Shown here: piece by piece, positions 1-64,000 of the stretch | Layout of the letters: every line of letters begins with the position of its first letter | How positions within the stretch are numbered: position 1 is the stretch's first letter | NCBI GenBank assembly: GCA_964429465.1 | Contig: CAYSCA010000002.1 | Span: 7,702-71,701 of the forward strand | Source of the DNA: an uncultured Rhodospirillaceae bacterium | GTDB lineage: Bacteria; Pseudomonadota; Alphaproteobacteria; Ferrovibrionales; Ferrovibrionaceae | Reading direction: 5' to 3' | Length of the DNA stretch: 64,000 bases | Translations under genes and position numbers: made by a program | The notes under the pieces: generated by a model | Seen by the model: only the letters and a program-made list of their open reading frames with translations | Told to the model about the DNA's origin: nothing | The model's database searches: none

Positions 1-599
1 CACAGATTCAGCCGGGCCAGGGCGAAGTCCGCGACGCCGCCATCCTCCATGTCGACATCCGCGGCTTCACGCCGCTTTCGACCCGGCTTACGCCGGATGA
101 CCTCATGCTGCTGCTCGCCGATTACCAGGCGCGCATGGTGGCGGCAATTCACGCCCAGGGCGGCAGCGTCGACAAGTTTCTCGGCGACGGCATCCTGGCC
201 TCGTTCGGAGCGGCCCGGCCGAGTACGACTTACGCGGCCGATGGCCTGCGCGCAGTCCATGCGCTGAAACAGGCGGCGGAATCCTGGAATGCCGAACGCG
301 CCACCGCGGGGGCGGAGCCGGTGCGGATCGGCGTCACCCTGGCAGCGGGGGCCGTCATTTTCGGCGCGGTCGGAGATGCCTCGCGGCTGGAATATACGGT
401 GATCGGCGATGCCGTAAATCTCGCCGCCAAACTGGACAAGCAATGCAAGGTCGAAAGCTGTTTCGGCCTGGCTTCCGCCGAGACGCTGGCCCTGGCGCGG
501 GCGCAAGGCTACGAGCCGCCCGCCCATATCGAGATCCGCCGCGGGCGTCAGGTGGATGGCGTCCCCGATCCGGTCGATCTGGCGATCATCGAACCCTAG
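1..599 (+). CDS. class III adenylate/guanylate cyclase, C-terminal catalytic domain (5' end outside window)
   Basis: Frame is open from base 3 with no stop. Translation 'AILHVDIRGFTPLSTRL...KFLGDGILASFG...YTVIGDAVNLAAKL' matches class III cyclase catalytic motifs. TAG at 597-599. Confidence 0.8.
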   Translation, partial: QIQPGQGEVRDAAILHVDIRGFTPLSTRLTPDDLMLLLADYQARMVAAIHAQGGSVDKFLGDGILASFGAARPSTTYAADGLRAVHALKQAAESWNAERATAGAEPVRIGVTLAAGAVIFGAVGDASRLEYTVIGDAVNLAAKLDKQCKVESCFGLASAETLALARAQGYEPPAHIEIRRGRQVDGVPDPVDLAIIEP

Positions 600-1765
600 C
601 GGTAGGGGTCGGCAGCGTCGCGCAGCCCGTCGCCGAAGAAGTTGAAGGCCAGCACCACGATGATAACCGGGATGGCCGGCGCCATCAGCCAGGGATAGAG
701 CGCCACGACATTGATGTTCTGCGCCTCGTTCAGCAGAACGCCCCAGGAGGTTATCGGCGGGCGCAATCCCAGGCCAAGAAAGGAAAGCGCGGTTTCGCCA
801 AGGATCATGGTCGGGATCGACAGCGTCGCCGAGGCAATCAGATGGCTCATGAAGCTGGGCAGCAGGTGTCGCCCGATGATCCGGCCGGGCGAGGCGCCCA
901 TCAGCTGGGCCGCGACGGCGAAATCCTCCTCGCGCAGGGCCAGCAGCTTGGAGCGCACCGCCCGCGCCAGGCCCGGCCAGTCCAGCAGGCCCAGGATGAT
1001 CGTGATGCCGAAATAGACCAGGATCGGCGACCAGGTGACCGGCAGGGCGGCTGACAAGGCCATCCAGAGCGGCAGTTCCGGCAGGCTGCGGATCAGTTCG
1101 ATCAGACGCTGGATCAGGTTGTCGACCCAGCCGCCGTAATAGCCGGAAATTCCGCCCAGCACGATCCCGATCAGAAAGCTGATCGCGATGCCGAGCAGGC
1201 CTACCGTCAGCGAGATGCGCGTGCCGTAAACGATGCGGGAGAAAATATCGCGGCCCAGGCGATCAGTCCCGAGCAGGTAGAAATGACCGCCCTCCGCCGG
1301 GCAGACGAAATGGAAGCGCATCGGCACCATGCCCCACAGATCATAGGCATCGCCCTGGCAGAAGAAGCGCAGGGGATGAATGCGTGAGGTGTCGGCAGTG
1401 TATTCCCGCTTCAGGGTTTCCGTGTTCATACGGAAGCGCTGACCATAGACAAAAGGCCCGATGAACTCGCCTTCATGAAAGAGGTGTATCTCGTGCGGCG
1501 GCGCGTAGATTGCCCGGGGGTTCCTGGTCTGAAGCCCATAGGGTGCGATGAATTCCGAGCAGAGCGTCGAGGCATAGATCAGCAGCAGGATCACGCCGCT
1601 CCATACGCCGAGGCGATGGCGACGGAACTTCCACCACATCATCCTCCACTGCGAGGCGCGGTAATAGCCCTCCTGCTCGGGCGTCATGGCTTCGATCGAA
1701 TAAGGATCGAAGGGTGCGCCGCTCACCCAGTGTTCGAGCCGGCCGGATTCGCTTTGCCGATTCAT
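596..1765 (-). CDS. ABC transporter permease, peptide/opine type (DppC/YejE-like)
   Basis: 389-aa multi-TM ORF with permease core 'SLTVGLLGIAISFLIGIVLGGISGYYGGWVDNLIQR'. Start overlaps the upstream stop (ATGA, 1762-1765). Confidence 0.85.
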   Translation of the reverse strand: MNRQSESGRLEHWVSGAPFDPYSIEAMTPEQEGYYRASQWRMMWWKFRRHRLGVWSGVILLLIYASTLCSEFIAPYGLQTRNPRAIYAPPHEIHLFHEGEFIGPFVYGQRFRMNTETLKREYTADTSRIHPLRFFCQGDAYDLWGMVPMRFHFVCPAEGGHFYLLGTDRLGRDIFSRIVYGTRISLTVGLLGIAISFLIGIVLGGISGYYGGWVDNLIQRLIELIRSLPELPLWMALSAALPVTWSPILVYFGITIILGLLDWPGLARAVRSKLLALREEDFAVAAQLMGASPGRIIGRHLLPSFMSHLIASATLSIPTMILGETALSFLGLGLRPPITSWGVLLNEAQNINVVALYPWLMAPAIPVIIVVLAFNFFGDGLRDAADPYR

Positions 1766-2787
1766 TTCGCCTGGCCTCCCGTCAGGCGGATTCGCGGGTC
1801 AAGCCAGGCCAGCAGGATGTCGGAAATCAGCATGCCGAAAACGGTCAGCACCGCAAGAAACATCAGGAACGATCCGGCCAGATACTGATCGAGCGACTGC
1901 AGGGCGCCGAGCAGCATCGGGCCGGCGGTGGGCAGGCTCATCACGACCGAAACGATCACCGATCCCGACACCACCGACGGCAGCAGGTTGCCGATATCCG
2001 CAATGAACGGGTTCAGCGCCATGCGGATCGGGTATTTGATCAGCAGCCGCATCGGCGGCACGCCTTTGGCGCGTGCCGTCGTGACATACTGTTTCTGCAG
2101 TTCATCCAGCAGGTTTGCGCGCAAGCGCCGGATCATCGCCGCCGTGCCGGAGGTACCGATCACGATCACCGGAACAGCCATATGTGCGAACAGAGACTGG
2201 ATTTTCTTCCAGTTCCACGGCGCATCGATCAGCTCGGGATCGACCAGGCCGCCCATGCTGACGCCGAACCAGACATTGACATAGTAGAGCAGGACCAGCG
2301 CCAGCAGGAAATTCGGTGTGGCCAGGCCGATATAGCCGAAGAGGGTGAAGCCATAATCGCCCCAGGAATACTGCCGGGTCGCCGAATAGACGCCGATCGG
2401 AAACGCCACAATATAGATGAAGAGGATGGTGAAGAGATTGATGATGGCGGTCATCACCAGGCGGTCGCCGATCAGCTCGCCGACCGGACGGTTGTATTCG
2501 AACGACCAGCCCCAATCGCCCTGCATCAATCCGGACAGGCCATTCGGGCCAGGCCAGAAGCCCATCCAGATCGCGTATTGCTCGAGCAGGGGCCGGTCGA
2601 GGGCATATTGCCTGCGCAGGAATTCCGCGCGCTCCAGTGCGGAGCTGTCGCCCTGGGCGCGCAGTTCGGCGATCTGGTTGCTGAGATAATCTCCGGGCGG
2701 CAGTTTGATGATGAGGAATATCAGGAGGCTGATGATCAGCAGCGTCGGGATCATCAGCAGCAGGCGGCGCGCAAGATACATCAACAT
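1762..2787 (-). CDS. ABC transporter permease, peptide/opine type (DppB/YejB-like)
   Basis: 341-aa multi-TM ORF. N-terminus 'MLMYLARRLLLMIPTLLIISLLIFLII' is typical of DppB-family permeases. Confidence 0.85.
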   Translation of the reverse strand: MLMYLARRLLLMIPTLLIISLLIFLIIKLPPGDYLSNQIAELRAQGDSSALERAEFLRRQYALDRPLLEQYAIWMGFWPGPNGLSGLMQGDWGWSFEYNRPVGELIGDRLVMTAIINLFTILFIYIVAFPIGVYSATRQYSWGDYGFTLFGYIGLATPNFLLALVLLYYVNVWFGVSMGGLVDPELIDAPWNWKKIQSLFAHMAVPVIVIGTSGTAAMIRRLRANLLDELQKQYVTTARAKGVPPMRLLIKYPIRMALNPFIADIGNLLPSVVSGSVIVSVVMSLPTAGPMLLGALQSLDQYLAGSFLMFLAVLTVFGMLISDILLAWLDPRIRLTGGQAK

Positions 2788-2802
2788 CGGGTCGGCCTTG
2801 TC

Positions 2803-4704
2803 TTACGGGCGCAGCCAGAAGGTTTCAGGCCTGTAGATGCCGATGAACGCCCCCGGATCCCAGTTGAATATTCCTTCCTTCGGAATATTGGCCAGCTTTT
2901 TGTTGATCACGATCGGCTGAAACACGCCGCTGACCACACCGATCGTGAAGGTCTGGTCGGCGTGGATCGACAGCATGCGATGCCAGATCCGTTCGCGCTC
3001 CGCCGTATCGTCGGCATCCAGCCAGGTCTGGAACAGATCGAACAATTCGCGCGCGACCGGCATATCGATCGGTTCGCCGGATTGTCCGCCCGTCTCATAC
3101 CACTGGCCCCATTTCGGCCATTGCAGGCCGTATTGCGAGGTCGGCGCCAGCTCGTTGGGGATGGTTTCGGGCCTAGCCAGGCCATTCTCCAGCCCGGTCC
3201 AGACCGACATCATCGCCTCTCCGGAGAAGATCCGGTTGCGCACGATGTCGCGCTGGCTCGGCTTGGCGAACAGCTTGACCCCGATATTTGCCCAATTCTC
3301 GCCGATCAGTTCCAGGATGTCGGTCTGTTCGGTATCCTCGCCGGCCGTCTCGACGACGATTTCCAGAGGTCGCCCGTCGGGGAGCAGGCGGATGCCATTG
3401 CCATCACGTTTGGTCAGGCCGAGCTGGTCCAGCAGCCGGTTCGCAGCGGCCGGGTCAAAGGTCGCATTCTTGGTCTGGTATTCCGGCCGGAACAGCGGGC
3501 TGCTGTTCAGCACGGTGTTGTTCGATTCTATCGCCAGGCCAAAGAACAGCGTCTCGTTGATCGCCTGACGATCGATCGCAAGCGACAGCGCCCGCCGGAA
3601 GTCGGCTTTCCGCATCAGGCTGCGCCAGGTTGGATCGTTACAATTCAAGTTCGGAAACAGCGCGAAATGCGAGCCTTTGGCGGTGCGCCACAGCAGCGTC
3701 TTGTAGCCCGCGCGTTTCTCGTTTTCCTTCAGGAAGGTGAAATTGTTGAAGGTTATGGTGCGGAACTGGAGGTCGACCTCGCCGGCGCCGGCTTTCGCGG
3801 CGATCAGCTTGCTGTCGGCCTGGGTCAGCACGATGCGGTCGATATAAGGCAACTGCCGGCCATTGCTGTCGATGCGATGGTAGTAGGGGTTGCGCTGCGC
3901 CAGGAAGCGGATGGCAGGCGGTCGCGTGGCGATGACCCACGGATCGAGCGACGGCAGATCCGGGTTGTCCGCCTCATACATGTTGTCGACCCGATTATGC
4001 AGGGCAGCCCAGTTGCGCCGCTTCGAGGCGGCGACTTCCCGCGCCAGCGCCTCCGGATCGGCGTATTTCACATGGAATTTCTTCATGTAATGGGCGGGGC
4101 GGTAGATGTAGAGTGGCGCCGCGCCGGCCAGCCGAGGCAGGAAATAGGGGTTCCGCTTGCTCCACTCGTAACGGACGGTAAGCTCGTCGGGAAAGCTCAC
4201 CTTCGGCGGTTCGCCATCCACCAGCAGCGCGATCGGCGGGCCTGACGGGCTGAGCTCCTTGTTGTTGGCCACATCTTCCCAGTAATAGCGGAAATCCTCT
4301 GCCGTAAACGGATGGCCATCCGACCACTTATGGCCCCGACGCAGGTGGAAGGTGAAAATCCGCTCGTCCTGGACGGAATAGGATTCCACAAGATCCGGAA
4401 CGATCTCGAAGGATTGGTCATAGACGACCAGTCGCGTATACCCGATCACGCTGAGCAGCCGCGTATCGCGCGCGCGGCCGATCAACGTCCGCAATTCCCC
4501 GCCGGACCGGCCGGCCTCTGCGGGCGCGGTATAGCTGACGATCAACGGCTGTTGCGGTACGCGCTGTTCCACGGGAGGAAGCCGTCCCCCCGCGACCTCG
4601 GCCTCCAGCGCGGGCGTTTCCTGCAAGTCTGCCGGCTGCGCGAAGGCATCGAAGCCTGCGACCAGCAGGGCACAGCAGAAGATGAGGCGATACATGCGTC
4701 TCAT
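2803..4704 (-). CDS. ABC transporter substrate-binding protein, family 5 (YejA-like size)
   Basis: 633-aa ORF with signal peptide '[23 protein letters not shown]' and a long family-5 binding-protein body. ATGA overlap with the upstream ATPase gene at 4701-4704. Confidence 0.85.
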   Translation of the reverse strand: MRRMYRLIFCCALLVAGFDAFAQPADLQETPALEAEVAGGRLPPVEQRVPQQPLIVSYTAPAEAGRSGGELRTLIGRARDTRLLSVIGYTRLVVYDQSFEIVPDLVESYSVQDERIFTFHLRRGHKWSDGHPFTAEDFRYYWEDVANNKELSPSGPPIALLVDGEPPKVSFPDELTVRYEWSKRNPYFLPRLAGAAPLYIYRPAHYMKKFHVKYADPEALAREVAASKRRNWAALHNRVDNMYEADNPDLPSLDPWVIATRPPAIRFLAQRNPYYHRIDSNGRQLPYIDRIVLTQADSKLIAAKAGAGEVDLQFRTITFNNFTFLKENEKRAGYKTLLWRTAKGSHFALFPNLNCNDPTWRSLMRKADFRRALSLAIDRQAINETLFFGLAIESNNTVLNSSPLFRPEYQTKNATFDPAAANRLLDQLGLTKRDGNGIRLLPDGRPLEIVVETAGEDTEQTDILELIGENWANIGVKLFAKPSQRDIVRNRIFSGEAMMSVWTGLENGLARPETIPNELAPTSQYGLQWPKWGQWYETGGQSGEPIDMPVARELFDLFQTWLDADDTAERERIWHRMLSIHADQTFTIGVVSGVFQPIVINKKLANIPKEGIFNWDPGAFIGIYRPETFWLRP

Positions 4705-6605
4705 GCGACCAGATCCCGCAACTCGGCATTGTCGGCGGCGCGCACGAGATGGCCATTGCCGATCTCGATCATGCGCGGCCGGGTTGAACCGCTGATGGTG
4801 AATGGCTGCGGCCAGGCGGCCGGGTTGGAAGCCTTGCCCTCCATGAGAAGGCGAAGATCCAGGCGGCTGCTCGGGTCCGGTTTCGGCACCGCCGAAAGCA
4901 GCGCCTTGGTGTAGGGATGGACAGGATTCGAGAACAGCGCTTCACGCGGTGCGATCTCGACCAGACGGCCGGCGCACATGACGGCAATACGGTCGGCGAT
5001 ATAATCCACCACGGCGAGATTGTGGGAGATGAACAGATAGGTCAGCCCAAGCTCCTTCTGCAGATCCTTCAGCAGGTTCAGAATCTGCGCCTGGATCGAG
5101 ACATCGAGCGCCGAGACCGGATCATCGCAGATCAGCAGGTCTGGCTGCAGGGCCAGAGCGCGGGCGATGCCAATGCGCTGCCGCTGGCCGCCCGAGAAGG
5201 AATGCGGGTAGCGGCGCATGAAGCGGGCGTCCAATCCAACCAGGGTCATCAGCTCCTTCACCCGCTCGAACCGCTCGTCATCGTCACCAATGCCATGGAT
5301 CACCATCGGCTCGGAGATGATGTCCAGCACCGTCATGCGCGGATTGAGCGACGAGAAGGGGTCCTGGAAGATGAACTGCACCTTGCGGCGATAGGCGAAG
5401 AGATCCTCGTCCTCCAATGTCAGGACGTCTGTCATCTGCTCACCATCATGGAACCGGATGGCGCCGCTGTCGGGCTTGAGGGCGCGAAGGATGAGCTTGC
5501 TGGCGGTCGTCTTGCCGCAGCCGGATTCGCCGACCAGTCCGAGGCACTCGCCGCGATTGATCGTGAAGCTGACATCATCGACGGCCAGAATGCGGGTCGA
5601 TTGCTGCCCGCCAAAGAGCCCGCCCTTGCGCAGGGTGAAGCTTTTGCTGACATGATCCACCTGCAGCAGCGGTTCGCCGACCGCGCCGGCGCTGCGCGGC
5701 CTGTTGCGCAGCAGGCCGCCGACTTCGGCCTTGATCTCGCGGATCGGGATCAGCCTTTCGCCCGGCTTCATGTCGAAGCGGGGCACGGCATTGAGCAGGG
5801 CGCGCAGATAGGAGTGGCGGGGATCGCGGAAGATGTCGTCGAGCGTGCCCCGCTCCATCACCTCGCCGTGATACATCACAACGATCTCATCAGCCATGTT
5901 GGCAACGACGCCAAGGTCGTGGGTGATCATCAACACGGCCATGCCGAGTTCGGCCTGCAGGTCCTTGATCAATTTCAGGATCTGCGCCTGGATGGTTACG
6001 TCGAGGGCCGTCGTGGGCTCATCGGCAATCAGCAGGGCCGGCCGGCAGACGAGCGCCATGGCAATCATGGCACGTTGCCGCAATCCGCCCGAGAGTTCGA
6101 AGGCATAGGTCTTCATCGCCCGTTGCGGGTCGGGGAAGCCGACCAGTCGCAGCATCTCGGTAGCGATTTCCCGGCCCTCGGCGGTACTCGATCTGCGATG
6201 CAGATGCAGGGATTCGGTGACCTGATCCCCGATCGTGTGGAGCGGGCTCAGCGAGGTCATCGGTTCCTGGAATATGATGGACATCCGCCCGCCCTGGAGG
6301 TCGCGCATCGCGGCGCTGCGCGGATCCAGCGAGGCGATGTCGATCGGGTCGGCCGGCGTTAGCGGATCGAAGAACCGGATGCTGCCGCCGGCTATCCGCG
6401 CGATGCGCGGCAGAATACCCATGATGCTCTGGCTGACGACCGATTTACCCGATCCGGACTCGCCGACCAGGGCAACTGTTCGGCCCTGAGGGATGCGGAA
6501 GCTGACGCCATTGACAGCCTTGATCAGGCCTTCGGGCAGCGTGAAATGGACGTGCAAGTCGTCGATTTCGAGGACATTTCCGGTCACGGCCGTTCCTCGT
6601 GCCAT
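4701..6605 (-). CDS. ABC transporter ATP-binding protein, fused double ATPase (YejF/DppDF-like)
   Basis: 634 aa with two complete NBDs. Walker A 'GESGSGKS' and 'GESGCGKT', signatures 'LSGGLRQR' and 'FSGGQRQR', Walker B 'LLIADEP' and 'LLICDDP'. Confidence 0.9.
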
Positions 6606-7114
6606 TGTCCGGCATCGGTGAGCAGCCGGGTGGCATTGGCGCGCGTCGACGCACTGACCGCAATCCCGTTCCGGTCGGCCGCCGCGAGGGCCTGCTGAAC
6701 CAGATGCGGAAAGCCGCTCAGGTTGCTGTCGACCCGCAGGCGCGCCCTGTGTCCTTCCGCCCTGTGCCCTTCAATGGTCAATTGCAGCCATCCCTCGCTC
6801 CGATCGCGGCGTGTCGAATAGAACCGCAGGCCGATACCTGTAATATCCGACCACGGCATGACCGTCCGACGACGCTCGAACCCCCACCGGTTGTGCGATG
6901 CGATGCCTGAAGGGTCGAGTTCGATCTCGATCTGCTGACGCCACAAAGTGATGGCGCCTAGCCAGACAAAAAGCAGGCTCAAGCCGGTCAACAGGGCAAA
7001 AATGACAGATTGGGGCGCGGCAAACAACAGCAGTCCGAGGCAGGCAAGCAGCCCCAGGCCGGACCGCAGATAGTCGGGCCACAGGCGGGAAGCAGGATAA
7101 TGCAGGAGAGTCAT
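6584..7114 (-). CDS. small membrane protein, function unknown (2 TM helices plus a soluble, possibly PH-like domain)
   Basis: 176-aa ORF. Hydrophobic spans 'GLGLLACLGLLLFAAP' and 'FALLTGLSLLFVWLGAITLW'. Overlaps both neighbours (7111-7114 ATGA; 22 nt with the ATPase gene). Confidence 0.5.
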   Translation of the reverse strand: MTLLHYPASRLWPDYLRSGLGLLACLGLLLFAAPQSVIFALLTGLSLLFVWLGAITLWRQQIEIELDPSGIASHNRWGFERRRTVMPWSDITGIGLRFYSTRRDRSEGWLQLTIEGHRAEGHRARLRVDSNLSGFPHLVQQALAAADRNGIAVSASTRANATRLLTDAGQWHEERP

Positions 7115-7920
7115 GATCGGAGGATGGCGTCGTCGGCGCCGATCCGCAGGCTGCCTTCCAGATCGAGCCAGTCGCCGGCCGGGTGTTTCCGGATGCGCAT
7201 GAGGAAGTCCGCAATGAAATCCCAGCCCGCTTCATCATGGCGCAGATGATGGGTCAGCAGACCAAGCGCTTGTTGCGGTGCAGCACCGCGGCGCATCTCT
7301 TCCAGACTTTGCCGGGCGGCCGATAGGGCCGTTTTGATACCGGCGATACTATCCCGCCCTTTCCAGTCAACGGGGTCGACATGCGTATTCACCTGGCACA
7401 GACCGGGGGCAGCCCAGTATTGCTGCCGCAGCTGAAAACCGGAGAGCACCGAGAAGCCCAAGTGTGCCAGATGGCCCGTCAGCCCGGCAGGAAAGCGGTT
7501 CCAGGGAGGAACCAGGATGGAGCGGGTTTGCTGCGGGAACAGCACGCGCATTATGGCCTGCCCTTCCTCCAGATCCTGCAGGCTGCTCTCCCAGGGCCGG
7601 GAGAGGGGGAATTCGCATTTCTTTTCGCAGGGCGCGGCATGGTTGATATGAGCAAAGCCATGCTGCGCTGCGGTAATAGCCGGTCGCATATTCAGAAAAT
7701 CGGCGAATCCGGCTGTCGCCTGCTGGGGCACTACCGCGATCGTCAGGGGCACGGCCATTTCTGACTGAAGGTCCAGAAGGCGCCGCAGCGCCGGCGTGAC
7801 CTTGGCGGCATCGTCATCGCGCCACCAGAACCAGGCGGTGCGGCCCTCTGCGGCCCAGCGGTCCAGTTCCCGATCCAGGGCCTCCCAATCATCGCGGAGC
7901 AAGGTGGCCGATGCCGTCAT
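7111..7920 (-). CDS. polysaccharide deacetylase-like protein (NodB superfamily-like)
   Basis: Start chosen at ATG 7918-7920 ('MTASATLLRDDWEALD'), which forms an ATGA overlap with the upstream stop. The 411-aa track ORF is an N-terminal over-extension into the next gene. 'FWWRDDDA' and His-rich motifs support the call. Family call is tentative. Confidence 0.6.
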   Translation of the reverse strand: MTASATLLRDDWEALDRELDRWAAEGRTAWFWWRDDDAAKVTPALRRLLDLQSEMAVPLTIAVVPQQATAGFADFLNMRPAITAAQHGFAHINHAAPCEKKCEFPLSRPWESSLQDLEEGQAIMRVLFPQQTRSILVPPWNRFPAGLTGHLAHLGFSVLSGFQLRQQYWAAPGLCQVNTHVDPVDWKGRDSIAGIKTALSAARQSLEEMRRGAAPQQALGLLTHHLRHDEAGWDFIADFLMRIRKHPAGDWLDLEGSLRIGADDAILRS

Positions 7921-9077
7921 TGCGGGAAGCGGTCCTGTAGCGCTTGGCGAACCAGCCGGACAACCTCTTCGGTGCCATTGAGGTTGATGCCGGCCGCCGC
8001 AGAAGGGGGGGCAGCCAGCGCCGCATCTATGGCGGCTGCCAGGCGCTCCGCACTCAGTTCGGATTCGCGCACCACCTGCAGCAATCCGCGCTGTGCCAGC
8101 AGATTGGCCCGCAAGGCCTGTTCGGTTTCCTCGCCGCCCGAGAACGGGACCACGACGCCCCGGGCGCGGCTGGCGAGCGTCTCCATAACGGTATTGTATC
8201 CGGCCTTGCTGATCGACAGCAGGCACCGGCGCAGCATGCCGGGAAAATCCGGCCGCGCCGGCTCGATGACGACCCCCGGGCCGGCCATGTTCCGCAGCGC
8301 CTCTATGGCCTCCGGCTGCTCGTGGCGGCTGAGCAGCAGGCGCCACGGCTTGTCACGGGCCGCCGAAAGCGGCCGCGCGGCCAGCGCCGTGCGGAACAGC
8401 GGCATCCCCACGGCACCGCCTCCCGCCGAGACCAGCACCTCGCCGGTGCCAGCCTCGGTGATCGGTACATTATGCTGTTCGACGATATAGCCAGTATATT
8501 GCAGTTGCCCCCTGATCTGTTCAGCCAGGGGAAAGGTCTGCTCGAAGGGGATGACGGCCGGATCGCCGTGAACGAGCGCGCCATCGTAAAACTGCTGCAG
8601 CCAGGCAATGGTGTCGAGGTCGCGCTCCGGCTTCGAGCGGTCGACGAGAATGTCGCGTACGGAACTGAAGACCAGCGGGCGCGGCCTCATCTCCCGGATG
8701 CGCGTGAGCAGCGGCAGCAATTCGAACCGCATGGGGCGGCGCCCGAACGGAAACAGTTCGGTGAGAAGGACATCCGGCGCAATCTCGTCGAACATGCGAT
8801 TCAGGATGCTCAGCCGGGCAGCACGCCAATCATCGGTTATCGGTATGTTGTTTTCGTCGAGCAGCACGCGAAAGCTGGCATCCTGGGCGCGCGCGGGCGG
8901 TAGTTGCAGGAAGCGGATGCCGTCCAGGCCGTGCAGGGTGGGATCGGGCATGCCGCCGGAGACCAGCGTGGTCTCGAAACCGCCGCGCGCCATCGACCGG
9001 GCGATCGCCGAAACACGATGCAGATGCCCGACACCGAGCAGATGCTGCACATAGATCATGACGCGCGGCATCGCCAT
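7917..9077 (-). CDS. glycosyltransferase, GT-B fold (MurG/GT28-like, 'GxGHxxR' type)
   Basis: 386 aa. N-terminus 'VMIYVQHLLGVGHLHRVSAIARSM' is paralogous to the 12068-13294 product. The C-terminal half is GT28_C-like. Confidence 0.7.
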   Translation of the reverse strand: MAMPRVMIYVQHLLGVGHLHRVSAIARSMARGGFETTLVSGGMPDPTLHGLDGIRFLQLPPARAQDASFRVLLDENNIPITDDWRAARLSILNRMFDEIAPDVLLTELFPFGRRPMRFELLPLLTRIREMRPRPLVFSSVRDILVDRSKPERDLDTIAWLQQFYDGALVHGDPAVIPFEQTFPLAEQIRGQLQYTGYIVEQHNVPITEAGTGEVLVSAGGGAVGMPLFRTALAARPLSAARDKPWRLLLSRHEQPEAIEALRNMAGPGVVIEPARPDFPGMLRRCLLSISKAGYNTVMETLASRARGVVVPFSGGEETEQALRANLLAQRGLLQVVRESELSAERLAAAIDAALAAPPSAAAGINLNGTEEVVRLVRQALQDRFPQ

Positions 9078-9082
9078 CGCCC

Positions 9083-9664
9083 TTACTCCAGCGGAATGTT
9101 CATGGCCAGAGGCTCCGGCCGGCCATCGGCGGTGATGCCGAATTCATGCAGGCAGCTCCAGTTCACCTTGACCGGAGGTTTCCCGATCATCGGCCAGCCG
9201 TAAGCCTGGGCCAGGATCGCGCGAATGACGCCCTTGTGGGTTATGGCGCCGACGTCAACCGTGCCGGCACCCAGCCGCTGCAGCCAGGGACGCAGTCGCT
9301 CCTGCACCTGTCGCGGACTCTCGCCGCCCGGAGGCTGGAAATCCAGACCGCGCTGTTCATTGACGGCGAAGGCTTCACCATACTGGGTATTCAATTCTGC
9401 CAGGGTTCGGCCCTCATAGGCACCCCAGTCCATTTCGGTGAGCGCCGGCTCCACCGCAGCCTCGATGCCGAGCAGGGCGGCGGTTTCCTGCGCGCGGCGT
9501 AGCGGGCTGACCAGCCAGGCTCTCTGTCGGTAGGGTGCGGGCAAGCGGAGGCCGGTGAAAGCCGCGCGGCCGGCCTCGGAAAGCGGCATGTCTGCGCGGC
9601 CCTGGATGCGACGGTCCGCGTTCCAGCCCGTCGGCGCGTGTCGCAGTAGCGCAAGCCGGATCAT
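9083..9664 (-). CDS. histidine phosphatase family protein (phosphoglycerate-mutase-like)
   Basis: 193 aa. N-terminal 'LALLRHAPTGWN' is an RH(G/A)-type catalytic motif. ATGA overlap with the upstream GT at 9661-9664. Confidence 0.8.
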   Translation of the reverse strand: MIRLALLRHAPTGWNADRRIQGRADMPLSEAGRAAFTGLRLPAPYRQRAWLVSPLRRAQETAALLGIEAAVEPALTEMDWGAYEGRTLAELNTQYGEAFAVNEQRGLDFQPPGGESPRQVQERLRPWLQRLGAGTVDVGAITHKGVIRAILAQAYGWPMIGKPPVKVNWSCLHEFGITADGRPEPLAMNIPLE

Positions 9665-10800
9665 GCCGGCAATCCCAGTTCCACGAATACTGCGGCGAGC
9701 CGCTCCTGCGCGGCGGTCATCGACAGGTTGCGCGCCACATGGGCCTTGGCAGCCCGCGACATGTTCGTTCGCAGTTCCGGCTGCACCAGCAGATGGTCCA
9801 GTGCTTCCGTCAGGGCATCGGTGGAGTCGTCCTCCGCCAGCCAGCCGGTCACACCGTGCTGCACGATATCCGGAACGCCGCGGGTATTCACCGATAAGAC
9901 CGGCAGACCGGCTGCCTGCGCCTCCAGGAGCGCCATGCCATACGCTTCATTCACCGCAGGCCACACATACAGATCGCTGGCCGAGTAGAATTCGGCTAGT
10001 GCCGCCGGGGCCAGCTGTCCCGCGAAACATGTCCGCGCGCGGGCAGGTTCGAATGCCGCCTTGACGCTGGCGAGCTCGGGCCCGTCGCCGACCAGTATCG
10101 CATGCCATCGCAAATCCAGGCATTGCTCCAGCGTTCCGGCAAGACGGCGATAAGAGGCGAGCTTGTCACCCGCGCGCATCATGCCAACGGCCAGAAGCCA
10201 GGGGCAATCTTGCGGCAGCCGGAATGTTTCGGCGATGGACCGGCGATGCTTCTCGCGCTGCGACGCGGCGTGCGCGAAAGGTGTAGGATCGAGGAAGGGC
10301 GGCAGGGAACGGACTTTGGCGGCTCCGGCGAAGGCGGCCAGACAGGCGCTGTCGAGCGTTGTGATCGCCAGCAGCACATCGGCGGCGCGGATCGCCACGC
10401 CTGCCTGAGCATATCCGGCCGCCCATGCACCCTGCTGCCGCTTGGGCGCCACCGAAGGTTCGGCGATTACATAGGGCAGCCCGAACCGGGCTTTCAGGGC
10501 GGGGCCGAGATAATCGGCAGCCTTGTGATAGACGTGGTAGGTGAACAGCAGGTCGGGGCGAGTTGCCGCATCGGCTTCCCAGACCGCAGTCAGGCGTGCA
10601 ACTTCCCTGCGCCCCTCTACGCCGGTTGCGGCTTCCGCGGCCGGATCGCCGGTGCGGTTATAGCTGCGCAATGCCGAAATGACGCTCACCTGATGGCCCA
10701 TGCCTTGCAGAGCTTCGATCAGAAGGCGGGCCATGCGCCGGTCGCCGGAAGGGGCAGGGTGGTCCGGCGGCTTGAGCGGTGCGTAGAAGCCGATTTTCAT
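9661..10800 (-). CDS. glycosyltransferase family 4
   Basis: 379 aa. GT4 C-terminal motif 'EAYGMALLEAQAAGLPVLSVNTRGVPDIV'. Confidence 0.85.
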   Translation of the reverse strand: MKIGFYAPLKPPDHPAPSGDRRMARLLIEALQGMGHQVSVISALRSYNRTGDPAAEAATGVEGRREVARLTAVWEADAATRPDLLFTYHVYHKAADYLGPALKARFGLPYVIAEPSVAPKRQQGAWAAGYAQAGVAIRAADVLLAITTLDSACLAAFAGAAKVRSLPPFLDPTPFAHAASQREKHRRSIAETFRLPQDCPWLLAVGMMRAGDKLASYRRLAGTLEQCLDLRWHAILVGDGPELASVKAAFEPARARTCFAGQLAPAALAEFYSASDLYVWPAVNEAYGMALLEAQAAGLPVLSVNTRGVPDIVQHGVTGWLAEDDSTDALTEALDHLLVQPELRTNMSRAAKAHVARNLSMTAAQERLAAVFVELGLPA

Positions 10801-10803
10801 GGC

Positions 10804-12039
10804 TCAGGACGCCAGCCCGAAGCGTCGTGCCAGCTCGGCAATGCCGGCGGACATGCCGAACTTATTGCGCACCTTCGCCGCGCCGGCCGCCCCGAGCCGG
10901 ACCCGCAATGCCGGATCCAGGATCAGGCGGCTCAGCGCCACGCCCAGCGCCTCGATATCGTCGGCAGGCACCAGCAGGCCGGTTTCGCCATCGACGATCA
11001 GCTCGGGAATTGCCGAGATGTCCGTGGCGGCGCAGGCCAGCCCCTGGCTCTGGGCTTCCATCAGTACGTTCGGCAGCCCGTCCATGTCGCCATCCCGGTC
11101 GCGCCGGCAGGCAAGGACAAAGGCGTCGGCGGCGCGATAGGCGGCTATCACGGCATCCTGCGCCTGCGCGCCCTGCCACTCGATCCGGTCCGCGATCCCG
11201 AGCTGCTGCGAAAGCGTCCGCAATTGCGGCAGCAGGGGCCCGCCGCCAACATGGATGAGTCGCCAATGCAGATCGCCGGGCAGCCGGGCCAATGCCTGCA
11301 GCAGCAGGTCGAAACCCTTCTTTTCCACAGCGCGGCCGACCGACAGCAGCCGCACCGGATCGGCGGGGTCGCGGCCATCGCGGTCCGGCCGCCAATGCGG
11401 CGGGTCGGGAAACCGCGTGAAGTCGACGCCGTGATAAACGAGGGCCACCTTGCCCGGATCGCCCAGCGCGGCGAGATGGGTAACGTTATGGGCCGTGCAG
11501 GTGACCACCCAGTCGCAATCGGCCAACTTCTCCCGTTTTTCCCATTCGGGCGTAATCCAGATGTCGCGGGCATGGGCGGAGGCCGTCCAGGGTATCTGGC
11601 GCACCATCGCGGCATACCGGGTCACCGAGCCGGGTGTATGGATGAAATGGGCATGAAGGCGCCGGAAATGCTCGGGCAGTTCGGCCGCGAGGACCAATGC
11701 CTGGCCGAAGCGGCGGATCCGGTTGGGCGTCAGGTCCCGCTTGAGGTCCCGCCACCATGTCGCCCGCGCCGTTTTGTATCCGGGCAGACGCCGGACTTGC
11801 CACCAGCAGCGCAGGACGCGCAGCGGCTCCTGATAAAGGTATTCCGGAAGGTAGAGCACTGACGCCCGAATACGGTCATGAAGGGGATGACGCTTGCGGT
11901 CGGTCGGATGGCGCAGGGACACGATCAGGATATCCAGCCCGCGTTCTTCCAATGCGGCGATTTCCTGGGCAATGAAGGTTTCCGACAGTCGCGGATAACC
12001 CTTGAGGACAAATGCAACGGGAGCTGCCACGCTCGACAT
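10804..12039 (-). CDS. glycosyltransferase family 4 (WcaL-like)
   Basis: Start set at ATG 12037-12039 ('MSSVAAPVAFVLKGYPRLSETFIAQEI'). GT4 motif 'GLPNVLMEAQSQGLACAATDISAIPELIVDGETGLLV'. The track ORF has a 41-aa over-extension. Confidence 0.8.
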   Translation of the reverse strand: MSSVAAPVAFVLKGYPRLSETFIAQEIAALEERGLDILIVSLRHPTDRKRHPLHDRIRASVLYLPEYLYQEPLRVLRCWWQVRRLPGYKTARATWWRDLKRDLTPNRIRRFGQALVLAAELPEHFRRLHAHFIHTPGSVTRYAAMVRQIPWTASAHARDIWITPEWEKREKLADCDWVVTCTAHNVTHLAALGDPGKVALVYHGVDFTRFPDPPHWRPDRDGRDPADPVRLLSVGRAVEKKGFDLLLQALARLPGDLHWRLIHVGGGPLLPQLRTLSQQLGIADRIEWQGAQAQDAVIAAYRAADAFVLACRRDRDGDMDGLPNVLMEAQSQGLACAATDISAIPELIVDGETGLLVPADDIEALGVALSRLILDPALRVRLGAAGAAKVRNKFGMSAGIAELARRFGLAS

Positions 12040-12067
12040 AGTCACTGAATGAAGGGGGATACGACTC

Positions 12068-13294
12068 TCAGCCGCGCAGCTCGACGATATTGTCGCCGGC
12101 GGGCGCCGTCGCCGGCCTGAGCCAGGGCAGGACCAGTCGGTCGACGTTGTCCAGGCCTTCAAGCAGGCCGGGGATCACCACCTCGGACGGGAGCGGCTGC
12201 CGCGGCAGGTGGCGCAATGCCGCGGCCATCGCGGCTGGGTCGTAGCTGCCGTCATCCTCTAGCATCCGCACCAGGCCAAGCTTTTCTGCGCGATGTGCCC
12301 GGATGAACTGCTCCATGCGGGGACGCTTTCGCGGCACGATAATGGCCCGCTTGTCCAGCGAGAGGATTTCACAAAAGGTGTTGTAGCCGCCCATGGCGAC
12401 GACGCCGACCGCATTCTGGACCAGATGCTCCATATGCGCATCAAATGTGATTGCCTCGACGCGCGGCAAGTGCGCAACGCGATTCAGGAATTCGATGCGG
12501 CGCTCGCGCTGCATGAACGGCCCGAGTACGATCAGCGCCGGATAGGGCAGGATTTCGTGGCTTTCGTAGGCGCGCAGCACCCAGTCGATCAGCCCTTCGC
12601 CATCGCCTCCGCCGCCCGGTGTCACCAGCAGAAAGGGGCGCTGGGTGATTTCAGGCAGCTGATGCTCGGGCGGGGTTTCAGCCGAGAAACGCGGCAGATA
12701 TCCGGTGTAGACGACTTTCCGGCGCACCCGTTCCGGCAGCGCGATCCCCTCCAGCGGGTCGCAGAACTGCGGCAGGCCGTAGACCCAGATCTGGTCGAAC
12801 AGATTCTTGAGGGCCGGCATGACATTCTTGCGTTCCCATTCCGGCGCGAGGGCGCTGGGTTCGTCCATGACGTCGCGCAGGCCGAGCACCAGCCGGGTGC
12901 CGCGAGCCTTCAGCATCTTCATGGTTTCCAGAACCTCGCCTCGGAGGCCAAGCGGCTCCTTGTCGACGATGAAAATATCGGGGTCGAAAATCCGAGCAGT
13001 ATGCTGAATGATCTCGGCCCGGATCTTCAGCGTCTCGTCAATGCCCATGGGCAGGTTAAGAGAAGTGTACTGACCATCCCGAAGCTTGATCACGCCGGGG
13101 ATACGGACGAAGTCCACCCGGCTGCGGAAATCGAAGCTGCCGATGATGGGGGAGCCAGAAATGATCAGGACCGACATGTCTCGGTGGCGTTCCACCAGAG
13201 CATGGGCCAACGTGCGGCATCGGCGCAAATGGCCCAAGCCGAAGGTGTCGTGGCTGTAGATCAGCACACGGGTTCCGTCGCTGCGCGATACCAT
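12068..13294 (-). CDS. glycosyltransferase, GT-B fold (MurG/GT28-like, 'GxGHxxR' type)
   Basis: Start set at ATG 13292-13294 ('MVSRSDGTRVLIYSHDTFGLGHLRRCRTLAHAL'), preceded by AAGGGGGG. Paralog of the 7917-9077 product. Confidence 0.75.
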   Translation of the reverse strand: MVSRSDGTRVLIYSHDTFGLGHLRRCRTLAHALVERHRDMSVLIISGSPIIGSFDFRSRVDFVRIPGVIKLRDGQYTSLNLPMGIDETLKIRAEIIQHTARIFDPDIFIVDKEPLGLRGEVLETMKMLKARGTRLVLGLRDVMDEPSALAPEWERKNVMPALKNLFDQIWVYGLPQFCDPLEGIALPERVRRKVVYTGYLPRFSAETPPEHQLPEITQRPFLLVTPGGGGDGEGLIDWVLRAYESHEILPYPALIVLGPFMQRERRIEFLNRVAHLPRVEAITFDAHMEHLVQNAVGVVAMGGYNTFCEILSLDKRAIIVPRKRPRMEQFIRAHRAEKLGLVRMLEDDGSYDPAAMAAALRHLPRQPLPSEVVIPGLLEGLDNVDRLVLPWLRPATAPAGDNIVELRG

Positions 13295-13471
13295 ACCGGG
13301 TACCCCCCTTGGGACCTCTGCCGGGACTATGGCACAGGCTCCCGCCCGAGGCCAAGGCCCTGACATATAGGTGATTCCCGCCACGTTCCGGGCCGGCCGC
13401 GGTCATTGGCGGCGGGGGCGGGCTGGGCTAAGGTCCTGCAATAATTCGGGAAGGCTACGGGGAAAGGCTCC

Positions 13472-16126
13472 GTGGAGAAGAATCTTTATCGTTTCATCCT
13501 GAAGCACAGTCTAAGGCAGCAGGTCATCATCGTCCTGCTCTCGGTCGCGTCCTTCATCCCCTATTACTATTACCTGAGCATGCCCAAGGCGATCGTTAAC
13601 CAGGGCATCGAGGGGAAGGATGTCGGTTTCCCGGTCGACCTGCTCGGGTTGGGCTGGGTGAGCCTGGATCATACCGGCTATCTGCTGGTCCTGTGTTTCG
13701 GCTTCCTTGTCCTGGTGCTGGTGCAGCAGGGCTTCAAATACGCGATCAACCTGTTCCAGGGGATTGCCGGCGAACGGATGCTGCGCCGGCTGCGATACAT
13801 CCTGTATGCCCAGATCCTCCGTTTTCCGCTGCCGACCTTTCGCCGCACCAGCCAGGGCGAGATCATTCCGATGGTGATCGCCGAGGTGGAACCCATCGGC
13901 GGTTTTATCGGCGAAAGCTTCGCGCTGCCGATCTTCCAGGGCGGCATGCTGCTGGTGATCTTCACCTTCCTGCTGATCCAGAATCCTTTGATGGCCCTTG
14001 CGGCCGTCTCGCTCTACCCGATCCAGTTCTACTTCGTCCCGAAGATGCAGGCCAAGGTGCGCGCCCTGGGCCGCGAACGGATCAAAAACCAGCGCCGGAT
14101 GTCCGATCGCATCGGCGAGTCCATCAGCGGCATCACCGAATTGCACGCCCATGATGCCTCGAACCGGATGCTCGCCGAATTTTCCCGCAGGCTGAGCGTG
14201 AGTTACTGGATCAGGGTCGAGATCTTCCAGCGTAAATTCATGATCAAGTTCCTGAATAACTTCATTCAGCAGCTTGGCCCGTTTTTCTTCTATACGATCG
14301 GCGGCTATCTGGTCATCAAGGGCAGCATGGATGTCGGTACGATCGTCGCCGCCGTGAATGCGCACAAGGAGATGGCGGCTCCCTGGAAGGAACTGCTCAA
14401 TCACTACCAGACGCGCGAAGACGTGAAGCAGAAATACGAGCAGGTGATCAGCCAGTTCGAGCCGGCCGGCATGCGCTCTCCCGACGACCAGCATGTCGAA
14501 CCCGAGGACGCTCCGCCGTTGTCTGGTGCCATCGTCGCGTCGGGCGTCGCATTGTTCGATGACCAGGGGCATCCGGTGCTCGAAGGTGTGAACCTGACTA
14601 TCCCCTGGCCGGCGCGTGTGGCGATCGTCGGCGACAATGGTCGCGACGAGTTCCTTCAGTTGCTGGCCCGCACGCTGGCGCCTTCCAGAGGAAAGGTGAC
14701 CATCAACAATCACAATCTCGCCGATCTGCCGGAAACGGTGACCGGACGGCGGCTGGCCTATGTCGGCCCCAGTGCCTATATCTTCAACACCACGCTCGGC
14801 GACAATCTTCTTTTCGGCCTGCGTCATCGGCCGCTGGTCGCGCGCGAGCTGACAGACGAGACATTGCGCCGCTACGAGCGTGAGCGGGCGGAAGCCCTTG
14901 CATCGGGTAATTCCGATCTTGATCCTGATGCCGACTGGACCGATTACGCCGCTGCCGGGGTGCAGAATCGCGACGAACTGCGCAACGCTGCCATTTCAGC
15001 GCTGCAGGTCGCGGCTTTCGACGAGGATGTCTACCAGATCGGCATGCGCGGCACGATCGATCCAGACCGCTATCCTGACGTCGCAGAACGGGTGCTGGAG
15101 GCGCGCCGGACATTCCGCAGCCGCCTGCGCGATGGCGAGCTGGCCGACCTGGTCGAGAGCTGGGATCCCAGGCGCTACAACAGCAACGCCACCGTCGCAG
15201 AGAATTTGATGTTCGGCACGGCGCGGAACGGCATCTATCACGAGGACAATCTTGCGCGCGACCCGCATGTGCTGAGCGTTCTCGATCAGGTTGGATTGCG
15301 GCGGCGCTTCCTTGAGATCGGTCACGAGGTAGCCAGCACGATGGTGGAACTGTTCGCCGACCTGCCTCCGGACCATGAATTCTTCCAGCAATTCAGCTTC
15401 ATCTCCTCGGAGGACCTGCCCGAGTACAAGGACCTGCTCCTTCGCGCCAAACCCGAGTCCCTGGATCAGCTGGCGGAGCCCGACAGGGTGCGGCTCATGT
15501 CCTTGCCGTTCAAGCTTGTCCTGGCCCGTCACCGCCTGGGGCATTTCAACGAAGATGAGCGCGAGGCCATTCTGCGGGGACGCGAGATCTTCGCCCAGAC
15601 CTTGCCGGAGGCACGGCGCGACGCGATCGCGTTCTTTGACCCGGAGTATTTTACCGTCTCGTCCAGCATCGTCGACAATATCCTGTTCGGCCGGGTTGCC
15701 TACGGGCAGGCCCAGGCGCAGGAAAAGATCGGCCATGTCATCGCAGATGTCGTCGAGCAGCTGAAGCTGCGCGAGCCGATCATCGAGATCGGCCTGCAGT
15801 TCGAGGTCGGCATCGCAGGCGCGCGCTTGAGCGCTGCGCAGCGGCAGAAGCTCGCGATCGCCCGGGCAATGCTCAAGCGGCCCGACTGGCTGATGCTGTC
15901 GGAATCCACGGCGGCATTGGACCCGCGCAGTCATGCTGCGGTCATCCGCGCCGTCACCCAGGCACGCACTTTAAGCGGTCTGATATGGTCATTGCAGCGG
16001 GTTGCCGACTGCGAGGAATTCGACACGATTCTCGTTCTGGAGAATGGACGGGTGATCCAGATGGGTTCCTTTGCCGACCTGTCGGAGCGACAGGGGCGGT
16101 TCAAAGACATGCTGGTGCCGGCATGA
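13472..16126 (+). CDS. ABC exporter-fold protein (N-terminal 6-TM ABC_membrane domain plus atypical, degenerate, expanded NBD)
   Basis: 884 aa with a GTG start after GGGGAAAGG. The TMD covers aa 1-330. Walker A is replaced by 'GDNGRDEF', signature is 'LSAAQ', Walker B is 'WLMLSE', H-loop is 'SLQR'. About 400 aa separate Walker A from the signature. Confidence 0.8.
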   Translation: MEKNLYRFILKHSLRQQVIIVLLSVASFIPYYYYLSMPKAIVNQGIEGKDVGFPVDLLGLGWVSLDHTGYLLVLCFGFLVLVLVQQGFKYAINLFQGIAGERMLRRLRYILYAQILRFPLPTFRRTSQGEIIPMVIAEVEPIGGFIGESFALPIFQGGMLLVIFTFLLIQNPLMALAAVSLYPIQFYFVPKMQAKVRALGRERIKNQRRMSDRIGESISGITELHAHDASNRMLAEFSRRLSVSYWIRVEIFQRKFMIKFLNNFIQQLGPFFFYTIGGYLVIKGSMDVGTIVAAVNAHKEMAAPWKELLNHYQTREDVKQKYEQVISQFEPAGMRSPDDQHVEPEDAPPLSGAIVASGVALFDDQGHPVLEGVNLTIPWPARVAIVGDNGRDEFLQLLARTLAPSRGKVTINNHNLADLPETVTGRRLAYVGPSAYIFNTTLGDNLLFGLRHRPLVARELTDETLRRYERERAEALASGNSDLDPDADWTDYAAAGVQNRDELRNAAISALQVAAFDEDVYQIGMRGTIDPDRYPDVAERVLEARRTFRSRLRDGELADLVESWDPRRYNSNATVAENLMFGTARNGIYHEDNLARDPHVLSVLDQVGLRRRFLEIGHEVASTMVELFADLPPDHEFFQQFSFISSEDLPEYKDLLLRAKPESLDQLAEPDRVRLMSLPFKLVLARHRLGHFNEDEREAILRGREIFAQTLPEARRDAIAFFDPEYFTVSSSIVDNILFGRVAYGQAQAQEKIGHVIADVVEQLKLREPIIEIGLQFEVGIAGARLSAAQRQKLAIARAMLKRPDWLMLSESTAALDPRSHAAVIRAVTQARTLSGLIWSLQRVADCEEFDTILVLENGRVIQMGSFADLSERQGRFKDMLVPA

Positions 16127-16148
16127 CGACTGCGAGGGAGAAGCAAAG

Positions 16149-16610
16149 ATGAGCCTGAACGAAGAAGTCGAATTGCTGCGGCGTATTCCGCTTTTTGCCA
16201 AGATCGAGCCCTCGAAACTCAAGCTGCTTGCCTTCACCAGCCAGCGGTTGACCTATAAACCTGGCGATGTGCTGTTTCGGCAGGGTGACCCGGGAGATGC
16301 CGCTTTCGTCATTATCGGCGGCGAGGCCAATGTCGTGGTTGATACGCCTGGCGGACCGCTTACCGTCGCTCATCTCAAGCAGAATGACTTTGTCGGCGAG
16401 ATCGCTATTTTGTGCGATGTTCCGCGAACGGCAACAGTTTCGGCCGCCAGCGAGGTTACCACCCTGCGGATCGAGAAAGACCTCTTCTTCCGGCTGATCA
16501 ACGACTTCCCCCAGATCGCCGTGGAGATCATGCGCGTTCTGGCGCAGCGACTGGAGCGCACCACCGCCGATCTCAGAGCCCTCTCTGCCCGGGTGCAAAA
16601 CCCCGCATGA
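16149..16610 (+). CDS. cyclic nucleotide-binding domain protein (stand-alone CNB domain, no HTH)
   Basis: Start at ATG 16149 after GAGGGAG ('MSLNEEVELLRRIPLFAKIEP...GDVLFRQGDPGDAAFVIIGGE...FVGEIAILCDVPRTATV'). The 153 aa leave no room for a DNA-binding domain. Confidence 0.85.
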   Translation: MSLNEEVELLRRIPLFAKIEPSKLKLLAFTSQRLTYKPGDVLFRQGDPGDAAFVIIGGEANVVVDTPGGPLTVAHLKQNDFVGEIAILCDVPRTATVSAASEVTTLRIEKDLFFRLINDFPQIAVEIMRVLAQRLERTTADLRALSARVQNPA

Positions 16611-17095
16611 GCCGGCTGGACAGCTTCATCCGGCGTCTTGAGGCGCAGCGCATTGTGCTGAACTGGGCGGTGGAGCAGATCGCAGGGCAGCCGGGGATCA
16701 TACTCGAACTGGGCCTCGGGAATGGCCGTACCTACGACCATCTGCGCGAGAAACTGCCGGGTCGGACCATTTTTGCTTTCGATCGCGCCATCAACGCCAA
16801 TCCGCGCTCGGTTCCGCCGGAGCAATACATGGTGTTGGGTGATTTTGTCGAAACCCTGCCGGCTTTCGCGCAGCAGCATCCTTCCGGGGCTGCGCTGATC
16901 CACAGCGATGCCGGACTTGGCGATCCGGAAGCCAATGCACGCCAGGTCCGGATGCTCAGTGATCTGATCCCGCCACTGGCAGCATTGGGAGCGCTGATCA
17001 TAAGCGATCAGAAACTCGTACATCCGGCGCTGCAGCAGCAACCATTGCCGCCCCTTGTCAATCCGGACAGGTATTTCATCTATCGGCGGACCTGA
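16607..17095 (+). CDS. class I SAM-dependent methyltransferase (small)
   Basis: Start at ATG 16607 forms an ATGA overlap with the CNB gene stop. Motif I 'IILELGLGNGRT'. 162 aa. Confidence 0.65.
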   Translation: MSRLDSFIRRLEAQRIVLNWAVEQIAGQPGIILELGLGNGRTYDHLREKLPGRTIFAFDRAINANPRSVPPEQYMVLGDFVETLPAFAQQHPSGAALIHSDAGLGDPEANARQVRMLSDLIPPLAALGALIISDQKLVHPALQQQPLPPLVNPDRYFIYRRT

Positions 17096-17135
17096 CAATA
17101 AATATACGTATAATACCGAGAGCGGGAGGGGGGAC

Positions 17136-19268
17136 ATGAAACCGCAGAGGAAACGGATCGCCATTCTGGGTGGCGGCGTCGCCGCGTTGACCAGCGCCTT
17201 CTATCTGGCCAGCCGGCCCGGTGCTGCCGAACTATACGACATCACGATCTATTCGCTCGGCTGGCGGCTGGGCGGTAAATGTGCCACCGGGCGCAATCTG
17301 GATATGGCATACCGGATCGAGGAACACGGCATCCACGGTTTCCTTGGATCCTACTACAACACATTGTCCCTGATGACGCGGACCTATGACATGCTTGGCC
17401 GCAAGCCGGGAGAGCCGCTGGCGAGCTTTGAGGAGGCCTTCTATCCGATCGACTCTATTGTGTGCTGGGAATTCCGCGACAGCCGCTGGGTGAGCTGGCC
17501 GATCACCATGCCGCGCAACAGCCTGAAACCCTGGGAGCCGGAATCCCTTCCGGAGCTGCGGGACTGGATAAAGGCACTGATTACGTTCATGGGCGGGCTG
17601 TTCGAGCATCATGCCCGAAACATGTCCACCGGCATGGATATGGGCCTGGCGGGCCGGCTCATGAAGCGCCTCCTGAATGAGGCGGAATCGGTGATCGAGG
17701 GGCGTGGCCATGCTCTGCTGGAAGCGATCTGGCTGGGCTTCAAGCATGAGGCCGAGCGCCTGATGGAAGGCAACGATGCCCTGCGCCATCTGTACATGAC
17801 GCTGGATTACTTCCTGACCATTCTGCGCGGCGTTATCAAGGATGATGTGATCAACAAGGGTTTCGACCAGCTGGACGACGAGAATTTCTCGGACTGGTTC
17901 GCCCGTCACGGCGGATCGATGCTGACGATCTCCTCGCCGCTCAGCATGAATACGCCAAATCTGTCGTACCAGTACCCGGACGGCGATACCACGAGGCCGC
18001 CGCAGATGGCCGCCGGTGCATATCTGCACTGGACGCTTCGTGAATTTGCCTATCTGGGTTCCTTTGGCTGGCTGTTTGCCGCCGGCACCGGCGATACCGT
18101 TGTGGCGCCGCTTTACCTCGTGCTGAAGCGGCTGGGCGTGAAATTCGAGCTGTTCCACAAAGTGCGCGAGATCACCGCGGCAGGCAAATCCGTCGACGAG
18201 GTGGTCTTCGATATCCAGGCGACGCCGAAAGATCCCGCCAAAGGCTATGATCCGCTGATCGAGCTGCCGCTGCAGCAGTTCGGCGGCCGGAGCTTGCCGG
18301 TCTGGCCCGATCGCCCCCTCTACGACCAGCTGGTCGAAGGGGAGGCGATGAAGGCCGCCGGACCCGATATCGAATCCTACTGGTCGTCATGGAAGCCTGT
18401 TGCCGAAAAGCGACTCAAGGCCGGCCGCGACTTCGACACGGTGATCTGCGCGATCTCCATCGGCGCACTGCCGATCATTGCGCCGCGGCTGATGCAGGCC
18501 GATCCAAGATGGCCGGCCATGACCGAAGCGATCAAGACGGTGCAGACCCAGACGCTGCAGATCTGGATGAAGCGCACGCTCAAGGAGATGGGACTCCCAT
18601 TCGACTTCAAGAACTATGACCGGCTGATCGGCGCAACCTTCGTCAACCCGATCGACGGCGTGGCAGATTTCACCGATCTGATCCCGGTGGAAGCCTGGCC
18701 GGAAGACAACGCGCCCCGGTCGCTGCTCTATTTTTCCGGCGCCACGCCGCAATACGGCGCGCAACCTCCGTTCAGCGATCACGATTACCCCAAACGCGAA
18801 TATGCCCGGGTAAAATACCAGGCGCAGCAATATCTGCAGGCCAGCATGGGTATCCTGTTGCCGAAAGCGGTGACCAACGCCGTCAATCCGCCGGGAGATC
18901 AGATCGGATTCGACTTTTCCGAACTGGTTTGCCTGAAAAACGACGCAGCCACGTTAGGCGTGGCGCGGCTGGATCAGCAATTCTGGAAGCCGAATATCGA
19001 TCCCAGCGAACGCTACGTCACCTCGCCGCCGGGCAGCACCAAATACCGCCTGAAGGCCTGGGATTCCGGTTTCAGCAACCTCGTCCTGGCCGGCGACTGG
19101 ATCTATACCGGGCTGAATGTCGGCAGTTTCGAGGGGGCCTGTATGGGCGGCAAGCTGGCGGCGCACGCGATAGATCCTGAAGCGATGCCATTGCAATCGG
19201 TGTACGGTTACCCGCCGTCGCAGGGACGGCCGGCAGTGACTCCGGAGCCGGAGATCACACCAGCCTGA
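17136..19268 (+). CDS. FAD/NAD(P)-binding oxidoreductase (amine-oxidase / phytoene-desaturase-like), 710 aa
   Basis: ATG 17136 follows GGGAGGGGGG. Dinucleotide fold 'RIAILGGGVAALTSAFYLA'. C-terminal FAD motif 'LVLAGDWIYTGLNVGSFEGACMGG'. Confidence 0.75.
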   Translation: MKPQRKRIAILGGGVAALTSAFYLASRPGAAELYDITIYSLGWRLGGKCATGRNLDMAYRIEEHGIHGFLGSYYNTLSLMTRTYDMLGRKPGEPLASFEEAFYPIDSIVCWEFRDSRWVSWPITMPRNSLKPWEPESLPELRDWIKALITFMGGLFEHHARNMSTGMDMGLAGRLMKRLLNEAESVIEGRGHALLEAIWLGFKHEAERLMEGNDALRHLYMTLDYFLTILRGVIKDDVINKGFDQLDDENFSDWFARHGGSMLTISSPLSMNTPNLSYQYPDGDTTRPPQMAAGAYLHWTLREFAYLGSFGWLFAAGTGDTVVAPLYLVLKRLGVKFELFHKVREITAAGKSVDEVVFDIQATPKDPAKGYDPLIELPLQQFGGRSLPVWPDRPLYDQLVEGEAMKAAGPDIESYWSSWKPVAEKRLKAGRDFDTVICAISIGALPIIAPRLMQADPRWPAMTEAIKTVQTQTLQIWMKRTLKEMGLPFDFKNYDRLIGATFVNPIDGVADFTDLIPVEAWPEDNAPRSLLYFSGATPQYGAQPPFSDHDYPKREYARVKYQAQQYLQASMGILLPKAVTNAVNPPGDQIGFDFSELVCLKNDAATLGVARLDQQFWKPNIDPSERYVTSPPGSTKYRLKAWDSGFSNLVLAGDWIYTGLNVGSFEGACMGGKLAAHAIDPEAMPLQSVYGYPPSQGRPAVTPEPEITPA

Positions 19269-19323
19269 TACTGGTGGGCTCCTGCCGTGTTGGTTACCAT
19301 TCCGTGCTTTGGGGATTGAATTG

Positions 19324-20340
19324 ATGGGTGCGCCCGGGCCGCTGAATCTGCTGACTGATGTCGAAGGACTGGCTGTGGGCCATGCCGTCGATGAAAGGGT
19401 GCGGACAGGCGTTACCGTCATTCTGCCCGCTGGGCGCGCGGCCTGCTCGGTCGATGTCCGCGGCGGCGGATCGGGAACCCGCGAAACCGACCTGCTGCGG
19501 CCGGAAGCAGCAGCGCAAGCGGTCGACGCCATCTGCCTGGCTGGCGGATCGGCATTCGGCCTCGATGCCGCCGCCGGCATGATGCCATGGCTGGCCAGGC
19601 AGCGGCGCGGCTTCCAGGTGCAGGGCTTCACGGTCCCAATCATCCCGGCGGCGATTCTGTTCGACCTCCATAACGGCGGCGACAAAGACTGGGCCGACAA
19701 TCCGCCCTATCGGCGCCTCGGCCGGGAAGCATGCGAGAATGCCGCCGCGGGCGCCTTTGCACTCGGCAATGCCGGCGCCGGCTACGGAGCGGCCGCCGGC
19801 AGGCTGAAGGGCGGCCTTGGCAGTGCATCCTGGGTAGAAGCCGACGGGCTGGTGGTTGCTGCGCTGATGGCCGTCAATTCGGTGGGCAGCGTGCTGACGC
19901 CGGACAATGAGGGCTTCTGGGCGGCGCCCTACGAACAGAACGGCGAATTCGGGGGGCAGCCGATGGGCGCCAACCGCGGGAATCTGCCGCTTGGCGTTCC
20001 GCCGGAAGCGCGTATCGGCGGGCATACCTGCATCGGCGTTGTGGCCACTAATGCCCCGCTGGACAAAACCGCTCTTCGCCAGGTTGCCGCCATGGCCCAT
20101 GATGGCCTTGCCCGGTCAGTCCGGCCGGTCCATACGCCCTTTGACGGCGATACCATCTTTGCGCTGGCCACTGCTGCGTGGCAGGATGAGCGGGGCGATG
20201 ACGCCAGGCCCTGGCTGATCGCCAGAGTTGGCAGTATCGCCGCCGATTGTGTCGCGCGGGCCGTCGGGCGGGGTGTCTGGATGGCGGAGGGAATCGGCCA
20301 TCTGGGCTCGATCAGAGAGATGGGATTCAGAGGGAGCTGA
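19324..20340 (+). CDS. P1/S58 family peptidase (DmpA-type L-aminopeptidase/D-esterase)
   Basis: 'LLTDVEGLAVGHA...GVTVILP...GGGSGTRETDLL' is the typical DmpA family pattern. ATG 19324 is preferred over the TTG at 19309. Confidence 0.8.
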   Translation: MGAPGPLNLLTDVEGLAVGHAVDERVRTGVTVILPAGRAACSVDVRGGGSGTRETDLLRPEAAAQAVDAICLAGGSAFGLDAAAGMMPWLARQRRGFQVQGFTVPIIPAAILFDLHNGGDKDWADNPPYRRLGREACENAAAGAFALGNAGAGYGAAAGRLKGGLGSASWVEADGLVVAALMAVNSVGSVLTPDNEGFWAAPYEQNGEFGGQPMGANRGNLPLGVPPEARIGGHTCIGVVATNAPLDKTALRQVAAMAHDGLARSVRPVHTPFDGDTIFALATAAWQDERGDDARPWLIARVGSIAADCVARAVGRGVWMAEGIGHLGSIREMGFRGS

Positions 20341-20342
20341 CC

Positions 20343-21875
20343 ATGAACAACAAGATCATCGGGGCGATTGTCGCGATTGCAGTCGTCGCAGGTGGCGGCT
20401 GGTATTACATGCAATCCGGCGGGGAAGTGGCGCACGCGCCGAATGCCGCCCCGGCCAAGGATGATATCGTCATCGGAATGGCGCTTGAGCCGCCGGGGCT
20501 GGATCCGACTATCGCCCCCGCAGCGGCAATCGGCGAAATCACGCATCTCAATATCTTTGAGGGCCTGACCCGCATCCAGGAAAATGGTGAGGTTGCGCCG
20601 CTGCTGGCCGAGAGCTGGACTGTCTCGCCGGACATGATGACTTTTACCTTCAAGCTGAAATCCGGCGTCAAGTTCCAGGACGGCACCGCGTTCGATTCCG
20701 CCGACGTGAAATACTCGTTCGAGAAATATGCCGGCGAGAAGAGCACCAACAAGCGGAAGGCTGTTTTCACCAATATGGCCTCGGTGGAGGCGCCCGATGC
20801 AACCACTGTGGTCGTCACGCTGAAGAAGCCGGACCCAACCCTGCTGTTCAGCCTCGGCGAGAACACCGCCGTCATCACCGCGCCGGAATCCAGCGATACG
20901 AACGCGACGAAACCGCTCGGAACCGGCCCCTACAAGTTCGAAAGCTGGGTGAAAGGTGATTCGGTCACGCTGACCGCAGCCGATACCTACCGTGACAAAG
21001 GGGCCATCAAGATCAAGACGGCCAAGTTCCGCTTCATTTCCGATCCGGGCGCAATGGTAGCGGCGATGCAGGCCGGCGATATCGATGCGATCCCGATCGG
21101 CATCACCGGGGAGAACGTCGCGCAATTCGAGAAGGACAAGCGCTTCAAGGTCACTATCGGCTCCACCGAAGGCGAGACGATGCTGATCATGAACAACAAG
21201 CGCAAGCCGCTGGATGACGTGCGGGTACGGCGCGCCATCAGCTATGCGCTGGACCGGAAGGCGATCATTGATGGCGTCAATTCCGGCTACGGCAAGCCGA
21301 TCGGCAGCCACTTCCCGCCGCATGATCCGGCGTATGTCGACCTGACCGGCATGTATCCCCATGACCCGGCCAAGGCCAAGGCGCTATTGCAGGAGGCCGG
21401 CATCAGCAATCTTGAACTGACACTGAAATTGCCGCCGCCGGCCTATGCCCGCCGCGGCGGAGAAATTATCGCAGCCATGCTGGCGGAGGTCGGGATCACC
21501 GCGAAAATCGAGAATGTCGAATGGGCCCAGTGGCTCGATACGGCGTTCAAGAACAAGAACTTCGACCTGACCATCGTCAGCCATGTCGAGCCGAATGACT
21601 ACGTCAAGTACGCCGATGTGAACTACTACTATCAGTATGACAGCAAGGAAGTGCAGGACCTGATCGCCAAGGCAAATTCCACGCTGGATAAAGCCGAGCG
21701 CACCAAGGCTCTGCAGCAGATGCAGCGCAAGATTGCCGAAGATGCGGTCAACGGCTTTCTCTATAACCTGCCCCGTATCGGCGTCTACAAAGCCGGTCTG
21801 GCCGGCTTCTGGGTCAACGCACCGATCTTCGTGAACGATCTGGCGGCGGTGTCCTGGCAGCAGGCCGGCAGCTGA
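20343..21875 (+). CDS. ABC transporter substrate-binding protein, family 5 (orphan, no adjacent permease)
   Basis: ATG 20343 follows GAGGGAG. Signal/anchor 'MNNKIIGAIVAIAVVAGGGWYY' and a family-5 body. Confidence 0.85.
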   Translation: MNNKIIGAIVAIAVVAGGGWYYMQSGGEVAHAPNAAPAKDDIVIGMALEPPGLDPTIAPAAAIGEITHLNIFEGLTRIQENGEVAPLLAESWTVSPDMMTFTFKLKSGVKFQDGTAFDSADVKYSFEKYAGEKSTNKRKAVFTNMASVEAPDATTVVVTLKKPDPTLLFSLGENTAVITAPESSDTNATKPLGTGPYKFESWVKGDSVTLTAADTYRDKGAIKIKTAKFRFISDPGAMVAAMQAGDIDAIPIGITGENVAQFEKDKRFKVTIGSTEGETMLIMNNKRKPLDDVRVRRAISYALDRKAIIDGVNSGYGKPIGSHFPPHDPAYVDLTGMYPHDPAKAKALLQEAGISNLELTLKLPPPAYARRGGEIIAAMLAEVGITAKIENVEWAQWLDTAFKNKNFDLTIVSHVEPNDYVKYADVNYYYQYDSKEVQDLIAKANSTLDKAERTKALQQMQRKIAEDAVNGFLYNLPRIGVYKAGLAGFWVNAPIFVNDLAAVSWQQAGS

Positions 21876-21893
21876 TCGGTCTGCTCTGAATGT

Positions 21894-21931
21894 AAAAAAA
21901 AAGCCCGCCGGGGAGACCCGGCGGGCTTTTT
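21894..21931. terminator. bidirectional intrinsic terminator
   Basis: A9 run, perfect 10-bp GC stem gcccgccggg / cccggcgggc with loop gaga, then a T5 run. Lies between convergent genes ending at 21875 (+) and 21950 (-). Confidence 0.85.
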
Positions 21932-21949
21932 CCTGTTCGGCGCCATGGA

Positions 21950-23143
21950 TCAGCGCACGAAGACATGCACCTCGTTGGCGGCGCTCTGGGCGTTGCTGGC
22001 GGCTGCCACATTCACCCGGCTGGCCGGCAGTCCCATATCGGCCAAGGAGCGCAGCACGCGATCGGCATTGCGCCGCGCCTGGTTCTGGTTGCTGGCTGCC
22101 TGGGCCGGGGTCCCGCCTGCGGCGATGGCGACCACATCGAACATGGCATTCGGCTTGCGGGCCAGCGCCTGCGACACGGCATTGTAGAGCGCCTGCTGGT
22201 AGGGGACATCGGCGCGATCGAAACGGATCACCACCAGCGGCGTACGGCCGACGGTGCTGACCGGCGCCGCGGTATCGGCGGCCGCGAATTGCTGCGCGCC
22301 GGCGAAATAGGTCGCGCGGTTGCCAAGCGCCGGGCCCAGCAGCTCACCCTGCTTGATGGCGGCCGAAAGCGTCGTGAGATTGGTCCGCTCACTGCCGACA
22401 TAATTGGTCTGCCGGGCGACATCCTGGCTGAGTTCGCCCAGGAGGCGGTCGATCAGCACCACGGTCTTGGCGGTTTCATCCTCCAGGACGGCCAGCTGGC
22501 GGTGATCCTCGTCAATCGCCCCCGACAGGCTGTAGGTCGACTTGATCGATTGCAGCAGGTAGGTGGCCATCGCCGAATCGGCGGCCACCTGGTTGCCCAG
22601 GCTGCTGAGCTGGTTCACGTCGGCAGCCATCTGGTCCAGCTGGACCTGGGCCTGATTCCACTGGCTGATCAGGATCGGGTTGCCAGGTGTGGTGCCCATC
22701 TGCAAACGGGTACTGACCGCGGCGACAAGTCCATGATAACGCTGGGAATTTTGAGTTGCCTGATTGCGGACGGTCTGCAGCGACTGGTTGCGCTGGGTTA
22801 CCTGCTGCTGCAGCTGCGCGAGCTCCCCGCGCATCTGCTGGACCTTCTGGCCGACATAGGTGCCGGTCGACTGGCCGGGGGTAACGCCGGGAACCACGAA
22901 ATTCGTGCTGCCCATGGTGGGCGGGCTAAGCGTGGGCTGCGGGTTGGCTTCGGCCGGAGAGGCCGGAATCTGCTGAGCATTGGCGACCGGGGCCTGACCA
23001 GCCGGATCGTCTCCGGTCAGCGAGGGCCACAATTCGTCGGAAACGTAGGAGCAACCGGAGAGCAGAAGCGCTGCTGTGGCCAGAGTCCCCGCCGAGGCCA
23101 GACCGCGACGCCGCAGCGCCGGATTATGAACAAGATGTGCCAT
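21950..23143 (-). CDS. lipoprotein, Q/N-rich coiled-coil-like middle, function unknown
   Basis: Lipobox 'ALLLSGC' after a basic n-region ('MAHLVHNPALRRRGLASAGTLATAALLLSGC'). Start is uncertain (ATG 23143 or 23182; the track ORF extends to 23287). Confidence 0.65.
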   Translation of the reverse strand: MAHLVHNPALRRRGLASAGTLATAALLLSGCSYVSDELWPSLTGDDPAGQAPVANAQQIPASPAEANPQPTLSPPTMGSTNFVVPGVTPGQSTGTYVGQKVQQMRGELAQLQQQVTQRNQSLQTVRNQATQNSQRYHGLVAAVSTRLQMGTTPGNPILISQWNQAQVQLDQMAADVNQLSSLGNQVAADSAMATYLLQSIKSTYSLSGAIDEDHRQLAVLEDETAKTVVLIDRLLGELSQDVARQTNYVGSERTNLTTLSAAIKQGELLGPALGNRATYFAGAQQFAAADTAAPVSTVGRTPLVVIRFDRADVPYQQALYNAVSQALARKPNAMFDVVAIAAGGTPAQAASNQNQARRNADRVLRSLADMGLPASRVNVAAASNAQSAANEVHVFVR

Positions 23144-23405
23144 GCCGCGCCGTCTCGCGTTGCTATTATAATGACTTGTCATGCTGGCCTGAGGCCCCCC
23201 GTTGCACATGGCGCAACCGTCGCCGCGCGACCGGTACACACCCTCTGCTAACATGCCTATTCTACGGGCGCGCCGGACCGCTCGCAAGCTTCATCTGTGA
23301 GTAGAATCCGAGGGTTGTGGGCGACAGAACCAGTCCAGTCAGGGCCCTTGCATAGCCGGGGCTAATTGAGTAGGTTCCGCCCCCGTCGCGGTTTTCGCCG
23401 CTTGC

Positions 23406-23482
23406 GCGCTCGTAGCTCAGCTGGATAGAGCACCAGACTACGAATCTGGGGGTCAGGAGTTCGAATCTCTTCGAGCGCGCCA
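23406..23482 (+). tRNA. tRNA-Arg (anticodon ACG), CCA encoded
   Basis: Cloverleaf read by eye: acceptor GCGCTCG/CGAGCGC, D arm GCTC-AGCTGGATA-GAGC, anticodon stem CCAGA/TCTGG with loop CTACGAA, T arm AGGAG-TTCGAAT-CTCTT, discriminator G, then CCA. Confidence 0.9.
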
Positions 23483-23611
23483 TTTTCCCAATAATTTAAC
23501 CCCAACCTCCCGGTGCCCGCGCCTGCGCTGCTGTCCCGGAACCAGACCTTCGGCGGTGACGATCCGCGGGGCGCAGAATGAGTTGTGTGGCGAAGTTTCC
23601 CCAAGCGGAAT

Positions 23612-26590
23612 TCAGACCGGGACGGGGCGGCGCAGCCGCTGGCAGAAATCGGCGAACTCCTCCTTGGTAATGGCGAAGGCAGCCAGCGCCTCGAATCGCT
23701 GCAGGATCTGTCGCCATTTGGCCTCGGAGGAGGTCAGCACGCCATCCTGGATGAAGGTCACCAGATAGCCCCGCTCCAGAGCCGAATGGGCCGTCTGCTT
23801 GACCGAGGTCACGCCGTCCATGCCGGCAATGAAAAGATGCTCGATTCCGTTCTCGCGCAGGAAGCTGTTCAGCCGCGCGCTGGAAAAGGCATCTGGCGCA
23901 TGCTTGGAGAAGACGTGCTCCGAAACCCGGCGGAGGCTGGCCCCGGTTCCGGGTGTGCCGATCTCAAATTCACCTGCATTCCTTATCTGCTGGTGCGTCA
24001 GGTGTCTCCACCGCCCGGACTCACGCTGTGCATAAAGCACCATGACGCCTGATCTTGCCGCAAGGCTCGATATATCGTTGATCGTGTCAATCAGGCGGCC
24101 GTTCGCCGTTTTTATCCGCGAATGGCCGGTCGGGGTGCCGGCAGCGTCAGGAACGTCGATGACCAGCAGAGCGTGGCGCCGGATGGTGGGGCCCGCTCGT
24201 CGGACCTCATCCCGCACCGGCCCGCCGGAATCCCAGCCGGTCAGGGAGGGGGTGATCGCGCCTGTCGGCGAGGACTGGTAGCACTCGAACTCGGTCGAGA
24301 AGTAAGTCCCCTCCGTATACCCATAACTCGCTTGCTGCCGTTCGTTCACCATCGTGACGACCGATCCGACAAGGAATGCATCCGAGCGCCGCAGCTTTTT
24401 CGCCGCCGTTGCAATGGCATCGCGCGGCGTTCCGCCCCACCGCACGGCCAGTACGGTGGCATCGGCATGTTGCGCCAGGAGCACGGCTTCTGATGCCGAA
24501 AGGACAGGCGGGGCGTCGATAATCACGAGATCGTAGCGATCTCGCAGCGAGCCCAGCAGGTCAGGAAGCCTGCGCGTCCAGGTCAGGAGCGACCCGCGCG
24601 AAAACCTGCCCGGAAGCATGACATCGGTGCCGGAGACAACATCGGAAATGATGACCTCGTCGGGGGCTGCAGTATTCTCAAGCACTTCTGCCAGGCCTGC
24701 TCCGGTACGGATGCCGAGCGCCTCACTCGTGCCCTTCTTCCAGAAATCCGCGTCGAGAAGCAGGACGCGATTGCCGCATTGCGCCGCCAGGGCAGCGAGA
24801 CTGAGCGCCAGAGTGGTCTTCCCATCGCCGGGTAGGGCTGAGGTGATTACCGTCACCCGCGGGGGGCTGCTCATCGAGAACAGAGCCGCATAAGCGGCTT
24901 TCAGGGCCTCGCGGTAGGAGGAGCCGTAGCGAGCGGCCTGTGCCGGAGAGCGGCGGGCCGCCTCAGACATCGGAAGCATTCCGAGACCGGAAATCCTGAG
25001 CTGGGCCTCCAGTTCCCGAAGGCTTCGGATGCTGCGATCCGATTTCTCGATCAGGAGTACCACGAGGCCGGCGGCGATCAGTGAGGCGATTCCGGAAACC
25101 AGAATCAGGAGCACTTTCTTGGGGCGTTCGGGAAGAACAGGCAGCTGGGCGTAAGAGGCGATCTGCGCGTCGGGCTTCTGCCACGATGTGTCGGCGTTCT
25201 GGCTAGTCGTTGTCAGCCGCGCCATGAAATCGTCGAGGATGCGGCGGTCGGCCTGCGCCGTGCGTTCCAGTGCGCGCAACGCCACATCGGCATTGTTCAT
25301 CCGGGCCACATCGGCCTTTAGGGCGCCGAGCCGTTGCCGCAGATCCTGCTCTCTCATGCGCGCGATCTGCAGGTCGTTTTCAACGGACGCGATTACGCGC
25401 TGGTTTTCCCGGCGCATCGCCGCATGGATGTTCCGGAGTTTCTCCCGCAATCCCACGGCCGGCGGATACTTCTCTCCGAATTCCGTCGACATCTCGGCGA
25501 GTTGCTGCTGGACCTTGGCTTCTTCGGTCTGCAGTGTTTCCATCAGTGGCGACTCGACGACATCGGTGGTGATGCGGTTGCGCCCGCCGACGTCGATCGA
25601 AGCCCGGTATTGCCGCAGACGCGCCTCGAGGGCAGCGCGTTCCGTCTCGGCAGTTGCGAGTTCGGCGCTGACATCCGTCATCTGCTTGAGCAGCAGCGGT
25701 GAACCGCCGGGCATGGAGAAAAGCCCGTTACGGGAGCGAAATTCCTCTACCGCTCGTTCGGCATTGGCAACCTTTGTTTCCAGTTGCGCAATTCGCTCGC
25801 GCAGCCACTCTGACGTCCGCCTGGCAGATTGCGCGCGCAGATCGAGCTGCCGGTCGACATAATGGTCGACCAGCGTATTGGCTATCCGCATGGCCAGCTC
25901 GGCATCGCGCGACTCAAAGGCGACATCGATCATGCGGGAGTTGTTCCGGATGCCCACCTGCAGACGAGACAGAAAGCCCTGTACCGCCTGGGAGAGCGCG
26001 GCCGAGGCCCCTGCGGGTTGCTCGGCGGACTGGTCGCCCAGGATCCAGAGCCTGATCCGCAACACCAGGTTTCTGATCTGCGCCACGACGCCGGTTTCCC
26101 CCCGTGCCGCCTGGGCTGGATTGATTTCCGGGTGGTTTTCCAGTGCGAGGGCGCGGATCACCGTCGCGGCGAGCTGCGGGGAATGGAGGATCTCGACGGC
26201 GGTTTGCACGGCTCCCGTATCAGGCGGAAGGGCAGGAGCCGTGTCCCGGCTCGCCCGACTGGTTTCGGTGGAATCACCGAGGACTACCAGCGCATGGGCG
26301 ACATAACGAGGCGGCAACTGCACGATGATCGCTGCGGCGAGGCCGGTCCCGAGAACGGCTATGGCGGCGAACAGGAATTTCCGGCGCCAGAGCGTGCGAA
26401 GGATTGCTGCGTAATCAAGCGCATCGCTGTCGTGCGGCGGCATCGGGCCGCCGATATCGTCTTCCATATGGGATGGGCGACCCGGATTACGCGCCGCAAA
26501 CCCGTGAGCGGCAGGGACTAGGTCATTTGTCCGGGGCTGTCCGGGCCATCTTCCGGGGTGGTCCGGTCGCCACACGCCGCTCTCACCCAT
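23612..26590 (-). CDS. polysaccharide co-polymerase / BY-tyrosine autokinase (ExoP/Wzc-like) fused to a C-terminal isochorismatase-like hydrolase domain
   Basis: 992 aa. ATG 26590 is preceded by GGAGG. Contains a Wzz-like N-terminal TM region, coiled-coil, second TM, Walker A 'LPGDGKTT', A' 'LLLDADF', B 'LVIIDAPP' and Tyr cluster 'SYGYTEGTYFSTEFECY'. These are followed by 'ALLVIDV...SKHAPDAF...IAGMDGVTSVKQTAHSALERGYLV'. Confidence 0.85.
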   Translation of the reverse strand: MGESGVWRPDHPGRWPGQPRTNDLVPAAHGFAARNPGRPSHMEDDIGGPMPPHDSDALDYAAILRTLWRRKFLFAAIAVLGTGLAAAIIVQLPPRYVAHALVVLGDSTETSRASRDTAPALPPDTGAVQTAVEILHSPQLAATVIRALALENHPEINPAQAARGETGVVAQIRNLVLRIRLWILGDQSAEQPAGASAALSQAVQGFLSRLQVGIRNNSRMIDVAFESRDAELAMRIANTLVDHYVDRQLDLRAQSARRTSEWLRERIAQLETKVANAERAVEEFRSRNGLFSMPGGSPLLLKQMTDVSAELATAETERAALEARLRQYRASIDVGGRNRITTDVVESPLMETLQTEEAKVQQQLAEMSTEFGEKYPPAVGLREKLRNIHAAMRRENQRVIASVENDLQIARMREQDLRQRLGALKADVARMNNADVALRALERTAQADRRILDDFMARLTTTSQNADTSWQKPDAQIASYAQLPVLPERPKKVLLILVSGIASLIAAGLVVLLIEKSDRSIRSLRELEAQLRISGLGMLPMSEAARRSPAQAARYGSSYREALKAAYAALFSMSSPPRVTVITSALPGDGKTTLALSLAALAAQCGNRVLLLDADFWKKGTSEALGIRTGAGLAEVLENTAAPDEVIISDVVSGTDVMLPGRFSRGSLLTWTRRLPDLLGSLRDRYDLVIIDAPPVLSASEAVLLAQHADATVLAVRWGGTPRDAIATAAKKLRRSDAFLVGSVVTMVNERQQASYGYTEGTYFSTEFECYQSSPTGAITPSLTGWDSGGPVRDEVRRAGPTIRRHALLVIDVPDAAGTPTGHSRIKTANGRLIDTINDISSLAARSGVMVLYAQRESGRWRHLTHQQIRNAGEFEIGTPGTGASLRRVSEHVFSKHAPDAFSSARLNSFLRENGIEHLFIAGMDGVTSVKQTAHSALERGYLVTFIQDGVLTSSEAKWRQILQRFEALAAFAITKEEFADFCQRLRRPVPV

Positions 26591-26691
26591 CTGAACCTCC
26601 GTCTCGGCGGGCCGGCAGCCAGCCAGCCGTTCTGCCCAAACTCCGCGGGTGCCTTGCCGGCCTGCAATTTGTCGCTTGTATCCTCACCCGC

Positions 26692-26733
26692 GACTCGATA
26701 AGAAAAGAAAAGAAAAGAAAAAGCAAGAATAAG
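26692..26733. promoter_or_regulatory. (GAAAA)n polypurine tract element, copy 1 (divergent promoter region)
   Basis: gactcgataaGAAAAGAAAAGAAAAGAAAAAgcaagaataag in the 185-bp gap between divergent genes. Related tracts lie at 28897-28944 and 42877-42932. Confidence 0.6.
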
Positions 26734-26775
26734 TTCGGGGGCACAGACCGAAGCCGGGACCGGGGAGGAGAATCG

Positions 26776-28260
26776 ATGTCTGGCGGTGGCGATGTTCTCT
26801 ACGGGCCGAAACCCGCTATTTTGGACCGTCTGCCGTTCCAGATCGGATCCAGGTCGTCACCGCGCAAGCCTCGGGTCCCATCGGCAACCGATCTGCAGAC
26901 GCGCCTGCCAGGACTTGTGATCGTGTGGGACTGGCTGGGGATTACCGCGGCGGGGTTGCTGATCGATGTGGCCCTGGCCCAGGAAGACGTCAGCGAGCCG
27001 TCCCGCTACCTGGATATCGTGCTCGCGGCCACGCTGGCGGTTAATTACCTGCATCTGCTTCGCGGCTATTGCATTCCCAGCATGCATAAAATGGGTGTCC
27101 AGGTGACGAAGGCGTCCCTGGCCTGGTTCGGCGCCTTCGCCAGCGTGGCGGCAATCGACTATGCGGCCGGGCAGGTAACTGAATTCGGGGAAATCTGGGC
27201 GGGCCTCTGGTTCGTCAGCGCATGGCTGTTCATTTGCACGTCCAGAGGGCTGGTGGGTTCCCTGCTATCGCGCTGGCAAAGGGACGGTCGGCTGGCCCGC
27301 AGGATTGCAGTGCTCGGGACGGGACCAGCCGCCGCTGTTCTCGCGCGCAGATTGCAGGCCCATAGCGAGGAGGCTACCGTCATTGGTCTTTTTGTCGAAG
27401 ACGACGTTGCGGCGGGAGTGGATGAAAGCGCAGGGAGTCTGGACCGTCTTACATTGCTGGCCAATTCCGGCGAAGTCGACGAGGTGATCCTCGCAATAAC
27501 CGGCGACCCATCTGCGGGCTTGCGGCAGACAATGGCGAAACTGGCGCTGACCCAGGTCGAGGTGAAGATTTCTCCACGGCTCCCCGATCTCGGCTTTCCG
27601 GTCCAGGGGCTCAGCAAAGTGGCCGGCATCTCAGCTCTGACGATCCAGGCGAGACCGTTGTCCGGCTGGGGCGCCCCCCTGAAGCGCGCGGAAGACATCG
27701 TACTGACCAGCTTTCTGCTTATCCTGCTGACGCCACTGCTGCTGCTGCTCGCCGTGCTCATCAAGCTGGACAGCCCGGGTCCTGTGATATTCCGGCAGGA
27801 GCGCCACGGGTTCAACAATAACCGGTTCTGCGTTTTTAAGTTCCGCACCATGCATCATGTGCCGGATCCGGATCCCGGCATTCCCCAGGCACGGCGCAAT
27901 GACCCGCGCGTGACGCGCATTGGCGCCATCCTCCGCTGCACCAGCCTGGATGAACTCCCCCAGTTGTTTAATGTCCTGTTGGGTGACATGTCGCTCGTCG
28001 GACCCCGGCCCCACGCGACGGCACACAACGACAAGTATGCCCCTCTCATTGATGGCTATCTGGCACGGCACCGCGTGCGGCCCGGCATTACCGGCTGGGC
28101 TCAGGTGAATGGCTGGCGAGGCGAAACGGAAACGCTCGAAAAGATGCGGAATCGCCTTGAGCACGACCTGTTCTACATCGCCAACTGGTCGCTGCTGCTG
28201 GATCTGAAAGTTCTGGCTTTGACATTTCCCGTCATCGTGCGCGGGACGAATGCCTACTGA
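26776..28260 (+). CDS. undecaprenyl-phosphate hexose-1-phosphate transferase (WbaP/ExoY-family priming glycosyltransferase)
   Basis: ATG 26776 follows GGGGAGGAG. TM-rich N-terminus. C-terminal bacterial sugar transferase motifs 'PGPVIFRQERHGFNNNRFCVFKFRTM...DELPQLFNVLLGDMSLVGPRP'. Confidence 0.9.
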   Translation: MSGGGDVLYGPKPAILDRLPFQIGSRSSPRKPRVPSATDLQTRLPGLVIVWDWLGITAAGLLIDVALAQEDVSEPSRYLDIVLAATLAVNYLHLLRGYCIPSMHKMGVQVTKASLAWFGAFASVAAIDYAAGQVTEFGEIWAGLWFVSAWLFICTSRGLVGSLLSRWQRDGRLARRIAVLGTGPAAAVLARRLQAHSEEATVIGLFVEDDVAAGVDESAGSLDRLTLLANSGEVDEVILAITGDPSAGLRQTMAKLALTQVEVKISPRLPDLGFPVQGLSKVAGISALTIQARPLSGWGAPLKRAEDIVLTSFLLILLTPLLLLLAVLIKLDSPGPVIFRQERHGFNNNRFCVFKFRTMHHVPDPDPGIPQARRNDPRVTRIGAILRCTSLDELPQLFNVLLGDMSLVGPRPHATAHNDKYAPLIDGYLARHRVRPGITGWAQVNGWRGETETLEKMRNRLEHDLFYIANWSLLLDLKVLALTFPVIVRGTNAY

Positions 28261-28310
28261 TTGCGAAGGGATTAGTGGCGGTCGAAGCTTTGGCGCGGTG
28301 GCGGCGCCGG

Positions 28311-28784
28311 CTATGGAAGCCTTCTGCGACGAGTACTCTTGCGGCTCTCCAGGACTCGCTCGATTTCCACCCGGGTGCGCGCGCTCGAGCGCAGCAACCG
28401 GTCGGTGGCAAGGAGCAGCGCTTCAAAGTTGGCATCGCTGTCGCTGAGAGAGATTGCATCCAGGCCGGCCAGAAACGATGCGATATCGCTGTTGACGCGC
28501 TCCCATATTTCATCGGCGGAACGTCGCACCGGGTGAATCCTGCTTTCGACGGAAACGACTTGCGCGGTCACGCGATCGTTTTCGCCGCGGGCGGGAGACT
28601 GGTTTGCTGCGGTATCAGGCTTCGTCGGCGAATGATCGGCGCGATGAACGATGTAGCGGATCGCCGGCGCCGTGCACTCGTAGCTTCGGGCTATATCGGC
28701 CAACGTCTCCCCCTTCCGGAAGCGCGCGATAATCTTCGGCCATTCTTCTCGGCGGATTTTCCCGCGAATTCTGGCTTTGCTCAA
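28311..28784 (-). CDS. small putative DNA-binding protein (N-terminal helix-turn-helix)
   Basis: 157 aa with a TTG start. 'KGETLADIARSYECTAPAIRYIVHR' looks like a Hin/IS-type HTH. The rest is low-complexity/helical. No family assigned. Confidence 0.5.
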   Translation of the reverse strand: MSKARIRGKIRREEWPKIIARFRKGETLADIARSYECTAPAIRYIVHRADHSPTKPDTAANQSPARGENDRVTAQVVSVESRIHPVRRSADEIWERVNSDIASFLAGLDAISLSDSDANFEALLLATDRLLRSSARTRVEIERVLESRKSTRRRRLP

Positions 28785-28896
28785 TTCACCTAGCCCTCAT
28801 TGTATCATGCACGCGAATCGTAGCATGCAGGTCGTGCGTGACCAAACGGTGATATAGGCGCCGGCAGGCAATCTTACAAGAATGCATTTGCCCTGT

Positions 28897-28944
28897 CTTA
28901 TCGTTGTCTTATTTTTTTCTTTTCTTTTCTTTTCGTTATTGATA
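28897..28944. promoter_or_regulatory. (GAAAA)n tract element, copy 2 (TTTTC on + strand)
   Basis: cttatcgttgtcttaTTTTTTTCTTTTCTTTTCTTTTCgttattgata. Reverse complement gives GAAAAGAAAAGAAAAGAAAAAAAtaag...cgataag. Lies between the divergent regulator gene and the rfbF-like gene. Confidence 0.6.
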
Positions 28945-28990
28945 CAAAAGCGGCCAATGCCGATGCAAACCGTCGCACCAGTGGTCGCTC

Positions 28991-29839
28991 ATGACAAAAA
29001 TGATTCAGGAAGTAGACGCATTGGTGGCGGGAGAGAGAGGGGCGGTCCGACGACTGAAGTCGCCGCCGGTGGCGATCCTGGCCGGCGGCCTCGGGACCAG
29101 GCTCTCCGAGGAGACAAGTGCCCGGCCGAAACCCCTCGTCGAGATTGGCGGCAAGCCAATCATCTGGCACGTCATGAAGCATTACGACGTCCACGGGATG
29201 AACGAGTTCATCATCGCCCTCGGCTACAGGAAAGAAGCGGTAATCCAGTATTTTCTCAATCTGCATACCTATAGCCAGAATCTGACCGTACGCACGCGGG
29301 ATGGTTTCACCTCCCTCCACGGACCGGCTGCAGGGCCGGATTGGACGGTCCATCTGATCGATACGGGTGCTGAAACGGCGACGGGCGGGCGCATCAAGCG
29401 GCTGCAGCCCTATCTAGGCGGCGGCACCTTCATGCTCACCTGGTGCGACGGCATCTCCAACGTCAACCTCGATGAGCTGCTGGCCTTCCATCGCGCCCAC
29501 GGAAAACTGGCTACAATAACTGTGGTTCGCGCACCGTCCCGCTTCGGCTTCGTCGAACTGGCGGGCAACAGCATGGTTCAGCGCTTTACCGAAAAGCCCG
29601 AGCAGGGCGAGGGCTGGATCAACGGCGCCTTCTTCGTGCTAGAGCCGGGCATATTCGACTACATCGCTGGCGACGACACGATGTGGGAGCGCGAGCCGCT
29701 GCAGGCGCTCGCAGCCGACGGCGAGCTCGTCGCCTACACGCATCGTTCCTACTGGCAATGCATGGATACACTGCGGGAAAAGATCCTCCTCGAGGATCTG
29801 TGGTCCAAAGGCGTCGCGCCCTGGAAGACCTGGGAATGA
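28991..29839 (+). CDS. rfbF: glucose-1-phosphate cytidylyltransferase
   Basis: 'VAILAGGLGTRLSEETSARPKPLVEIGGKPIIWHVMKHY...GGRIKRL' matches the RfbF/DdhA family pattern. The N-terminal ~25 aa may be an over-extension, so the start is uncertain. Confidence 0.8.
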   Translation: MTKMIQEVDALVAGERGAVRRLKSPPVAILAGGLGTRLSEETSARPKPLVEIGGKPIIWHVMKHYDVHGMNEFIIALGYRKEAVIQYFLNLHTYSQNLTVRTRDGFTSLHGPAAGPDWTVHLIDTGAETATGGRIKRLQPYLGGGTFMLTWCDGISNVNLDELLAFHRAHGKLATITVVRAPSRFGFVELAGNSMVQRFTEKPEQGEGWINGAFFVLEPGIFDYIAGDDTMWEREPLQALAADGELVAYTHRSYWQCMDTLREKILLEDLWSKGVAPWKTWE

Positions 29840-29856
29840 ACATATAGGGGGATGCG

Positions 29857-30981
29857 ATGAAGATTCTCGTCACCGGTCACACAGGCTATATCGGGACCAT
29901 TCTCACGCAAATGCTGCTGCAGGCAGGCCATCAGGTGGTGGGTGTCGACACCGAGCTCTTTGCGGGATGCACCTTCGGCACCGACACATCCTCCGATATC
30001 GTCACGGTCAACTCCGACATACGGGACCTGACGGTCGCCCAGCTCCGTACCGTGGATGCCATCGTCCACCTTGCGGGAATCTGCAACGATCCTCTTGGGG
30101 ATCTGTTTCCGGAAACGACGATGGACGTCAACGACACGGCGACGATCCGGCTGGCAGAACTGGCCCGGGAAGCCGGCGTTGAGCGGTTTGTTTTTTCGTC
30201 CACCTGCAGCGTATATGGCGCGGCGGAACAGGACTGGGTCGACGAGACATCGAAAACCAATCCGGTCACGCCTTACGCTGTATCGAAGTATCGGGCAGAA
30301 CGAGGGTTGCTCGCTCTCGCCAATGACCGGTTTTCTCCTGTGCTGCTTCGCAGCGCCACCGCCTACGGATTTTCGCCACGTATCCGGTTCGATCTGGTTT
30401 TAAACAACCTGATGGCACATGCCGTAACGACCGGACGGGTCTTCCTTAAGAGTGACGGGACGGCGTGGCGGCCCCTGGTCCATATCGCGGATATCAGTAG
30501 GGCATTCTTGGCGGCAGTCGAGGCGCCACGGGAAGCCGTCCATTGCGAGACATTCAATGTCGGAACAACTGCTGAGAACTATCGGGTGCGCAGCATAGCG
30601 GAGATCGTCCGGAACACGGTGGAGGGGGCCGCGATCGCCTATGCCGACGGTGCCGCAACCGACAAGCGCTCTTACCGTGTGAGCTTCAGAAAAATCGAAA
30701 GCAGGCTTCCGAACTTCAAGCCGCAATGGACCGCCATGGCAGGAGCGCTGGAACTTCATGCCTGCTACGCGAAATTTGGCCTTGCGCTCGAGGACTTTGA
30801 AGGGGCGCGTTATCAGCGCCTGGCGCATCTCAAATCTTTGTTGGCGGCCGGCATTCTCGATCAGTCGCTACGCAAACTGCCGCGGTCTCATGAACCAGTG
30901 CCGGCGGCGGAGGGCTTTGCGCCGGCCTTCCGCGATGCACCAGCCGTGGATGTCCAGTCGAGCGGAGTGAGTCAACCGTGA
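29857..30981 (+). CDS. NAD-dependent epimerase/dehydratase (extended SDR)
   Basis: AGGGGGA RBS. 'MKILVTGHTGYIGT' Rossmann motif, 'YAVSKY' catalytic YxxxK. 374 aa. Confidence 0.8.
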   Translation: MKILVTGHTGYIGTILTQMLLQAGHQVVGVDTELFAGCTFGTDTSSDIVTVNSDIRDLTVAQLRTVDAIVHLAGICNDPLGDLFPETTMDVNDTATIRLAELAREAGVERFVFSSTCSVYGAAEQDWVDETSKTNPVTPYAVSKYRAERGLLALANDRFSPVLLRSATAYGFSPRIRFDLVLNNLMAHAVTTGRVFLKSDGTAWRPLVHIADISRAFLAAVEAPREAVHCETFNVGTTAENYRVRSIAEIVRNTVEGAAIAYADGAATDKRSYRVSFRKIESRLPNFKPQWTAMAGALELHACYAKFGLALEDFEGARYQRLAHLKSLLAAGILDQSLRKLPRSHEPVPAAEGFAPAFRDAPAVDVQSSGVSQP

Positions 30982-32201
30982 CGACGAAACGTTGCCCGAA
31001 TTGCGGCGTGGAAGATGGGTACATCTTCCACCGGATATTCCAGGTGCCGGTGAACAGTTGCCTGATGTTTGCCGACCGCAGCCGCGCCGAAGGCCTGAAG
31101 AGGGGCGATATACATCTGGCGTTCTGCGAAAATTGTGCCTTCGTCTTTAATGCCGCCTGGGAGAGCGGCGCCACGGTATATTCCGATCTGTATGAGGAAA
31201 CGCAGGTTTTCTCGGAAACCTATCGGGTCTATCAGCAACAGCTCGCAGAGGATCTGATCGGCCGATATGACCTGTTTGGGAAGGAGATCGTCGAGATCGG
31301 CTGCGGCAAGGGTGCTTTTCTTCGCTTGCTCTGCGACATGGGGGATAATGCCGGGATCGGATACGATCCGAGTTTCGTGCCTGAGAGGGCTGAAACAGGC
31401 AAAGCGAACATCACCTTCAGGCGGGAGTATTTCTCCGAAAATACCGACCAGGCGGCTCCGGATTTCGTCTGCTGCCGCATGACGCTGGAGCATATCGCCG
31501 AGACGCAGCGTTTTGTGCGGGCTGTACGGCGGATTGCCTCGCCGGAACGCGGTACCGTCGTTTTCTTCCAGATTCCTGATGTCCGTCGAATTCTCGCCGA
31601 GGGCGCGTTCTGGGACATCTATTATGAGCATTGTTCCTATTTCTCTCCGGCCTCTCTCGGATACCTCTTCCGCAGCGCAGGGTTTGACATCCTGCGGATG
31701 GATTGTGGCTATGACGATCAGTATCTGACGATCGAGGCCTATCCGGCGCAATCGGCGGGCAGGGCGGAAGCAGCAGCGCATGACGGAAATGTGGAACAGT
31801 TGACCAGAGACGTGGCGAACTTCTCATACGCCGCTTCCGAATGCGCAGCATATTGGGATGCGCTAATCGGCTCTGTTACCCGCAAGGGAGGCCGGGTCGC
31901 ATTGTGGGGCTCCGGATCAAAGGCTGTCGCCTTTCTCTCGGCGGTCAAGGCGGCAGAAAAGATCGAGTACCTGGTCGACATCAATCCTTTCCGCTGGGGG
32001 AAATTCGTCCCAGGCACCGGAAAGCAGATCGTGGGCCCCGAACATCTGTCACGGTTTCCGCCGGACCTAGTGATTGCAATGAACCCGATCTACCGGCAGG
32101 AGATCGCCGCCGACTTGGTCCGGTATGGTGGCGGCGCCGTGACTTTGGGTGCACTCGGAGATCTGCAGGCCGAGCCGGTCTCCGCCAGTACGCTGATCTG
32201 A
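30978..32201 (+). CDS. SAM-dependent sugar C-methyltransferase-family protein (Zn-ribbon + MTase + C-terminal domain)
   Basis: GTG start in a GTGA overlap. 'CPNCG...CENC' Cys4, 'VEIGCGKGAF' motif I, C-terminal 'VALWGSGSKAVAFL...DINPFRWGKFVPGTGKQIV'. Confidence 0.75.
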   Translation: MTTKRCPNCGVEDGYIFHRIFQVPVNSCLMFADRSRAEGLKRGDIHLAFCENCAFVFNAAWESGATVYSDLYEETQVFSETYRVYQQQLAEDLIGRYDLFGKEIVEIGCGKGAFLRLLCDMGDNAGIGYDPSFVPERAETGKANITFRREYFSENTDQAAPDFVCCRMTLEHIAETQRFVRAVRRIASPERGTVVFFQIPDVRRILAEGAFWDIYYEHCSYFSPASLGYLFRSAGFDILRMDCGYDDQYLTIEAYPAQSAGRAEAAAHDGNVEQLTRDVANFSYAASECAAYWDALIGSVTRKGGRVALWGSGSKAVAFLSAVKAAEKIEYLVDINPFRWGKFVPGTGKQIVGPEHLSRFPPDLVIAMNPIYRQEIAADLVRYGGGAVTLGALGDLQAEPVSASTLI

Positions 32202-33016
32202 TGTCGAACGCGGTTGCCTCCACGACCAACTTCTCGGAGGAAGAGTTTATGCATCCACGGCCAGAAGTGCTCGGCGTCCCCGTGAGCGCGCTGACCATGA
32301 ATGACGCCCTGGCATCCATAGACGAATGGATTACCCGGGCTCAGCGTCACTACATCTGCACCATCGATGTCCATGCGCTGGTTGAAAGTCAGTTCGCCTC
32401 GGATGTCCAGGCCATTTATCGCTCGGCCGCGATGGCCACGCCGGACGGCATGCCTCTCGTCTGGCTCCTGCGCCAGCAAGGCTACCCGGCCGCAGATCGC
32501 ATATGCGGTCCCGACCTGATGCCGGCAGTTTTCCGGATGTCGGAAGCGCGCGGCTACCGGCATTTCCTCTATGGTTCTTCCGAGGAGACGCTCCTGCTGA
32601 TCCGGCAGGAGCTCGGTCGCGAATTTCCTGAAGCAAGAATCGTAGGCCACCACTCGCCCCCATTCCGTCCGCTGACCCGCGACGAGGAGCAGGAGATCGA
32701 CGAAATGCTGAATGCCGCCAACCCAGATATTATCTGGGTCGGCCTCGGCGCCCCGAAACAGGATCGCTGGATGGCAGCGCATCGCGATGCATTGAACGCG
32801 CCGGTCCTGATCGGCGTGGGTGGGGCGTTCGAGATGATGGCCGGCAAGGTGAAGCGGGCGCCGCGAATGCTGCGGCGCACAGGTTTCGAGTGGGTGTTTC
32901 GCCTGGCCCAGGAGCCGCGTCGCCTTACCGGCCGCTATCTGCGATCCAATTTCCAGTTTGTCATGATGCTGGCCAGCCAGAGATGGCGTGCGGCGCGGCG
33001 TGCGGTGGACGCCTGA
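32201..33016 (+). CDS. WecB/TagA/CpsF family glycosyltransferase (GT26)
   Basis: ATG 32201 overlaps the upstream TGA by 1 nt. 'ATPDGMPLVWLLR...WVGLGAPKQDRWMA...GVGGAFEMMAGKVKRAP'. Confidence 0.85.
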   Translation: MSNAVASTTNFSEEEFMHPRPEVLGVPVSALTMNDALASIDEWITRAQRHYICTIDVHALVESQFASDVQAIYRSAAMATPDGMPLVWLLRQQGYPAADRICGPDLMPAVFRMSEARGYRHFLYGSSEETLLLIRQELGREFPEARIVGHHSPPFRPLTRDEEQEIDEMLNAANPDIIWVGLGAPKQDRWMAAHRDALNAPVLIGVGGAFEMMAGKVKRAPRMLRRTGFEWVFRLAQEPRRLTGRYLRSNFQFVMMLASQRWRAARRAVDA

Positions 33017-33075
33017 GGGATTGCGTTTGCTCCATACCGGATGTTCGTCTTCCAGCTTCAGCAGGAGAAACAAGC

Positions 33076-34458
33076 ATGCGAATTCGTGAATGCCGATCCT
33101 GCCAGAGCCGCTCGCTTCATATCATCCTCGATCTGGGAAACCATCCACCATCCAATGCGCTGCTTCCCTCGGCAGCAGCGGCCGAGAAGGAGGAACGCTA
33201 TCCGCTGCAGCTGGCATTCTGCGCGGACTGCGCGATGCTGCAACTGACTGAAACGGTCCCGCCCGAAATTCTGTATCAGCGCGACTTCCCCTATTATTCC
33301 TCTTCATCTCCCGCTCTGCTGCAGCATGCTTCGGACATCGCCGACCGCCTGATCCGGGAGCGGCACCTCGGCCCCGACAATCTCGTCGTGGAGGTTGCAA
33401 GTAACGATGGCTACCTGTTGCGAAATTTTCTCGAACGGGGAGTTCCATGCCTCGGTATTGACCCGGCAGACGGCCCCGCCGAGCAGGCGCGTAGGTCGGG
33501 TATTTCCACGCTGACCGACTTTTTCTCTCTCAGATTGGCGGACCGCCTCGCGGGCGAGGGATATCGGGCCGATGTCATGGTCGCCAACAATGTCCTGGCT
33601 CATGTCCATGCAATCAACGACTTCGTCGCCGGCTTTGCCAGGCTTCTGGCGGACGACGGTGTCGCGGTGTTTGAGATCGCTTATGCCGTCGACATGATCC
33701 AGAAATGCGAGTTCGATACCATATACCATGAACACCACTTCTATCACACGCTGCACGGACTCATCCCGCTCTTTGCCCGGCACGGTCTGCACATAAACGA
33801 CGTCCAGCGGCTCCCCATTCATGGCGGGTCGTTACGCCTCTGGGTGAGCAGGGATACCAGGCAGAGTGCCTCGTTCGAGCAACTGTTTCGCTACGAGCGG
33901 GAACTCGGGGTCGATCGCCTGGACTGGTATGAAGGCTTTGCCGAGCGCGTCGCCGAGCTCAGAGAGTCGCTCAGCAGCATGCTGCGCGCCGAAAAGAGCC
34001 GGGGGAAACGGATCGCGGCCTACGGTGCCGCCGCGAAAGGGTCGACTCTCGTCAACTGCCTCGATCTGGAGCCTGGATTCTTCGAATTCGTAGCCGATGC
34101 CACCCCATTCAAGCACGGCAAACTGATGCCCGGCCAGCATATCCCGATTGTTCCCCCCGATCATCTGCTCAAAAGCCGGCCGGACCTGGTGCTGCTGCTG
34201 GCCTGGAATTTTGCCGGCGAAGTGCTCCACCAGCAGGCCGCCTATCGCGCTGCCGGCGGGCGGTTCCTCATCCCCATTCCGCGCCCCCGTATCATCGAGC
34301 CGGACGAGGGCATCGGCGAAGGGCAGTTTGCGCTCGGCATCCAACCGGCCCGGCGTGCTAACACGGAAGCGTCAGCGTCGCCTGACCGGTTGGCAGAGCC
34401 GTCGCCTTACGGAGGTGGGGCCGCTCCGCCCGACGCACCACAAGCGCATCCGTTATGA
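33076..34458 (+). CDS. SAM-dependent sugar C-methyltransferase-family protein (second paralog)
   Basis: ATG 33076 follows GCAGGAG. 'CRSCQS...LDLGNHPPSNAL...CADC' Zn-ribbon, 'EVASNDGYLL' motif I, 'IAAYGAAAKGSTLV...ADATPFKHGKLMPGQHIPIV'. Confidence 0.8.
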   Translation: MRIRECRSCQSRSLHIILDLGNHPPSNALLPSAAAAEKEERYPLQLAFCADCAMLQLTETVPPEILYQRDFPYYSSSSPALLQHASDIADRLIRERHLGPDNLVVEVASNDGYLLRNFLERGVPCLGIDPADGPAEQARRSGISTLTDFFSLRLADRLAGEGYRADVMVANNVLAHVHAINDFVAGFARLLADDGVAVFEIAYAVDMIQKCEFDTIYHEHHFYHTLHGLIPLFARHGLHINDVQRLPIHGGSLRLWVSRDTRQSASFEQLFRYERELGVDRLDWYEGFAERVAELRESLSSMLRAEKSRGKRIAAYGAAAKGSTLVNCLDLEPGFFEFVADATPFKHGKLMPGQHIPIVPPDHLLKSRPDLVLLLAWNFAGEVLHQQAAYRAAGGRFLIPIPRPRIIEPDEGIGEGQFALGIQPARRANTEASASPDRLAEPSPYGGGAAPPDAPQAHPL

Positions 34459-35783
34459 AGCAGGCGTGGTCCGTCTTTGCGCTGGCGCTGGGCTGGATCA
34501 TTCCCAACCGGCTGATGAAATTCGCCTTTATCGACCAGGTCGTGGCCAGCGGCGGAAACTTCCTGGGCGTGATCCTGCTCGCGCGCGCCCTGGGAATCTA
34601 CGAGCTTGGCCGGTTTGCTTTGGCGTGGATGCTGGTCGAGTTCATGGCCACGCTGCAATTTGCCGGCATTATTCAGCCCATGCTCAATATCGGGCCGAAG
34701 CAGCCCGAGGCGGATAGTCCCCGATACTATCATGCGGTGCTTGCCCAACAGGTCGCGGCCTGCATACTACTCGGTCTGCTGGCGTTTGCCGGCGTTCTGC
34801 TGACCGCCTGGCTTACGCCCATATCCAGATTGACCGAGATGGCACTGCCGTTGGGCGTCACAATCATCGCGTATCAACTATACGAATTCTTTCGCCGCTA
34901 TCTCTTCGCCCGGGGGCGCCCCGGAGCGGCTCTCGGCATAGACCTGCTACGGTTCGGATGCCAGCTTGGGGCGATCCTGGCGCTGCCTTATGCATTGCCC
35001 GATGCTACTGCGGAAGCTGGCATCTGGATCATCGCTGCGGCCTGTTCGATCGCCATGAGCCAGGGGGCCCGCCTGTTCGGCAGGTTCGAATGGAATGCTG
35101 CGGCCTTCCGCAGTGTACTGCGCCGCCACTGGCATTTCTCGAAATGGATGCTGCCCTCCGGCCTCATGTTCTGGGCGACCACACAGGCCTTCATGGCTGT
35201 ATCTGGGATCATGCTTGGTGCTGCCGCGACTGGCGCCCTGAAGGCGGCAACCACCATCACCGGTGTCCTGAATCTCCTGTTGCTGTCGCTGGACAATTTC
35301 GCGCCGGTGCAGGCAGCGCGTGCTCTGCATGAGGGCGGACCGGCGGAACTACGCCGTTACATCGGACGGTTGGCCGTGCTCTGCGCAACCCTGATTGCCG
35401 CCGCCATAGCATTGCTCAATGCCGCGCCGGATTATGTGGTGCACCTGCTCTACGGCGAGGAATATCAGGGGCTCGGCCAGCTCGTCCGGCTGTTATGCGC
35501 TCCGGCTGCCGTTTACGGAATCGGTGCTGTTCTGATCATCTGGGCCGCTGCCCTCGAGAATACGCGCCTTATTTTCTGGTCCTACGCAGTCGCAACCCCA
35601 TTCAGCGTCATCGTTGCTTTTCCTCTGGTCGAGTATGGAGGCATAACCGGACTGATCCTTTGCTCGCTTCTGGTGGAGAGCGTCCGGGTTGCGGTGCTTC
35701 TGATACCGCTCCTCCGCTGGAGCAGACGGAATGCCCATGACGGCGCACCCATTCGTCCGTTACCTGGCAATTCAGCGGCATAA
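34455..35783 (+). CDS. polysaccharide flippase (Wzx / MOP superfamily)
   Basis: 442-aa polytopic membrane ORF. ATGA overlap with the upstream gene. Confidence 0.75.
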   Translation: MKQAWSVFALALGWIIPNRLMKFAFIDQVVASGGNFLGVILLARALGIYELGRFALAWMLVEFMATLQFAGIIQPMLNIGPKQPEADSPRYYHAVLAQQVAACILLGLLAFAGVLLTAWLTPISRLTEMALPLGVTIIAYQLYEFFRRYLFARGRPGAALGIDLLRFGCQLGAILALPYALPDATAEAGIWIIAAACSIAMSQGARLFGRFEWNAAAFRSVLRRHWHFSKWMLPSGLMFWATTQAFMAVSGIMLGAAATGALKAATTITGVLNLLLLSLDNFAPVQAARALHEGGPAELRRYIGRLAVLCATLIAAAIALLNAAPDYVVHLLYGEEYQGLGQLVRLLCAPAAVYGIGAVLIIWAAALENTRLIFWSYAVATPFSVIVAFPLVEYGGITGLILCSLLVESVRVAVLLIPLLRWSRRNAHDGAPIRPLPGNSAA

Positions 35784-35794
35784 GGAGGTTTCTG

Positions 35795-36895
35795 TTGGCG
35801 ATCGAACGCGAACTCCTGCGCTACGCACTCTGGTCGACATGGGCCAGCGGCCTGCCGCGGCTAATGGCGCGGCGCCACGCGGGGCGGGGGGGTATCCTCT
35901 CCTTCCATCGGGTGCTGCCCCGTGGAAGCCAGACCTTTGCTTCGCAGGCTGTTCCCGTCACACCAGAGACATTCCGGGGGATTGTCCGGACGCTGAAGGA
36001 TCAGGGCTACAGTTTTCTGTCGATGAGTGGTCTTGCGGATTGGCTGCAGAGGCCAGAGGACATCGGCAAATTTGTCTGCCTGACATTCGATGACGGCTTT
36101 ACCGATACCTATACGCAGGCATTTCCCGTCTGCCAGGAGTTCGGTGTGCCTATGACTGTATATCTCGTGCCTAGCTTCGTCCGGCGCGAGTTTCCCCTCT
36201 GGCTGCTCGGCCTGGAGGCCGTGCTGGCCACGACAGACATCATCAGCCTTACGGTGGACGGGAGGGAATTCCAGTTTGCCGCCCGAACCGAACGGCAGAA
36301 GCGCTTCGCTTATCAGTCAGTGGCCCCGCTTCTCGTCGCCGCCAGACCTGAACAGGTCCGCGCGGTATGCCACGAACTGGAGCACCGCTACGGGATCGAC
36401 TTCGCCGCACTGGCTGCTCGCGATCTTCTGACGCCCGCAATGATCACAAACATGCAGGCCAGTGGGTTGGTAGAATTTGGGGCACATGGCGTTCATCATG
36501 CCTGCCTGGGGCGCCTGGATGAGGCTGAGGCCTACCGCGAGATCGCGCAGAGCAAGCAGGAATGTGAAGCCCTGCTTGGCGTGCCGGTGCATCACTTCGC
36601 CTATCCCTATGGCGACAGCGAGGCCGCCGGCCCGCGTGAGGCCGAGATGTGCCGAAGGCTTGGCTTCCGGACGGCGGTCACCACCGAGTGCAATACGATA
36701 TTCACCTCCGACCGCCTGCGTCCGTTCCTGCTGCCGCGTCTCACCTATAACGGCAACTTCCAGGATGCCCCCCTGCTCGAGTTGCTGCTGTCCGGAACCC
36801 TGCCGAGACTGCGACGGGCGTTGCGGGCTGGCGGCGCAACTGGAAAGGCCCAGTCGGCCAACGAGGCATGGAGCACCAGGGCTGAACAGGCCTAG
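35795..36895 (+). CDS. polysaccharide deacetylase family protein (NodB homology)
   Basis: TTG start 7 nt after AAGGAGG. 'LTFDDGFTDTYTQAFPVCQEFGVPMTVYLV', 'GAHGVHH', 'FAYPYGD'. Confidence 0.85.
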   Translation: MAIERELLRYALWSTWASGLPRLMARRHAGRGGILSFHRVLPRGSQTFASQAVPVTPETFRGIVRTLKDQGYSFLSMSGLADWLQRPEDIGKFVCLTFDDGFTDTYTQAFPVCQEFGVPMTVYLVPSFVRREFPLWLLGLEAVLATTDIISLTVDGREFQFAARTERQKRFAYQSVAPLLVAARPEQVRAVCHELEHRYGIDFAALAARDLLTPAMITNMQASGLVEFGAHGVHHACLGRLDEAEAYREIAQSKQECEALLGVPVHHFAYPYGDSEAAGPREAEMCRRLGFRTAVTTECNTIFTSDRLRPFLLPRLTYNGNFQDAPLLELLLSGTLPRLRRALRAGGATGKAQSANEAWSTRAEQA

Positions 36896-36950
36896 ACATT
36901 GAAGCGGCCGGTTCGCGACAAGGCATCCGGGATCTGCGGGGTGGAAGAGG

Positions 36951-37799
36951 TTGGCAATGGCAACAAAGGTTCACCAGCTGAAATACTCACGGAGCCTGGC
37001 AAAGGTCGTTGCCCCCAGGCTCGGGCGGCTGATGAGCGGCAGGCGTGCCCAGAATGCGCTTTCGTTTATAGAAATCGGCGCCCAGATACTGCAGGGGAAA
37101 GGCAGCGGTACGGGATGGGATTGCGATGCCGAGTTCAGAGCCGCCTCCCGCTATGTAAGTGAGGGCGCGGTAGTCTTCGATGTCGGAGCCAACAAGGGGG
37201 AGTGGACGAAAGCCATTCTCTCGCTCGGCCCGAAGATGGTCTACATGTTCGAGCCGCAGCAGAGCTGTGTAGACGCTTACCTGCGGCCGATGGAAAGCAA
37301 CCGCTGCAAGGTTATCCAGTCGGCAGTTGGTGAGCAGGAAGGTGAGAGTGCCTTTTACTCCCCATGTGAAAACGCGGGCAATGCATCGATCTACAATCGT
37401 CGGGATTCTTATTTCGCCGGACAGGATTTCCGGCGCTCGAATGTCAGGGTTTCGACCCTAGACACCTTCATTGAGGACGTCGGCATCACCCGCGTCGACT
37501 TCCTGAAGATCGATGTCGAGGGCCATGAATTCTATGTTCTGAAAGGTGCAAGGAACGCGATCAAACGCGGCGTCATCCGCGCCATTGCTTTCGAGTTCGG
37601 TTCCGCCGGCATATATGCTCGGGTTTTCTTTCGCGACATATGGGATTTCCTGACCGAAAACGGGTACCGGATCCGCAGAATTGTACCTGGCGGCGGTCTG
37701 GTCGAGATCGATTCCTACTACGAGGACCTGGAGCACTTCAGAGGTGTTTCCAATTACATTGCCGATCTACAGGGTGGGCCGGTCTGGTCCGTTCCCTGA
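36951..37799 (+). CDS. FkbM family methyltransferase
   Basis: 'VFDVGANKGEWT' and 'VDFLKIDVEGHEFYVLKGA' are FkbM hallmarks. Confidence 0.85.
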   Translation: MAMATKVHQLKYSRSLAKVVAPRLGRLMSGRRAQNALSFIEIGAQILQGKGSGTGWDCDAEFRAASRYVSEGAVVFDVGANKGEWTKAILSLGPKMVYMFEPQQSCVDAYLRPMESNRCKVIQSAVGEQEGESAFYSPCENAGNASIYNRRDSYFAGQDFRRSNVRVSTLDTFIEDVGITRVDFLKIDVEGHEFYVLKGARNAIKRGVIRAIAFEFGSAGIYARVFFRDIWDFLTENGYRIRRIVPGGGLVEIDSYYEDLEHFRGVSNYIADLQGGPVWSVP

Positions 37800-38708
37800 G
37801 GCAGCCTTCATAACGACGAACGCATGGTCGACCAGGCCGGGCCCCCCGAAATGACCGGGGTCACGACCCGCCATCAGCATCGCGTTGCGAAACAGGGGAT
37901 TTGGCGCGAGCTGCGCGATGGCTGACAAAGCCATGCGCTTGGCCGGCCCCATCGCCCGTCGCCCCTTATGGTTCACCAGAGAATACTGCGCGACGGAGAA
38001 TGGAAATCTTTCTGTCAGGTACTCGAAGGTCTTTCGGGTCCAGAATATCTGATGCTCGAACAGGTTTGTGTAGTACCAGCTGCCCGGATCCGGAATCGTG
38101 CGCCAGTCGCCGGTCTCGATGACGAGATACCCGCCGCTCCGGACAAAGGCGAGTACGTTGGCCACGGCTTTATCGGCCTCAAGGAAATGCTCGAAGACGT
38201 CGAAAGCGGTCACGACGTCGTAGGGCTGGTGGGACCATGTCACGCCCTGCTCAAGCTGGCCGATAATGTATTCGCCCCGTCCATCGATGACATTCCTGCA
38301 TGGCGCATATTGGACCACGTCCATGGCCGATAGCCGCTCGGCGCGATCGCCGAGCTGGGCGAGGAGGTCGCCGTTTGAGGCGCCGATATCCAGAAAGGAC
38401 CGTGCGTCCTCCAGATAGGGCCGCATCATTGACAGGGCGGGATGCTCGCCGGTCTTCGGGCGCCAGACGTCGGTCGCGCCGCTCGACATCACTCTGTCGC
38501 AGGCCTCGGCTGTGGGGACTTTCGATTTGAACAGCATGCTGCAGCGGCCGCATTCCAGCAGCGCGACGCCGCCGGAGGGAAGCGGGATCTCGAGCCGCCC
38601 GAAATGGTAGCCGGGGCGCCGGAGCGCGGACCGCGCCGTCCCGGCTTGGCCGCACAGGGGGCAGGCGACGATCTCCTGGTATTCGATCTCCAGCCGTCGG
38701 AATCCCAC
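37767..38708 (-). CDS. class I SAM-dependent methyltransferase with N-terminal Zn-ribbon
   Basis: 'CPLCGQ...CGRC', motif I 'FLDIGASNGDL'. GTG 38708 follows GAGGGGG and is preferred. The ATG at 38774 would overlap the neighbouring gene. The 3' end overlaps the FkbM gene by 33 nt. Confidence 0.7.
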   Translation of the reverse strand: MGFRRLEIEYQEIVACPLCGQAGTARSALRRPGYHFGRLEIPLPSGGVALLECGRCSMLFKSKVPTAEACDRVMSSGATDVWRPKTGEHPALSMMRPYLEDARSFLDIGASNGDLLAQLGDRAERLSAMDVVQYAPCRNVIDGRGEYIIGQLEQGVTWSHQPYDVVTAFDVFEHFLEADKAVANVLAFVRSGGYLVIETGDWRTIPDPGSWYYTNLFEHQIFWTRKTFEYLTERFPFSVAQYSLVNHKGRRAMGPAKRMALSAIAQLAPNPLFRNAMLMAGRDPGHFGGPGLVDHAFVVMKAASGNGPDRPTL

Positions 38709-38745
38709 CCTGCGCCCCCTCGATGGTCGGTCGTGTCCGGCGATG

Positions 38746-39489
38746 CTACTCCGACTCCGGCCGCTGCGAATCATCAGCTGTGAGGGGCGCCTGTGACAAA
38801 TGCATGACTGGAACGAACCGGCTGATAATCTTCCAGGCTCCAGGAAGCTGTGCCTTCGAAAATGTTCGCTCGACGCCGACAGCGTATTGCCGCAGCGACC
38901 ACGCGGCTTCGTTCATGTTCGTCAGCTGACCGGGGATAACCTCCGCCCGGCTGTCTGTGGCGATGGTTGTGACATTCGAGAGCACAACATCGTCACCGGG
39001 ATTCACCGGCAGCTCCGGATCGATCAGGATGCAGTCGCGCGCGCGATAGACGGGGCTGTTGTGTTCGTCCTGAACGACGATGGCAAATGCGGTCGGCGGG
39101 AGTGGAATGAGGTCGGGTCTATCCGCTGCACCGAATTCTTCTTTGACGTGCAGAATCCAGAAGCCTTGTGAAGACAGCGTGGTGCGTATCAATGGTGGTG
39201 TCGTCTCGCCTGCCGCCGACCATGGCAGCGCGCTCACATCGTCGATGCCGACATCGTCCGCACCGGCTTTTCCCTCGATGAGGCGGAGCAGCTGCGCTTC
39301 GCCAATCTTCAGGAATGACGCGGCTTTTGCGATCTCGCCGGGTTGAAATTTCCGCCGGCCCTTGATCATTTCATAGACGCGCACCGGCGGCAGTTCGAGA
39401 TGACGTGCGAGGTCTGATGCGGTCGCGTTCACTGCGCGCAGACGCGGGCGCAGCCATGGCATCGGTTGTCTCGTCACCCTCTGCTTCAT
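38746..39489 (-). CDS. XRE-type HTH / S24 (LexA/CI-like) repressor-like protein
   Basis: ATG 39487-39489 ('MKQRVTRQPMPWLRPRLRAVNATASDLARHLELPPVRVYEMIKGRRKFQ'). The C-terminal half 'AIVVQDEHNSPVYRARDCILIDPELPVNPGDDVVL' resembles the S24 fold. Confidence 0.65.
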   Translation of the reverse strand: MKQRVTRQPMPWLRPRLRAVNATASDLARHLELPPVRVYEMIKGRRKFQPGEIAKAASFLKIGEAQLLRLIEGKAGADDVGIDDVSALPWSAAGETTPPLIRTTLSSQGFWILHVKEEFGAADRPDLIPLPPTAFAIVVQDEHNSPVYRARDCILIDPELPVNPGDDVVLSNVTTIATDSRAEVIPGQLTNMNEAAWSLRQYAVGVERTFSKAQLPGAWKIISRFVPVMHLSQAPLTADDSQRPESE

Positions 39490-39748
39490 CGCATGAGCCT
39501 TCCTGAATCCGAGACTGGAGGTTGGCGTATAAAATCCCGCTGCCCGTTTACGATTACCGGAAAATAACGTTGGCCGCCCGACCTGAGTGACTAGGTTCCT
39601 GAACCAGCGGAGAGGTCGTTGCTGTACTCCGCTCGGTCCCGCAGCGACCCTTTGTTGCGATCTGTGTGCCGTTGTCCCTGTCCCCCGCAGGCGATGACAG
39701 ATGATTACCCAGCCGGCTTTCAATGCCGGCGTTTGAAGGAGAAGAATT

Positions 39749-41722
39749 TTGGCCGTATCGATTCAGAGTCTCGTACAGTCGGCTGCGCCGGGTTCCACCG
39801 TCATTGTCCCCACCGGCACCTATAATGTGTCCGGTCTCGTGCTGCCGGGGAATATCACCCTGAAGGCGGGCGGAAACGTCACGCTCACCGGCAGCATGAC
39901 TGTCGGCGGCAACAACACCACCGTCAGCGGATTCACCTTTTCCGGCGGCCCGCTCAACATCGGCAACACTACCGGCACGAAGGTCGAGAATTCCGATTTC
40001 GTCGGCGGCAGCCGTGCGATCAACCTCGACAACGCGCGTTCGGCGTCGATCGTCAACAACGAGTTTCACAAGGTGTCGGGCAACGTGATAGCCGGCTGGG
40101 GCCTCGACCAGTCGACCATCTCGGGCAACAAGTTCTATGATTCCTGGCAGCCCATTAACCTGAACTTCAATAACAACACCTCCCAGGGCCGGTACATCAA
40201 GATCGAGAACAACTATTTCACCGGCACGCAGCGCATGCCGATCGAGGTTGGGCCGAGCGAGGCCTATACCCTGAACATGGTCGTCCAGGGTAACTGGTCG
40301 GAGAACATGAACAACGCGGGGTCCGATCAGGGCTGGAGCACCGATGTCGCTTATTCCCTCGTGCAGGCCAATGGCGTGAACACGTTGATCAAGGGCAACT
40401 ACGCCAAGGGCATCGGCAGTGGTGTCGGCATCGAACTGAATGGTTCGGGTGAGATCACCGGCAACTACGTCGAGAATTTCTGGTACGGATCGATCGTGTA
40501 CGGCAAGGGCTTTAACGTTCACGACAACGCCTTTGTCGGCCAGTATATCGAAAGGGTGCTGAATTACGGCAACCAGTCCGGCACAGTTGCGAATAACCAG
40601 ACTTCGGGAAGCGGTTTCCCGATGCCGCAGAAGCCTGGCACCGTGTCGACTCCGACGCCGACCGAGCCCACCCAGCCCGATCCTGCCGACCCGGTGCCGC
40701 CGCCGAGCTCCGGTGAGGGCAGCGGCCATCCGGTGGTTGCCGGAGACGACAATTACAAGGTCGGAGTCAACCAGTCGCATTGGTTCAACACCAAATACCT
40801 GCTGCTGAACGATGTGGGCAAGGATGGCGGTCTCAAGGTTACCCAGGTTGACGCGAAGAGCGCGGCTGGCGGAACGGTTTCTTTCTCGAACGACGGCACG
40901 GTGAAATACACCCCGGTCAAGGACTGGCAGGGCAAGGATTCCATCGACTATACCGTCATCGACAAGGACGGCAGCAAGGATACCGGAACCGTCTTCATCC
41001 AGGTCGGTACCGGAACCTCGACGCCGAAGCCGACCGAGCCGGTGCCCACCGACCCGCCCAGCGGCGGCGGCTCGGGCCATCCGGTTGTCGCCGGCGACGA
41101 CAACTACAAGACCGGCGTCGATCAGAAATGGTACTTCAACACGAAGTACCTGTTGATGAACGACAAGGGCGCCGATGGCGGTCTGAAGGTTGCCGCCCTG
41201 GCCGCCAAGTCGGATGCCGGCGCCACCGTTACGCTCGACAGCAGCGGTACCGCCATCTACACCCCGCTGAAGGGCTGGCAGGGCAAGGATTCCATCGAGT
41301 ATACGCTGATGGACAAGGACGGCAGCACCGATACCGGAATCGTCTACATGCAGGTCGGCAACGGTACTACAACGCCGATGCCGACGGATCCGGCGCCGGC
41401 CAATCCGCCGCCGTCGAGCGGCAGCGGTAACCCGGTTGTCGTCGGTGACGATTTCCACAAGACCCAGGCCGGTCAGAAATATTACTTCAACAGCAAATAC
41501 CTGCTGATGAACGATACCGGCAAGGACGGCGGGCTGAAGGTCACCGATATCGATATCGCGACCGAAAAGGGCGGCAGCGTAAAGTGGGATGCCGGCTCCG
41601 GCACTGCCATCTACACGCCGAAGGCCGGCTTCACCGGCAAGGACGCGGTTGACTACACGGTCGCGGACAAGGATGGCAGCCATGATACCGGCACCATCCA
41701 CTTCGACGTGCTGCTCGCCTGA
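39749..41722 (+). CDS. secreted right-handed beta-helix protein (polysaccharide lyase/glycanase-like) with three C-terminal cadherin/Ig-like repeats
   Basis: TTG start after GAAGGAGAAG. No signal peptide. N-terminal PbH1-like repeats ('NNEFHKVSGNVIAGWGLDQSTISGNKF'). Three 117-aa repeats separated by P/T-rich linkers. Confidence 0.8.
   Translation: MAVSIQSLVQSAAPGSTVIVPTGTYNVSGLVLPGNITLKAGGNVTLTGSMTVGGNNTTVSGFTFSGGPLNIGNTTGTKVENSDFVGGSRAINLDNARSASIVNNEFHKVSGNVIAGWGLDQSTISGNKFYDSWQPINLNFNNNTSQGRYIKIENNYFTGTQRMPIEVGPSEAYTLNMVVQGNWSENMNNAGSDQGWSTDVAYSLVQANGVNTLIKGNYAKGIGSGVGIELNGSGEITGNYVENFWYGSIVYGKGFNVHDNAFVGQYIERVLNYGNQSGTVANNQTSGSGFPMPQKPGTVSTPTPTEPTQPDPADPVPPPSSGEGSGHPVVAGDDNYKVGVNQSHWFNTKYLLLNDVGKDGGLKVTQVDAKSAAGGTVSFSNDGTVKYTPVKDWQGKDSIDYTVIDKDGSKDTGTVFIQVGTGTSTPKPTEPVPTDPPSGGGSGHPVVAGDDNYKTGVDQKWYFNTKYLLMNDKGADGGLKVAALAAKSDAGATVTLDSSGTAIYTPLKGWQGKDSIEYTLMDKDGSTDTGIVYMQVGNGTTTPMPTDPAPANPPPSSGSGNPVVVGDDFHKTQAGQKYYFNSKYLLMNDTGKDGGLKVTDIDIATEKGGSVKWDAGSGTAIYTPKAGFTGKDAVDYTVADKDGSHDTGTIHFDVLLA
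40721..41719 (+). repeat. three tandem ~351-bp coding repeats
   Basis: Units start near 40721, 41072 and 41423 ('GSGHPVVAGDDNYK.GV.Q..(W)(Y)FNTKYLL(L/M)ND.G.DGGLKV...YTP.KGWQGKDSI(D/E)YT..DKDGS.DTG.V..QVG'). The third copy is more diverged. Confidence 0.85.
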
Positions 41723-41747
41723 TCCAGACTGCAACTCACGCCTCCCC

Positions 41748-41781
41748 GGCCGCCGGAGTAATCCGGCGGCCTTCTTTTTTC
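41748..41781 (+). terminator. intrinsic terminator
   Basis: 10-bp stem ggccgccgga / tccggcggcc, loop gtaa, followed by ttcttttttc. Lies 26 nt after the stop at 41722. Confidence 0.8.
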
Positions 41782-41827
41782 TCTGCACCCTCGAAGCGGC
41801 TGACGTTCCGGCGTCAGGCGCGTGACG

Positions 41828-42820
41828 TCAGCTGCCGCTGGAACGCCATCCCTCGCCACGCCCGCTCGCAATCGGGCGCAGGGCGGGTTTGTACTCCGGA
41901 TGGCGCGGAAGCCCGACAAGCGCGCCGGTCAGCCGCTGCCACTGGTGGCCGCGGGATATCGCCCGCTGCGCGACAGCATGAAGGCAGGCGCCGCGCTGCA
42001 CGATCGGCAAGCCGGCCGTAACAGCCACGCGGCAATAGGCGACAAGGAGCCGAAGCTGCTGCATGAAAATCGAGTCCCGTCGCCCCGAGAACCATGCCGC
42101 GCGATAGGCGCCTGAAACCTGCGCGCTGAACTGCTGGGCATGACAGCGGCGGAAGAAGAGCGTCTCCTGGCCCAGCCAGAAGCGGCCCAGCAGGCTCATC
42201 TGCGCGAGAAACACCTTGTCGGCTCCGCTGAACGAGCCCTGCGGCAGGGCGCGCAGCAGCGCCGAACGCCGCATCAGCCCGAAGATCTCGATGCACATGA
42301 ACATCTTCAGCATCACCGCGCTGAACCGGCGCACCGGATCGGTCGATTTCAGCTCGTTGTTCTGCTCGGGCAGTACCGGCCAGCAGACACCCATATGGTC
42401 GATGATGCCGCCGCGTTCAGGGCAATAGGGCAGGAGGGCACCAGCCTCGTCGATCAGCGCCGAGGCGGGCGATGCGAGTACGATGGACGGATCGGTTTCG
42501 AGGGCGTCGAGGCAGGTCTGCAGGAAGCCGGGCGCCAGCAGATCGTCATGGGCGGCCCATTTGAAGTAAGGGCTCTCGCTCATCTCCGCGACGATGTTGT
42601 AATTCGCGGCGGCGCCAATGTTGCGCGGCTGGCGAATGTAGCGGATGCGCCCGTCCCTGCGGGCATAGGCCTGACAGATATCGGCAGTGCCGTCGGACGA
42701 TGCATTGTCGGAAATCACCAGCTCGAAGTCGGGGTAGGTCTGTCCCAGGATCGATTCTATGGCAGCGGCCAGGTAATTGGCGCCATTATAGACAGGGAGC
42801 CCAACCGAGATTTTCTTCAT
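41828..42820 (-). CDS. glycosyltransferase family 2
   Basis: ATG 42818-42820 ('MKKISVGLPVYNGANYLAAAIESILGQTYPDFELVISDNASSDGT'). Confidence 0.85.
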   Translation of the reverse strand: MKKISVGLPVYNGANYLAAAIESILGQTYPDFELVISDNASSDGTADICQAYARRDGRIRYIRQPRNIGAAANYNIVAEMSESPYFKWAAHDDLLAPGFLQTCLDALETDPSIVLASPASALIDEAGALLPYCPERGGIIDHMGVCWPVLPEQNNELKSTDPVRRFSAVMLKMFMCIEIFGLMRRSALLRALPQGSFSGADKVFLAQMSLLGRFWLGQETLFFRRCHAQQFSAQVSGAYRAAWFSGRRDSIFMQQLRLLVAYCRVAVTAGLPIVQRGACLHAVAQRAISRGHQWQRLTGALVGLPRHPEYKPALRPIASGRGEGWRSSGS

Positions 42821-42876
42821 GCCAGCCGCCCTTGTTGAGCCCGATAATCCGGAACCGCCTTCGTGAAGGATCGCAG

Positions 42877-42932
42877 GACTCGATAACAAAAAGAAGTCGT
42901 TTTTTCGTCATTTTTTTCTTTTCTTTTTTTTG
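42877..42932. promoter_or_regulatory. (GAAAA)n-type tract element, copy 3 (T-rich on + strand)
   Basis: gactcgataacaaaaagaagtcgttttttcgtcaTTTTTTTCTTTTCTTTTTTTTg. Shares the 10-mer gactcgataa with copy 1. Lies between the divergent GT2 and GT4 genes. Confidence 0.55.
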
Positions 42933-42967
42933 CCGGTCTGGCATCGTTTTTCGCGACACGAGGAGGC

Positions 42968-44188
42968 ATGGCCTTGAAAATCCTGCTTTCCGCCTTTGCC
43001 TGCGAGCCGGACAGGGGGTCGGAATATGCGGTGGGCTGGAACTGGGCGCTGTCCCTTGTCCGCGCCGGTCACGAGGTCGTGATCCTGACCTGTTCCGAGG
43101 CTCGGCCGGCCATCGAGCGGACCGTGCAGCGGATGCAACTCGGCGTGCAGCTGCGGTGCGCCTTTTTCGACGTTCCGAAACCCTTCCGCTGGCAGGCCCG
43201 GGGGCCACTGCACCTGCATGCCGCCCTGTGGCAATGGCTGGCGGTTGATTTTGCCCGCGAGCTGCACGCGCGGGAGAAGTTCGACCGGGTCCATCATGTG
43301 ACCTATGCCGGGCTGCGCATTCCCAGCTTTATGGGCAGGCTCGGCATCCCTTTTGTATTCGGCCCCGTGGGCGGCGGGGAGCGGGCGCCGTGGCGGCTGC
43401 GCTGGGGCTACAGTCTCTACGGGCTGCTGCATGACGCCGCCCGCGATGCCGCCAATGTGCTGATCCGGTTCACGCCCTTCATGAGCGAGACATTCGCCCG
43501 GGCCGAACGCATCTACGTCACCTCCGCCGAGACATTGCATCTGCTGCCGCGCCGCTACCGCGACAAGGCACAGGTGGAACTGGCGATCGGCGCCGAGGAC
43601 CCGGAGGCGACGATCGGTTTGGCGGCCGCGCCGCGACGGCCGCAGCAGGATTGTTTCCGCGTGCTCTATGCCGGCCGCTTCGTCGACTACAAGGGCATGC
43701 ATCTGGGCCTGCCGGCCTTCGCCCATCTGGTGAGGGCGGTACCGTCGGCACGGCTGACCATGGCCGGCGACGGGCCGATGAAACGGCGCTGGCAGAAGCT
43801 GGCGGAGAATCTCAGCATCGCTGGCAACATCGACTGGCTGCCCTGGCAGGATCACCACGGGATGGCGCGACTCTATGCTGAGCACGATGTGCTGCTGTTC
43901 TCGGCCATGCACGATACGGGCGGCATGGTGATCCTCGAGGCCATGCATTACGGCCTGCCGGTCGTCTGCCTCAAGCTCGGCGGTCCGGCCGCCCTGGTGG
44001 ATGCCAGCTGCGGTTATGCGGTCGATACGACCGATAAAAGCGCGGAGCAGGTGATCGCCGAGATGGGAGACGCGCTGATCAGCCTTGCCCGCGAAACGAC
44101 GCGCCAGTCGCTTGCCCAAGGCGCGCGGCAGCGCTGCCAGGCATTCTCCTGGCGCGAGAAGGTCATCCGGGTCCATGGGCTGGCCTGA
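42968..44188 (+). CDS. glycosyltransferase family 4
   Basis: GAGGAGG RBS. 'MALKILLSAFACEPDRGSEYAVGWNW', 'GGMVILEAMHYGLPVVCLKLGGPAALVD'. Confidence 0.85.
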   Translation: MALKILLSAFACEPDRGSEYAVGWNWALSLVRAGHEVVILTCSEARPAIERTVQRMQLGVQLRCAFFDVPKPFRWQARGPLHLHAALWQWLAVDFARELHAREKFDRVHHVTYAGLRIPSFMGRLGIPFVFGPVGGGERAPWRLRWGYSLYGLLHDAARDAANVLIRFTPFMSETFARAERIYVTSAETLHLLPRRYRDKAQVELAIGAEDPEATIGLAAAPRRPQQDCFRVLYAGRFVDYKGMHLGLPAFAHLVRAVPSARLTMAGDGPMKRRWQKLAENLSIAGNIDWLPWQDHHGMARLYAEHDVLLFSAMHDTGGMVILEAMHYGLPVVCLKLGGPAALVDASCGYAVDTTDKSAEQVIAEMGDALISLARETTRQSLAQGARQRCQAFSWREKVIRVHGLA

Positions 44189-45564
44189 TGGGCACGGCGT
44201 TTGACCGGCTGAAAGTCTCGGCGCTGCTGATCCTGCTGGGCGGATACCTCATTCTGGGCTACGCCTTCATGCTGCTGCGGATTCCGCCGACCGGCTTCGG
44301 CATACCGCTAGGCGAAGTGCTGCTCGTTGTCGTTCTTGCCGGCATCAACCCGCGGCTGGCGCTGTCGCGCATGGGCGCCATCGTGATCCTGGCGCCCTTC
44401 CTGATCTGGTGGGGCTGGGGACTCGGCCGCCTGACCTTCGACGCGGCAGAACACGGCATCTGGGCCCTGCGCGATGCTACCCCGCTGATCGAATCCCTGT
44501 TCGTGATCGTAGGCTTCAGTCTGGCCGCCGATCCGCGCGCGACGCAGCGGTTGGTACGCTGGCTCCGACCGATCTTCATCCTGGCCTGCGGCTACAGCCT
44601 GCTGTTCGTCTTCGCCGACCAGATCGCCGCCATCTCGCCGACGATCTCCGGGGCCTCGGGTCAGGCCGTGCCGATCTTCGGCTCCTTTGCCACGGCCGGC
44701 ACGATGCTGCTCTGGGCCGCCTTCGCTTGCCTGATCGCGCCGGCCGACAGGCCCGGGAAGCGTCTGGCCCTGACACTCATCGCCGGCTTCCTGATCGCCT
44801 TCGCGCTGATCGTCCTGCAGAAGCGCACGACCTATCTGCAGCTCGCCTGTCTCGCGGCACTGCTGTTCTACATCCAGCCGCGCGCGCTCGGCCGCCTGGG
44901 CATTACGCTCCCGCTGCTGGGTCTCCTTCTCCTCGTCATCTCCGCCTTTGATTTCCGCATCTCCGGCCGGCTGACTTCACAGATTTCGCTGTCCTTTTTC
45001 GTGGATCATGTTCTGGCCATTGTCGGGATTGGTGCCGAAGGACACGGAAATGTCGCCGATGCGGCGGAAGGAGTATCATTGCGTCTGCATTGGTGGATTC
45101 GCATCTACGAGCAGCTGATGGCCGACCCGATCGCGCTGATCGGCGGACTGGGCTATGGCATCCCGCTGACCGATTTCCAGGACACGCTCGGCGTCACCGC
45201 CCGCGAGCCGCATAATTCCGTAATCTCAGTGGTGGCTCGGCTCGGCCTGATCGGCCTGGTGAGCTGGATCTGGATCCAGGTCGAATTCTTTCGCGCCGGC
45301 TTCCGGGCCTATTGGCAGCATCGACGCCAGGGCAGCCATGATACCGCGCGGCTCATCCTGCTCGTCATCGCCTTTGCCATCCTGATCCTCATCGGCTGCG
45401 TCGGCGAGGACAATATGGAGAAGCCGTTCTTCGCCATTCCTTTCTACGCTTTCTGGGGATTCGTACTGCGCATTGCGTACCAGTGGCGCAGTCAGGCCGC
45501 AGACCCGTATCCGGATCACCCGGCCGGAGAGGTGATGCGTGCCCCGCATTCGGGATATTCATGA
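44188..45564 (+). CDS. O-antigen ligase/polymerase family membrane protein (Wzy-like)
   Basis: 458-aa polytopic protein. Wzy_C-like 'REPHNSVISVVARLGLIGLVSW'. 1-nt overlap with the upstream stop. Confidence 0.75.
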   Translation: MGTAFDRLKVSALLILLGGYLILGYAFMLLRIPPTGFGIPLGEVLLVVVLAGINPRLALSRMGAIVILAPFLIWWGWGLGRLTFDAAEHGIWALRDATPLIESLFVIVGFSLAADPRATQRLVRWLRPIFILACGYSLLFVFADQIAAISPTISGASGQAVPIFGSFATAGTMLLWAAFACLIAPADRPGKRLALTLIAGFLIAFALIVLQKRTTYLQLACLAALLFYIQPRALGRLGITLPLLGLLLLVISAFDFRISGRLTSQISLSFFVDHVLAIVGIGAEGHGNVADAAEGVSLRLHWWIRIYEQLMADPIALIGGLGYGIPLTDFQDTLGVTAREPHNSVISVVARLGLIGLVSWIWIQVEFFRAGFRAYWQHRRQGSHDTARLILLVIAFAILILIGCVGEDNMEKPFFAIPFYAFWGFVLRIAYQWRSQAADPYPDHPAGEVMRAPHSGYS

Positions 45565-46613
45565 ACCCGCCTCGCGCTGCCCGAGTATTGGTCATCTTGG
45601 CCATCGCGATCTGCGGCGCTTCACCCGGATGCGCGACCGATAATGCGGGCAGGATCAAAGATGTGATCGGGCAGGCGGAGCGCGGCGCAGTTGTCTTTGT
45701 CCCCCCCGGCCGATACCAGATCTCCGATCTCGAAGTTCCGCCAAAGGTGACGCTCTACGCACCACAAGGTGCCACCCTCATCGGCAATTTGGTTGTACGC
45801 GGTCCCGGAACCGTGATCCGGGGCTTCACCCTGGAGGGCGGCCAGATCGACATTTCGAATTCACAGTCGGCCATCATCGGCGACTGCACCTTCCGGGGCG
45901 GCGAAACATCGATCAGGATCGACGGCGCGAGCGGCGCGCTGATCGTCAACAACACATTTCACGATGTCGCGGGCGGGGTCATCACCGGCTGGGGGTTGGA
46001 CCGCTCGACGATTTCCGGCAACCACTTCTCCGGCTGCGGACAGTGCATCAACCTGGCCTTCAATAATGATCGTGCCCGCGGCCGGGACATCGTGATCGAA
46101 CGGAATATATTCAAGCGTGTCGCTCGGATGCCGATCGAGGTGGGGCCGATCGGGGCTTACACGGAGAACCTGATTGTGCGTGACAACTGGGCGGAAGATT
46201 TCAGCAATCGCGGTCCCGATCCGGGTGAGACAATGTCGACCTTCGTCGCCTATTCGCTGGTGCCGACCAATGGCGTCAACACGGTGATCACCGGGAATTA
46301 CGCGGTGGCGGGCAGCCGCGGGCACGGCGATATCGGCATCGAACTGGCAGGATCAGGCGAGATAGCCAACAATCATGTCGAGGATTTCCGGTTCGGCGCG
46401 ATCGTCTACGGTGCCGACTTCCACGTCCATGACAATCTGTTCCTGAATACGACGGACGCGGTCGTGCTCAATTATGCCAAACAGCCCGGGCGGATCGACA
46501 CGGACGGGAATGGCCCGAAGATCGGTCTGCCGCCGGAGCGGCGCCGCTGGCCCTGCGGTCCTGCGACCGCGGCGCAGGAGCATGCCCGCCCGCCCGAATG
46601 GCCGTGTGACTGA
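45561..46613 (+). CDS. exported right-handed beta-helix protein, paralog of the N-terminal domain of the 39749-41722 product
   Basis: ATG 45561 in an ATGA overlap. Signal peptide 'MNPPRAARVLVILAIAICGASPGCA' (lipobox ambiguous). 'NNTFHDVAGGVITGWGLDRSTISGNHF...ARMPIEVGP' parallels 'NNEFHKVSGNVIAGWGLDQSTISGNKF...QRMPIEVGP'. Confidence 0.8.
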   Translation: MNPPRAARVLVILAIAICGASPGCATDNAGRIKDVIGQAERGAVVFVPPGRYQISDLEVPPKVTLYAPQGATLIGNLVVRGPGTVIRGFTLEGGQIDISNSQSAIIGDCTFRGGETSIRIDGASGALIVNNTFHDVAGGVITGWGLDRSTISGNHFSGCGQCINLAFNNDRARGRDIVIERNIFKRVARMPIEVGPIGAYTENLIVRDNWAEDFSNRGPDPGETMSTFVAYSLVPTNGVNTVITGNYAVAGSRGHGDIGIELAGSGEIANNHVEDFRFGAIVYGADFHVHDNLFLNTTDAVVLNYAKQPGRIDTDGNGPKIGLPPERRRWPCGPATAAQEHARPPEWPCD

Positions 46614-46660
46614 ATGCGCTCCCGCTCTGTCTCTCCTGTGCCGCGCGGACGTAACGGCTG

Positions 46661-47242
46661 ATGGTCGAGGCCTTCTTCGCGAGACTGACCCATCTTGGGG
46701 ATCCGCTCCTGCTGCTATTATGCGGCTTCGGCGTGTTCTTCTACCTGTGGAGCGCCAATGACAGACACGAGCTCGCGCGCAGCTGGGCCGTGGCGTTCGG
46801 CATCTGTCTGCTGCTAACCGTCGCCGGCAAGTTTGTCCTTCACCTTCTGCGCTGGAACGAGGGGACGGCTCTGCGGCTGCTGAGCCCGAGCGGTCATGTG
46901 GCGATCGGCACCGGCTTCTACGGCATCTGCGCCATGATCATCGCCTCGCAGCACGGCTGGGCTGCGCGTGTACTGGTCTGGACCGGTACGGCCCTGCTGC
47001 TGGGCCTGATCGCGGCCAGCCGCCTGGCGCTCGGACTGCATACGGTGCCGGAGATCGTCCTCGCCTTTGCGATCGGTGGTGCGTCGCTTGCCGTCTTCGC
47101 GGTCCATTCCCGCAATCTGCGCCCAATCCGATTCAGTTCCGGCCATCTGGTGGCGCTGATTGTCCTGATCGGGGTCGCTTATGCCATGCCGCGCGTCAGC
47201 GGCGAGGCCCTGGTTCTCCGCATCGTCCGCAGTCTGGATTGA
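46661..47242 (+). CDS. PAP2-family phosphatase-like membrane protein
   Basis: 193 aa, multi-TM. 'SPSGH' (C2) and 'SRLALGLHTVPE' (C3-like, with E in place of the usual D). Confidence 0.6.
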   Translation: MVEAFFARLTHLGDPLLLLLCGFGVFFYLWSANDRHELARSWAVAFGICLLLTVAGKFVLHLLRWNEGTALRLLSPSGHVAIGTGFYGICAMIIASQHGWAARVLVWTGTALLLGLIAASRLALGLHTVPEIVLAFAIGGASLAVFAVHSRNLRPIRFSSGHLVALIVLIGVAYAMPRVSGEALVLRIVRSLD

Positions 47243-47256
47243 CCGGGAGCCGATTG

Positions 47257-47276
47257 CCGGGGCGCTTCGGCCCCGG
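47257..47276. terminator. hairpin between convergent genes (possible terminator)
   Basis: ccggggc-gcttcg-gccccgg. Weak T content downstream (gatttccgcttt). Confidence 0.35.
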
Positions 47277-47287
47277 GATTTCCGCTT

Positions 47288-48541
47288 TCAACAAGCGGAG
47301 CGTGCCGGACGTATCGGCTGTCCCGCCGGAATGAGCGTATGGGTATCTGCTCCGAGACGCGGGGCTGGTGATAGACTCGGCCTTTCCATGTCGCGCCAGC
47401 GAAACGCTGGACCGAGCGCCACCGGTTCGCCCTCCACGCCGATCCCGGGCATGGTCGGATAGAGATCGCGGAGATACTCTCCGAGATCACGGACCTTGGC
47501 GGCAGGCACGCCAGCGGCATTGAGCGCGGTTTCCAGTTCGGCAGCTTCAGCGGCCGCAAAGGCCTCGGCCAGCCTGAGGCGGAGCGGCTCGCTGGCAACG
47601 TTGGCAAGGAAGTCCCCCGGCGCGAGACCCTCCGGCACGAAAGGCGGTGCTGCAAGCTCCGGCTTCCCGAGCAGCCGGCAAAGCGTTGCGAACTGCCCCA
47701 TTGTGTTGGCAGCTACCGAGATATGGCCCGTCGTGGTGGCAAAGGTGTCCGCTCCCGGACTGCCGACGAAGCCGCGATTACCCACGCGGTCAGGCGCACG
47801 GCCGGTCGCCAGGGTCAGGGCGGCGGGGCCGGACATCAGCGCCAGCGCGGAATCAACCATCGAGACATCGAGCGTTATCGGGCTCGTATCGCCCCGCAGG
47901 CGCCGGATGAGAGCCGCCAGGATGGCCTCGGCGGCACTGATTCCGGTGGCGATGTCGATGACCGGAAAACCGACCTTTACCGGGGCGTTATTCGCCTGGC
48001 TGCCCTGCAGTGCCATCATTCCGGTCGCGGCCTGGATCACATGATCGTAAGCACCGTATCCGCTGTTTGGTCCGCTCTGGCCCCAGCCGGAAATGGAGCA
48101 GTAGACGATACCCGGCCGGACCTTGCGGATGTCCTCAGGCCCGAGGCCCAGGCGCCGGGCTACTCCGGGGCGGAAATTCTCGACGAAGACGTCAGCATTC
48201 TCGACAAGACGCAAAACCGTTGCGTGGCCTTCCGGCGTGGAAAGGTCGACCACGATTGATTTCTTGCCGGCATTCAGCGCGCGGAAGCCGGGCGGCAGGC
48301 CGCCATGTTCCGGCTGCATCGTGAGCGCACGCATGGGGTCGCCGGAGCCGGGCCGCTCGATCTTGATCACCTCGGCGCCAAGGCAGCGCAGGTGGTGCGT
48401 GGCGCAGGGACCCGCAAGCACATGCGTCAGGTCAAGCACCCGAAACCCTTCGAGCGGCTGCATCACAAATTCCCCGGTGCGCCGGTGCGGAGTGTTCTTT
48501 GGTGGTGTCTGCACTTCACTTTCGATCCCATCTTGCGTCAC
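47288..48541 (-). CDS. CaiB/BaiF family CoA-transferase (family III)
   Basis: 'FRVLDLTHVLAGPCATHHLRCLGAEVIKIERPGSGDPMR'. ATG 48541 forms an ATGA overlap with the TRAP gene stop. An alternative ATG lies at 48463. Confidence 0.85.
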   Translation of the reverse strand: MTQDGIESEVQTPPKNTPHRRTGEFVMQPLEGFRVLDLTHVLAGPCATHHLRCLGAEVIKIERPGSGDPMRALTMQPEHGGLPPGFRALNAGKKSIVVDLSTPEGHATVLRLVENADVFVENFRPGVARRLGLGPEDIRKVRPGIVYCSISGWGQSGPNSGYGAYDHVIQAATGMMALQGSQANNAPVKVGFPVIDIATGISAAEAILAALIRRLRGDTSPITLDVSMVDSALALMSGPAALTLATGRAPDRVGNRGFVGSPGADTFATTTGHISVAANTMGQFATLCRLLGKPELAAPPFVPEGLAPGDFLANVASEPLRLRLAEAFAAAEAAELETALNAAGVPAAKVRDLGEYLRDLYPTMPGIGVEGEPVALGPAFRWRDMERPSLSPAPRLGADTHTLIPAGQPIRPARSAC

Positions 48542-50475
48542 ATCAGCGAGGGCAGGAAGAGCGCGATCTGCGGGACGGCGATGATCAGCAGAACCAGCAC
48601 GAAATAGGCAATCCAGAAGGGAAGAACCCCGCGAAAGATATCATACATCGTTACATCCGATGTCATCGAGGCGATGGCGAAGACATTGACCCCGATCGGC
48701 GGGGTGACGACGCCGAGTTCAACCATGATCACGACGAAGACGCCGAACCAGATCGGGTCGAAACCGGCATTCATGGCCAGCGGGTAGAAGAGAGGAACCG
48801 TCAGCACCAGCGCGGGCAGCGCATTCATGAACATACCGATGACGACGTAAAAGATGAGAATTGCACCGATCAGCTCATAGGGGCCAAGTTTGAATTCCGC
48901 GACCAAGCCGGCAATCTGCTGGGTCAGCCCGCTGACAGCGATGAAGCGGCTGAAGGCGGTGGCAAACAGGAATATCAGGATAATGCCGGCCGTCAGCCGA
49001 AGGGTCTGCTCGATCGACTGCCAAAAGGCGCGCCAAGTCAGCCGTCGCGTCACTACCGAAATCAGCAACGCTCCGGCAACCCCGATCCCGCCCGCTTCGT
49101 TGGGGGTGACCAGGCCCATATAGATGCCGCCGAGAACCAGAAGCATCAGTGTCAGCACTGGCCAGACCCCGGAACTGGCCTCCAGCCGCTCGTGCCACGA
49201 ACTCACCTCGCCGCGCGGCGCGAGCGAGGGGGTGAGCCAAGTCCTGACCGTGATCAGTGCGACCAGGATCACCGCGAACAGAATGCCCGGAAGCACGCCG
49301 GCCATGAACAGCTTGCCGATCGAAACTTCAGTGATCATGCCATAGACGATGAAGGCGAGGCTGGGTGGGATCATCACCCCGATCGTCGCGGCGCAGGCAA
49401 TCGAGGCCGTGGCCAGCTTCATGTCATAGCCGTAGCTGCGCATCTGCGGCAGAGCGATCGATCCCATGGCGTAGACGCCGGACAATGTGTCGCCGACGAT
49501 CGATGACAGGCCCGCACAGGACACGGTGCTCGCGGAGGCTAGCCCCCCCGGCAGGTGGCCTATCCAGCGGTGGGCTGCACGGTAGAGATCTTCCGCGAAG
49601 CCCGAAGCGACCACGATCAGTCCCATCCAGGTGAAAAGGGGAATGACGCTCCATGTCTGGTCGCCCACAACGTCGAGGGCTGTGGTGCCCAGGCTGGTCA
49701 GGCTCGCATTTGTGCCGATCAGGAGGCTGATACCGATCAGGGCGGTGATCGCCATCGCCGCGGCGACGTGAATGCCCAGAAAGATCAGCACGAAGCATAA
49801 AATGATGCTCAGCACGCCGCGCGTTCCGCGCGGCATGTCGAAGGGCAGGGTTTGCGGAAACAGGATGAGGTAGAAGATGCCCGCCGCTACCAGCAGCCAT
49901 GCCAGGCTGACGACAACGGCTCGCGGATTGCGGAGCGCGGCAATGTCCCGGAGGGTGATGACCAGGTTGACCAGAAGCGTGACCGCGAACAGCAGCAGGA
50001 AGATTGCCGCGATGAGCGCGAACGGCCATTCCGGTACCTTCAGCACCCCGGTAACGATTGAATCGTCAATCAGATTGCCGGTCTCCTTCAGGATCTCCGA
50101 CGCTGTGATCACGATCGTTCCCAGCGTGAGCAAAAGGCCGCCGGCGATGGTCGGCAGGCGGGCGTGGTCCGGCATCAGCTGGAGAAGCATGTCGACCCGA
50201 ATGTGCCCGCGCGCGAGTTCGACTAGGCCAAGTGTGGACAGGGCGACGAGGACCATCAGCAGGCCGTTGATCTCCATGCCGCCGGGGACGACGACTGAAA
50301 AGAGGTTGCGCAGCACGACATCCGATACCGTTACGCCCATCATCAGGATGAGCCCTGCGCTGCCGGCCCATTGCGCGGCACGATTCGGCCAGGTGACTAT
50401 GCGCCAGGGCATCTTCACGGCTGCGACGCTCTCGGCGGGCATTGCGGTCCCGATCCTCTCCAGGCCAACGCTCAT
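48538..50475 (-). CDS. TRAP transporter fused permease (DctQ-like small + DctM-like large subunit)
   Basis: 645-aa polytopic ORF. The N-terminal ~170 aa resemble the small subunit and the remainder is DctM-like. Confidence 0.8.
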   Translation of the reverse strand: MSVGLERIGTAMPAESVAAVKMPWRIVTWPNRAAQWAGSAGLILMMGVTVSDVVLRNLFSVVVPGGMEINGLLMVLVALSTLGLVELARGHIRVDMLLQLMPDHARLPTIAGGLLLTLGTIVITASEILKETGNLIDDSIVTGVLKVPEWPFALIAAIFLLLFAVTLLVNLVITLRDIAALRNPRAVVVSLAWLLVAAGIFYLILFPQTLPFDMPRGTRGVLSIILCFVLIFLGIHVAAAMAITALIGISLLIGTNASLTSLGTTALDVVGDQTWSVIPLFTWMGLIVVASGFAEDLYRAAHRWIGHLPGGLASASTVSCAGLSSIVGDTLSGVYAMGSIALPQMRSYGYDMKLATASIACAATIGVMIPPSLAFIVYGMITEVSIGKLFMAGVLPGILFAVILVALITVRTWLTPSLAPRGEVSSWHERLEASSGVWPVLTLMLLVLGGIYMGLVTPNEAGGIGVAGALLISVVTRRLTWRAFWQSIEQTLRLTAGIILIFLFATAFSRFIAVSGLTQQIAGLVAEFKLGPYELIGAILIFYVVIGMFMNALPALVLTVPLFYPLAMNAGFDPIWFGVFVVIMVELGVVTPPIGVNVFAIASMTSDVTMYDIFRGVLPFWIAYFVLVLLIIAVPQIALFLPSLM

Positions 50476-50601
50476 ATTGTTTCCGTCGTCATGTCACCCA
50501 CCGCGGTCCCAAGATCTGCGCATTACGCACTGCTGACTTTCTGGCCGGCCAAGAGTGTATTGCGCTCAGAGATACGGGCCCGTCCGGTGCTCCGGGCAGG
50601 C

Positions 50602-51663
50602 CTAATTCTGATCGTAAAGCTTGAGCAGGCGCGCTGCCTCGTCGAGAATCTTCTGGCCCGGCAAGCCCTTCGCGTTCGCCGCCTGCACCCACTGATCCCA
50701 GAGCGGACGCATTCTGGCGGCCAGTGCGGCGTGATCCTCGGCCGAGAGGGTTATGATGTTCTCGGGCGGGATTGCCGCCATCGCGGCCGCGGCTCCGTCG
50801 GTTGTGTTGTTGAAGAAGTAGACCGGCAGCAGATCGGCGAGATGCTGCTTCTCCTGTTCGGTCAGTTTCTTGTGCGTGTCCCGGTTCATCACGGTCGAAT
50901 AGGTGCCGGGGTTGAGGTTGACCAGCGTATGGTAGGTTGTCACCTCGTTAAGCTTGAAGTTGTTCACCCACCCCCAGGCGCACAGAACCCCGTCCACTGC
51001 CCCGCGCTGCAGGGCCAGATAGGCATCCGGGCCCACCATGACGCTGGCGCTGGCGCCGAGCGTTTCCATCACCCGCACGCCGGCGGAATCCTGCGCGGCC
51101 AGCACCTTGCCCTTGAGATCCGCCAGTGTGCGGATGGGCGTCCGCGTATGCAGGTGGGAACCCATGGCGACGAATGTGGCGAGGTCGACGACGTTGTCGC
51201 TTGCGCTGTACAGCTTGCCCATCTCGGGGAATGTTTCGCGCAAGCGCCAGTAGACCACGGTGGCGACAGTCTGGTTCTTCGAAAGTCCCGGCAGGCTGAA
51301 CAATTCGAGCTGGGGGAACTTGCCCGGCAGCGCGGGATGCCAGACGAAGCCGATATCGAGCAGTCCGGAGCCGGTGGCCCGCAGCCAGTCCTTGAATGGC
51401 GTCACCGAATTGGGCGGGAAGAATGTCAGCTTGGCTCGGCCACCCATGATGGATTTGAGCTGGTTGGCAAAGCGCCGGTCCATGTCGTTCCAGGGCGTTC
51501 CGTCAGCGGAAGCGAACTGCATCTTCAGCTCGATTTCCGGTAAGGCGGCTTGGGCGTCGACGGCCACCGACGTTCCCGCGAGAGCGAGCAGCGACAGGCT
51601 GCCAAAGGCCCGGCGGTTGATGGTCGGACGCGACGCTTGCACGAGCGGCTGATCGGATTTCAT
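50602..51663 (-). CDS. TRAP transporter substrate-binding protein (DctP family)
   Basis: 353 aa. Tat/Sec-like leader 'RRAFGSLSLLALAGTSVAVDAQA'. DctP-like body. Confidence 0.8.
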   Translation of the reverse strand: MKSDQPLVQASRPTINRRAFGSLSLLALAGTSVAVDAQAALPEIELKMQFASADGTPWNDMDRRFANQLKSIMGGRAKLTFFPPNSVTPFKDWLRATGSGLLDIGFVWHPALPGKFPQLELFSLPGLSKNQTVATVVYWRLRETFPEMGKLYSASDNVVDLATFVAMGSHLHTRTPIRTLADLKGKVLAAQDSAGVRVMETLGASASVMVGPDAYLALQRGAVDGVLCAWGWVNNFKLNEVTTYHTLVNLNPGTYSTVMNRDTHKKLTEQEKQHLADLLPVYFFNNTTDGAAAAMAAIPPENIITLSAEDHAALAARMRPLWDQWVQAANAKGLPGQKILDEAARLLKLYDQN

Positions 51664-51797
51664 CTTGTCTCCTCCCGGCCCGGCAGAGGCTAGGGCCTTG
51701 TCGTCACGCGCAGCGGGGCGCGCCTATCCGCTGGCTGCCTCTCTGGCAGGCGGCGTTCCTCAGGCAGGAAACGTAAGACGGAGCAGCTATCAAGAAT

Positions 51798-51815
51798 ACT
51801 TATTTCTTCTTAAGT
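51798..51815. promoter_or_regulatory. candidate LysR-type (T-N11-A) dyad upstream of the TRAP operon
   Basis: ACTTA-tttcttct-TAAGT in an AT-rich patch 135-150 nt upstream of the dctP-like start, next to the LysR gene's 3' end. Confidence 0.3.
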
Positions 51816-51824
51816 CGGTCATCA

Positions 51825-52760
51825 TTATTGCTTACATCCGGAAGGGGAGATGACCCGGGACCATTCCTCCTCGGAACGGCGAAGTTCCTGAGTGAAATAG
51901 TCGTAAAGTGTCTGGGCGGGACGCGACAGCGGATGCCGCGCGGGGATGATCAATGCGACCTCGACGGCAAGCAGAGGATCGTCAATCGGGTTCACCGTCA
52001 GGCGCTCATTGCCGAGTTCCTTCTGGCCGATCCAATAGGGCAGGATGGCCGACCAGTCCGTCAGGGCAAGGAATTCGAGTCCCGCCGACAGGCTGGCATT
52101 GGAGATGATCCGCTCGACCGGGATTTCACCACTGCGGATGGCCGCATCGATTTTCGGCCGCAGGCTGTTCTCCGCATTGGGCAGGAACAACTTCAGCGGC
52201 GGCATTTCGGCGAGTTTCAGCGGCCGCATCGGCATCAGTCCGCGCCGCGATCCGGATATCAGCGTGACCGGGAACCGGCCGATGGATTGCGCCGACAGCC
52301 CGATCTGTGGCTTCTCGAATTGTCCGACATAGAAGTCGAGGGTGCCGCCGGCGACTTCGGCGATCAGCGAATCCGCCGTGCCGCTGGCAATATCGATGTC
52401 GACGCGGGGAAATTCGCGCGTGAAGCGAGCGAGTGCCGGCGGCAGGATGGCTTTCGCCAGGCCTGGTGCGAAGCCGGCCGAGACGGCACCGCTGAGGCCG
52501 GCGGAGAAATCCTCCACCTCGAGCTCGGCTTCCGAAACCGCTTTCAGGATGGCGAGCGATCTCTCGTAGAACCGCTGGCCCGCCGGCGTCGGCACCACAC
52601 CCCGCCGTGTTCTTTCCAGCAGGCTGACGCCCAGCCGCCCCTCCAGCGCGCTCATCTGCTGGCTGACACCCGACGCCGTGCAGTTCAGGCGACCGGCGGC
52701 TGCGCTCAGGGAACCTTCTTCGCAGGCCGCGACGAAGAATCGGATCTGCCTCAGTTCCAT
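51825..52760 (-). CDS. LysR family transcriptional regulator
   Basis: 'MELRQIRFFVAACEEGSLSAAAGRLNCTASGVSQQMSALE' is an LTTR HTH. Confidence 0.9.
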   Translation of the reverse strand: MELRQIRFFVAACEEGSLSAAAGRLNCTASGVSQQMSALEGRLGVSLLERTRRGVVPTPAGQRFYERSLAILKAVSEAELEVEDFSAGLSGAVSAGFAPGLAKAILPPALARFTREFPRVDIDIASGTADSLIAEVAGGTLDFYVGQFEKPQIGLSAQSIGRFPVTLISGSRRGLMPMRPLKLAEMPPLKLFLPNAENSLRPKIDAAIRSGEIPVERIISNASLSAGLEFLALTDWSAILPYWIGQKELGNERLTVNPIDDPLLAVEVALIIPARHPLSRPAQTLYDYFTQELRRSEEEWSRVISPSGCKQ

Positions 52761-52867
52761 TGTGCATTCCTCAGCTTTCAGATTATCGAAATACCGGCTT
52801 CAGGATTTTTAACTATCCCTGATATCGGGTTCAACTTTATGTTTCAGAGGGACGCTGGGAGGACGGT

Positions 52868-53932
52868 ATGACGCCGCAGGAACGCGGGCGCCGGGTGCGC
52901 CAGATGGGTGCGCGACATGATTGGTGGGCGCTGCGGCACGAACCGGTCATCGAGCCTGAGCAGGAGATCGTGGACGCCCATTTCCATCTCTGGGGTGAGC
53001 GCGATTTTCCCGATCCGGCCGTGCCGGGGGCGACGCTGCGGACCAGTCGATATTTGCTAAATGAATTTCTGGCCGATGCCGGGGCCGGCCATAAGGTCGT
53101 ACAGGCTGTCTACATCGAATGTGGATCCGGATACCGCGTGGACGGGCCGGAGCATCTTCGGTGCGTGGGGGAAACGGAATGGGCGGCCGGCATGGCGTCG
53201 CAATCGGCAAGCAGGGGCACCGAAGCGGTCGCGGCGATTGTGGCGCATGCGGATCTGCGGCATCCCGACCTGCCGCAGTTGCTCGACCGGCACAAAGCGG
53301 CCGGAGCGGGGCGCCTGCGCGGCATCCGCCAGAGCGCCGCCCGCCTGGAAGATCCATCCGCGCGGCTGCTCGCCGGAGCCGCGCCGCGCGGCCTCTATGC
53401 CGATCCGGATTTTCGCCGTGGCCTGGCCTGCGTCGCGGAATACGGGCTCGCCTTCGACGCTTTCCTGTTCCATTTCCAGCTCGACGAGCTTGCCGAGCTT
53501 GCCCGCGCGGTTCCGGCTGCGACGATTGTCATCGACCATCTCGGCGCACCGGTCGGATATGCCGGCGCTCCTGCCGCGCGCGATCCGGTCTTTGCCGACT
53601 GGTGCGCCCGGATCGACAGGCTGGCCGCATTGCCGAATCTCGTCATGAAGCTCGGTGGCTTGGCATCAATCATCACCCAGTATGATGCCCATACCCGACC
53701 TTTGCCGCCGTCATCACAGGAATTCGTCGACGAACGCGGCGCCTATTTCCAGTACGCGATCCGCCGTTTCGGCCCGGAACGCTGCATGTTCGAGAGCAAC
53801 TTTCCGGTCGACAGCGTGGCGATCAGCTACGGCAATCTCTGGAATGCCTACAAGATCATCGCCGCCGAGCATGGTTCCGCAGCCGAACAAGAGCTGCTTG
53901 CCGGTACCGCCCGTCGCATCTACCGGATCTAG
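52868..53932 (+). CDS. amidohydrolase family protein (amidohydrolase_2 type)
   Basis: GGGAGGA RBS. 'IVDAHFHLW' metal-binding motif and 'VIDHLG'. Confidence 0.8.
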   Translation: MTPQERGRRVRQMGARHDWWALRHEPVIEPEQEIVDAHFHLWGERDFPDPAVPGATLRTSRYLLNEFLADAGAGHKVVQAVYIECGSGYRVDGPEHLRCVGETEWAAGMASQSASRGTEAVAAIVAHADLRHPDLPQLLDRHKAAGAGRLRGIRQSAARLEDPSARLLAGAAPRGLYADPDFRRGLACVAEYGLAFDAFLFHFQLDELAELARAVPAATIVIDHLGAPVGYAGAPAARDPVFADWCARIDRLAALPNLVMKLGGLASIITQYDAHTRPLPPSSQEFVDERGAYFQYAIRRFGPERCMFESNFPVDSVAISYGNLWNAYKIIAAEHGSAAEQELLAGTARRIYRI

Positions 53933-53984
53933 CTGGCATTCATAAGGCCCAGCTTGATGCCATCGCCGAGTGGGAGCGGCAGGC

Positions 53985-54923
53985 TTACCGGCTTATCTTA
54001 CGTGCGGCCTGTCGCAGGCTGTCGATCATCCGGGATACCGGCGGCGACGGCGCATGCAGCTTTGATGAATAGAGACAGGTACGCAGTGCGATCCGCGGAC
54101 GGAACGGGCGAGCGGTGATTCCGGGAAAAATGCCGTTTGCCAGCACCAGTGGATTGAGCAGCCCGATGCCGATGCCCTGCTGCACCAGGCTGCAGACCCC
54201 GATGGCATTGGCGGCTTCGATCTGCGGCGTATAGGGAGTTCTCGACTGCTGGAACATGGCGGCGACCAGATGCGTGGTTGCCGAGTCGCCGGGCAATCCG
54301 ATGAGCGTCTCGCCGGCGAGGTCCTGCGGCCTCAGGGTCGCGCATCGCTCCAGCCGGTGCGGCTTGGGCAATACGGTAACCAGCGGGGTTTCACAGAGAT
54401 CCTCGACATGGCAGAGCTGCGTAATGCGCGCATCGAATTCGCGCACCGGCGGTGTGCCGACGCCGAGATCGACCTCATTTCCGGCTACCTTGTCCAGCAG
54501 GTTGCGCGTGCTGTCGATCTGCATCTCGACCCGGATCTCCGGCCATTGCGCATGGAAATGGGCAATGGCGGCCGGCAACAGGGCGGTGAGCGCCGGCCCG
54601 GCGCTGCTGATGACGATCTGGCCGATATCGCCGCCGCGCAGGGCGAGCGCGACATCGCGCGCGCGGTCGAGGTGATCGACTGCGCGTTGGGCGAAGGGCA
54701 GAAGACGCTCGGCTTCGGCCGTGGGGTTCAGACGACCATTGGCGAGGCGGAACAGCTTGATGCCGGTCTCGCGCTCCAGCGTTTTGAGGCTTTTGCTGAT
54801 CGCCGCCGGAGAAATGCCGAGTTTGTCGGCAGCCTCCGTCATGTTGCGGCTCAGTGCCATGGTCAGGAAAATCTCGAAATGACGGGTTGTGACAGTGCTG
54901 GACAGCATGGTTTCCACGCGCAA
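53985..54923 (-). CDS. LysR family transcriptional regulator
   Basis: 'RHFEIFLTMALSRNMTEAADKLGISPAAISKSLKTLE'. The start may be ATG 54908. Confidence 0.9.
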   Translation of the reverse strand: MRVETMLSSTVTTRHFEIFLTMALSRNMTEAADKLGISPAAISKSLKTLERETGIKLFRLANGRLNPTAEAERLLPFAQRAVDHLDRARDVALALRGGDIGQIVISSAGPALTALLPAAIAHFHAQWPEIRVEMQIDSTRNLLDKVAGNEVDLGVGTPPVREFDARITQLCHVEDLCETPLVTVLPKPHRLERCATLRPQDLAGETLIGLPGDSATTHLVAAMFQQSRTPYTPQIEAANAIGVCSLVQQGIGIGLLNPLVLANGIFPGITARPFRPRIALRTCLYSSKLHAPSPPVSRMIDSLRQAARKISR

Positions 54924-54929
54924 TGCTAC

Positions 54930-54944
54930 TTAACTAGAAGTTAA
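54930..54944. promoter_or_regulatory. candidate LysR-type (T-N11-A) dyad in divergent promoter
   Basis: TTAAC-tagaa-GTTAA immediately upstream of the LysR gene and 74 nt upstream of the cupin gene ATG. Confidence 0.35.
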
Positions 54945-55017
54945 AAGCTTTTTTCTTGTGGTTGCAACGCTCGTGTCGTTCCATAACGGGACAACCCCAT
55001 TTACCCCGGAGAGGTAC

Positions 55018-55977
55018 ATGTCGGCACTCGGCAAGGCCCGCAACTTCGATCCCGCCCTAGCCAGGCAGCTGCAGGCCAATGTCGGCCGCTACACGGACAA
55101 GACCTTCGACTGGGACGCTTTCCCCAGCAACCGCGATTTTCCCGAACTGGGGCGGGCACAGATGCGCTATATTGGCGGCGGCGGCTCACCGAAGGCCAGC
55201 GGCCCGGAGACGCTGAAGGCGGAGCATTTCACCTTCAGCATCGTGAATCAGCCGGAGGCGAAGTTCGCGGCCGCGCATTCCCATGAAGTGGTCGAGCATT
55301 TTTTCATCCTGCAGGGCGTGCTGACGGTCGGCTGGATCTGGGGCGACGAGGTGGTGGAGGCCAGGCTCGGGCCCAAGGACATGGTGCTGAATAAGCTGGG
55401 CCGGCCGCACGGTTTTCGCAATGACGGCATCGAGCCGGTTCACATGCAGATCACCGTCGGCAGCGGCAAGCCGGAGCCGCCTGTCTATACCTGTCATCCG
55501 AAGAACAAGGACATGGAGCTGGCGCGCCGGTTCGGCGCCGACAGTCCGGAGAAAGTCATCCCGCTCGCCACCGACAGCGCCGATCCGCGCCATCAGGAAC
55601 TCGCCAGGCATGTGGTGCGTTACCGCGACCGCGTGCCGGTCTGGGACAAGGCGGGTTTTGCCCGCATGGTCTATGTGGGTGAGGGCGGCGCACCGCCGCA
55701 GCATTATCGCATGGACCTCATTCATCTGCCTCGCGGTGTCGCCGTGCAGCCTTATGCCCGCGAGGTAGAAGATGCGTATTTTGTTCTGGAAGGCGCCATT
55801 ACGGTCGGTTGGGAGCAGGATGGTCAGATCGTCGAACAACGTTTGGGCGCGCGCGATCTCGTCTTCAATCCGGCCGGACGTGCGCATTACTTCCGCAATG
55901 ACGGCGTCGAGGATGCCCAGTTCACCATGGTGGTCGGCGCACCGGAACCGGAAACCGTGATCTTCAAGGGCGCCTAG
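55018..55977 (+). CDS. cupin domain protein (bicupin)
   Basis: ATG 55018 follows GGAGAGG. Two cupin cores ('HSHEVVEHFFILQGVL...GRPHGFRN' and 'YAREVEDAYFVLEGAI...GRAHYFRN'). Confidence 0.75.
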   Translation: MSALGKARNFDPALARQLQANVGRYTDKTFDWDAFPSNRDFPELGRAQMRYIGGGGSPKASGPETLKAEHFTFSIVNQPEAKFAAAHSHEVVEHFFILQGVLTVGWIWGDEVVEARLGPKDMVLNKLGRPHGFRNDGIEPVHMQITVGSGKPEPPVYTCHPKNKDMELARRFGADSPEKVIPLATDSADPRHQELARHVVRYRDRVPVWDKAGFARMVYVGEGGAPPQHYRMDLIHLPRGVAVQPYAREVEDAYFVLEGAITVGWEQDGQIVEQRLGARDLVFNPAGRAHYFRNDGVEDAQFTMVVGAPEPETVIFKGA

Positions 55978-55979
55978 CC

Positions 55980-56801
55980 ATGCAAAGCGCAACTGCGCAG
56001 CCTCTGGTGCTGCGCCGCGTGCAGGCGGGCGCGGGATCCATCAGCTATCTTGAAGTCGGACAGGGTACGCCGCTCGTCCTCCTGCACGGGATCGGCTCCG
56101 CCGCACGCTCTTTCCAGGATCAGATCGATGGTCTTTCCGACCGCTATCGGGTTGTTGCGTGGGATGCTCCGGGATACGGCGAGTCAAGCTGTCTTCCCGA
56201 GGAAACGCCCTCGGCTGCAGACTACGCCGCGGCGCTTGCCGGCTTTCTTGATGTGCTCGATATCGAACGCTGTCACCTGCTTGGCCATTCCCTGGGTTCG
56301 CTGATGGCGGCGCGTTTCACGGCAGATTATCCCGGCCGGGTGTTGAGCCTGACCCTCTCCAGCATCGCCGTCGGCCATGGAATCCTGCCGGAGGAGGAAC
56401 GCCGGCGCCTGCTGGAGCAGCGCCTCGAGGACCTAATCACGCTAGGACCCCGCGGCATGGCGGAGAAACGTGGCCCCCGCCTGCTCGGCCCGGATGCGAC
56501 CCCAGCCATGGTGGCGCGCGTCGTAGAAACGATGGCTGCTGTCAATCTGGCGGGATACGCGCAGGCGGCAGGAATGCTGTCGTGGGGCAATGTGAAGGCG
56601 GACATTGGCCGCCTGCCGGAATCGCTTCCGCTGCAGATTGTCTATGGTGACGCGGATGTCATCACGCCGCCTGCCCGCAACCAGGAAGTTGCGGCATTGC
56701 GGCCACAGGCGCCGGTCCATGTCATTGCGGGGGCAGGCCACGCCCTCTATCTGGAAAAGCCGGAACGCTTCAACGCGATCCTGCGCGATTTCCTCAGATG
56801 A
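55980..56801 (+). CDS. alpha/beta hydrolase
   Basis: 'LVLLHGIGSAARSF', nucleophile elbow 'GHSLGS', C-terminal 'AGHALYLEKPERF'. Confidence 0.85.
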   Translation: MQSATAQPLVLRRVQAGAGSISYLEVGQGTPLVLLHGIGSAARSFQDQIDGLSDRYRVVAWDAPGYGESSCLPEETPSAADYAAALAGFLDVLDIERCHLLGHSLGSLMAARFTADYPGRVLSLTLSSIAVGHGILPEEERRRLLEQRLEDLITLGPRGMAEKRGPRLLGPDATPAMVARVVETMAAVNLAGYAQAAGMLSWGNVKADIGRLPESLPLQIVYGDADVITPPARNQEVAALRPQAPVHVIAGAGHALYLEKPERFNAILRDFLR

Positions 56802-57573
56802 TCTGGGGATGCGCCCCGCCATCAATCAGGATGCTCTGACCGGAAATGTAGCCGGCATGCGCGCTGCACAGGAAAGCGCATAGCCGGCCAAGTTCGGCCG
56901 GGTCACCGAAGCGGCCTGCCGGCAGTTCGGCCCTGCGCGCAGCCAGCGCTTCCTCGACGCTGACGCCCTGCTGTTTCGCGCGATAGGCAAAATTGCTGAT
57001 CAGCCGCTCGGTCGCGAACGGGCCCGGCAGGATGTTGTTGATCGTGACATTCTGCGCGACGCGGTCGCGCACCAGGGTACTCACCAGGCCGTGCAGGCCG
57101 GCGCGGGCCGCGGCGCTCAGGCCCTGCATGTCGATCGGGTGGCGCACCACGCTGGACGTGATGTTGACCACCCGGCCGAAGCCTCGTCCGGCCATGCCGT
57201 CCAGCACGGCATTCAGCATCGCAGCGGGCGCGCGCAGATTCGCCGCGATTGCCTGGTTCCAGTCGGCGTCGCTCCAGGTTTGCAGCTTGCCCGGCGGCGG
57301 GCCGCCGGCATTGTTGATCAGGATATCGGGTTCCGGGCAGGCGGCCAGCAGGGCTCCACGGCCCTCTTCGGTGCTGATGTCAGCGGCAACCGGCATGACC
57401 ATCACCCCGTTCGCGGCAGAGATGGCGGCGGCGGCTTCCTTCAGCGCTTCCGCGTTGCGCCCGTTAAGCACGATCTCTACCCCTTCGGCAGCCAGGGCCT
57501 CCGCGCAGGCGCGCCCCAATCCGCGGCTGCCGGCACAGACGATGGCCTTGCGCCCCCTGATTCCCAGATCCAT
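56794..57573 (-). CDS. SDR family oxidoreductase
   Basis: 'AIVCAGSRGLGRACAEAL' (TGxxxGxG-like), 259 aa, classical SDR length. Confidence 0.85.
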   Translation of the reverse strand: MDLGIRGRKAIVCAGSRGLGRACAEALAAEGVEIVLNGRNAEALKEAAAAISAANGVMVMPVAADISTEEGRGALLAACPEPDILINNAGGPPPGKLQTWSDADWNQAIAANLRAPAAMLNAVLDGMAGRGFGRVVNITSSVVRHPIDMQGLSAAARAGLHGLVSTLVRDRVAQNVTINNILPGPFATERLISNFAYRAKQQGVSVEEALAARRAELPAGRFGDPAELGRLCAFLCSAHAGYISGQSILIDGGAHPQII

Positions 57574-57597
57574 CTCAGCCTCGCTTGCTGCCGGTTT

Positions 57598-59070
57598 TCA
57601 GTTGGCCCAAGGCAGCGGTTTGCCGCTGAGGTCCCAGTAAAGGCTTTTCTGGGTCATGTAGGCGCGCAGACCTTCCAGCGCTTTCTCACGGCCCATGCCG
57701 CTGTCCTTATTGCCGCCGAAGGGAGTGGCAATGCTGAACAGCTTGTAAGTGTTGATCCAGATCGTGCCTGCATCGACCGCGCGTGCAATGCGCCAGGCGC
57801 GACGGTAATCGGCCGTCCAGATGCCGCAGGCAAGGCCGTAAATGCTGTCATTCGCTTGGACGATGAGATCGTCTTCGCTGTCGAACGGCAGCAGCACGCC
57901 GACCGGACCGAAGATTTCCTCCTGCGCTGTGCGGCAGCTGTTATCCAGCCCCTCGATCAGCGCCGGCTGGAAGTAGTTGCCGTCCCGCAACTCGCGGGAC
58001 TGCGGTATGTCACCGCCGCAGAGAATCCGGCCGCCTTCCTGTTTCGCCAACTCGACGTATCCGAGCACCTTGTTGCGATGCTCGCGCGAGATCAGCGGGC
58101 CTATCTGTGTCGCGGTGTCGATCGGATTGCCGATCCGCAATGCCTGGGTGCGGCGAACGAGCTGATCCACGAAACTGGCGTAGATACTGCGTTCCACGAA
58201 AATCCGTGAGCCCGCGATGCAGGACTGCCCCTGGCTGGAGAAGATGCCGAACAGCACGCCATTGACGGCTTGCCCGATATCGGCATCGGCGCAGACGATG
58301 TTCGGGGATTTGCCGCCGAGCTCGAGCGAAACCGGCATGAGTTTCTCCGCCGCGACGCGCCCGATCGTCCGGCCGGTCACCGTACCTCCCGTGAAGGTCA
58401 CCTTGCGAATCCCCGGATGCGCGACCAATGCCGCGCCGGTGGTCGCGCCGGTTCCCGGCAGCACGCTGAGCAGGCCTTTGGGCAGGCCGGCTTCCTCGGC
58501 GAGTTTGGCCAGTTCGAGGGCCAGCAGCGGAGTGAGTTCCGACGGCTTGACGAGCACGGCGTTTCCGGCGGCCAGTGCCGGCGCGATCTTCTGTGCTTCG
58601 CTGGCTATGGGTGAATTCCACGGTGTGATGGCAGCAACCGGGCCGAGCGGTTCATAGATGCTCATCGAGAGATAATCCCCGCGAGCCGGGGTCAGTTCGC
58701 CTCCGAGTGTTTCGCAGGCCGCCGCAAAGTAGCGGAAAGTGCCGACAGCGCTGGCGACCAGAGCGCGGGTTTCATTGATCGGCTTGCCGTTGTCCTGGCG
58801 CTGCAGCTGAGCCAGACGTTCGGCATCGCGTTCGATCAGTGCGGCGATCTTGTGCAGCAGCTGCGCTCGCTGATGCGCCAGCATGTTGCGCCAGGCAGGT
58901 TCGACCATGGCGCCCTGCGCGCGCGCGACGGCTTCCGCGACATCCCCAGCGTCGGCGGTCGAGACGACCGCGTTGATGCTGTTGTCATGCGGATTGCGGG
59001 TTTCCAAAGGTTTGCCGCGGCCGGTGCGCCATTCACCGCCGAGATAGAGGGGGAGGGAAGTCATGGCCAA
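57598..59070 (-). CDS. NAD(P)-dependent aldehyde dehydrogenase
   Basis: 490 aa. 'FTGGTVTGR', 'ELGGKSP', 'FSSQGQSCIAGSR' (catalytic Cys motif). Confidence 0.9.
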   Translation of the reverse strand: MAMTSLPLYLGGEWRTGRGKPLETRNPHDNSINAVVSTADAGDVAEAVARAQGAMVEPAWRNMLAHQRAQLLHKIAALIERDAERLAQLQRQDNGKPINETRALVASAVGTFRYFAAACETLGGELTPARGDYLSMSIYEPLGPVAAITPWNSPIASEAQKIAPALAAGNAVLVKPSELTPLLALELAKLAEEAGLPKGLLSVLPGTGATTGAALVAHPGIRKVTFTGGTVTGRTIGRVAAEKLMPVSLELGGKSPNIVCADADIGQAVNGVLFGIFSSQGQSCIAGSRIFVERSIYASFVDQLVRRTQALRIGNPIDTATQIGPLISREHRNKVLGYVELAKQEGGRILCGGDIPQSRELRDGNYFQPALIEGLDNSCRTAQEEIFGPVGVLLPFDSEDDLIVQANDSIYGLACGIWTADYRRAWRIARAVDAGTIWINTYKLFSIATPFGGNKDSGMGREKALEGLRAYMTQKSLYWDLSGKPLPWAN

Positions 59071-59172
59071 CCTGCTCCTGCTGAATCCGCTTTACAAAAG
59101 CGTATCGAAACCTTAGCCTGTTTTAAATAAGAAATGACGTTTCGTATATGAAACAAAGAGGGTGAAATTGAG

Positions 59173-59502
59173 ATGGCCGAGGCCGCCGCAGAAACCATGT
59201 TGCTTACTGTGTTCCTGCGGCACGACCAGTCGAACAATCTCGATGCCATCCAGACCAAGCTGAAAGACGCAGAATGGTGGGACCGTTTCCCGCCTGCCGG
59301 CGTGGAGATCGTCTCCTGGTATGTCGCCATGGGCTTCGGGCAGATCGTGACGTTGCGACTCCCGCCGTCCAAGCTGGGCGAAGTAAATGTCGAACTGGAA
59401 CGCTCGGCCTGGGGCGTTTTCCGCACGGAATGCATGCCGGCCTACGATTTCCTGCCGGTGCGCGAGCGAATCAAGGACCGCGTTCGCAAGGGAGGCAAGT
59501 GA
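59173..59502 (+). CDS. hypothetical protein
   Basis: 109-aa ORF after GAGGGTGAAATTGAG. Coding-like composition. Its stop overlaps the next ATG (TGATG). Confidence 0.5.
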   Translation: MAEAAAETMLLTVFLRHDQSNNLDAIQTKLKDAEWWDRFPPAGVEIVSWYVAMGFGQIVTLRLPPSKLGEVNVELERSAWGVFRTECMPAYDFLPVRERIKDRVRKGGK

Positions 59503-59726
59503 TGCAGCCGCAGCAGCTATATCTCAATCCGCACCAGACCCGTGAGCGTGAGCCGGATGCCTATGAGAACTTGCTGGGCGACGCCATCGAGCGCTGCTAT
59601 GCGCAGGGCGTCCATGATCTCGATGGCCTGGTGGCCCGCCTCAACGAGAATTGCGTGCCGGCCCCAGGCGGGCAACCCTGGACGCCGGAATTGTTCAAGC
59701 AGGAAATGAAGCGTCTCGGCGCCTGA
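59502..59726 (+). CDS. hypothetical small protein (74 aa)
   Basis: ATG 59502 follows GGGAGG ('MQPQQLYLNPHQTREREPDAYENLLGDAIERCYAQGVHDLDGLVARLNEN...'). Sits 16 nt upstream of the Rieske oxygenase gene. Confidence 0.5.
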   Translation: MQPQQLYLNPHQTREREPDAYENLLGDAIERCYAQGVHDLDGLVARLNENCVPAPGGQPWTPELFKQEMKRLGA

Positions 59727-59742
59727 TCCGCGGAGTGAAGCG

Positions 59743-60774
59743 ATGACCAGCGTGAATGAAGCAGCCGTTGAAAATCTGCTGGTGAAGGGCATCCGGAACC
59801 TCTGGTATCCGATCTGCCCCTCCAGCTTTGTCGCCGACAAGCCGGTCTCGTTACGGCGGCTGGGCTACAAGATGGTGCTGTGGCGCGAGCGCGATGGCAG
59901 CGTGAATGCCCTGGAAGATCATTGTCCGCATCGCGGTGCACCGCTGTCGCTTGGGATGGTGATGGATGACCGTCTCGCCTGCGGCTACCACGGCGTGCAG
60001 GTGCGCAAGGACGGTGTCGCCGTTTCCGTGCCTGGCAGCCCGGGTTGCAAGCTCGAAGGCATGAAATGCGTCAAGGTCTTCCCGACCCAGGAGCGCAACG
60101 GCGTCATTTTCGCCTATGTCGGTGACGAGCAGCATCCCGATCCCGTCGAGATGAAGCTGCCGGAAGAGCTGACATCCGACGAGTTCAGTTCCTTCCTCTG
60201 CTACACCGAATGGGCCGGCGACTACCGCTATGTGTATGACAATGTCATGGACCCCATGCATGGCACGTATCTGCACAAGCAGTCGCATTCCATGTCGTTC
60301 GGCGAAACCACGGCGAAATTCCAGATCCGGGATACCAATACGGGGTTCGTGTTCGAAAAGGTCGGGCAGCGTAACGTCAATTTCGACTGGACCGAGTTCG
60401 GCGATACCGGGATTCACTGGCTTCGCCTCGAGATTCCATATCCGCCGACCGGCGGACCCGGCGGCAATTTCCACATCGTCGGCATGTATACGCCGATCGC
60501 CCCGAATGTCTCGGCCGTCTTCCACTGGCGCTGCCGCAAGGTGAGCGGCTGGCAGCGCGATGCCTGGCGTTTTCTGTACAAGAACCGTCTCGAGGCGCGC
60601 CACTGGGCGGTGCTGGAGCAGGATCGCGTCATGCTCGAGCAGTTCGAGCCCGATGCCAACAAGCGCGAGATCCTTTATCAGCACGATATGGGCCTCGTCC
60701 GCCTGCGCCGCTACTTCCGCAACAAGGCAGAGGCACAGTTGCAGGCGATGGAAGTGGCCGGACACGCGGACTGA
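59743..60774 (+). CDS. Rieske [2Fe-2S] non-heme iron oxygenase, VanA/phthalate-family (class IA) oxygenase component
   Basis: 'CPHRGAPLSLGMVMDDRLACGYHG' Rieske motif. 343 aa. 'DPMHGTYLH' iron-site-like region. Confidence 0.85.
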   Translation: MTSVNEAAVENLLVKGIRNLWYPICPSSFVADKPVSLRRLGYKMVLWRERDGSVNALEDHCPHRGAPLSLGMVMDDRLACGYHGVQVRKDGVAVSVPGSPGCKLEGMKCVKVFPTQERNGVIFAYVGDEQHPDPVEMKLPEELTSDEFSSFLCYTEWAGDYRYVYDNVMDPMHGTYLHKQSHSMSFGETTAKFQIRDTNTGFVFEKVGQRNVNFDWTEFGDTGIHWLRLEIPYPPTGGPGGNFHIVGMYTPIAPNVSAVFHWRCRKVSGWQRDAWRFLYKNRLEARHWAVLEQDRVMLEQFEPDANKREILYQHDMGLVRLRRYFRNKAEAQLQAMEVAGHAD

Positions 60775-60788
60775 CGAACGCCAGAGAC

Positions 60789-61763
60789 ATGAGCGCGACG
60801 CCCGACCCGACCCATCCGCCCGAGCCCTTCCCGGTGCGCGTTCGCCGCATCGAGTGGGAAGCCGAAGGCGTGATCAGCGTCGAGTTGCAGCGGCCCGATG
60901 GCGAGCCCTTGCCAGTGTTCAGCGCCGGCGCCCATATCGATATTCATCTGCCGAATGGCCTGACCCGCAGCTACTCCCTTCTGAGCGATCAGTCGGACCA
61001 GCAGCGCTATGTCGTCGGCGTCGGCCTGGATGCCGCGAGCCGTGGCGGCTCGACCTACATGCATAGCCAGCTGCGGGCGGGGCAGATCATCCAGATCACC
61101 GGCCCGCGCAATCACTTTCCGCTGGTTGAGGATGCCGAAAAGGTCGTGCTGATCGCCGGCGGCATCGGCATCACGCCGCTCTATGCCATGATGCGCCGCC
61201 TCAGGGCACTGAACCGCAATTTCGAACTGCATTACGCGACCCGAAACCGGACGCGCATGGCGTTTCTGCCGCAGTTGCAGCAGCTCGGGGCCGTGCATCC
61301 TCATTGCGACGACGAGCGGGGTGGGCCGCTGGATCTCGCGGCCGTCATCCGGCAGCAACCGGCCGGCACGCATTTCTACTGCTGCGGCCCGACTCCGATG
61401 CTGACCGCCTTCGAGCAGGCTACCGCGGGCTTGCCGGCCGAGACCGTTCATGTGGAATATTTCTCGCCCAAGCCGCAGGACCCGAATGCCGAAACCAGCA
61501 CGTTCACGGTCGTGCTAGCCCGCAGCGGCAAGGAATATGTCATTCCGGCCGACAAGACGATCCTCGAGGTGCTGACTCATCAGGGCATGAAGCTCGACAG
61601 TTCCTGCCAGGATGGCATCTGCGGCACCTGCGAGACCCGTGTGCTTGAAGGCCTGCCGGATCATCGTGATTCGGTGCTGACCAAGGCCGAGCAGGAAGCC
61701 AACAAGTCGATGATGATCTGCGTCTCGCGCTGCAAGGGCGGGCGCCTGGTACTGGATCTGTGA
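60789..61763 (+). CDS. PDR/VanB-family oxidoreductase (FMN/NAD-binding + plant-type 2Fe-2S)
   Basis: 'RSYSL', 'IAGGIGITPL', C-terminal 'CQDGICGTCETRVLEG'. Confidence 0.9.
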   Translation: MSATPDPTHPPEPFPVRVRRIEWEAEGVISVELQRPDGEPLPVFSAGAHIDIHLPNGLTRSYSLLSDQSDQQRYVVGVGLDAASRGGSTYMHSQLRAGQIIQITGPRNHFPLVEDAEKVVLIAGGIGITPLYAMMRRLRALNRNFELHYATRNRTRMAFLPQLQQLGAVHPHCDDERGGPLDLAAVIRQQPAGTHFYCCGPTPMLTAFEQATAGLPAETVHVEYFSPKPQDPNAETSTFTVVLARSGKEYVIPADKTILEVLTHQGMKLDSSCQDGICGTCETRVLEGLPDHRDSVLTKAEQEANKSMMICVSRCKGGRLVLDL

Positions 61764-61772
61764 GGTGGCGTC

Positions 61773-62732
61773 ATGAGCATCCAGGGAATTGATCGCATCA
61801 CCTACGGCGTCGAAGACCTCGCCGCCTGCCGCAAATTCTTCCTCGACTGGGGCCTCCAGCTGGTTCGCGAGGACGGTAAGGGTTTCGATTTTGAAAGCCT
61901 CAATGGCTGCGAGATTTTCGTCCGACTGAAGGACGATCCCTTGTTGCCGCCCGCTTTTGAGGGTGGTCCGACCCTGCGTCAGGTCATCTGGAGCGCCGAA
62001 AGCCAGGCTGACCTTGATGCTGCCCGTCCGGTGCTCAGTCAGGCGCCAGGTTTTTCCGAGAGCGATGGCACGCTGTTTGCGGTTGATCCGAATGGCATGG
62101 GCATGGGAATCCGCGTCTCGCGCAAACGGCCGGTTGAAATCCTTGGTGCGGCCAGCAACAGCTGGGGGCGTGCTCACCGCGTCGACATGCCGAGCCCGGT
62201 CTATGATCGCGCCGAGCCCATTGAAGTGGGGCACGTCGTCTTCTTCACCGACGCGCTGGATGCGACGACCGCCTTCTACGAAAAGCTCGGCTTCTGCCTG
62301 TCGGACCGTTATCCCGGCCGGGGCCATTTCCTGCGCTGTTCGCAACGCGGCGGGCATCACGATCTCTTCCTGCTGCAGACGCCCGAGGCGAAGCGCGGCC
62401 TCAATCACATCGCCTTCACGGTGCGTGACATTCACGAGGTATTCGGCGGCGGTTTGCATATTTCACGCTGCGGCTGGGAAACCCAGCTCGGGCCGGGCCG
62501 TCACCCGATCTCCTCAGCCTACTTCTGGTACTTCAAGAACCCCGCCGGTGCCCTGGTCGAATATTACGCCGATGAGGACGTGCTGACAGAGAACTGGAAG
62601 CCCCGCGATTTCGAGCCCGGACCGACGGTCTTTGCCGAATGGGCTGTGGCAGGGGGCATCGATGGCACTACACGCCGGCAAAAAAGCGGTGCACCCGGCG
62701 CCGACGGCAAGTTCCTGACGGAGAAACGCTGA
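61773..62732 (+). CDS. VOC-family (glyoxalase/extradiol dioxygenase-like) protein, two-domain
   Basis: 319 aa. 'IDRITYGVEDL' and 'LNHIAFTVRDI' are VOC beta-alpha-beta-beta-beta starts. Confidence 0.75.
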   Translation: MSIQGIDRITYGVEDLAACRKFFLDWGLQLVREDGKGFDFESLNGCEIFVRLKDDPLLPPAFEGGPTLRQVIWSAESQADLDAARPVLSQAPGFSESDGTLFAVDPNGMGMGIRVSRKRPVEILGAASNSWGRAHRVDMPSPVYDRAEPIEVGHVVFFTDALDATTAFYEKLGFCLSDRYPGRGHFLRCSQRGGHHDLFLLQTPEAKRGLNHIAFTVRDIHEVFGGGLHISRCGWETQLGPGRHPISSAYFWYFKNPAGALVEYYADEDVLTENWKPRDFEPGPTVFAEWAVAGGIDGTTRRQKSGAPGADGKFLTEKR

Positions 62733-63517
62733 TGGCGCAGATCAGGCTCGAATTCCGCAATGTCGTGAAGCGCTTTCCGGCGCAGCATCGTCATGCGGAG
62801 CCGGTGACGGCAGTTGAGGATGTGACACTCTCCGTCGGCGACGGCGAGGTGGTTTCGATCATCGGCCCGTCCGGCTGCGGCAAGAGCACGCTGCTGAACA
62901 TGGCCTCCGGCCTGGATCCTGCGACGGAAGGGGAAGTCTATGTCGATGGCGAGCGCGTTACCAGGCCGAACGAGCATGTCGCCTTCATGCTGCAGAAGGA
63001 TCTGCTGCTGCCCTGGCGCACGATCCGCGAGAATGTCGAACTTGGGCTGGAAATTCAGGGGCGTTCCGCGCAGGAACGCCACCAGATTGCCGAGGGCCTG
63101 CTGGTGAAGTGCCGGCTGCAGGATTTCGTCCATCATTTTCCGCACCAGCTTTCCGGTGGCATGCGGCAGCGCGCGGCACTGGCGCGCACGCTGGCGGTCG
63201 ATCCGGCCGTATTGCTGATGGACGAGCCGTTTTCGGCGCTGGACGCCCAGACGAAAATGGTGCTGCAGCAGGATCTCGGTCGCACGCTGGCCGATGCGGG
63301 GAAAACCGCGCTGTTCATCACTCATGATCTGGCCGAAGCGATCGCATTGTCCGACCGCGTTCTCGTGATGAGCCAGCGGCCAGGCACCATCATCGAAGAG
63401 ATCAGGATCGACATCGGCGACCGCGACAACCCGATGGAGCGGCGCAAGAGTCCGAAAGTCGGGCCTTACGTTTCGGCGTTGATGGAACTTCTGCATATCG
63501 AGCAGGTCGCAGCCTGA
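62732..63517 (+). CDS. ABC transporter ATP-binding protein (NitT/TauT family)
   Basis: ATG 62732 overlaps the upstream TGA. 'GPSGCGKST', 'LSGGMRQR', 'LLMDEPFSALD'. Confidence 0.9.
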   Translation: MAQIRLEFRNVVKRFPAQHRHAEPVTAVEDVTLSVGDGEVVSIIGPSGCGKSTLLNMASGLDPATEGEVYVDGERVTRPNEHVAFMLQKDLLLPWRTIRENVELGLEIQGRSAQERHQIAEGLLVKCRLQDFVHHFPHQLSGGMRQRAALARTLAVDPAVLLMDEPFSALDAQTKMVLQQDLGRTLADAGKTALFITHDLAEAIALSDRVLVMSQRPGTIIEEIRIDIGDRDNPMERRKSPKVGPYVSALMELLHIEQVAA

Positions 63518-63546
63518 ACTGCGGAAATGGAGAAAAGGGGAGAAAT

Positions 63547-64000
63547 ATGATGACGCGTAAGATGATTCTCGGAGGCTTGGCCTCGATCGGATTGGCCGCA
63601 ACGCTTGTGGCCGCACCGGTGCGCGCAGAAGACGTGACCTATCTGCTCCCCGCACCTCAGGTTCTGCCTGCCTTCGGGCCCTGGATGGTTGCGCAGCAGC
63701 GCGGCTACTTCAAGGCAGAGGGCCTGAACGTGACTTTCCAGATCGCCAAGGGCGGCGTCGACGTGGCCAAGCAGGTCGGCGCCGGCAATGCGGTGATCGG
63801 CGGCGCAATCGGCGATACGCCGATCCTGGTTCGCCCCAACGGCGTGCCGGTGAAATCGGTCGCAGTTATCGGCGGCCGTTCACTGATGCAGCTGGTCATC
63901 AACAAGGACAAGGTCAAGTCGATTAAGGATTTGAAGGGCAAGACCATCACCACGATGGCCTATCAGGACACCACGTTCTTCGCGCTGCTCGGCATGTTGG
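63547..64000 (+). CDS. ABC transporter substrate-binding protein (NMT1/THI5-like), 3' end outside window
   Basis: GGAGAAAAGGGGAG RBS. 'MMTRKMILGGLASIGLAATLVAAPVRA' signal peptide. The frame is open to the window end. Confidence 0.75.
   Translation, partial: MMTRKMILGGLASIGLAATLVAAPVRAEDVTYLLPAPQVLPAFGPWMVAQQRGYFKAEGLNVTFQIAKGGVDVAKQVGAGNAVIGGAIGDTPILVRPNGVPVKSVAVIGGRSLMQLVINKDKVKSIKDLKGKTITTMAYQDTTFFALLGML

Follow-up and report, generated by a model that had tools for sequence, protein, structure and literature searches.

What do the two gene arrays that diverge from one intergenic region near the start of this window (the whole 64,000-nucleotide stretch analysed here) make, and what becomes of the product? 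An earlier note had taken 596–21931 as a single locus and tentatively suggested a small glycosylated compound that the cell makes, exports and takes up again, perhaps with cyclic nucleotides in control. All of the genes that it listed were recovered, essentially where it had placed them, by open reading frame analysis, Pfam/NCBIfam searches and refinement of start codons. The two-arm unit that it proposed was also real and co-conserved, but smaller than claimed: judged by gene content and order, the conserved unit is a co-inherited set of 14 genes in two divergent arms at 596–17095, and none of the 84 related loci had the last three plus-arm genes.

Co-conservation was counted in these 84 loci with 10-kb flanks. 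The gene for a cyclic-nucleotide (cNMP)-binding protein adjoined that for an ABC-like protein in 81 of the 84 and, in counts limited by the flank length, glycosyltransferase (GT) genes were present in 56–66, the phosphatase and deacetylase genes in 50–56 and the importer ATPase gene in 51. The ABC-like, cNMP-binding, GT and importer genes stay clustered across dozens of genera from several orders, beside flanks that vary by lineage (FtsK/LolA, cyo or cyclases) and after rearrangement (L002, L003, L020, L025, L031, L075, L077, L086, L087), so that the two arms are co-conserved as had been supposed. The cluster is common to hundreds of Alphaproteobacteria, nitrogen-fixing rhizobia included, and marine, soil and symbiotic taxa alike carry it, many of them non-symbionts. 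No close homologues were found in a characterised pathway; the rhizobial ones are named red/opt, and no account that characterises them was found in the literature searched.

The arms are separated by an intergenic (promoter) region at 13295–13471, 177 bp long as previously described, with a semi-conserved motif, gaCTATGGCAca, at 13322–13333 that recurred in 12–18 of 57 homologous intergenic regions; no Rfam element was found in this region. Within each arm, neighbouring genes overlap or almost touch. The plus-strand array is closed by a bidirectional intrinsic terminator at 21896–21931, a 15-bp GC-rich stem with an A-run on one side and a T-run on the other (−33.8 kcal/mol, z = −4.7), and the terminator predicted after this arm is thus real. 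Beyond the conserved unit, Pfam matches on the plus strand identified a flavoprotein (17136–19268), an S58/DmpA peptidase (19324–20340) and an orphan family-5 binding protein (SBP_bac_5; 20343–21875), all three restricted to Ferrovibrio. F. xuzhouensis has the same extension after the methyltransferase gene, and flavoprotein homologues in Betaproteobacteria lie in unrelated gene contexts. Oxidation, peptide trimming and a second binding protein, which the earlier note had counted in the pathway, were not borne out as parts of it.

The absence of a priming transferase, Wzx and Wzy, also claimed previously, held inside 596–21931 but not beyond it, as a complete Wzx/Wzy exopolysaccharide (EPS) locus occupies 23612–47242, ~1.7 kb downstream of the array (PCP/tyrosine kinase, Bac_transf priming transferase, Wzx-like flippase, Wzy, GT2/GT4/WecG and sugar-modifying enzymes). 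A complete set at only 1.7 kb raises the idea that the GT arm is an accessory of EPS synthesis. We consider this very improbable, since an EPS neighbourhood occurred within 10 kb in 0 of the 84 related loci, MFS and cyoA genes take its place after the F. xuzhouensis locus, and a tRNA-Arg gene and the strong terminator lie between the two loci in the window.

The minus operon begins with a divergent GT-B enzyme of 408 aa (12068–13294; Glyco_tran_28_C, MJ1255/VC2487-like), a RedA homologue present in 63 of the 84 loci at 59–74% identity, for which no solved relative was detectable by sequence profile. It is followed on the same strand by a RedB homologue of 411 aa (10804–12039, start refined; Glycos_transf_1 and Glyco_transf_4), a GT4 enzyme that is EpsE/WcaL/TviE-like below cut-offs and was present in 66 of the 84, and by a second, retaining GT4 of 379 aa (9661–10800; Glycos_transf_1; 62 of 84) with BshA and MshA as closest solved relatives and PDB matches to BshA, MshA and PimB'. 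Taken together, the GT4 enzymes are closest to BshA, MshA, PimB' and SPS. A further minus-strand GT-B enzyme of the GT28/GT1 superfamily (386 aa; 7917–9077; Glyco_tran_28_C), a RedAh homologue, gave profile matches to MurG and to UDP-glycosyltransferases that act on small molecules (1e-10 to 1e-6) and had 40–51% identical homologues in 56 of the 84 loci. All four GTs are soluble GT-B enzymes. The GxGHxxR motif ascribed to two of these GTs was present in the alignment consensus of both GT-B families, and all GT assignments lay under NCBIfam equivalog cut-offs.

Between the GT genes on the minus strand lies that for a branch 1 histidine phosphatase of 193 aa (9083–9664; His_Phos_1, 1.3e-37) with the catalytic RH(A) and second His; it was present in 56 of the 84 loci and missing from rhizobial variants. 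Downstream, 7111–7920 (minus strand) encodes a cytoplasmic CE4 (NodB-fold) deacetylase of 269 aa with conserved WWRDDD, HGxxHxNH, PPWNR, DPxDW and THHL motifs and no signal peptide seen in its sequence. The NodB-like assignment was confirmed at the fold level (AF2 pLDDT 96, best Foldseek matches CE4 deacetylases), and source records annotate its homologues as polysaccharide deacetylases. A small membrane protein of 176 aa follows (6584–7114, minus strand), with two N-terminal TM helices, a soluble domain of ~100 aa and no Pfam match; it kept this position in 44 of the 84 loci and was also missing from rhizobial variants.

We favour, at a probability of about 0.4, a reading in which the locus makes a glycan in the cytoplasm, passes it out via a cNMP-gated ABC-fold protein and recaptures it by an importer. 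The GTs would assemble a short GlcNAc-containing glycan, synthesis beginning on a phosphorylated acceptor and the phosphatase then acting to dephosphorylate, by the synthase/phosphatase logic of MshA/MshA2, SPS/SPP and GpgS/GpgP. The CE4 enzyme would turn GlcNAc into GlcN, and a methyltransferase would decorate the product. That rhizobial variants have neither the phosphatase nor the 2-TM protein counts against this reading. Compared to mycothiol (MshA/MshA2/MshB) and bacillithiol (BshA/BshB) synthesis, the locus shares a GT4 near BshA/MshA, a phosphatase and a de-N-acetylase, all cytoplasmic, but its deacetylase is CE4 rather than LmbE, it lacks a cysteine ligase, and it has three further GTs, the methyltransferase, an exporter-like protein and an importer; its GT scores were also far below the equivalog cut-offs (74 vs 274 bits; 70 vs 462 bits). 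With the Nod-factor core (NodC/NodB/NodIJ) it would have in common cytoplasmic oligosaccharide synthesis and ABC-type export, next to a cytoplasmic CE4 (NodB-fold) deacetylase and occurrence in rhizobia. However, NodC is a membrane GT2 of the processive kind, NodIJ belongs to another ABC type and has an active ATPase, the Nod core has neither importer nor cNMP-binding protein, and the locus studied here is found in many non-symbionts.

The plus arm opens with a type IV ABC-exporter-fold protein of 884 aa (13472–16126; ABC_membrane and a split ABC_tran). Dead ATPase motifs had been proposed for it, and Walker A, LSGGQ and Walker B were all degenerate ('VGDNGRDEF' for GxxGxGK[ST], 'LSAAQ' for LSGGQ and 'LMLSES' for hhhhDE). 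In the family, each canonical motif occurred in only 1 of 80 sequences and was degenerate in 79. The replaced Walker residues are patterned (K/R then D/E; Walker B Asp to S/N), which suggests a nucleotide site that is retained but altered. The transmembrane domain (TMD) is the best-conserved region of the family, and the nucleotide-binding domain (NBD) is split by a conserved insert of ~275 aa (residues about 452–726) that arose by internal duplication (hhalign, 96% probability). The AF2 model (pLDDT 80) matched TmrAB, TM287/288, Atm1 and PCAT1 in Foldseek, and the best NCBIfam match was MsbA. On sequence grounds, the protein is a homodimer-type ABC-exporter fold without functional ATPase motifs. 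The earlier formula of made, exported and re-imported, perhaps with cyclic-nucleotide control, is still the most economical reading, except that active export cannot be assumed for a protein in which the ATPase motifs are absent.

Known exporters share parts of this arrangement. Heterodimeric type IV transporters with one degenerate site (TM287/288, TmrAB) have the same TMD and NBD fold (Foldseek E about 1e-17) and, like CFTR, non-canonical ATP-site residues. In the 884-aa protein, by contrast, the NBD is split by the duplicated insert, every ATP-site motif is non-canonical and most loci have no partner half-transporter, so that neither site of a homodimer would be live. CFTR is an exporter fold regulated through the cAMP pathway; its control is by phosphorylation, whereas here regulation would come via a separate cNMP-binding protein. 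Export of cyclic beta-1,2-glucan by NdvA/ChvA, also in Alphaproteobacteria, pairs an MsbA-like half-transporter with a cytoplasmically made periplasmic glycan, and chvA and glucan-exporter models matched the 884-aa protein at 1e-26 to 1e-34, far under cut-offs (92 vs 585 bits). However, NdvA is a canonical ATPase that works with neither a cNMP-binding partner nor an importer, and one giant GT84 synthase stands there in place of four GT-B enzymes. NHLP/Nif11 bacteriocin exporters (TIGR03796, TIGR03797, TIGR03896) are also encoded beside a cNMP-binding-domain gene, and the window proteins matched these models weakly, far under cut-offs (TIGR03896: 37 vs 161 bits), but they keep their ATPase motifs, and the locus has no peptidase domain, precursor peptide or HlyD partner.

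The adjacent gene encodes a stand-alone cNMP-binding protein of 153 aa (16149–16610, plus strand; cNMP_binding, 1.4e-20) with no output domain. Its phosphate-binding cassette is intact, and 70–74 of 74 homologues keep the cassette residues G, E, R, T/S and A. From its adjacency, it may contact the ABC-like protein; no fused forms were seen. Its stop overlaps the start of the last gene of the conserved unit, for a small SAM-dependent methyltransferase of 162 aa (Methyltransf_17; 16607–17095, plus strand; PF12692, 3.1e-55) present in 45 of the 84 loci, where the length of the flanks again caps the count. In the reading that we favour, the product would cross the inner membrane without ATP hydrolysis, with the specific, highly conserved TMD serving as facilitator or flippase. 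The cNMP-binding protein would dock on the duplicated NBD insert and open or close the path upon cAMP or cGMP from nearby class III cyclases.

Some ~11 loci contain an ABC-like, cNMP-binding and cyclase trio in a GT-less variant; this shows that the trio can work with no GT genes beside it, which counts against our preferred reading. Such self-containment, the family-wide loss of ATPase motifs, the patterned Walker replacements and the lack of another output domain in the cNMP-binding protein would all fit a pseudo-transporter that translocates nothing, being instead a membrane sensor whose conserved TMD binds a ligand (possibly the glycan), as part of a signalling unit, with the cNMP-binding protein and cyclase, that regulates glycan synthesis or uptake. 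We hold this to be rather unlikely, as the protein keeps a complete exporter-like TMD and the GT-rich majority architecture would otherwise have no export component, though an importer for the product is encoded.

A glycolipid product is unlikely in our view, yet the likeliest of the alternatives. Here the acceptor of the GT28-like and GT4 enzymes would be a membrane lipid (diacylglycerol, a phospholipid or a polyprenyl carrier), the CE4 enzyme would produce an amino-glycolipid, the MsbA-like, ATPase-dead protein would be an ATP-independent flippase or scramblase under cNMP control, and the importer would salvage released head groups. Lipid acceptors are common among relatives of both GT families, a point against a soluble glycan that would favour a glycolipid; below-cut-off NCBIfam/PDB matches included MurG, PimA/PimB', alpha-monoglucosyl-DAG synthase and GlcNAc-phosphatidylglycerol synthase. 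MsbA as the top match of the ABC-like protein points the same way, as do psd, two CDP-alcohol phosphatidyltransferase genes and a DedA/VTT gene after the trio in the GT-less variant, and a GT, a CE4 enzyme and a flippase are also the logic of C. difficile HexSDF. However, the phospholipid-gene adjacency is limited to one related genome group and may be inherited synteny, no GT has a predicted membrane anchor, a soluble phosphatase suits sugar-phosphate chemistry, and the operon's own oligosaccharide-type importer, which depends on a binding protein, indicates a soluble ligand in the periplasm.

That importer is a complete Opp-type system on the minus strand: an OptD-like ATPase of 634 aa with two fused, intact NBDs (4701–6605; ABC_tran x2 and oligo_HPY; GsiA/YejF-like, 611 bits; two canonical Walker A motifs), an OptA-like periplasmic family-5 binding protein of 633 aa (2803–4704; SBP_bac_5, Sec signal peptide), an OppB-type, OptB-like permease of 341 aa (1762–2787; BPD_transp_1 and BPD_transp_1_N) that is co-located in related loci, and an OppC-type, OptC-like permease of 389 aa (596–1765; BPD_transp_1 and OppC_N) with 63–74% identical homologues there. 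The solved relatives nearest to the binding protein were 5ipw (3.5e-89) and SPH1118 (1.4e-79), followed by the alpha-galactoside binder MelB (7e-35) and chitin-oligosaccharide binders (1e-16); SPH1118 binds pectin oligosaccharides (PMC9314435, PMC7055323). The protein aligned end to end with SPH1118 and MelB. Its closest relatives are thus oligosaccharide and not peptide binders; it falls within the oligosaccharide-binding branch of family 5, and its ligand is probably an oligosaccharide. Of the peptide-type uptake proposed earlier, the Opp-type importer thus stood, but the cargo is probably an oligosaccharide. SPH1118, MelB and the chitin-oligosaccharide CBP are family-5 (cluster C) periplasmic proteins with the same Opp-type permease and ATPase set; they belong to catabolic operons, whereas the gene here sits inside a biosynthetic one. 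In our preferred reading, the importer would recapture the oligosaccharide from the periplasm or the extracellular space, so the product would behave as a retrievable extracytoplasmic glycan, in other words a signal molecule, a protective compound or a periplasmic glycan.

Phenotypes come only from R. leguminosarum 3841, in which pRL110046–pRL110056 (redA, redB, redAh, optABCD, cyaA) form an orthologous variant with the same genes clustered at 36–65% identity to those of the window. Compared to the window, this locus lacks the histidine phosphatase and 2-TM protein, has all genes on one strand, and adds a UDP-sugar dehydrogenase, a DUF3095 protein, extra cyclases and a canonical ABC half-transporter. 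By INSeq, pRL110046 (cNMP-binding), pRL110047 (pseudo-ABC), redB and pRL110056 (sugar dehydrogenase) were required in nodules/bacteroids, and redA, redAh, optB, optC and cyaA were neutral (10.1101/2020.05.07.082560); this neutrality counts against our preferred reading. In planta, importer mutants gained fitness and redB and pseudo-ABC mutants lost it (10.1101/2020.05.07.082560), which speaks against a pathway primarily for uptake, in which an environmental oligosaccharide would be imported and then deacetylated, dephosphorylated and re-glycosylated by the cytoplasmic enzymes. This idea draws on the importer being the largest and best-conserved block (57–74% identity) and on relatives of its binding protein that assimilate plant or chitin oligosaccharides (PMC9314435). 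It is improbable given four biosynthetic-type GT-B enzymes, the lack of the glycoside hydrolase, kinase and transcription factor typical of catabolic loci, and a spread over marine, soil and symbiotic taxa.

In 19 related loci, as in this window, class III cyclase genes lie next to the locus. These recurrent cyclases, the conserved cNMP cassette, the oligosaccharide-type binding protein and the nodule phenotype shared by the cNMP-binding protein, the pseudo-ABC protein and redB lend support to the suggested cycle of synthesis, export and re-import, possibly with cyclic-nucleotide control. A cyclase and a cNMP-binding protein, together with a membrane effector, could also make up a Pycsar-like anti-phage module; cyclases are often adjacent, and models of Pycsar effectors matched the 153-aa protein in their cNMP-binding part (1e-14 to 1e-7). 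We give this hardly any credence, as the matches span the generic cNMP-binding domain only, a TIR or pore-forming effector is missing, the cyclases belong to class III and not to the Pycsar type, the synteny with biosynthetic genes is stable on chromosomes and chromids across orders, and the locus has a symbiosis phenotype (10.1101/2020.05.07.082560).

The cyclase of this window was rejected as an orthologue of the one in the rhizobial loci (29% identity, in the catalytic domain only). Its gene, for a class III adenylate/guanylate cyclase, is cut by the window start, so that only the 3' part is included (1–599, plus strand; Guanylate_cyc match). The gene and the importer operon are convergent, and the cyclase stop overlaps that of the permease. 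In a near-identical contig (L089), the full-length gene encodes 451 aa with a Guanylate_cyc domain.

The gene list and coordinates that the earlier note had given for this region were reproduced by ORF listing, after which start codons were refined, and by Pfam and NCBIfam scans. The minus-strand arm begins with a RedA-like GT-B glycosyltransferase (12068–13294) and continues through a RedB-like GT4 (10804–12039), a second GT4 (9661–10800), a His_Phos_1 phosphatase (9083–9664), a second GT-B (7917–9077), a 269-aa deacetylase-like protein (7111–7920) and a 2-TM protein (6584–7114), the last two called as ORFs, to an importer composed of a double-NBD ATPase, a 633-aa SBP_bac_5 binding protein and two permeases (6605 down to 596). 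Spacing here is tight: most adjacent minus-arm genes overlap, or are set apart, by no more than a few bases, and the widest gap is 28 bases. Across a divergent intergenic region (13295–13471), the plus strand carries an 884-aa ABC-like protein (13472–16126), a 153-aa cNMP-binding protein (16149–16610), a Methyltransf_17 gene (16607–17095) and, within 17136–21875, genes with Pfam matches for a 710-aa flavoprotein, an S58 peptidase and a second SBP_bac_5 protein, followed by a strong bidirectional terminator (21896–21931; −33.8 kcal/mol, z = −4.7). The nearest named homologues of the 884-aa protein were from Ferrovibrio spp. (72–78% identity), and on these identities the source organism is a Ferrovibrio-like alphaproteobacterium.

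When one genome per GTDB species was scanned with motif guidance, the 884-aa protein proved to have at least 566 tblastn-confirmed relatives. The best 80 of these loci, together with four plasmid or chromid loci, were then compared by tblastn with all proteins of the window. A cNMP-binding gene adjoined the ABC-like gene in 81 of the 84 loci. Of the glycosyltransferases, the RedB-like GT4 was present in 66 loci, the RedA-like GT-B in 63, the second GT4 in 62 and the second GT-B in 56, while the phosphatase was found in 56, the importer ATPase in 51, the deacetylase in 50, Methyltransf_17 in 45 and the 2-TM protein in 44; flanks of 10 kb cap the counts for distal genes. The gene order and divergent orientation of the window recurred in Sneathiella, Oceanibacterium, Azospirillum, Thalassobaculum, Nisaea, Inquilinus and many MAGs, and the genes were rearranged yet clustered on Mesorhizobium pWSM1497, in R. 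gallicum, on R. leguminosarum pRL11 and S. meliloti pSymB, and in loci L020, L025, L031, L075 and L077. The flanking genes varied by lineage (peptidase C26, FtsK and LolA in many loci; cyoABCD in others), and co-location is therefore more than mere inherited synteny. Thus cytoplasmic enzymes that build or modify glycans, a cNMP receptor paired with an exporter-fold protein whose ATPase is dead, and an oligosaccharide-type importer are joined in one co-inherited unit.

It had been proposed that both arms form one unit up to the terminator; the arms are indeed co-conserved, but over a shorter stretch. The flavoprotein, S58 peptidase and second binding protein were ruled out as members of the pathway, as none was found in any of the 84 loci (0/84). 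They follow the methyltransferase only in Ferrovibrio, and relatives of the flavoprotein in Betaproteobacteria adjoin a Trans_reg_C/TPR regulator, an unrelated context. The conserved unit is therefore delimited to 596–17095 (14 genes), and by this comparison 17136–21875 is a lineage-specific extension, which in the window is likely co-transcribed with the plus arm given the short gaps. The binding protein within it (20343–21875) is GsiB/NikA/DppA-like and adjoins the S58/DmpA peptidase. It is an orphan, with neither permease nor ATPase genes to go with it, and might share the minus-arm importer.

The 884-aa protein has the fold of ATP-driven type IV exporters (MsbA/ABCB-like). It matched ABC_membrane (PF00664, 2.9e-21), corresponding to a six-helix TMD, and a split ABC_tran domain, and its AF2 model (pLDDT 80, pTM 0.72) retrieved the type IV exporters TmrAB, TM287/288, Atm1 and PCAT1 in Foldseek searches with E-values of about 1e-17. 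The nucleotide-binding motifs of such exporters were not found in the window protein, where Walker A reads VGDNGRDEF vs GxxGxGK[ST], Walker B reads WLMLSES vs hhhhD-E, the signature reads RLSAAQ vs LSGGQ, and the H-loop His is replaced by Gln. Among 80 family members, Walker A, the Walker B-Glu and the signature were each canonical in only one, and the substitutions were patterned, the P-loop having a basic residue and then an acidic one, and the Walker B Asp being changed to Ser or Asn. Columns conserved in at least 90% of members made up 31% of the TMD vs 9% of the Walker A/Q-loop part, which in this alignment is the inverse of the pattern in ordinary ABC exporters. Taken with the model, these data indicate that the protein is an ABC exporter fold without ATPase and that this is a clade-wide trait.

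Residues ~452–726 form an insert with the invariant motifs DWxDY, NATxxENxxFG, ELFADLPPDHEFFQQ and LPFKxxxARHRLG. It originated by tandem duplication of the segment from the Q-loop to the helical subdomain (hhalign of repeat 2 vs repeat 3: 96% probability, E = 5e-9). A Q-loop-proximal sequence, xTxx[DE]N[LI]xFG, occurs three times (residues 438–449, 570–582 and 727–740), which shows the helical-subdomain segment of the NBD to be repeated three times. A partner half-transporter was absent from most loci, and a canonical one lay nearby only in the rhizobial variants; heterodimerisation thus cannot explain the family, and a homodimer would carry two dead sites. A reading in which the ABC-fold protein is a pseudo-transporter receptor that signals and does not transport is one that we judge unlikely.

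The 153-aa protein consists of a single cNMP-binding domain (PF00027, 1.4e-20) and a C-helix, and no DNA-binding or enzymatic domain was detected in it by Pfam. The phosphate-binding cassette (G83, E84, R93, T/S94 and A95) was kept in 70–74 of 74 homologues, from which ligand binding is predicted to be likely. With no output domain, the protein must act through a protein partner, for which the 884-aa protein, its near-obligate neighbour, is the obvious candidate from gene order. Fusions of the two proteins were not found among the 120 closest ABC-like homologues or in the 84 loci, where long ORFs that looked like fusions proved to be out of frame. The R. leguminosarum homologue is labelled a CRP/FNR transcription factor, an assignment we rejected for the window protein, which has 153 aa, lacks a C-terminal helix-turn-helix and matches CRP models only over its N-terminal part (46 vs 266 bits). 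A Pycsar anti-phage system was likewise rejected because only the cNMP-binding domain matches, there is no TM or TIR effector domain, and the cyclases are of the Guanylate_cyc class III type; a role in phage defence is accordingly very improbable.

Class III cyclase genes, not all of them orthologous, were adjacent neighbours in 19 of the 84 loci. The window has one too, its positions 1–599 being the 3' end of a gene for a 451-aa cyclase. About 11 loci contained the ABC-like, cNMP-binding and cyclase genes as a trio without glycosyltransferase genes, and in a Geminicoccaceae-like subset of these, phospholipid-synthesis genes followed the cyclase, which may reflect either a link to membrane lipids or lineage synteny. 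A glycolipid flipped by the ABC-fold protein is a tentative alternative for the unit as a whole, one that we regard as somewhat unlikely.

The minus-arm enzymes belong to individually ordinary families. The 269-aa protein was modelled by AF2 with a pLDDT of 96 as a distorted (beta/alpha) barrel of the CE4 type, with the top 30 or more Foldseek matches being CE4 deacetylases or esterases (3qbu, 5lgc, 2c71, 2c1i and 2y8u; TM 0.5–0.65). Its invariant residues (D35-D37, H87/H91, P138-R142, D182/W186 and H224-H225) appear by inspection to correspond to the CE4 motifs (DD; HxxxH; RxPY-like; DxxDW; LxH). Sequence-profile searches were weak, with no Pfam match (PF01522) at the gathering score, no significant hhalign match between this CE4 family and the window's own PF01522 protein, and a best E-value of 0.13 in the PDB profile search, and the fold was therefore settled by AF2 and Foldseek; one homologue does carry PF01522. 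As there is no signal peptide, the deacetylase is predicted to be cytoplasmic, as NodB is.

Both GT4 proteins have the C-terminal Glycos_transf_1 domain of that family (6.9e-27 and 2.7e-31). Their closest relatives are BshA, MshA, PimB'/PimA and sucrose-phosphate synthase, in every case with scores far under the equivalog cut-offs. Both GT-B families have an N-terminal GxGHxxR motif. One is remotely related to MurG and to small-molecule UDP-glycosyltransferases, and the PDB sequence-profile search returned no solved relative of the other, the RedA-like GT-B. The MurG (GT28) equivalog TIGR01133 scored 24 bits vs a cut-off of 250, and the match is confined to the C-terminal nucleotide-sugar domain. 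The phosphatase retains its catalytic Arg-His. By analogy, the combination of GT4, phosphatase and deacetylase recalls synthase/phosphatase routes that start on a phosphorylated acceptor. A mycothiol- or bacillithiol-type pathway was rejected since the GT4s fall far under the MshA/BshA cut-off, the deacetylase is of the CE4 and not the LmbE type, and the locus has no cysteine ligase.

The importer has the full composition of an Opp/Dpp/Yej-type system, with an SBP_bac_5 protein, two BPD_transp_1 permeases, and two NBDs with an oligo_HPY tail, and the Walker A motifs of its ATPase are intact. Its 633-aa binding protein has a Sec signal peptide and aligned end to end with 5ipw (3.5e-89), SPH1118 (1.4e-79) and the alpha-galactoside binder MelB (7e-35), and partially with chitin-oligosaccharide binders, while peptide binders matched at 1e-9 or weaker over short stretches. 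SPH1118 binds pectin oligosaccharides (PMC9314435, PMC7055323). Among its nearest solved relatives, those for which a ligand is stated bind oligosaccharides, and, where peptide-type uptake had been suggested previously, the substrate of the importer is judged by homology to be probably an oligosaccharide. An importer of this type would also be expected in a salvage pathway, a reading that we consider quite improbable for a unit that includes glycan-building enzymes. We favour, at a probability of roughly 40%, a make-and-retrieve route for a GlcN/GlcNAc oligosaccharide or glycoside, in which the GlcN/GlcNAc-containing product would be built in the cytoplasm, would cross the membrane through the ABC-fold protein with no ATP hydrolysis and with the cNMP-binding protein in control, and would be recaptured by the importer.

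The locus is also present on pRL11 of R. leguminosarum/johnstonii 3841, R. etli CFN42 p42e and S. meliloti pSymB. Genes of strain 3841 were assigned by gene order and product names: pRL110046 (annotated as an FNR/CRP regulator) is the cNMP-binding protein, pRL110047 ('permease of ABC exporter') is the ABC-like protein, redAh, redB and redA are the glycosyltransferase genes, optC, optB, optA and optD are the importer genes, and cyaA and pRL110056 (UDP-sugar dehydrogenase) are further genes of the locus. In the INSeq data of Wheatley et al., pRL110047, redB and pRL110056 were required in nodule bacteria and bacteroids, pRL110046 was defective in the rhizosphere and essential in nodules, and redA, redAh, optB, optC and cyaA were neutral (preprint 10.1101/2020.05.07.082560). 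Another study also singles out pRL110056, for root colonisation (PMC11103875). Genes of both arms therefore share one phenotype, which supports a common function. The locus is not listed in a paper on the S. meliloti Clr regulon (PMC5498481), and in the literature searched we found no paper characterising rhizobial redA/redB or the product of the red locus, and none on a cluster of a cNMP-binding protein with an ABC exporter. Rhizobial loci have genes that are absent from the window, for a canonical ABC half-transporter, an MBL-fold hydrolase, a DUF3095 protein and a UDP-sugar dehydrogenase (288–2078 in the pRL11 locus; 18204–19058 and 21028–22191 in locus L002); the DUF3095 protein is annotated as an adenylyl cyclase in strain 3841.

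A more speculative proposal for the 884-aa and 153-aa proteins is that they constitute a novel type of bacterial membrane device, in which an exporter fold gave up ATP hydrolysis and acts as a cNMP-gated, energy-independent conduit, flippase or receptor for a specific glycan. The 153-aa protein would dock on the duplicated NBD insert and replace ATP as the switch, giving a counterpart of CFTR-type gating that is needed in nodules; we hold this only tentatively, and on balance doubt it. ABC exporters are defined by ATP-driven transport. A family that has lost all catalytic motifs to substitution but keeps its membrane domain under strong constraint is therefore a natural experiment on an ATP-free ABC fold, in a clade that is large and vertically conserved, with relatives in at least 566 species-level genomes. 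The cNMP receptor with which it is obligately paired provides a concrete, testable switch. To our knowledge, Alphaproteobacteria, and rhizobia above all, have dozens of class III cyclases with outputs that are mostly not known; the locus supplies a non-transcriptional cNMP effector tied to a cell-surface or secreted glycan. The need for the cNMP receptor, the pseudo-ABC protein and one glycosyltransferase in nodules of strain 3841 raises the possibility that the locus encodes an unrecognised symbiosis-relevant glycan, and its location on S. meliloti pSymB and R. etli p42e makes genetics straightforward. What is out of the ordinary is the combination of a clade-wide dead ABC exporter with a duplicated NBD insert, a stand-alone cNMP receptor and a make-and-retrieve glycan locus, of which the literature searched gave no description.

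The earlier note had stated that the region lacks a priming phosphoglycosyltransferase, Wzx and Wzy. This holds within 596–21931, and these genes and PCP were absent from 596–17095 and from the related loci, but a complete Wzx/Wzy-type exopolysaccharide (EPS) locus (23612–47242) starts 1.7 kb past the terminator. Pfam and NCBIfam identified in it a PCP/tyrosine kinase, a Bac_transf priming transferase, an NDP-sugar synthase and epimerase, two C-methyltransferases, WecG, a Wzx-like flippase, a deacetylase, an FkbM methyltransferase, GT2 and GT4 glycosyltransferases, Wzy, a beta-helix protein and PAP2. Proximity might suggest an accessory role of the conserved unit in this EPS pathway; synteny speaks against such a functional link, as the EPS neighbourhood is absent from all related loci, and we regard the role as extremely unlikely. 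F. xuzhouensis has MFS and cyoA genes at the corresponding position. That absence and a tRNA-Arg(ACG) at the boundary between the two loci (23406–23482) are compatible with an inserted island, and we take the EPS locus to be an independent neighbour, possibly of this kind. The 992-aa PCP has a C-terminal isochorismatase domain, an unusual fusion, and two minus-strand ORFs of the EPS locus (325 and 744 aa; 38746–41788) have no Pfam match.

No riboswitch or other known RNA was found in 1–24000, where the matches were the tRNA-Arg and sub-threshold matches on the terminator. Among 57 homologous divergent intergenic regions there was no enriched inverted repeat of the kind expected for a palindromic CRP/Clr-like operator, and only a non-palindromic motif, CTATGGCA, emerged, in a minority of them. 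This semi-conserved motif (gaCTATGGCAya; 13322–13333 in the window) was found in 12–18 of the 57 regions (among them those of loci L015, L018, L022, L026, L038, L042, L043, L047, L049, L054 and L061), placed ~30 nt upstream of the RedA-like start and 120–200 nt upstream of that of the ABC-like gene, and may serve as a promoter element or as the site of a regulator. A sigma-70 promoter scan of the plus arm was uninformative.

Three minor observations concern the surroundings of the locus. In L064 (14898–20397), and similarly in L071, L080 and others, the trio is followed by genes for phosphatidylserine decarboxylase, two CDP-alcohol phosphatidyltransferases, Usp, DedA/VTT and SPFH. An MFS transporter gene and then cyoA(BCD) lie just past the locus in both F. 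xuzhouensis (L085, 20332–22655) and pRL11 (L086, 21987–28740), despite the large phylogenetic distance between them. Beyond the terminator of the window, a 445-aa minus-strand ORF (21950–23287) has no Pfam or NCBIfam match and is 79% identical to a protein at the same position in F. xuzhouensis; because an antisense ORF of similar length overlaps it, the coding strand was assumed from the F. xuzhouensis gene call.

What the first reader, a model, noticed from the sequence alone, without database searches (positions are those of the whole stretch)
13472..16126. ABC exporter-fold protein with every ATPase motif degenerate and a triplicated helical subdomain
The N-terminal 330 aa are an ordinary type-IV exporter TMD. 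The NBD is not ordinary.

- Walker A GxxGxGK(S/T) reads 'GDNGRDEF' (aa 386-393, nt 14627-14650).
- The signature LSGGQ reads 'LSAAQ' (nt 15827-15841).
- Walker B hhhhDE reads 'WLMLSE'.
- The H-loop His position reads Gln ('SLQR').
- About 400 aa separate Walker A from the signature, against roughly 100 in canonical NBDs.

The inserted region contains three copies of the post-Q-loop motif: 'YIFNTTLGDNLLFG' (nt ~14780), 'YNSNATVAENLMFG' (~15176) and 'FTVSSSIVDNILFG' (~15650). Each copy is followed by a helical stretch. The Q-loop/helical subdomain has therefore been triplicated.

I see no second ABC half-transporter gene nearby to supply a consensus site. A homodimer would have no competent ATP site. 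Possible roles are a nucleotide-independent or cNMP-gated translocator, a scaffold or a sensor.
Basis: seen in the sequence. Interest (0 to 1): 0.75.

Follow-up and report, generated by a model that had tools for sequence, protein, structure and literature searches.

The report
ATPase-dead ABC exporter with cNMP partner
This gene encodes a conserved alphaproteobacterial membrane protein built like an ATP-driven ABC exporter, but its ATP-site motifs are lost, its motor domain is enlarged by an internal triplication, and it is always paired with a cyclic-nucleotide sensor and a sugar-transferase gene block, so it probably moves or gates a glycoconjugate under second-messenger control rather than ATP control.

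Summary
ORF 13472..16126(+) is an intact 884-aa type-IV ABC exporter-fold protein.

- **Motifs.** Walker A, Q-loop Gln, LSGGQ, Walker B Asp and H-loop His are all missing. The P-loop is also two residues short.
- **Insertion.** About 260 aa sit inside the NBD. They carry two extra copies of the Q-loop strand and post-Q-loop motif, each followed by helices.
- **Not an artefact.** Orthologues of about 884 aa occur in at least 570 species genomes of the scan. All named ones are Alphaproteobacteria.
- **Family pattern.** None of the 120 closest orthologues has a consensus Walker A, and 118 lack the Walker B Asp. The TMD and the second insert unit are the best conserved parts.
- **CNB partner.** A single-domain cNMP-binding gene follows in 79 of 80 loci. 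It is fused to the C-terminus in sister lineages, often with a PelD-like degenerate GGDEF.
- **Gene neighbourhood.** A five-gene block (GT28-like, GT4, GT4, histidine phosphatase, GT28-like) stays adjacent through an inversion. No partner half-transporter is nearby.

Best reading: a second-messenger-gated translocator or gate, independent of ATP hydrolysis, for the block's unknown glycoconjugate. Transport itself is inferred. This is a new variant of a known kind. No Pfam or NCBIfam family, solved structure or paper was found.

The parts
13472..16126 (+). Gene for the 884-aa ABC-exporter-fold protein with degenerate NBD (GTG start, stop included)
   Evidence: ORF list. Pfam ABC_membrane 76.8 bits and ABC_tran 42.8 bits. 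100%-identical NCBI protein P0001 and 119 full-length homologues.
13472..14461 (+). Transmembrane domain, aa 1-330 (six long helices). It is the best conserved part of the protein.
   Evidence: Pfam 71-294. AF2 helices H5-329. Foldseek hits to TmrAB, Rv1273c/72c, PCAT1 and P-gp. 77 of 330 columns invariant among 61 orthologues.
14531..14824 (+). N-terminal half of the NBD (aa 354-451): beta-subdomain, remnant P-loop and first Q-loop unit
   Evidence: Aligns to MsbA profile up to position 432. Only 4% of columns invariant.
14630..14653 (+). Degenerate Walker A 'GDNGRDEF' (aa 387-394): two residues shorter than GxxGxGK(S/T), no Lys, no Ser/Thr
   Evidence: PDB alignment. Family alignments. Statistics. 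No other P-loop in the protein.
14777..14818 (+). Repeat unit 1 motif 'YIFNTTLGDNLLFG' (aa 436-449). The Q-loop Gln position just upstream is Pro433.
   Evidence: AF2 E428-431, H442-446, E451-456.
14825..15607 (+). Insertion of about 260 aa (aa 452-712), absent from canonical NBDs. It is all-helical apart from the unit-2 strands, with no Pfam family and no PDB relative.
   Evidence: Gap in the NCBIfam alignments. 856 clusters in 1.8e9 representatives hold it. Insert model pLDDT 77 with best Foldseek E 3.8. Profile against PDB sequences gave 0 hits. Pfam on the pieces found nothing.
15176..15217 (+). Repeat unit 2 motif 'YNSNATVAENLMFG' (aa 569-582), the best conserved of the three copies across the superfamily
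   Evidence: hhalign unit 2 vs unit 3 E 3.9e-9. AF2 E561-563, H575-580, E582-584.
15347..15394 (+). Near-invariant insert motif 'ELFADLPPDHEFFQQF' (aa 626-641). A second one, 'LPFK..ARHRLG', lies at aa 678-690. Both are candidate ligand or partner surfaces.
   Evidence: Invariant columns E626 L627 F628 A629 P632 H635 F638 and P679 F680 R686 H687 R688. Conservation 0.92 in block 621-640.
15650..15691 (+). Repeat unit 3 motif 'FTVSSSIVDNILFG' (aa 727-740), followed by the canonical helical subdomain and signature
   Evidence: (profile resumes about aa 701).
15827..15841 (+). Degenerate signature 'LSAAQ' (aa 786-790). The following QRQK is invariant.
   Evidence: Q790 in 120 of 120 orthologues, while positions 788 and 789 are mostly Ala.
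15887..15922 (+). Degenerate Walker B 'WLMLSE' (Asp replaced by Ser810, Glu811 kept) and intact D-loop 'TAALD' (D817)
   Evidence: Walker B Asp present in only 2 of 120 orthologues. D817 present in 120 of 120.
15995..15997 (+). H-loop position: Gln842 in place of His
   Evidence: Among 120 orthologues Q 54, H 45, D 13.
16149..16610 (+). Single-domain cyclic-nucleotide-binding protein (153 aa), 22 nt after the ABC stop. Phosphate-binding cassette GEIAILCDVPRTAT is intact.
   Evidence: Pfam cNMP_binding 74 bits. Follows the ABC gene in 79 of 80 loci. Fused C-terminally in relatives. PBC motif in 84 of 84.
16607..17095 (+). Methyltransf_17 (PF12692) SAM methyltransferase-like gene. Its ATG overlaps the CNB stop (ATGA), making it the third gene of the operon.
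   Evidence: Pfam E 1e-55. Coordinates and overlap. Present after CNB in 52 of 80 loci.
12068..13384 (-). GT28-like (MJ1255/VC2487-type) glycosyltransferase, divergent from the ABC gene and first gene of the GT block. The start may be 13366 or 13294.
   Evidence: Conserved next to the ABC gene in 75 of 80 loci.
10804..12162 (-). GT4 glycosyltransferase (EpsE/WcaL-like, below cut-offs). The start is probably 12039.
   Evidence: Present in 75 of 80 loci.
9661..10800 (-). GT4 glycosyltransferase. Best (sub-threshold) similarity is to BshA and MshA, enzymes that glycosylate small acceptors.
   Evidence: Present in 71 of 80 loci.
9083..9664 (-). Histidine phosphatase (branch 1), overlapping the preceding GT4 gene by 4 nt
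   Evidence: Pfam His_Phos_1 129.8 bits. NCBIfam hits all below cut-off. Present in 69 of 80 loci.
7917..9077 (-). Second GT28-C-domain glycosyltransferase, last gene of the block. In Azospirillum it sits after the CNB gene on the ABC strand.
   Evidence: Present in 75 of 80 loci, with the relocated position in L040, L041, L045 and L068.

Best explanation
**Shown.**
- The gene encodes a conserved member of an unnamed alphaproteobacterial family of ABC-exporter-fold half-transporters.
- Its nucleotide-binding domain has lost the residues needed to bind and hydrolyse ATP in the canonical way. In this Ferrovibrio-type lineage the P-loop is also shortened by two residues.
- The NBD has gained about 260 aa made of two extra Q-loop and post-Q-loop units with helices.
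- The gene forms an operon with a single-domain cNMP-binding protein and a Methyltransf_17 gene.
- It is locked in synteny to a five-gene glycosyltransferase and phosphatase block.
- In sister lineages the cNMP-binding domain is fused to the C-terminus of the NBD. It often carries a further degenerate GGDEF domain that keeps the c-di-GMP I-site.

**Inferred mechanism.**
- The protein acts as a homodimer in the inner membrane.
- It is the translocation or gating component for the still unknown glycoconjugate made by the adjacent glycosyltransferases.
- The NBD no longer serves as an ATP motor. It serves as a dimerisation and regulatory platform. The conserved D-loop, the conserved signature helix and the conserved insert surfaces fit that role.
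- NBD closure is controlled by the CNB protein in response to cAMP or cGMP, and by c-di-GMP in the fused relatives.
- Closure switches the well conserved TMD between inward-facing and outward-facing states.
- Movement of the product would then be energetically downhill, as facilitated export or flipping.
For: **Fold.** Pfam PF00664 plus PF00005. AF2 pLDDT 81.8 and pTM 0.75. Foldseek finds only type-IV exporters.

**Loss of ATP chemistry.**
- The residue-level alignment shows the losses, and no alternative motifs exist in the protein.
- Among 120 orthologues, none has GxxGxGK[ST] and 54 carry the 2-aa P-loop deletion.
- The Walker B Asp is present in 2 of 120.
- Signature Gly-Gly is rare and the H-loop His is present in 45 of 120.
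- D-loop Asp and signature Gln are present in 120 of 120.

**Selection has moved away from the ATP site.** Invariant columns are 23% in the TMD and 16% in insert unit 2. They are 4% in the Walker A half of the NBD.

**Insertion and triplication.**

**CNB partnership.**
- The CNB gene is adjacent in 79 of 80 loci.
- C-terminal fusion was found in 9 of 9 long relatives scanned with Pfam, and most of the 120 listed sister-clade hits carry the domain in precomputed Pfam.
- The phosphate-binding cassette is intact in 84 of 84.
- Class III cyclase genes lie directly downstream in L081 and L066.

**c-di-GMP link.** In GGDEF-fused relatives the A-site is intact in 0 of 76 and the I-site RxxD in 73 of 76.

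**Link to the GT block.**
- The block is adjacent in about 75 of 80 loci.
- It stays adjacent when the block is inverted relative to the ABC gene in L082.
- It stays adjacent when one GT moves behind the CNB gene in Azospirillum.
- This is the only membrane-transporter-like gene of the cluster.

**No partner half-transporter.**
Against: - No experiment exists. Transport, its substrate and its direction are inferred only from fold and synteny.
- An ABC exporter fold working without ATP has, to my knowledge, no proven precedent for a homodimer.
- Distant family members keep GxxGSG(K/R)(E/D), and a few keep GxxGxGKST with a Walker B D-E. Nucleotide binding may therefore persist in parts of the family, and might persist here in a non-canonical form.
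- The glycosyltransferases give only sub-threshold family matches, so the product is unknown.
- CNB-fold domains can bind other ligands. HetC's binds ppGpp in vitro (PMC10986499).
- A partner encoded elsewhere in the genome cannot be excluded from a 64-kb window.
Confidence: 0.45

Rival explanations
1. Pseudo-transporter acting only as a membrane-anchored signalling or scaffold subunit. The exporter fold no longer moves anything. It recruits or allosterically activates the cytoplasmic glycosyltransferases in response to cNMP or c-di-GMP, much as PelD controls the GT4 enzyme PelF. Alternatively it senses a membrane or periplasmic cue and relays it to the CNB and GGDEF modules.
For: - All catalytic motifs are degenerate.
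- The most conserved cytoplasmic surfaces lie in the novel insert.
- C-terminal fusions are to signalling domains: CNB, and degenerate GGDEF with an I-site.
- Some sister loci are purely signalling neighbourhoods with a cyclase and response regulators (L081).
Against: - The TMD is the most conserved region, with 23% invariant columns including polar clusters such as KxxxKFxNNFxQQ. That is more than a mere anchor would need.
- The cluster encodes no other transporter for a product made by four glycosyltransferases.
Confidence: 0.3
2. Still an ATP-powered exporter. Either it pairs with a canonical half-transporter encoded elsewhere, giving one consensus site as in TM287/288, TmrAB or Rv1273c/72c. 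Or it binds ATP non-canonically, with Arg391 replacing Lys and an acidic residue replacing the Walker A Ser/Thr while Walker B Asp becomes Ser.
For: - Heterodimeric exporters tolerate one degenerate site (PMC12038006, listed).
- Many family members keep GxxGSG(K/R)(E/D) and the catalytic Glu. Glu811 is retained in 92 of 120.
- The coupled change of Walker A S/T to D/E and Walker B D to S/N could preserve Mg2+ ligation (my inference).
Against: - No exporter-type partner lies in the window or within +-8 kb in 80 orthologous loci.
- This lineage lacks two P-loop residues and the Lys, yet the rest of the protein stays under strong constraint.
- Signature Gly-Gly and the H-loop His are also missing, so even a heterodimer would have a crippled consensus site on the signature side.
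Confidence: 0.12
3. A cyclic-nucleotide efflux or homeostasis channel. The CNB module senses cytoplasmic cNMP and opens the exporter-fold pore to release cNMP itself. The GT block would be an unrelated conserved neighbour.
For: - Class III cyclase genes lie immediately downstream of the ABC-CNB unit in L081 and L066, and one lies at the window edge.
- Eukaryotic ABCC4 and ABCC5 export cNMPs (my knowledge; hMRP5 paper listed).
Against: - Cyclase adjacency was seen in only a few loci, whereas the GT block is adjacent in about 75 of 80 and survives rearrangements.
- It does not explain the degenerate GGDEF I-site module.
Confidence: 0.06
4. Decaying pseudogene or assembly artefact.
For: Degenerate motifs and an odd insertion, if seen in isolation.
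Against: - The ORF is intact.
- Orthologues of about 884 aa at 47-91% identity occur in at least 570 species genomes.
- 856 clusters at 50% identity hold the insert.
- Many columns are invariant.
Confidence: 0.01

Closest known systems
Homodimeric type-IV (ABCB-like) bacterial exporters and flippases: MsbA, PglK, NdvA/ChvA glucan exporter, HepA
   Same: - TMD (PF00664) followed by NBD (PF00005) in one polypeptide.
- Best NCBIfam similarities are MsbA (175 bits) and HepA (153 bits).
- Predicted fold matches solved type-IV exporters.
- Genomic association with glycoconjugate synthesis, as for PglK, NdvA and HepA (my knowledge).
   Different: - Scores are far below every equivalog cut-off.
- Walker A, Q-loop Gln, LSGGQ, Walker B Asp and H-loop His are all missing.
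- A 260-aa insertion with two extra Q-loop units sits in the NBD.
- It has an obligate CNB partner.
- Conservation is inverted, with the TMD above the NBD.
Heterodimeric or asymmetric ABC exporters with one degenerate site: TM287/288, TmrAB, Rv1273c/72c, TAP1/2, CFTR
   Same: The same kinds of substitution occur in Walker B, signature and H-loop. These structures are top Foldseek hits. PMC12038006 describes such a degenerate site.
   Different: Those proteins always keep one consensus ATP site supplied by a second, usually adjacent, gene or half. Here a single gene with no neighbouring partner would give two dead sites.
CFTR and SUR: ABC proteins converted into a gated channel or a regulatory subunit
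   Same: An exporter fold is re-used for gating or regulation rather than pumping. Control comes from a cytoplasmic regulatory module linked to cyclic-nucleotide signalling, which for CFTR is PKA phosphorylation of the R domain (my knowledge; CFTR papers listed).
   Different: CFTR and SUR still need ATP binding at the NBD dimer and keep one hydrolytic site. Here the regulator is a directly cNMP-binding domain, and the ATP motifs are lost on the only NBD type present.
PelD (and PopA-type) degenerate GGDEF c-di-GMP receptors controlling polysaccharide synthesis
   Same: Fused relatives carry a GGDEF domain with the A-site intact in 0 of 76 and the I-site RxxD in 73 of 76. They sit next to GT4 glycosyltransferases (L082). 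This parallels PelD with the GT4 enzyme PelF (my knowledge).
   Different: The window protein itself has no GGDEF domain. The membrane part is an ABC exporter fold, not the PelD TM/GAF architecture. c-di-GMP binding is untested.
HetC and the TIGR03796/03797 family: ABC exporters carrying a cNMP-binding-fold domain
   Same: A CNB-fold regulatory domain is attached to a type-IV ABC exporter and is required for function (PMC10986499).
   Different: In HetC the CNB domain is N-terminal and binds ppGpp in vitro. The protein has a C39 peptidase domain, and its ATPase catalytic residue is essential. Here the CNB is C-terminal or a separate protein, with a canonical cNMP phosphate-binding cassette, no peptidase and a dead ATPase site.
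C-terminal regulatory domains of ABC importer ATPases: MetN C2, ModC, MalK
   Same: A ligand-binding domain placed at the C-terminus of the NBD controls whether the NBDs can close, as in trans-inhibition (my knowledge). The fused relatives place the CNB at the same topological position.
   Different: Those are importer ATPases with intact catalytic sites. The ligands are transported substrates or regulators, not second messengers.

Membership tests
Type-IV ABC exporter fold (PF00664 TMD + PF00005 NBD) | ABC_membrane six-helix TMD | tested here: met
   PF00664 76.8 bits against cut-off 28. AF2 long helices. Foldseek E about 1e-17 to TmrAB, Rv1273c/72c and PCAT1.
Type-IV ABC exporter fold (PF00664 TMD + PF00005 NBD) | ABC_tran NBD fold C-terminal to the TMD | tested here: met
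   PF00005 42.8 bits against cut-off 25, in two stretches split by the insertion.
Catalytically competent ABC ATPase | Walker A GxxGxGK(S/T) | tested here: not met
   The protein reads GDNGRDEF, two residues shorter, with no Lys and no Ser/Thr. No other P-loop is present. None of 120 orthologues has it.
Catalytically competent ABC ATPase | Q-loop glutamine | tested here: not met
   Pro433 at the aligned position. Gln is present in 30 of 120 orthologues.
Catalytically competent ABC ATPase | Signature LSGGQ | tested here: not met
   LSAAQ. Positions 3 and 4 are mostly Ala in the family.
Catalytically competent ABC ATPase | Walker B hhhhD followed by the catalytic E | tested here: not met
   WLMLSE has Ser810 in place of Asp, with the Glu retained. 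Asp is present in 2 of 120 orthologues.
Catalytically competent ABC ATPase | H-loop histidine | tested here: not met
   Gln842.
Catalytically competent ABC ATPase | D-loop (SALD) at the dimer interface | tested here: met
   TAALD, with D817 invariant in 120 of 120.
Catalytically competent ABC ATPase | Measurable ATP binding and hydrolysis | not testable with these tools
   Needs purified protein.
MsbA / HepA / NdvA(ChvA) / CydDC equivalogs (NCBIfam) | Score at or above the curated equivalog cut-off | tested here: not met
   MsbA 175 against 602. HepA 153 against 725. Glucan exporter 120 against 733. CydD 127 against 435.
Heterodimeric ABC exporter with one degenerate site | A second, different half-transporter gene (usually adjacent) supplying a consensus site | tested here: not met
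   None in the 64-kb window. None within +-8 kb in 80 orthologous loci. The rest of the genome was not searchable.
cNMP-binding domain protein (PF00027), for the downstream gene 16149..16610 | CNB beta-barrel with phosphate-binding cassette G-E-x-A...R-[ST]-A | tested here: met
   PF00027 74 bits against 27.5. GEIAILCDVPRTAT, with the motif in 84 of 84 homologues. Ligand identity untested.
PelD-like c-di-GMP receptor | Degenerate GGDEF domain retaining the RxxD I-site | tested here: not met
   The window protein has no GGDEF domain. The feature is met only in fused relatives, with A-site 0 of 76 and RxxD 73 of 76.
CNB-bearing PCAT exporters (HetC, TIGR03796/03797) | N-terminal CNB domain plus C39 peptidase domain, with an active ATPase | tested here: not met
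   No peptidase or N-terminal CNB domain. TIGR03796 149 bits against 853 and TIGR03797 131 against 709.

The most novel reading that the evidence does not exclude
An ABC-exporter fold that has given up ATP altogether. A homodimeric half-transporter with two dead nucleotide sites would have its conformational switching driven or gated by cyclic-nucleotide second messengers. The signals would be cAMP or cGMP through a docked or fused CNB domain, and c-di-GMP through a PelD-like GGDEF in relatives. The triplicated Q-loop and helical module would replace the ATP sandwich as the dimerisation and coupling device. That would make it the first second-messenger-gated translocator of the ABC class, serving an uncharacterised alphaproteobacterial glycoconjugate pathway.
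Probability: 0.3. Interest if true: 0.85.

Novelty: new variant of a known kind. Interest (0 to 1): 0.72.

Why it matters
ABC exporters are defined by ATP-driven NBD dimerisation. Known degenerate sites are always backed by one consensus site.

This is a widespread, strongly conserved family in which a single-gene exporter has lost every catalytic motif. In exchange it has gained a novel NBD expansion and second-messenger-binding modules.

If the reading is right, two things follow:
- The exporter fold can be operated by something other than ATP, or it can be recycled as a receptor or gate.
- An uncharacterised five-gene glycoconjugate pathway, present in the Rhodospirillales-type lineages sampled (Azospirillum, Ferrovibrio) and in Sneathiella, SAR116 and relatives, would be under cAMP, cGMP or c-di-GMP control.

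The family also offers a natural series from a near-canonical to a deleted P-loop. That series could be used to study how ATPase sites decay.

Tried and rejected
- **Hidden motifs.** I looked for a Walker A, Walker B or LSGGQ elsewhere in the protein. None was found.
- **Partner half-transporter.**
  - Motif scan of all ORFs.
  - Family HMMs for TMD and NBD against six-frame ORFs of the window.
  - The same HMMs against 85 loci.
  - Only importer-type ATPases appeared (a YejF-like double NBD at 4704..6770 and an NBD at 62576..63514).
  - The TMD HMM is not sensitive to distant exporters: it missed the T1SS exporter in L084. The partner test therefore rests on the NBD-position scan.
- **Identifying the insert.**
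  - Pfam on the whole protein and on pieces.
  - NCBIfam.
  - Profile against PDB sequences.
  - Separate AF2 model plus Foldseek against the PDB (best E 3.8).
  - No relative was found. Unit 2 is linked to the Q-loop region only by profile-profile comparison with unit 3.
- **3-D placement of the repeats.** I could not determine which of the three Q-loop copies occupies the canonical position, or where the CNB docks. Model coordinates and PAE are not available, and no multimer prediction is on hand.
- **Literature.** Six full-text searches found no description of this family. Only the HetC precedent was relevant.
- **Naming the GT-block product.** All NCBIfam matches are far below cut-off. The similarity of one GT4 to BshA/MshA, together with an adjacent phosphatase, is a hint only.
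- **Look-up of the Magnetospira protein P0350.** It gave nothing.
- **Non-coding features.** Rfam and tRNA scans found nothing in the region.

Full report
**1. Observation**

The ORF 13472..16126(+) is intact and encodes 884 aa from a GTG start. Its N-terminus, MEKNLY, is shared with the homologues.

Pfam finds ABC_membrane at aa 71-294 (76.8 bits) and ABC_tran split into two stretches (42.8 bits). NCBIfam exporter models align to aa 36-451 and again from about aa 701 to 878. This leaves roughly 250-260 aa with no counterpart after the Q-loop. All scores are far below the equivalog cut-offs; MsbA scores 175 against 602.

A residue-level alignment to solved ABCB exporters gives the following.

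| Motif | Canonical | This protein |
|---|---|---|
| Walker A | VGSSGCGKST | VGDNG--RDEF (aa 387-394, nt 14630-14653) |
| Q-loop | Gln | Pro433 |
| Signature | LSGGQ | LSAAQ (nt 15827-15841) |
| Walker B | hhhhDE | WLMLSE (Ser810, Glu811 kept) |
| D-loop | SALD | TAALD, intact |
| H-loop | His | Gln842 |

No other P-loop, Walker B or signature string exists in the protein.

The pattern [ST][ILV]x[DE]N[ILV][LM]FG occurs three times here. It occurs nowhere else in 66,888 aa of six-frame ORFs of the window. One of 20,000 shuffles of the protein yields even one match.

Profile-profile comparison of family sub-alignments gives these results:
- Unit 2 (aa 553-712) against unit 3 (aa 713-884): E 3.9e-9, probability 96%. 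The match covers the preceding helix, the strand, the motif and the first following helices.
- Unit 1 against unit 2: E 6.6e-5.
- Unit 1 against unit 3: E 6.4e-4.

The AF2 model has mean pLDDT 81.8 and pTM 0.75, with the NBD and insert at about 90. It gives each unit the same strand, loop, short helix, strand pattern followed by helices: E428-431/H442-446/E451-456, E561-563/H575-580/E582-584 and E719-721/H733-738/E740-742.

The repeat is a real internal triplication of the Q-loop region, clearest for units 2 and 3.

**2. It is a conserved family, not an artefact**

The 120 best homologues are all about 877-952 aa and 49-100% identical. Named ones are Ferrovibrio (70-91%), Sneathiella, Oceanibacterium and Marinibaculum.

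The 80 loci kept include Ferrovibrio, Sneathiella, Azospirillum, Inquilinus, Geminicoccaceae and SAR116. The window is therefore from a Ferrovibrio-like member of the Rhodospirillales.

The insert alone (aa 451-704) finds 856 clusters among 1.8 billion 50%-identity representatives. Named distant members are also Alphaproteobacteria: Camelimonas and Hyphomicrobiales.

**3. The degeneracy is a family trait with a gradient**

Among the 120 closest orthologues:
- None has GxxGxGK[ST].
- 54 have the two-residue P-loop deletion seen here.
- 47 have GxxGxG(K/R) followed by an acidic residue.
- The Walker B Asp is present in 2 of 120 (Ser 90, Asn 22).
- Signature positions 3 and 4 are mostly Ala.
- The H-loop His is present in 45 of 120.
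- The D-loop Asp and the signature Gln are both present in 120 of 120.
- The Walker B Glu is present in 92 of 120.

In 54 more distant full-length representatives, Walker A ranges from canonical (GTPGSGKST with ILILDEA in P0256) to unrecognisable. None combines a consensus Walker A, signature and H-loop. All keep three repeat units, and unit 2 (YNxNA[ST]xxEN[LI][LM]FG) is the best conserved motif of all.

Conservation is inverted relative to ordinary ABC exporters:

| Region | Invariant columns among 61 orthologues |
|---|---|
| TMD (aa 1-330) | 23% |
| Walker A half of the NBD (aa 354-451) | 4% |
| Insert unit 1 (aa 452-552) | 4% |
| Insert unit 2 (aa 553-712) | 16% |
| C-terminal NBD half (aa 713-884) | 12% |

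The insert carries near-invariant strings, ELFADLPPDHEFFQQF and LPFK..ARHRLG.

The insert has no Pfam or NCBIfam family and no sequence relative in the PDB. A separate model of it (pLDDT 77) has no significant Foldseek match.

**4. Partners and context**

*Operon.* Downstream, 22 nt after the stop, lies a 153-aa protein that is only a cNMP-binding domain (74 bits). Its phosphate-binding cassette, GEIAILCDVPRTAT, is intact. A Methyltransf_17 gene follows, with its ATG overlapping the CNB stop.

*Conservation of the neighbourhood in 80 orthologous loci.*

| Neighbour | Loci with it |
|---|---|
| CNB gene after the ABC gene | 79 (the exception is a truncated contig) |
| Methyltransf_17 gene | 52 |
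| GT28-like, GT4 (10804) and GT28-C genes | 75 each |
| GT4 (9661) | 71 |
| Histidine phosphatase | 69 |

*Fusions.* All nine relatives of about 1030-1156 aa scanned with Pfam carry the CNB domain fused to the C-terminus, one of them with a GGDEF domain as well. A whole sister clade has TMD-NBD(insert)-CNB (about 1030 aa) or TMD-NBD(insert)-CNB-GGDEF (about 1180 aa).

In the GGDEF-fused forms the A-site GG[DE]EF is absent in 76 of 76, while RxxD at the I-site position is kept in 73 of 76. This is the pattern of c-di-GMP receptor domains such as PelD (my knowledge).

*Adjacency survives rearrangement.*
- One GGDEF-fused gene (L082) sits directly after the same five-gene GT and phosphatase block. 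There the block is inverted, so that it is co-directional with the ABC gene.
- In Azospirillum loci one GT gene has moved behind the CNB gene on the ABC strand.

*Cyclases.* Class III nucleotide cyclase genes lie immediately after the ABC-CNB unit in L081 and L066. A cyclase fragment lies at the window's left edge.

*No partner.* No exporter-type partner gene is present in the window or within +-8 kb in the 80 loci.

**5. How it most likely works**

Shown:
- An exporter-fold membrane protein with a decayed ATP site and an expanded NBD.
- A genetic and, by fusion, physical partnership with a cNMP-binding domain.
- Tight linkage to a glycosyltransferase and phosphatase block.

Inferred:
- It is a homodimer that forms the translocation or gating step for the block's product.
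- The retained D-loop, signature helix and coupling regions suggest that NBD association still drives the TMD switch.
- Association would be governed by the CNB module. That module sits at the same C-terminal position as the regulatory domains of MetN, ModC and MalK (my knowledge).
- In relatives a c-di-GMP-binding GGDEF would add control, rather than ATP.
- Without hydrolysis, movement must be downhill, as facilitated export or flipping of a product made in the cytoplasm.
- The conserved (K/R)(D/E)(D/E) string in the remnant P-loop might occupy the phosphate site as an internal mimic. This is speculation.

I give this composite reading 0.45. The rivals are:
- A non-transporting scaffold or sensor that activates the glycosyltransferases (0.30).
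- A still ATP-powered exporter, through a distant partner or a non-canonical site (0.12).
- A cNMP efflux channel (0.06).
- A pseudogene or artefact (0.01, effectively refuted).

**6. Comparison with what is known**

By fold it belongs with type-IV ABC exporters. It fails every catalytic-motif criterion of a competent ABC ATPase and every NCBIfam equivalog cut-off.

It differs from heterodimeric exporters with one degenerate site (TM287/288, TmrAB, Rv1273c/72c; PMC12038006). It lacks both a partner and any consensus site.

CFTR and SUR are functional analogies, as the fold is re-used there for gating or regulation. PelD is the analogy for the fused GGDEF.

HetC is the only described CNB-bearing ABC exporter I found. 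Its CNB is N-terminal and binds ppGpp, and its ATPase is essential (PMC10986499).

Six literature searches found no description of this family.

**7. Verdict**

The object is a new variant of a known kind: an unnamed, widespread alphaproteobacterial family of ATPase-degenerate ABC exporter-fold proteins, partnered with a CNB domain and carrying a triplicated Q-loop module.

Function and substrate remain unknown and need experiments. Interest is 0.72.

Noticed in passing
window 3..581 (+), cut by the window start: This is the C-terminal part of a class III adenylate/guanylate cyclase catalytic domain, 34% identical to the cyclase that directly follows the CNB-fused ABC gene in L081. A homologous cyclase also directly follows the CNB gene in L066 (11178-12386). 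It may be the local source of the CNB ligand, but here it lies 13 kb away.
   Followed up: partly
window 596..6770 (-): A YejABEF-like peptide ABC importer operon: two permeases, an SBP_bac_5 protein and a double-NBD ATPase with oligo_HPY domains at 4704..6770. Its ATPase gene is found in 44 of 80 orthologous loci, usually beside the GT block, and also flanks the fused gene in L082. This is probably conserved chromosomal order rather than shared function.
   Followed up: partly
window 17055..19268 (+): A 737-aa FAD/NAD-binding amine-oxidase or phytoene-desaturase-like gene lies between the Methyltransf_17 gene and a peptidase-like gene at 19309..20340 that I did not scan. Among 80 related loci only L008 has it, so it looks like a lineage-specific insertion into the conserved neighbourhood.
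   Followed up: no
window 16607..17095 (+): A Methyltransf_17 (PF12692) gene is translationally coupled to the CNB gene through an ATGA overlap, and is present in 52 of 80 loci. In sister locus L084 the gene after the fused ABC-CNB is a SAM_HAT (SAM hydroxide adenosyltransferase-like) protein. This recurring SAM-related neighbour has no known role.
   Followed up: partly
L081 8284..14191; L084 and L085: CNB-fused sister-clade genes sit in signalling neighbourhoods without the GT block. In L081 these are a single-domain response regulator upstream, then a cyclase and a LuxR-type response regulator downstream. In L084 and L085 they sit beside a type I secretion system with a large RTX-like protein. 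The ABC-CNB module has therefore been recruited to more than one pathway.
   Followed up: partly
window 9661..9664 and 10800..10804; 12039..12162 versus 12068: The GT4, GT4 and phosphatase genes are tightly packed: a 4-nt overlap between the GT4 at 9661 and the phosphatase, and a 3-nt gap between the two GT4 genes. The long ORF calls for 10804..12162 and 12068..13384 overlap by 95 nt. Homologue alignment suggests later starts, 12039 and 13294 or 13366.
   Followed up: partly
window 23406..23482 (+): tRNA-Arg(ACG) is the only RNA gene found in the window by ARAGORN and by Rfam at gathering thresholds.
   Followed up: no
family alignment, aa 387-394 and 810 of the window protein: Across the family the Walker A Ser/Thr is replaced by Asp or Glu, while the Walker B Asp is replaced by Ser or Asn. 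The pattern is GxxGSG(K/R)(E/D) with hhhh(S/N)E. This coupled swap could be compensatory for Mg2+ ligation, or the acidic residues could mimic phosphate. It is unexplained.
   Followed up: no

Follow-up and report, generated by a model that had tools for sequence, protein, structure and literature searches.

The coupling of tyrosine phosphorylation, ring assembly and polymer length in Wzc-type co-polymerases is still being worked out. The function of the PCP-2 proteins is thought to rely on cycles of octamer assembly and disassembly, and variants that are independent of phosphorylation have been described (PMC12004946). In the octamer of the kinase CapB, the Arg of the DxDxR motif (R81) and E133 form hydrogen bonds with E23, R26 and R29 of the neighbouring subunit (PMC2422856). 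This Arg is one of the seven sites that are 100% conserved among 796 BY-kinases (PMC4007543), a figure that is partly circular since the motif helped define that data set. The known PCP-2 variants are the classical kinases and the recently described pseudokinases. In the latter, exemplified by EcpK-EpsV of Myxococcus and HfsB-HfsA of Caulobacter, the control of the assembly state is proposed to be different from the Wzc/Wzb phosphorylation cycle (PMC12004946).

The window, a stretch of 64,000 nucleotides from an uncultured Rhodospirillaceae bacterium, carries a gene in which a co-polymerase of this kind is fused to an isochorismatase-like domain. The gene lies on the reverse strand, as do all of its parts given below, at 23612..26590 (stop codon 23612-23614), and is one uninterrupted ORF of 992 amino acids with zero internal stops. 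The true start may lie further downstream, at M42 (ATG 26465-26467) or M50 (ATG 26441-26443); the alignments with homologues begin at about residue 49-58, and residues 1-58 have a pLDDT below 50 in the AF2 model. The order of the parts is two TM helices, a periplasmic coiled coil, a BY-kinase domain, a cluster of four tyrosines, a disordered linker and the isochorismatase-like domain. An earlier, sequence-only reading of this DNA had already placed everything in a single ORF, and since the fusion recurs, in the same frame, in about 50 independent sequences, neither a missed stop nor a frameshift can account for it.

The first part of the protein has the two TM helices around a Wzz-type periplasmic coiled-coil domain that are typical of PCP-2a. 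The Wzz family (PF02706) is matched at residues 58-147 (26150..26419; Pfam, 45 bits, cut-off 25.5), a segment that includes TM1 at residues ~72-92 (26315-26377, from hydropathy). The periplasmic domain, residues ~93-490 (25121..26314), consists of long coiled-coil helices, which the AF2 model places at 230-287, 297-334, 348-371 and 376-469, and Foldseek matches the full-length Wzc structures 9r64 and 7nhr at E ~1e-26. TM2 is seen as a hydropathy peak at residues ~492-515 (25046..25117), with a weak GNVR match just N-terminal to it. In the full-length AF2 model (pTM 0.35) the packing between domains is without confidence and the linker is disordered.

The cytoplasmic BY-kinase (P-loop) domain occupies residues 541-752 (24335..24970). 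It is recognised by phmmer, with BceF (6z0p) at 1.4e-26 and also VpsO, Etk and Wzc among the matches, and by Foldseek, with TM-scores of 0.8-0.89 against CapAB, Etk and BceF. Pfam assigns AAA_31 at 585-713 (43.7 bits) and CbiA (30.2 bits), and the NCBIfam scores are under the curated cut-offs (259.9 vs 411.7 for TIGR01005; 85.7 vs 108 for TIGR01007). Walker A, TSALPGDGKT (residues 583-592; 24815..24844), has an invariant G590 and K591 (40/40) and follows the consensus (A/G)xxxxGK(S/T) as SALPGDGKTT. Walker B, LVIIDAPP (residues 688-695; 24506..24529), has four hydrophobic residues followed by DxxP, with D692 and P695 invariant. Walker A', VLLLDADFWK (residues 609-618; 24737..24766), retains D613 and D615 after its hydrophobic residues, but the DxDxR Arg is Trp617 (codon TGG, nt 24740-24742).

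This Trp is present in all 40 aligned members of the fused clade. DxDxW occurs in 48/49 fused vs 1/54 unfused proteins, and among the genome loci, by residue-level extraction, DADFW is confined to the five fused ones. The oligomerisation motif, canonically ExxRxxR, has become E561-x-x-K564-x-x-Y567 (24890..24910); ExxKxxY is found in 39/49 fused vs 1/54 unfused proteins, while 24 of the 34 unfused proteins aligned at that motif have ExxRxxR, and the genome loci show the same split. Mapped onto the canonical octamer, the two changes are predicted to lie on both sides of the inter-subunit contact, and they are seen only with the fusion. The description of the first part as a normal ExoP/Wzc architecture needs to be corrected on these two points. 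The kinase core is apparently competent.

Y756, Y758, Y763 and Y771 (nt 24278-24325) make up the Tyr cluster, which together with a conserved PTGAIT (residues 775-780) spans 24251..24325; at least 90% of the members have Y756 and Y763. The cluster is 221 residues away from the C-terminus, which means that it is internal rather than part of a free tail. It is followed by a linker, residues 781-804 (24179..24250), which is predicted to be disordered and is variable in the clade alignment, with a length from ~20 to 130 amino acids. Residues 753-803 have a pLDDT below 50, so the tether between the kinase and the appended domain is modelled as flexible.

The appended domain, residues 805-987 (23630..24178), is isochorismatase-like and has the cysteine-hydrolase fold, as the earlier reading had proposed. 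Both the HMM score and the fold bear this out. In Pfam, the full protein scores 61.4 bits against Isochorismatase (PF00857) at 829-977 (gathering cut-off 27), and 64.5 bits over profile positions 2-174 of 175 are reached when the tail is scanned alone. A profile search of the PDB gave 47 matches, including 3eef at 1.9e-16. The AF2 model of the domain alone (pLDDT 79.7, pTM 0.78) shows the three-layer alpha/beta fold of the family, and the best 50 Foldseek matches are all isochorismatase family (probability 1.00, TM 0.55-0.68). A C-terminal helix at 976-987, with E978 and an invariant F979, is present only in the fused clade.

In the alignment with 3eef, the family Asp corresponds to D812 of LLVIDV (nt 24155-24157) and the Lys to K896 of FSKHAPDAF (nt 23903-23905), just as had been noted from the letters alone. 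The Cys of GLDADICVRHTA in 3eef aligns with S929 of GMDGVTSVKQTA (codon TCG, nt 23804-23806), so the Asp-Lys-Cys triad of the amidohydrolase branch is broken at its nucleophile, exactly at the codon given before. A natural Ser variant exists among the solved structures (3mcw). Relatives with an engineered Cys-to-Ser change, TrtA C162S (6xj4, 6xje) and BiuH C169S (6xjm), were deposited with intact substrate.

In NCBI, JGI, ENA and Logan assemblies the combination of Wzz, P-loop and PF00857 recurs, in 41 clusters and in 49-51 full-length proteins. The ~50 independent full-length homologues have the same architecture at 35-78% identity. They come from Ferrovibrio and related soil and water Alphaproteobacteria, a narrow and largely uncultured group, and the full fusion is present in five species-representative genomes, of which two are from Ferrovibrio and three are MAGs of Alphaproteobacteria. 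Zero records in the plasmid collection covered at least 80% of the protein. A word-indexed search with the tail alone returned one fragment only; the stand-alone relatives of the domain surfaced in an exhaustive profile search. The appended domain is maintained by purifying selection, with a dN/dS of 0.23 against L001 and 0.22 against L002, and the codon-position GC is uniform over all three parts of the gene.

The residues of the active site have fared differently in the two groups. Among 51 fused proteins the nucleophile position is Ser in 42, Ala in 5, Thr in 1 and Cys in 0, and Asp is kept in 43/51, Gln in 27/51 and Lys in 31/51, a loss of about 15-45%. In the stand-alone relatives the counts are 103/105 for Asp, 103/105 for Gln and 104/105 for Lys, with Cys in 106/122 before filtering. 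The window protein has Pro in place of the pocket Gln, a residue that hardly varies in the stand-alone family; like its nearest relatives (at least 57% identity), it retains Asp, Lys and Ser together. The C-terminal half of the domain (residues 918-975) has a conservation of 0.65-0.75 in the fused vs 0.26-0.57 in the stand-alone proteins, a difference of which part is expected, the stand-alone family being the broader of the two groups. By this measure, the constraint on the appended domain would have moved to another region of it. A Cys that is never present, the frequent loss of Asp, Gln and Lys, and the more conserved C-terminal half make a non-catalytic role the most likely one.

The gene is divergent from a priming phosphoglycosyl transferase (Bac_transf + CoA_binding_3; 26690..28260, forward strand; Pfam, synteny), which is a conserved partner in all fused loci examined; its ORF is listed from 26404, but homology begins only at about residue 100. 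The second conserved partner is a WecG/TagA-family glycosyltransferase (31841..33016, forward strand; Pfam, 197.8 bits), found in L001-L004, L086-L089 and the P0037 contig. As the earlier reading had stated, the locus has no separate phosphatase of the Wzb or PHP type: neither Wzb (LMW-PTP) nor PHP, nor Wza, was found among ~50 scanned ORFs of the window, and the pattern C.GN.CRS has zero occurrences anywhere in it. This is a weak argument, since no fused locus has a phosphatase gene within 10 kb, and the data extend no further into the genome. A small conserved ORF beside the priming transferase was considered as a hidden Wzb and rejected; its size fits, but it is HTH-like and has no Pfam match and no CX5R. 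A Rosetta-stone test for a separate isochorismatase-like gene near unfused sister kinases found none within 10 kb at 75 loci. The contigs of the stand-alone relatives are short or unrelated and show no recurring neighbourhood, hence they give no functional clue.

The explanation we prefer, with about an even chance of being right, is that the appended domain is a non-catalytic module in a PCP-2a kinase and controls ring assembly or access to the Tyr tail. The gene product is a PCP-2a, an inner-membrane polysaccharide co-polymerase of the Wzc/ExoP type that carries a BY-kinase domain on the cytoplasmic side. One alphaproteobacterial lineage has acquired a cytoplasmic isochorismatase-like domain, tethered by the flexible linker directly after the Tyr cluster. 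The ancestor of this domain would have been a stand-alone, membrane-anchored Asp-Lys-Cys hydrolase, whose amidase or hydrolase function would have been lost in the fusion while purifying selection maintained the fold. The domain, now probably catalytically dead, could serve as a protein-protein or oligomerisation surface, or as a pocket that binds a ligand or the tail, and would govern either whether the kinase ring is assembled or whether the Tyr tail can reach the active site next to it. Such a module fits the concurrent clade-wide swap of the octamer-contact residues (Walker A' Arg to Trp; ExxRxxR to ExxKxxY). The fused clade is best viewed as a variant of PCP-2a, for which we infer both an inactive domain and an action on ring assembly or the Tyr tail. 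The extra domain and the changed ring residues together point to a mode of control of the export machine that has not been described. Of the two roles suggested before, modulation of the kinase and its Tyr tail gains ground and action on a polymer substituent loses it, as the domain is cytoplasmic, Cys is absent in all members and Asp, Gln or Lys in many; each is still put forward tentatively. A more specific form of the preferred explanation is unlikely: a new PCP-2 subfamily with a control logic of its own, in which the octamer salt bridge has given way to an aromatic contact (Trp617/Tyr567), with the dead domain governing the ring by self-association beneath it or by capture of the (phospho)tyrosine tail in the former active site. 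If this were true, the co-polymerase would be reset without a phosphatase.

The domain may instead be an active hydrolase, a doubtful alternative but one with several points in its favour. With Ser929, Asp812 and Lys896 as its catalytic residues, it would have a cytoplasmic substrate, be it a small molecule, a nucleotide-sugar or the repeat unit on its undecaprenyl carrier, and the fusion would couple that step to polymerisation; de-N-acylation or the cleavage of an ester or lactone on the polymer of the adjacent operon are examples of such chemistry. Asp, Lys and Ser are together in the window protein and in every close relative, so that a Ser-based hydrolase is conceivable for this subclade. 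The domain is under purifying selection, and 82-90% of the clade keep the Ser, which could reflect its use. A sugar-modifying operon accompanies the fused gene in every case, and the isochorismatase fold is chemically versatile, with an AHL lactonase among its enzymes (PMC5430456). However, in ~45% of the fused proteins Asp or Lys is missing or the nucleophile position has Ala or Thr, so it is not catalysis that the clade conserves, and the window protein has Pro for the pocket Gln. The Cys-to-Ser mutants of the family were crystallised with unhydrolysed substrate (6xj4, 6xje, 6xjm). Also, the sugar-modification genes vary among the fused loci while the domain is constant, so there is no constant candidate for the substrate pathway, and a separate copy of such an enzyme is absent from the unfused sister loci.

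The same mutant structures, in which substrate binding persists, favour a small-molecule sensor, as do the loss of the nucleophile with the fold preserved and the position of the domain next to the regulatory Tyr tail. In such a sensor the dead pocket would bind a metabolite (a nucleotide-sugar, a nicotinamide-like compound or an amide) and signal its occupancy to the kinase, tying polymer export to metabolic state with no need for the domain to oligomerise. This is quite unlikely, as conservation within the domain is lowest, across the clade, at the pocket-lining Asp, Gln and Lys and in the loop after the Asp, which argues against a conserved ligand, and some members are without the lid segment (minimum length 0). 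A phosphatase acting in cis on the adjacent Tyr cluster would explain why no Wzb or PHP is encoded in the window or within 10 kb of any fused locus, and the domain is directly C-terminal of its would-be substrate. It is nevertheless highly improbable: the fold is unrelated to LMW-PTP, PHP and other phosphatases, the significant matches being all amidohydrolases or isochorismatases; the CX5R(S/T) P-loop and a metal-binding motif are absent, with no LMWPc or PHP Pfam match in the tail; the putative nucleophile and base vary within the clade; and a separate phosphatase may sit elsewhere in the genome. The idea of an artefact, be it two adjacent genes run together through an error of sequencing or assembly, or the remnant of a decaying hydrolase gene, has nothing in its favour apart from a low-complexity, poorly conserved linker. 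It is next to inconceivable with ~50 independent full-length sequences in frame through linkers of differing length, a dN/dS of 0.22 and a domain retained down to 35% overall identity, and the frameshift reading was discarded because the fusion is seen in many independent assemblies.

The fused clade would represent a third natural design of PCP-2, with a competent-looking kinase core, a swapped inter-subunit contact and a Tyr tail capped by a pseudo-hydrolase domain. It would also illustrate clearly how an enzyme fold can be taken over for a role that is probably non-catalytic. Given how narrow and largely uncultured the clade is, the findings will first concern those who work on the assembly of capsules and EPS or on how pseudoenzymes evolve. 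The literature on isochorismatases with Wzc, BY-kinases or pseudoenzymes yielded no description of this architecture, and the public records of the fused proteins have automatic names only, in line with the earlier reading, which knew of no description of the fusion.

The closest relatives of the appended domain are stand-alone isochorismatase-like cysteine hydrolases of ~220 amino acids with an N-terminal TM (P0125, P0127 and P0130-P0138 are examples), which are the best non-fused profile matches at 100-155 bits; among solved structures, the nearest are 3eef, 3kl2, RutB and TrtA. The two share the fold and the motifs GxD...[CS][VI]..TA, RGY.VT and DAF. The stand-alone hydrolases keep Asp-Gln-Lys-Cys almost invariantly, whereas in the fused domain Cys never occurs, the N-terminal TM anchor is missing and a C-terminal helix has been added; their genes, unlike the fused gene, are outside polysaccharide loci.

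As in E. coli Wzc and Etk, Burkholderia BceF, Vibrio VpsO and rhizobial ExoP/PssP, the fused protein has two TM helices, a Wzz-type periplasmic coiled coil and a cytoplasmic P-loop kinase. It shares with the PCP-2a kinases the GK[ST] of Walker A, both Asp of Walker A', the DxxP of Walker B, a Tyr cluster, and a Wzx/Wzy-type polysaccharide locus with an adjacent priming transferase. It differs from them in the internal position of its Tyr cluster, with a linker and a ~185-aa domain beyond it, in the Walker A' Trp and ExxKxxY, and in that Wza and Wzb are not nearby. Like EcpK-EpsV and HfsB-HfsA, it is a PCP-2 with a P-loop module off the canonical BY-kinase consensus (PMC12004946). However, a BY pseudokinase such as EcpK or HfsB is defined by a BY-kinase fold without Walker motifs and Tyr tail, and EcpK is without any of these (PMC12004946), whereas the fused protein falls outside that definition.

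The fused gene occupies 23612-26590 of the minus strand as one ORF of 992 codons with zero internal stops. All four Pfam domains of its protein score above the gathering threshold. These are Wzz (residues 58-147), AAA_31 and CbiA, which both mark the P-loop region (residues 585-713), and Isochorismatase (PF00857; residues 829-977), which reaches 61.4 bits in the full protein against a cut-off of 27. Scored alone, the tail reaches 64.5 bits over Pfam profile positions 2-174 of 175. Hydropathy places two hydrophobic segments at residues ~72-92 and ~492-515, and the AlphaFold2 (AF2) model has long helices between them. In Foldseek, the full-length model matches full-length Wzc structures at E ~1e-26, and its kinase domain matches CapAB, Etk, and BceF with TM-scores of 0.8-0.89. 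The tail modeled on its own (pLDDT 79.7, pTM 0.78) has only isochorismatase-like hydrolases as its top Foldseek matches (probability 1.00, TM 0.55-0.68). Residues D812, K896, and S929 (codon TCG at 23804-23806) are present in this tail, and sequence and profile alignments put the Asp, the Lys, and the nucleophile Cys (GLDADICVRHTA) of 3eef on them. Both its profile match and its fold place the tail in the isochorismatase-like superfamily, but the defining Cys is lacking. The sequence-only reading, which had proposed a single ORF with a kinase and an isochorismatase-like tail bearing Asp, Lys, and a Ser at the nucleophile position, is borne out on both counts.

A search for this domain combination, which had been suggested as a check, finds it in many other sequences. 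With the full protein as the query, there are 41 clusters at 35-78% identity, all with Wzz, a P-loop, and PF00857, and the same list continues with ExoP proteins of the ordinary kind, 700-760 aa long and no more than 31% identical. Once an exhaustive profile search is added, the full-length fused proteins number 49-51, coming from NCBI, JGI, ENA, and Logan assemblies. Since the fusion recurs so widely, the explanation that it is an artefact is excluded with near certainty. Among genomes that each represent one species, five carry the complete fusion, two Ferrovibrio and three uncultured Alphaproteobacteria; in the plasmid collection searched, no record matches at least 80% of the protein's length. 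The fused protein of the nearest of the five genomes is 78% identical to that of the window, so the source of the window is probably a Ferrovibrio or a close relative. The codon-position GC is equal across the three parts of the fused gene, and the appended domain is maintained by selection. Compared with the two Ferrovibrio orthologues, the kinase gives dN/dS values of 0.07 and 0.13, the periplasmic part 0.12 and 0.18, and the appended domain 0.23 and 0.22; these figures are only rough because dS approaches saturation.

Much of the kinase is conserved in the fused clade, including G590 and K591 of Walker A, D613 and D615 of Walker A', D692 and P695 of Walker B, and four tyrosines (756, 758, 763, and 771). 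The first part of the protein had been called a normal ExoP/Wzc kinase from the sequence alone, but that description has to be corrected at two motifs. The Arg of the Walker A' DxDxR motif is Trp617; Trp is invariant in a 40-sequence alignment, and of 49 fused proteins 48 carry it and one has Phe. Also, the ExxRxxR oligomerization motif is replaced by E561-x-x-K564-x-x-Y567 in 39 of the 49. Among the unfused relatives, 44/54 have [DE]xDxR and a single protein, probably a fused-clade member that is truncated, has DxDxW, and this Trp is found in none of 75 unfused genome loci. Shi et al. (PMC4007543) count the R of DxDxR among just seven sites with 100% conservation across 796 BY-kinases, a figure that is partly circular because the motif helped define the data set. 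In the CapB structure, the corresponding Arg (R81), together with E133, forms hydrogen bonds to E23, R26, and R29 in helix α2 of the neighboring subunit, and this is the conserved octamer contact (PMC2422856). Read against these CapB residues, Trp617 and ExxKxxY indicate that the canonical ring contact is altered on both sides, and only in proteins with the appended domain.

The appended domain has changed too. An exhaustive profile search with it gives 6809 matches at E ≤0.001. The top tier (>150 bits) consists of the fused proteins and their fragments, and the second (100-155 bits) is a large set of proteins of ~220 aa in which an N-terminal transmembrane helix is followed by the same domain. 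The stand-alone relatives keep the Asp (103/105), the pocket Gln (103/105), the Lys (104/105), and the Cys (106/122 before filtering). In the 51 fused proteins, the nucleophile position is held by Ser in 42, Ala in five, and Thr in one, and by Cys in none; Asp is retained in 43, Lys in 31, and Gln, which is Pro in the window protein, in 27. Asp, Lys, and Ser occur all together in just 27 of the 51. In the C-terminal half (918-975), the mean top-residue fraction is 0.65-0.75 in the fused clade compared to 0.26-0.57 in the stand-alone family, and a C-terminal helix (976-987), with E978 and an invariant F979, is confined to the fused clade. Judged from these alignments, relaxed catalytic residues combined with a conserved fold and one conserved surface are the signature of a pseudoenzyme. 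Asp, Lys, and Ser are all retained in the window protein and in every relative of at least 57% identity, so residual or altered activity may persist in this subclade. Cys-to-Ser engineered enzymes of the family have, by their depositors' titles, been deposited with intact substrate bound, namely TrtA C162S (6xj4, 6xje) and BiuH C169S (6xjm). This is in line with Ser not being generally known to take over from Cys on the isochorismatase-like scaffold. None of the gene contexts examined for stand-alone relatives lies in a polysaccharide locus, and no separate isochorismatase-like gene was found within 10 kb in the 75 unfused sister loci examined.

After the tyrosine cluster come a conserved PTGAIT motif, the linker, and then the appended domain. 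The linker ranges from ~20 to ~130 residues across the clade, and residues 753-803 are predicted by AF2 to be disordered (pLDDT <50). A linker of such variable length and predicted disorder points to a domain held on a flexible tether, with the tyrosine cluster lying within the chain instead of on a free C-terminal tail. One fused-clade member from a JGI metagenome (P0031, 1235 aa) has a hydrophobic segment (IASLAAVLIVGALAGW) and PG_binding_1 (PF01471) after the isochorismatase-like domain. This extension would take the chain across the membrane a third time and give it a periplasmic end that binds peptidoglycan, and it fits an appended domain near the membrane on the cytoplasmic side.

The fused gene is located at the edge of a polysaccharide locus. 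A tRNA-Arg(ACG) gene (23406-23482, +) lies ~130 bp past its stop codon, and a priming phosphoglycosyl transferase (26404-28260, +; Pfam Bac_transf and CoA_binding_3) is divergent from it. Pfam assigns the following plus-strand genes to a nucleotidyltransferase (28991-29839), a 4,6-dehydratase-like epimerase/dehydratase (29857-30981), two sugar C-methyltransferase-type proteins with Methyltransf_14 (30978-32201 and 32890-34458), one of which has a Methyltransf_13 zinc domain, a WecG-family glycosyltransferase (31841-33016), a flippase (34455-35783), a polysaccharide deacetylase (35795-36895), and an FkbM methyltransferase (36951-37799). Another methyltransferase (37767-38774) is followed by a 657-aa Big_9/cadherin-like repeat protein (39749-41722, +), a GT2 glycosyltransferase (41828-42889, -), a GT4 glycosyltransferase (42968-44188, +), and a Wzy_C protein (44188-45564, +), again by Pfam. 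An unusual deoxy sugar with C- or O-methylation is a probable constituent of the polymer. The operon is syntenic in four homologous loci (L001-L004). In more distant members of the fused clade (35-48% identity), all that remains of it is the priming transferase, the small ORF next to it, and the WecG transferase, and other sugar-modification genes are present.

That small ORF (28311-28784, -; 157 aa) overlaps a plus-strand ORF at 28275-28793 and has no Pfam match but an HTH-like stretch (ETLADIARSYECTAPAIRYIV). In all the fused loci examined, a gene for 138-167 aa in this position separates the priming transferase from the gene that follows, and it may be a candidate dedicated regulator. As listed, the fused gene and the priming transferase share 187 nt at their 5' ends (26404-26590). 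Similarity to other proteins sets in near residue 49-58 of the fused protein and near residue 100 of the transferase. Both genes probably start inside the listed ORFs, the fused one at M42 or M50, and room would then remain for a shared divergent promoter region. Homologues of the cadherin-like protein (43-44% identity) are encoded near the fused gene in two other loci (L004, 18378-18869; L005, 20824-21714), so this surface or secreted adhesin-like protein may be part of the system. Third-position GC is 0.63-0.77 in the polysaccharide genes (~23.6-39 kb), below the 0.78-0.83 of most flanking genes, and together with the neighboring tRNA this could mean that the locus (23600-47300) is a horizontally acquired island. 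Just past the tRNA, a 445-aa ORF (21950-23287, -) without a Pfam match has a lipobox-like signal (LLLSGC) and Gln-rich coiled-coil-like repeats; it is not conserved beside the fused gene in L001-L005.

The sequence-only reading had also remarked on the lack of a separate Wzb- or PHP-type phosphatase, and this was confirmed. Pfam and motif regex searches find no Wza, Wzb, or PHP in the scanned ORFs of the 64-kb window, nor do the other fused loci have one within a distance of 10 kb. No Wza/Poly_export gene turns up among the ORFs examined in the whole window or in ±10 kb of L001-L005, L086-L089, and the contig of one more homologue (P0037). The outer-membrane export partner of the fused co-polymerase is either encoded elsewhere or absent. 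A second glycosyltransferase cluster (7917-13384, -) has two GT28-like and two GT4 genes and a His_Phos_1 gene (9083-9664), a member of the histidine-phosphatase superfamily that is neither of Wzb nor of PHP type, ~14 kb from the fused gene.

How might such a protein work? We put about an even chance on a functional PCP-2a co-polymerase, its kinase core probably competent, in which a non-catalytic appended domain would control the assembly state of the cytoplasmic ring or the availability of the tyrosine tail. It could do so by self-association, by docking on the kinase, or by holding the tail. We infer every step of this mechanism from the anatomy, evolutionary pattern, and context, which are themselves observed. 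The role is proposed because the active site is relaxed and another part of the domain is more conserved, because the flexible tether sits exactly at the regulatory tail, and because the swap of ring-contact residues strictly co-occurs with the fusion. In the current model of PCP-2 proteins, octamer assembly and disassembly are driven by tail phosphorylation and reset by a phosphatase, and phosphorylation-independent variants exist (PMC12004946), which makes a role at the ring or tail plausible. Members of the isochorismatase-like family are commonly crystallized as higher oligomers, going by chain counts of the PDB matches.

The domain might instead be an active Ser-dependent hydrolase working on a cytoplasmic precursor. 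The intact Asp-Lys-Ser set of the window's subclade would suit such an enzyme, but the degeneracy of the active site elsewhere in the clade and the change of sugar pathways between fused loci make it unlikely. A dead pocket retained as a small-molecule sensor is a rather improbable reading, since no other part of the domain is conserved as poorly as the pocket residues. That the domain substitutes for the phosphotyrosine phosphatase is very hard to believe; the absence of Wzb is the sole point in its favor.

No description of an isochorismatase domain combined with a Wzc/BY-kinase was found in the literature searched, which agrees with the earlier impression that the architecture had not been described. 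The public names are automatic only, being "isochorismatase family protein" in RefSeq (WP_298723759.1) and "ExoP" or "capsular exopolysaccharide synthesis family protein" in IMG. The fusion is relevant mainly for specialists in capsule and EPS assembly, and its reach is limited by a narrow, mostly uncultured host range. Among known systems, an EcpK-type pseudokinase was considered and rejected since the fused protein differs from it in having the Walker motifs and tyrosines. Compared to Wzc and ExoP, the DxDxR and ExxRxxR motifs are missing, and the NCBIfam scores are below the curated cut-offs (TIGR01005, 259.9 versus 411.7; TIGR01007, 85.7 versus 108). However, the architecture and most of the motifs are shared, and by these the fused protein would work like Wzc or ExoP.
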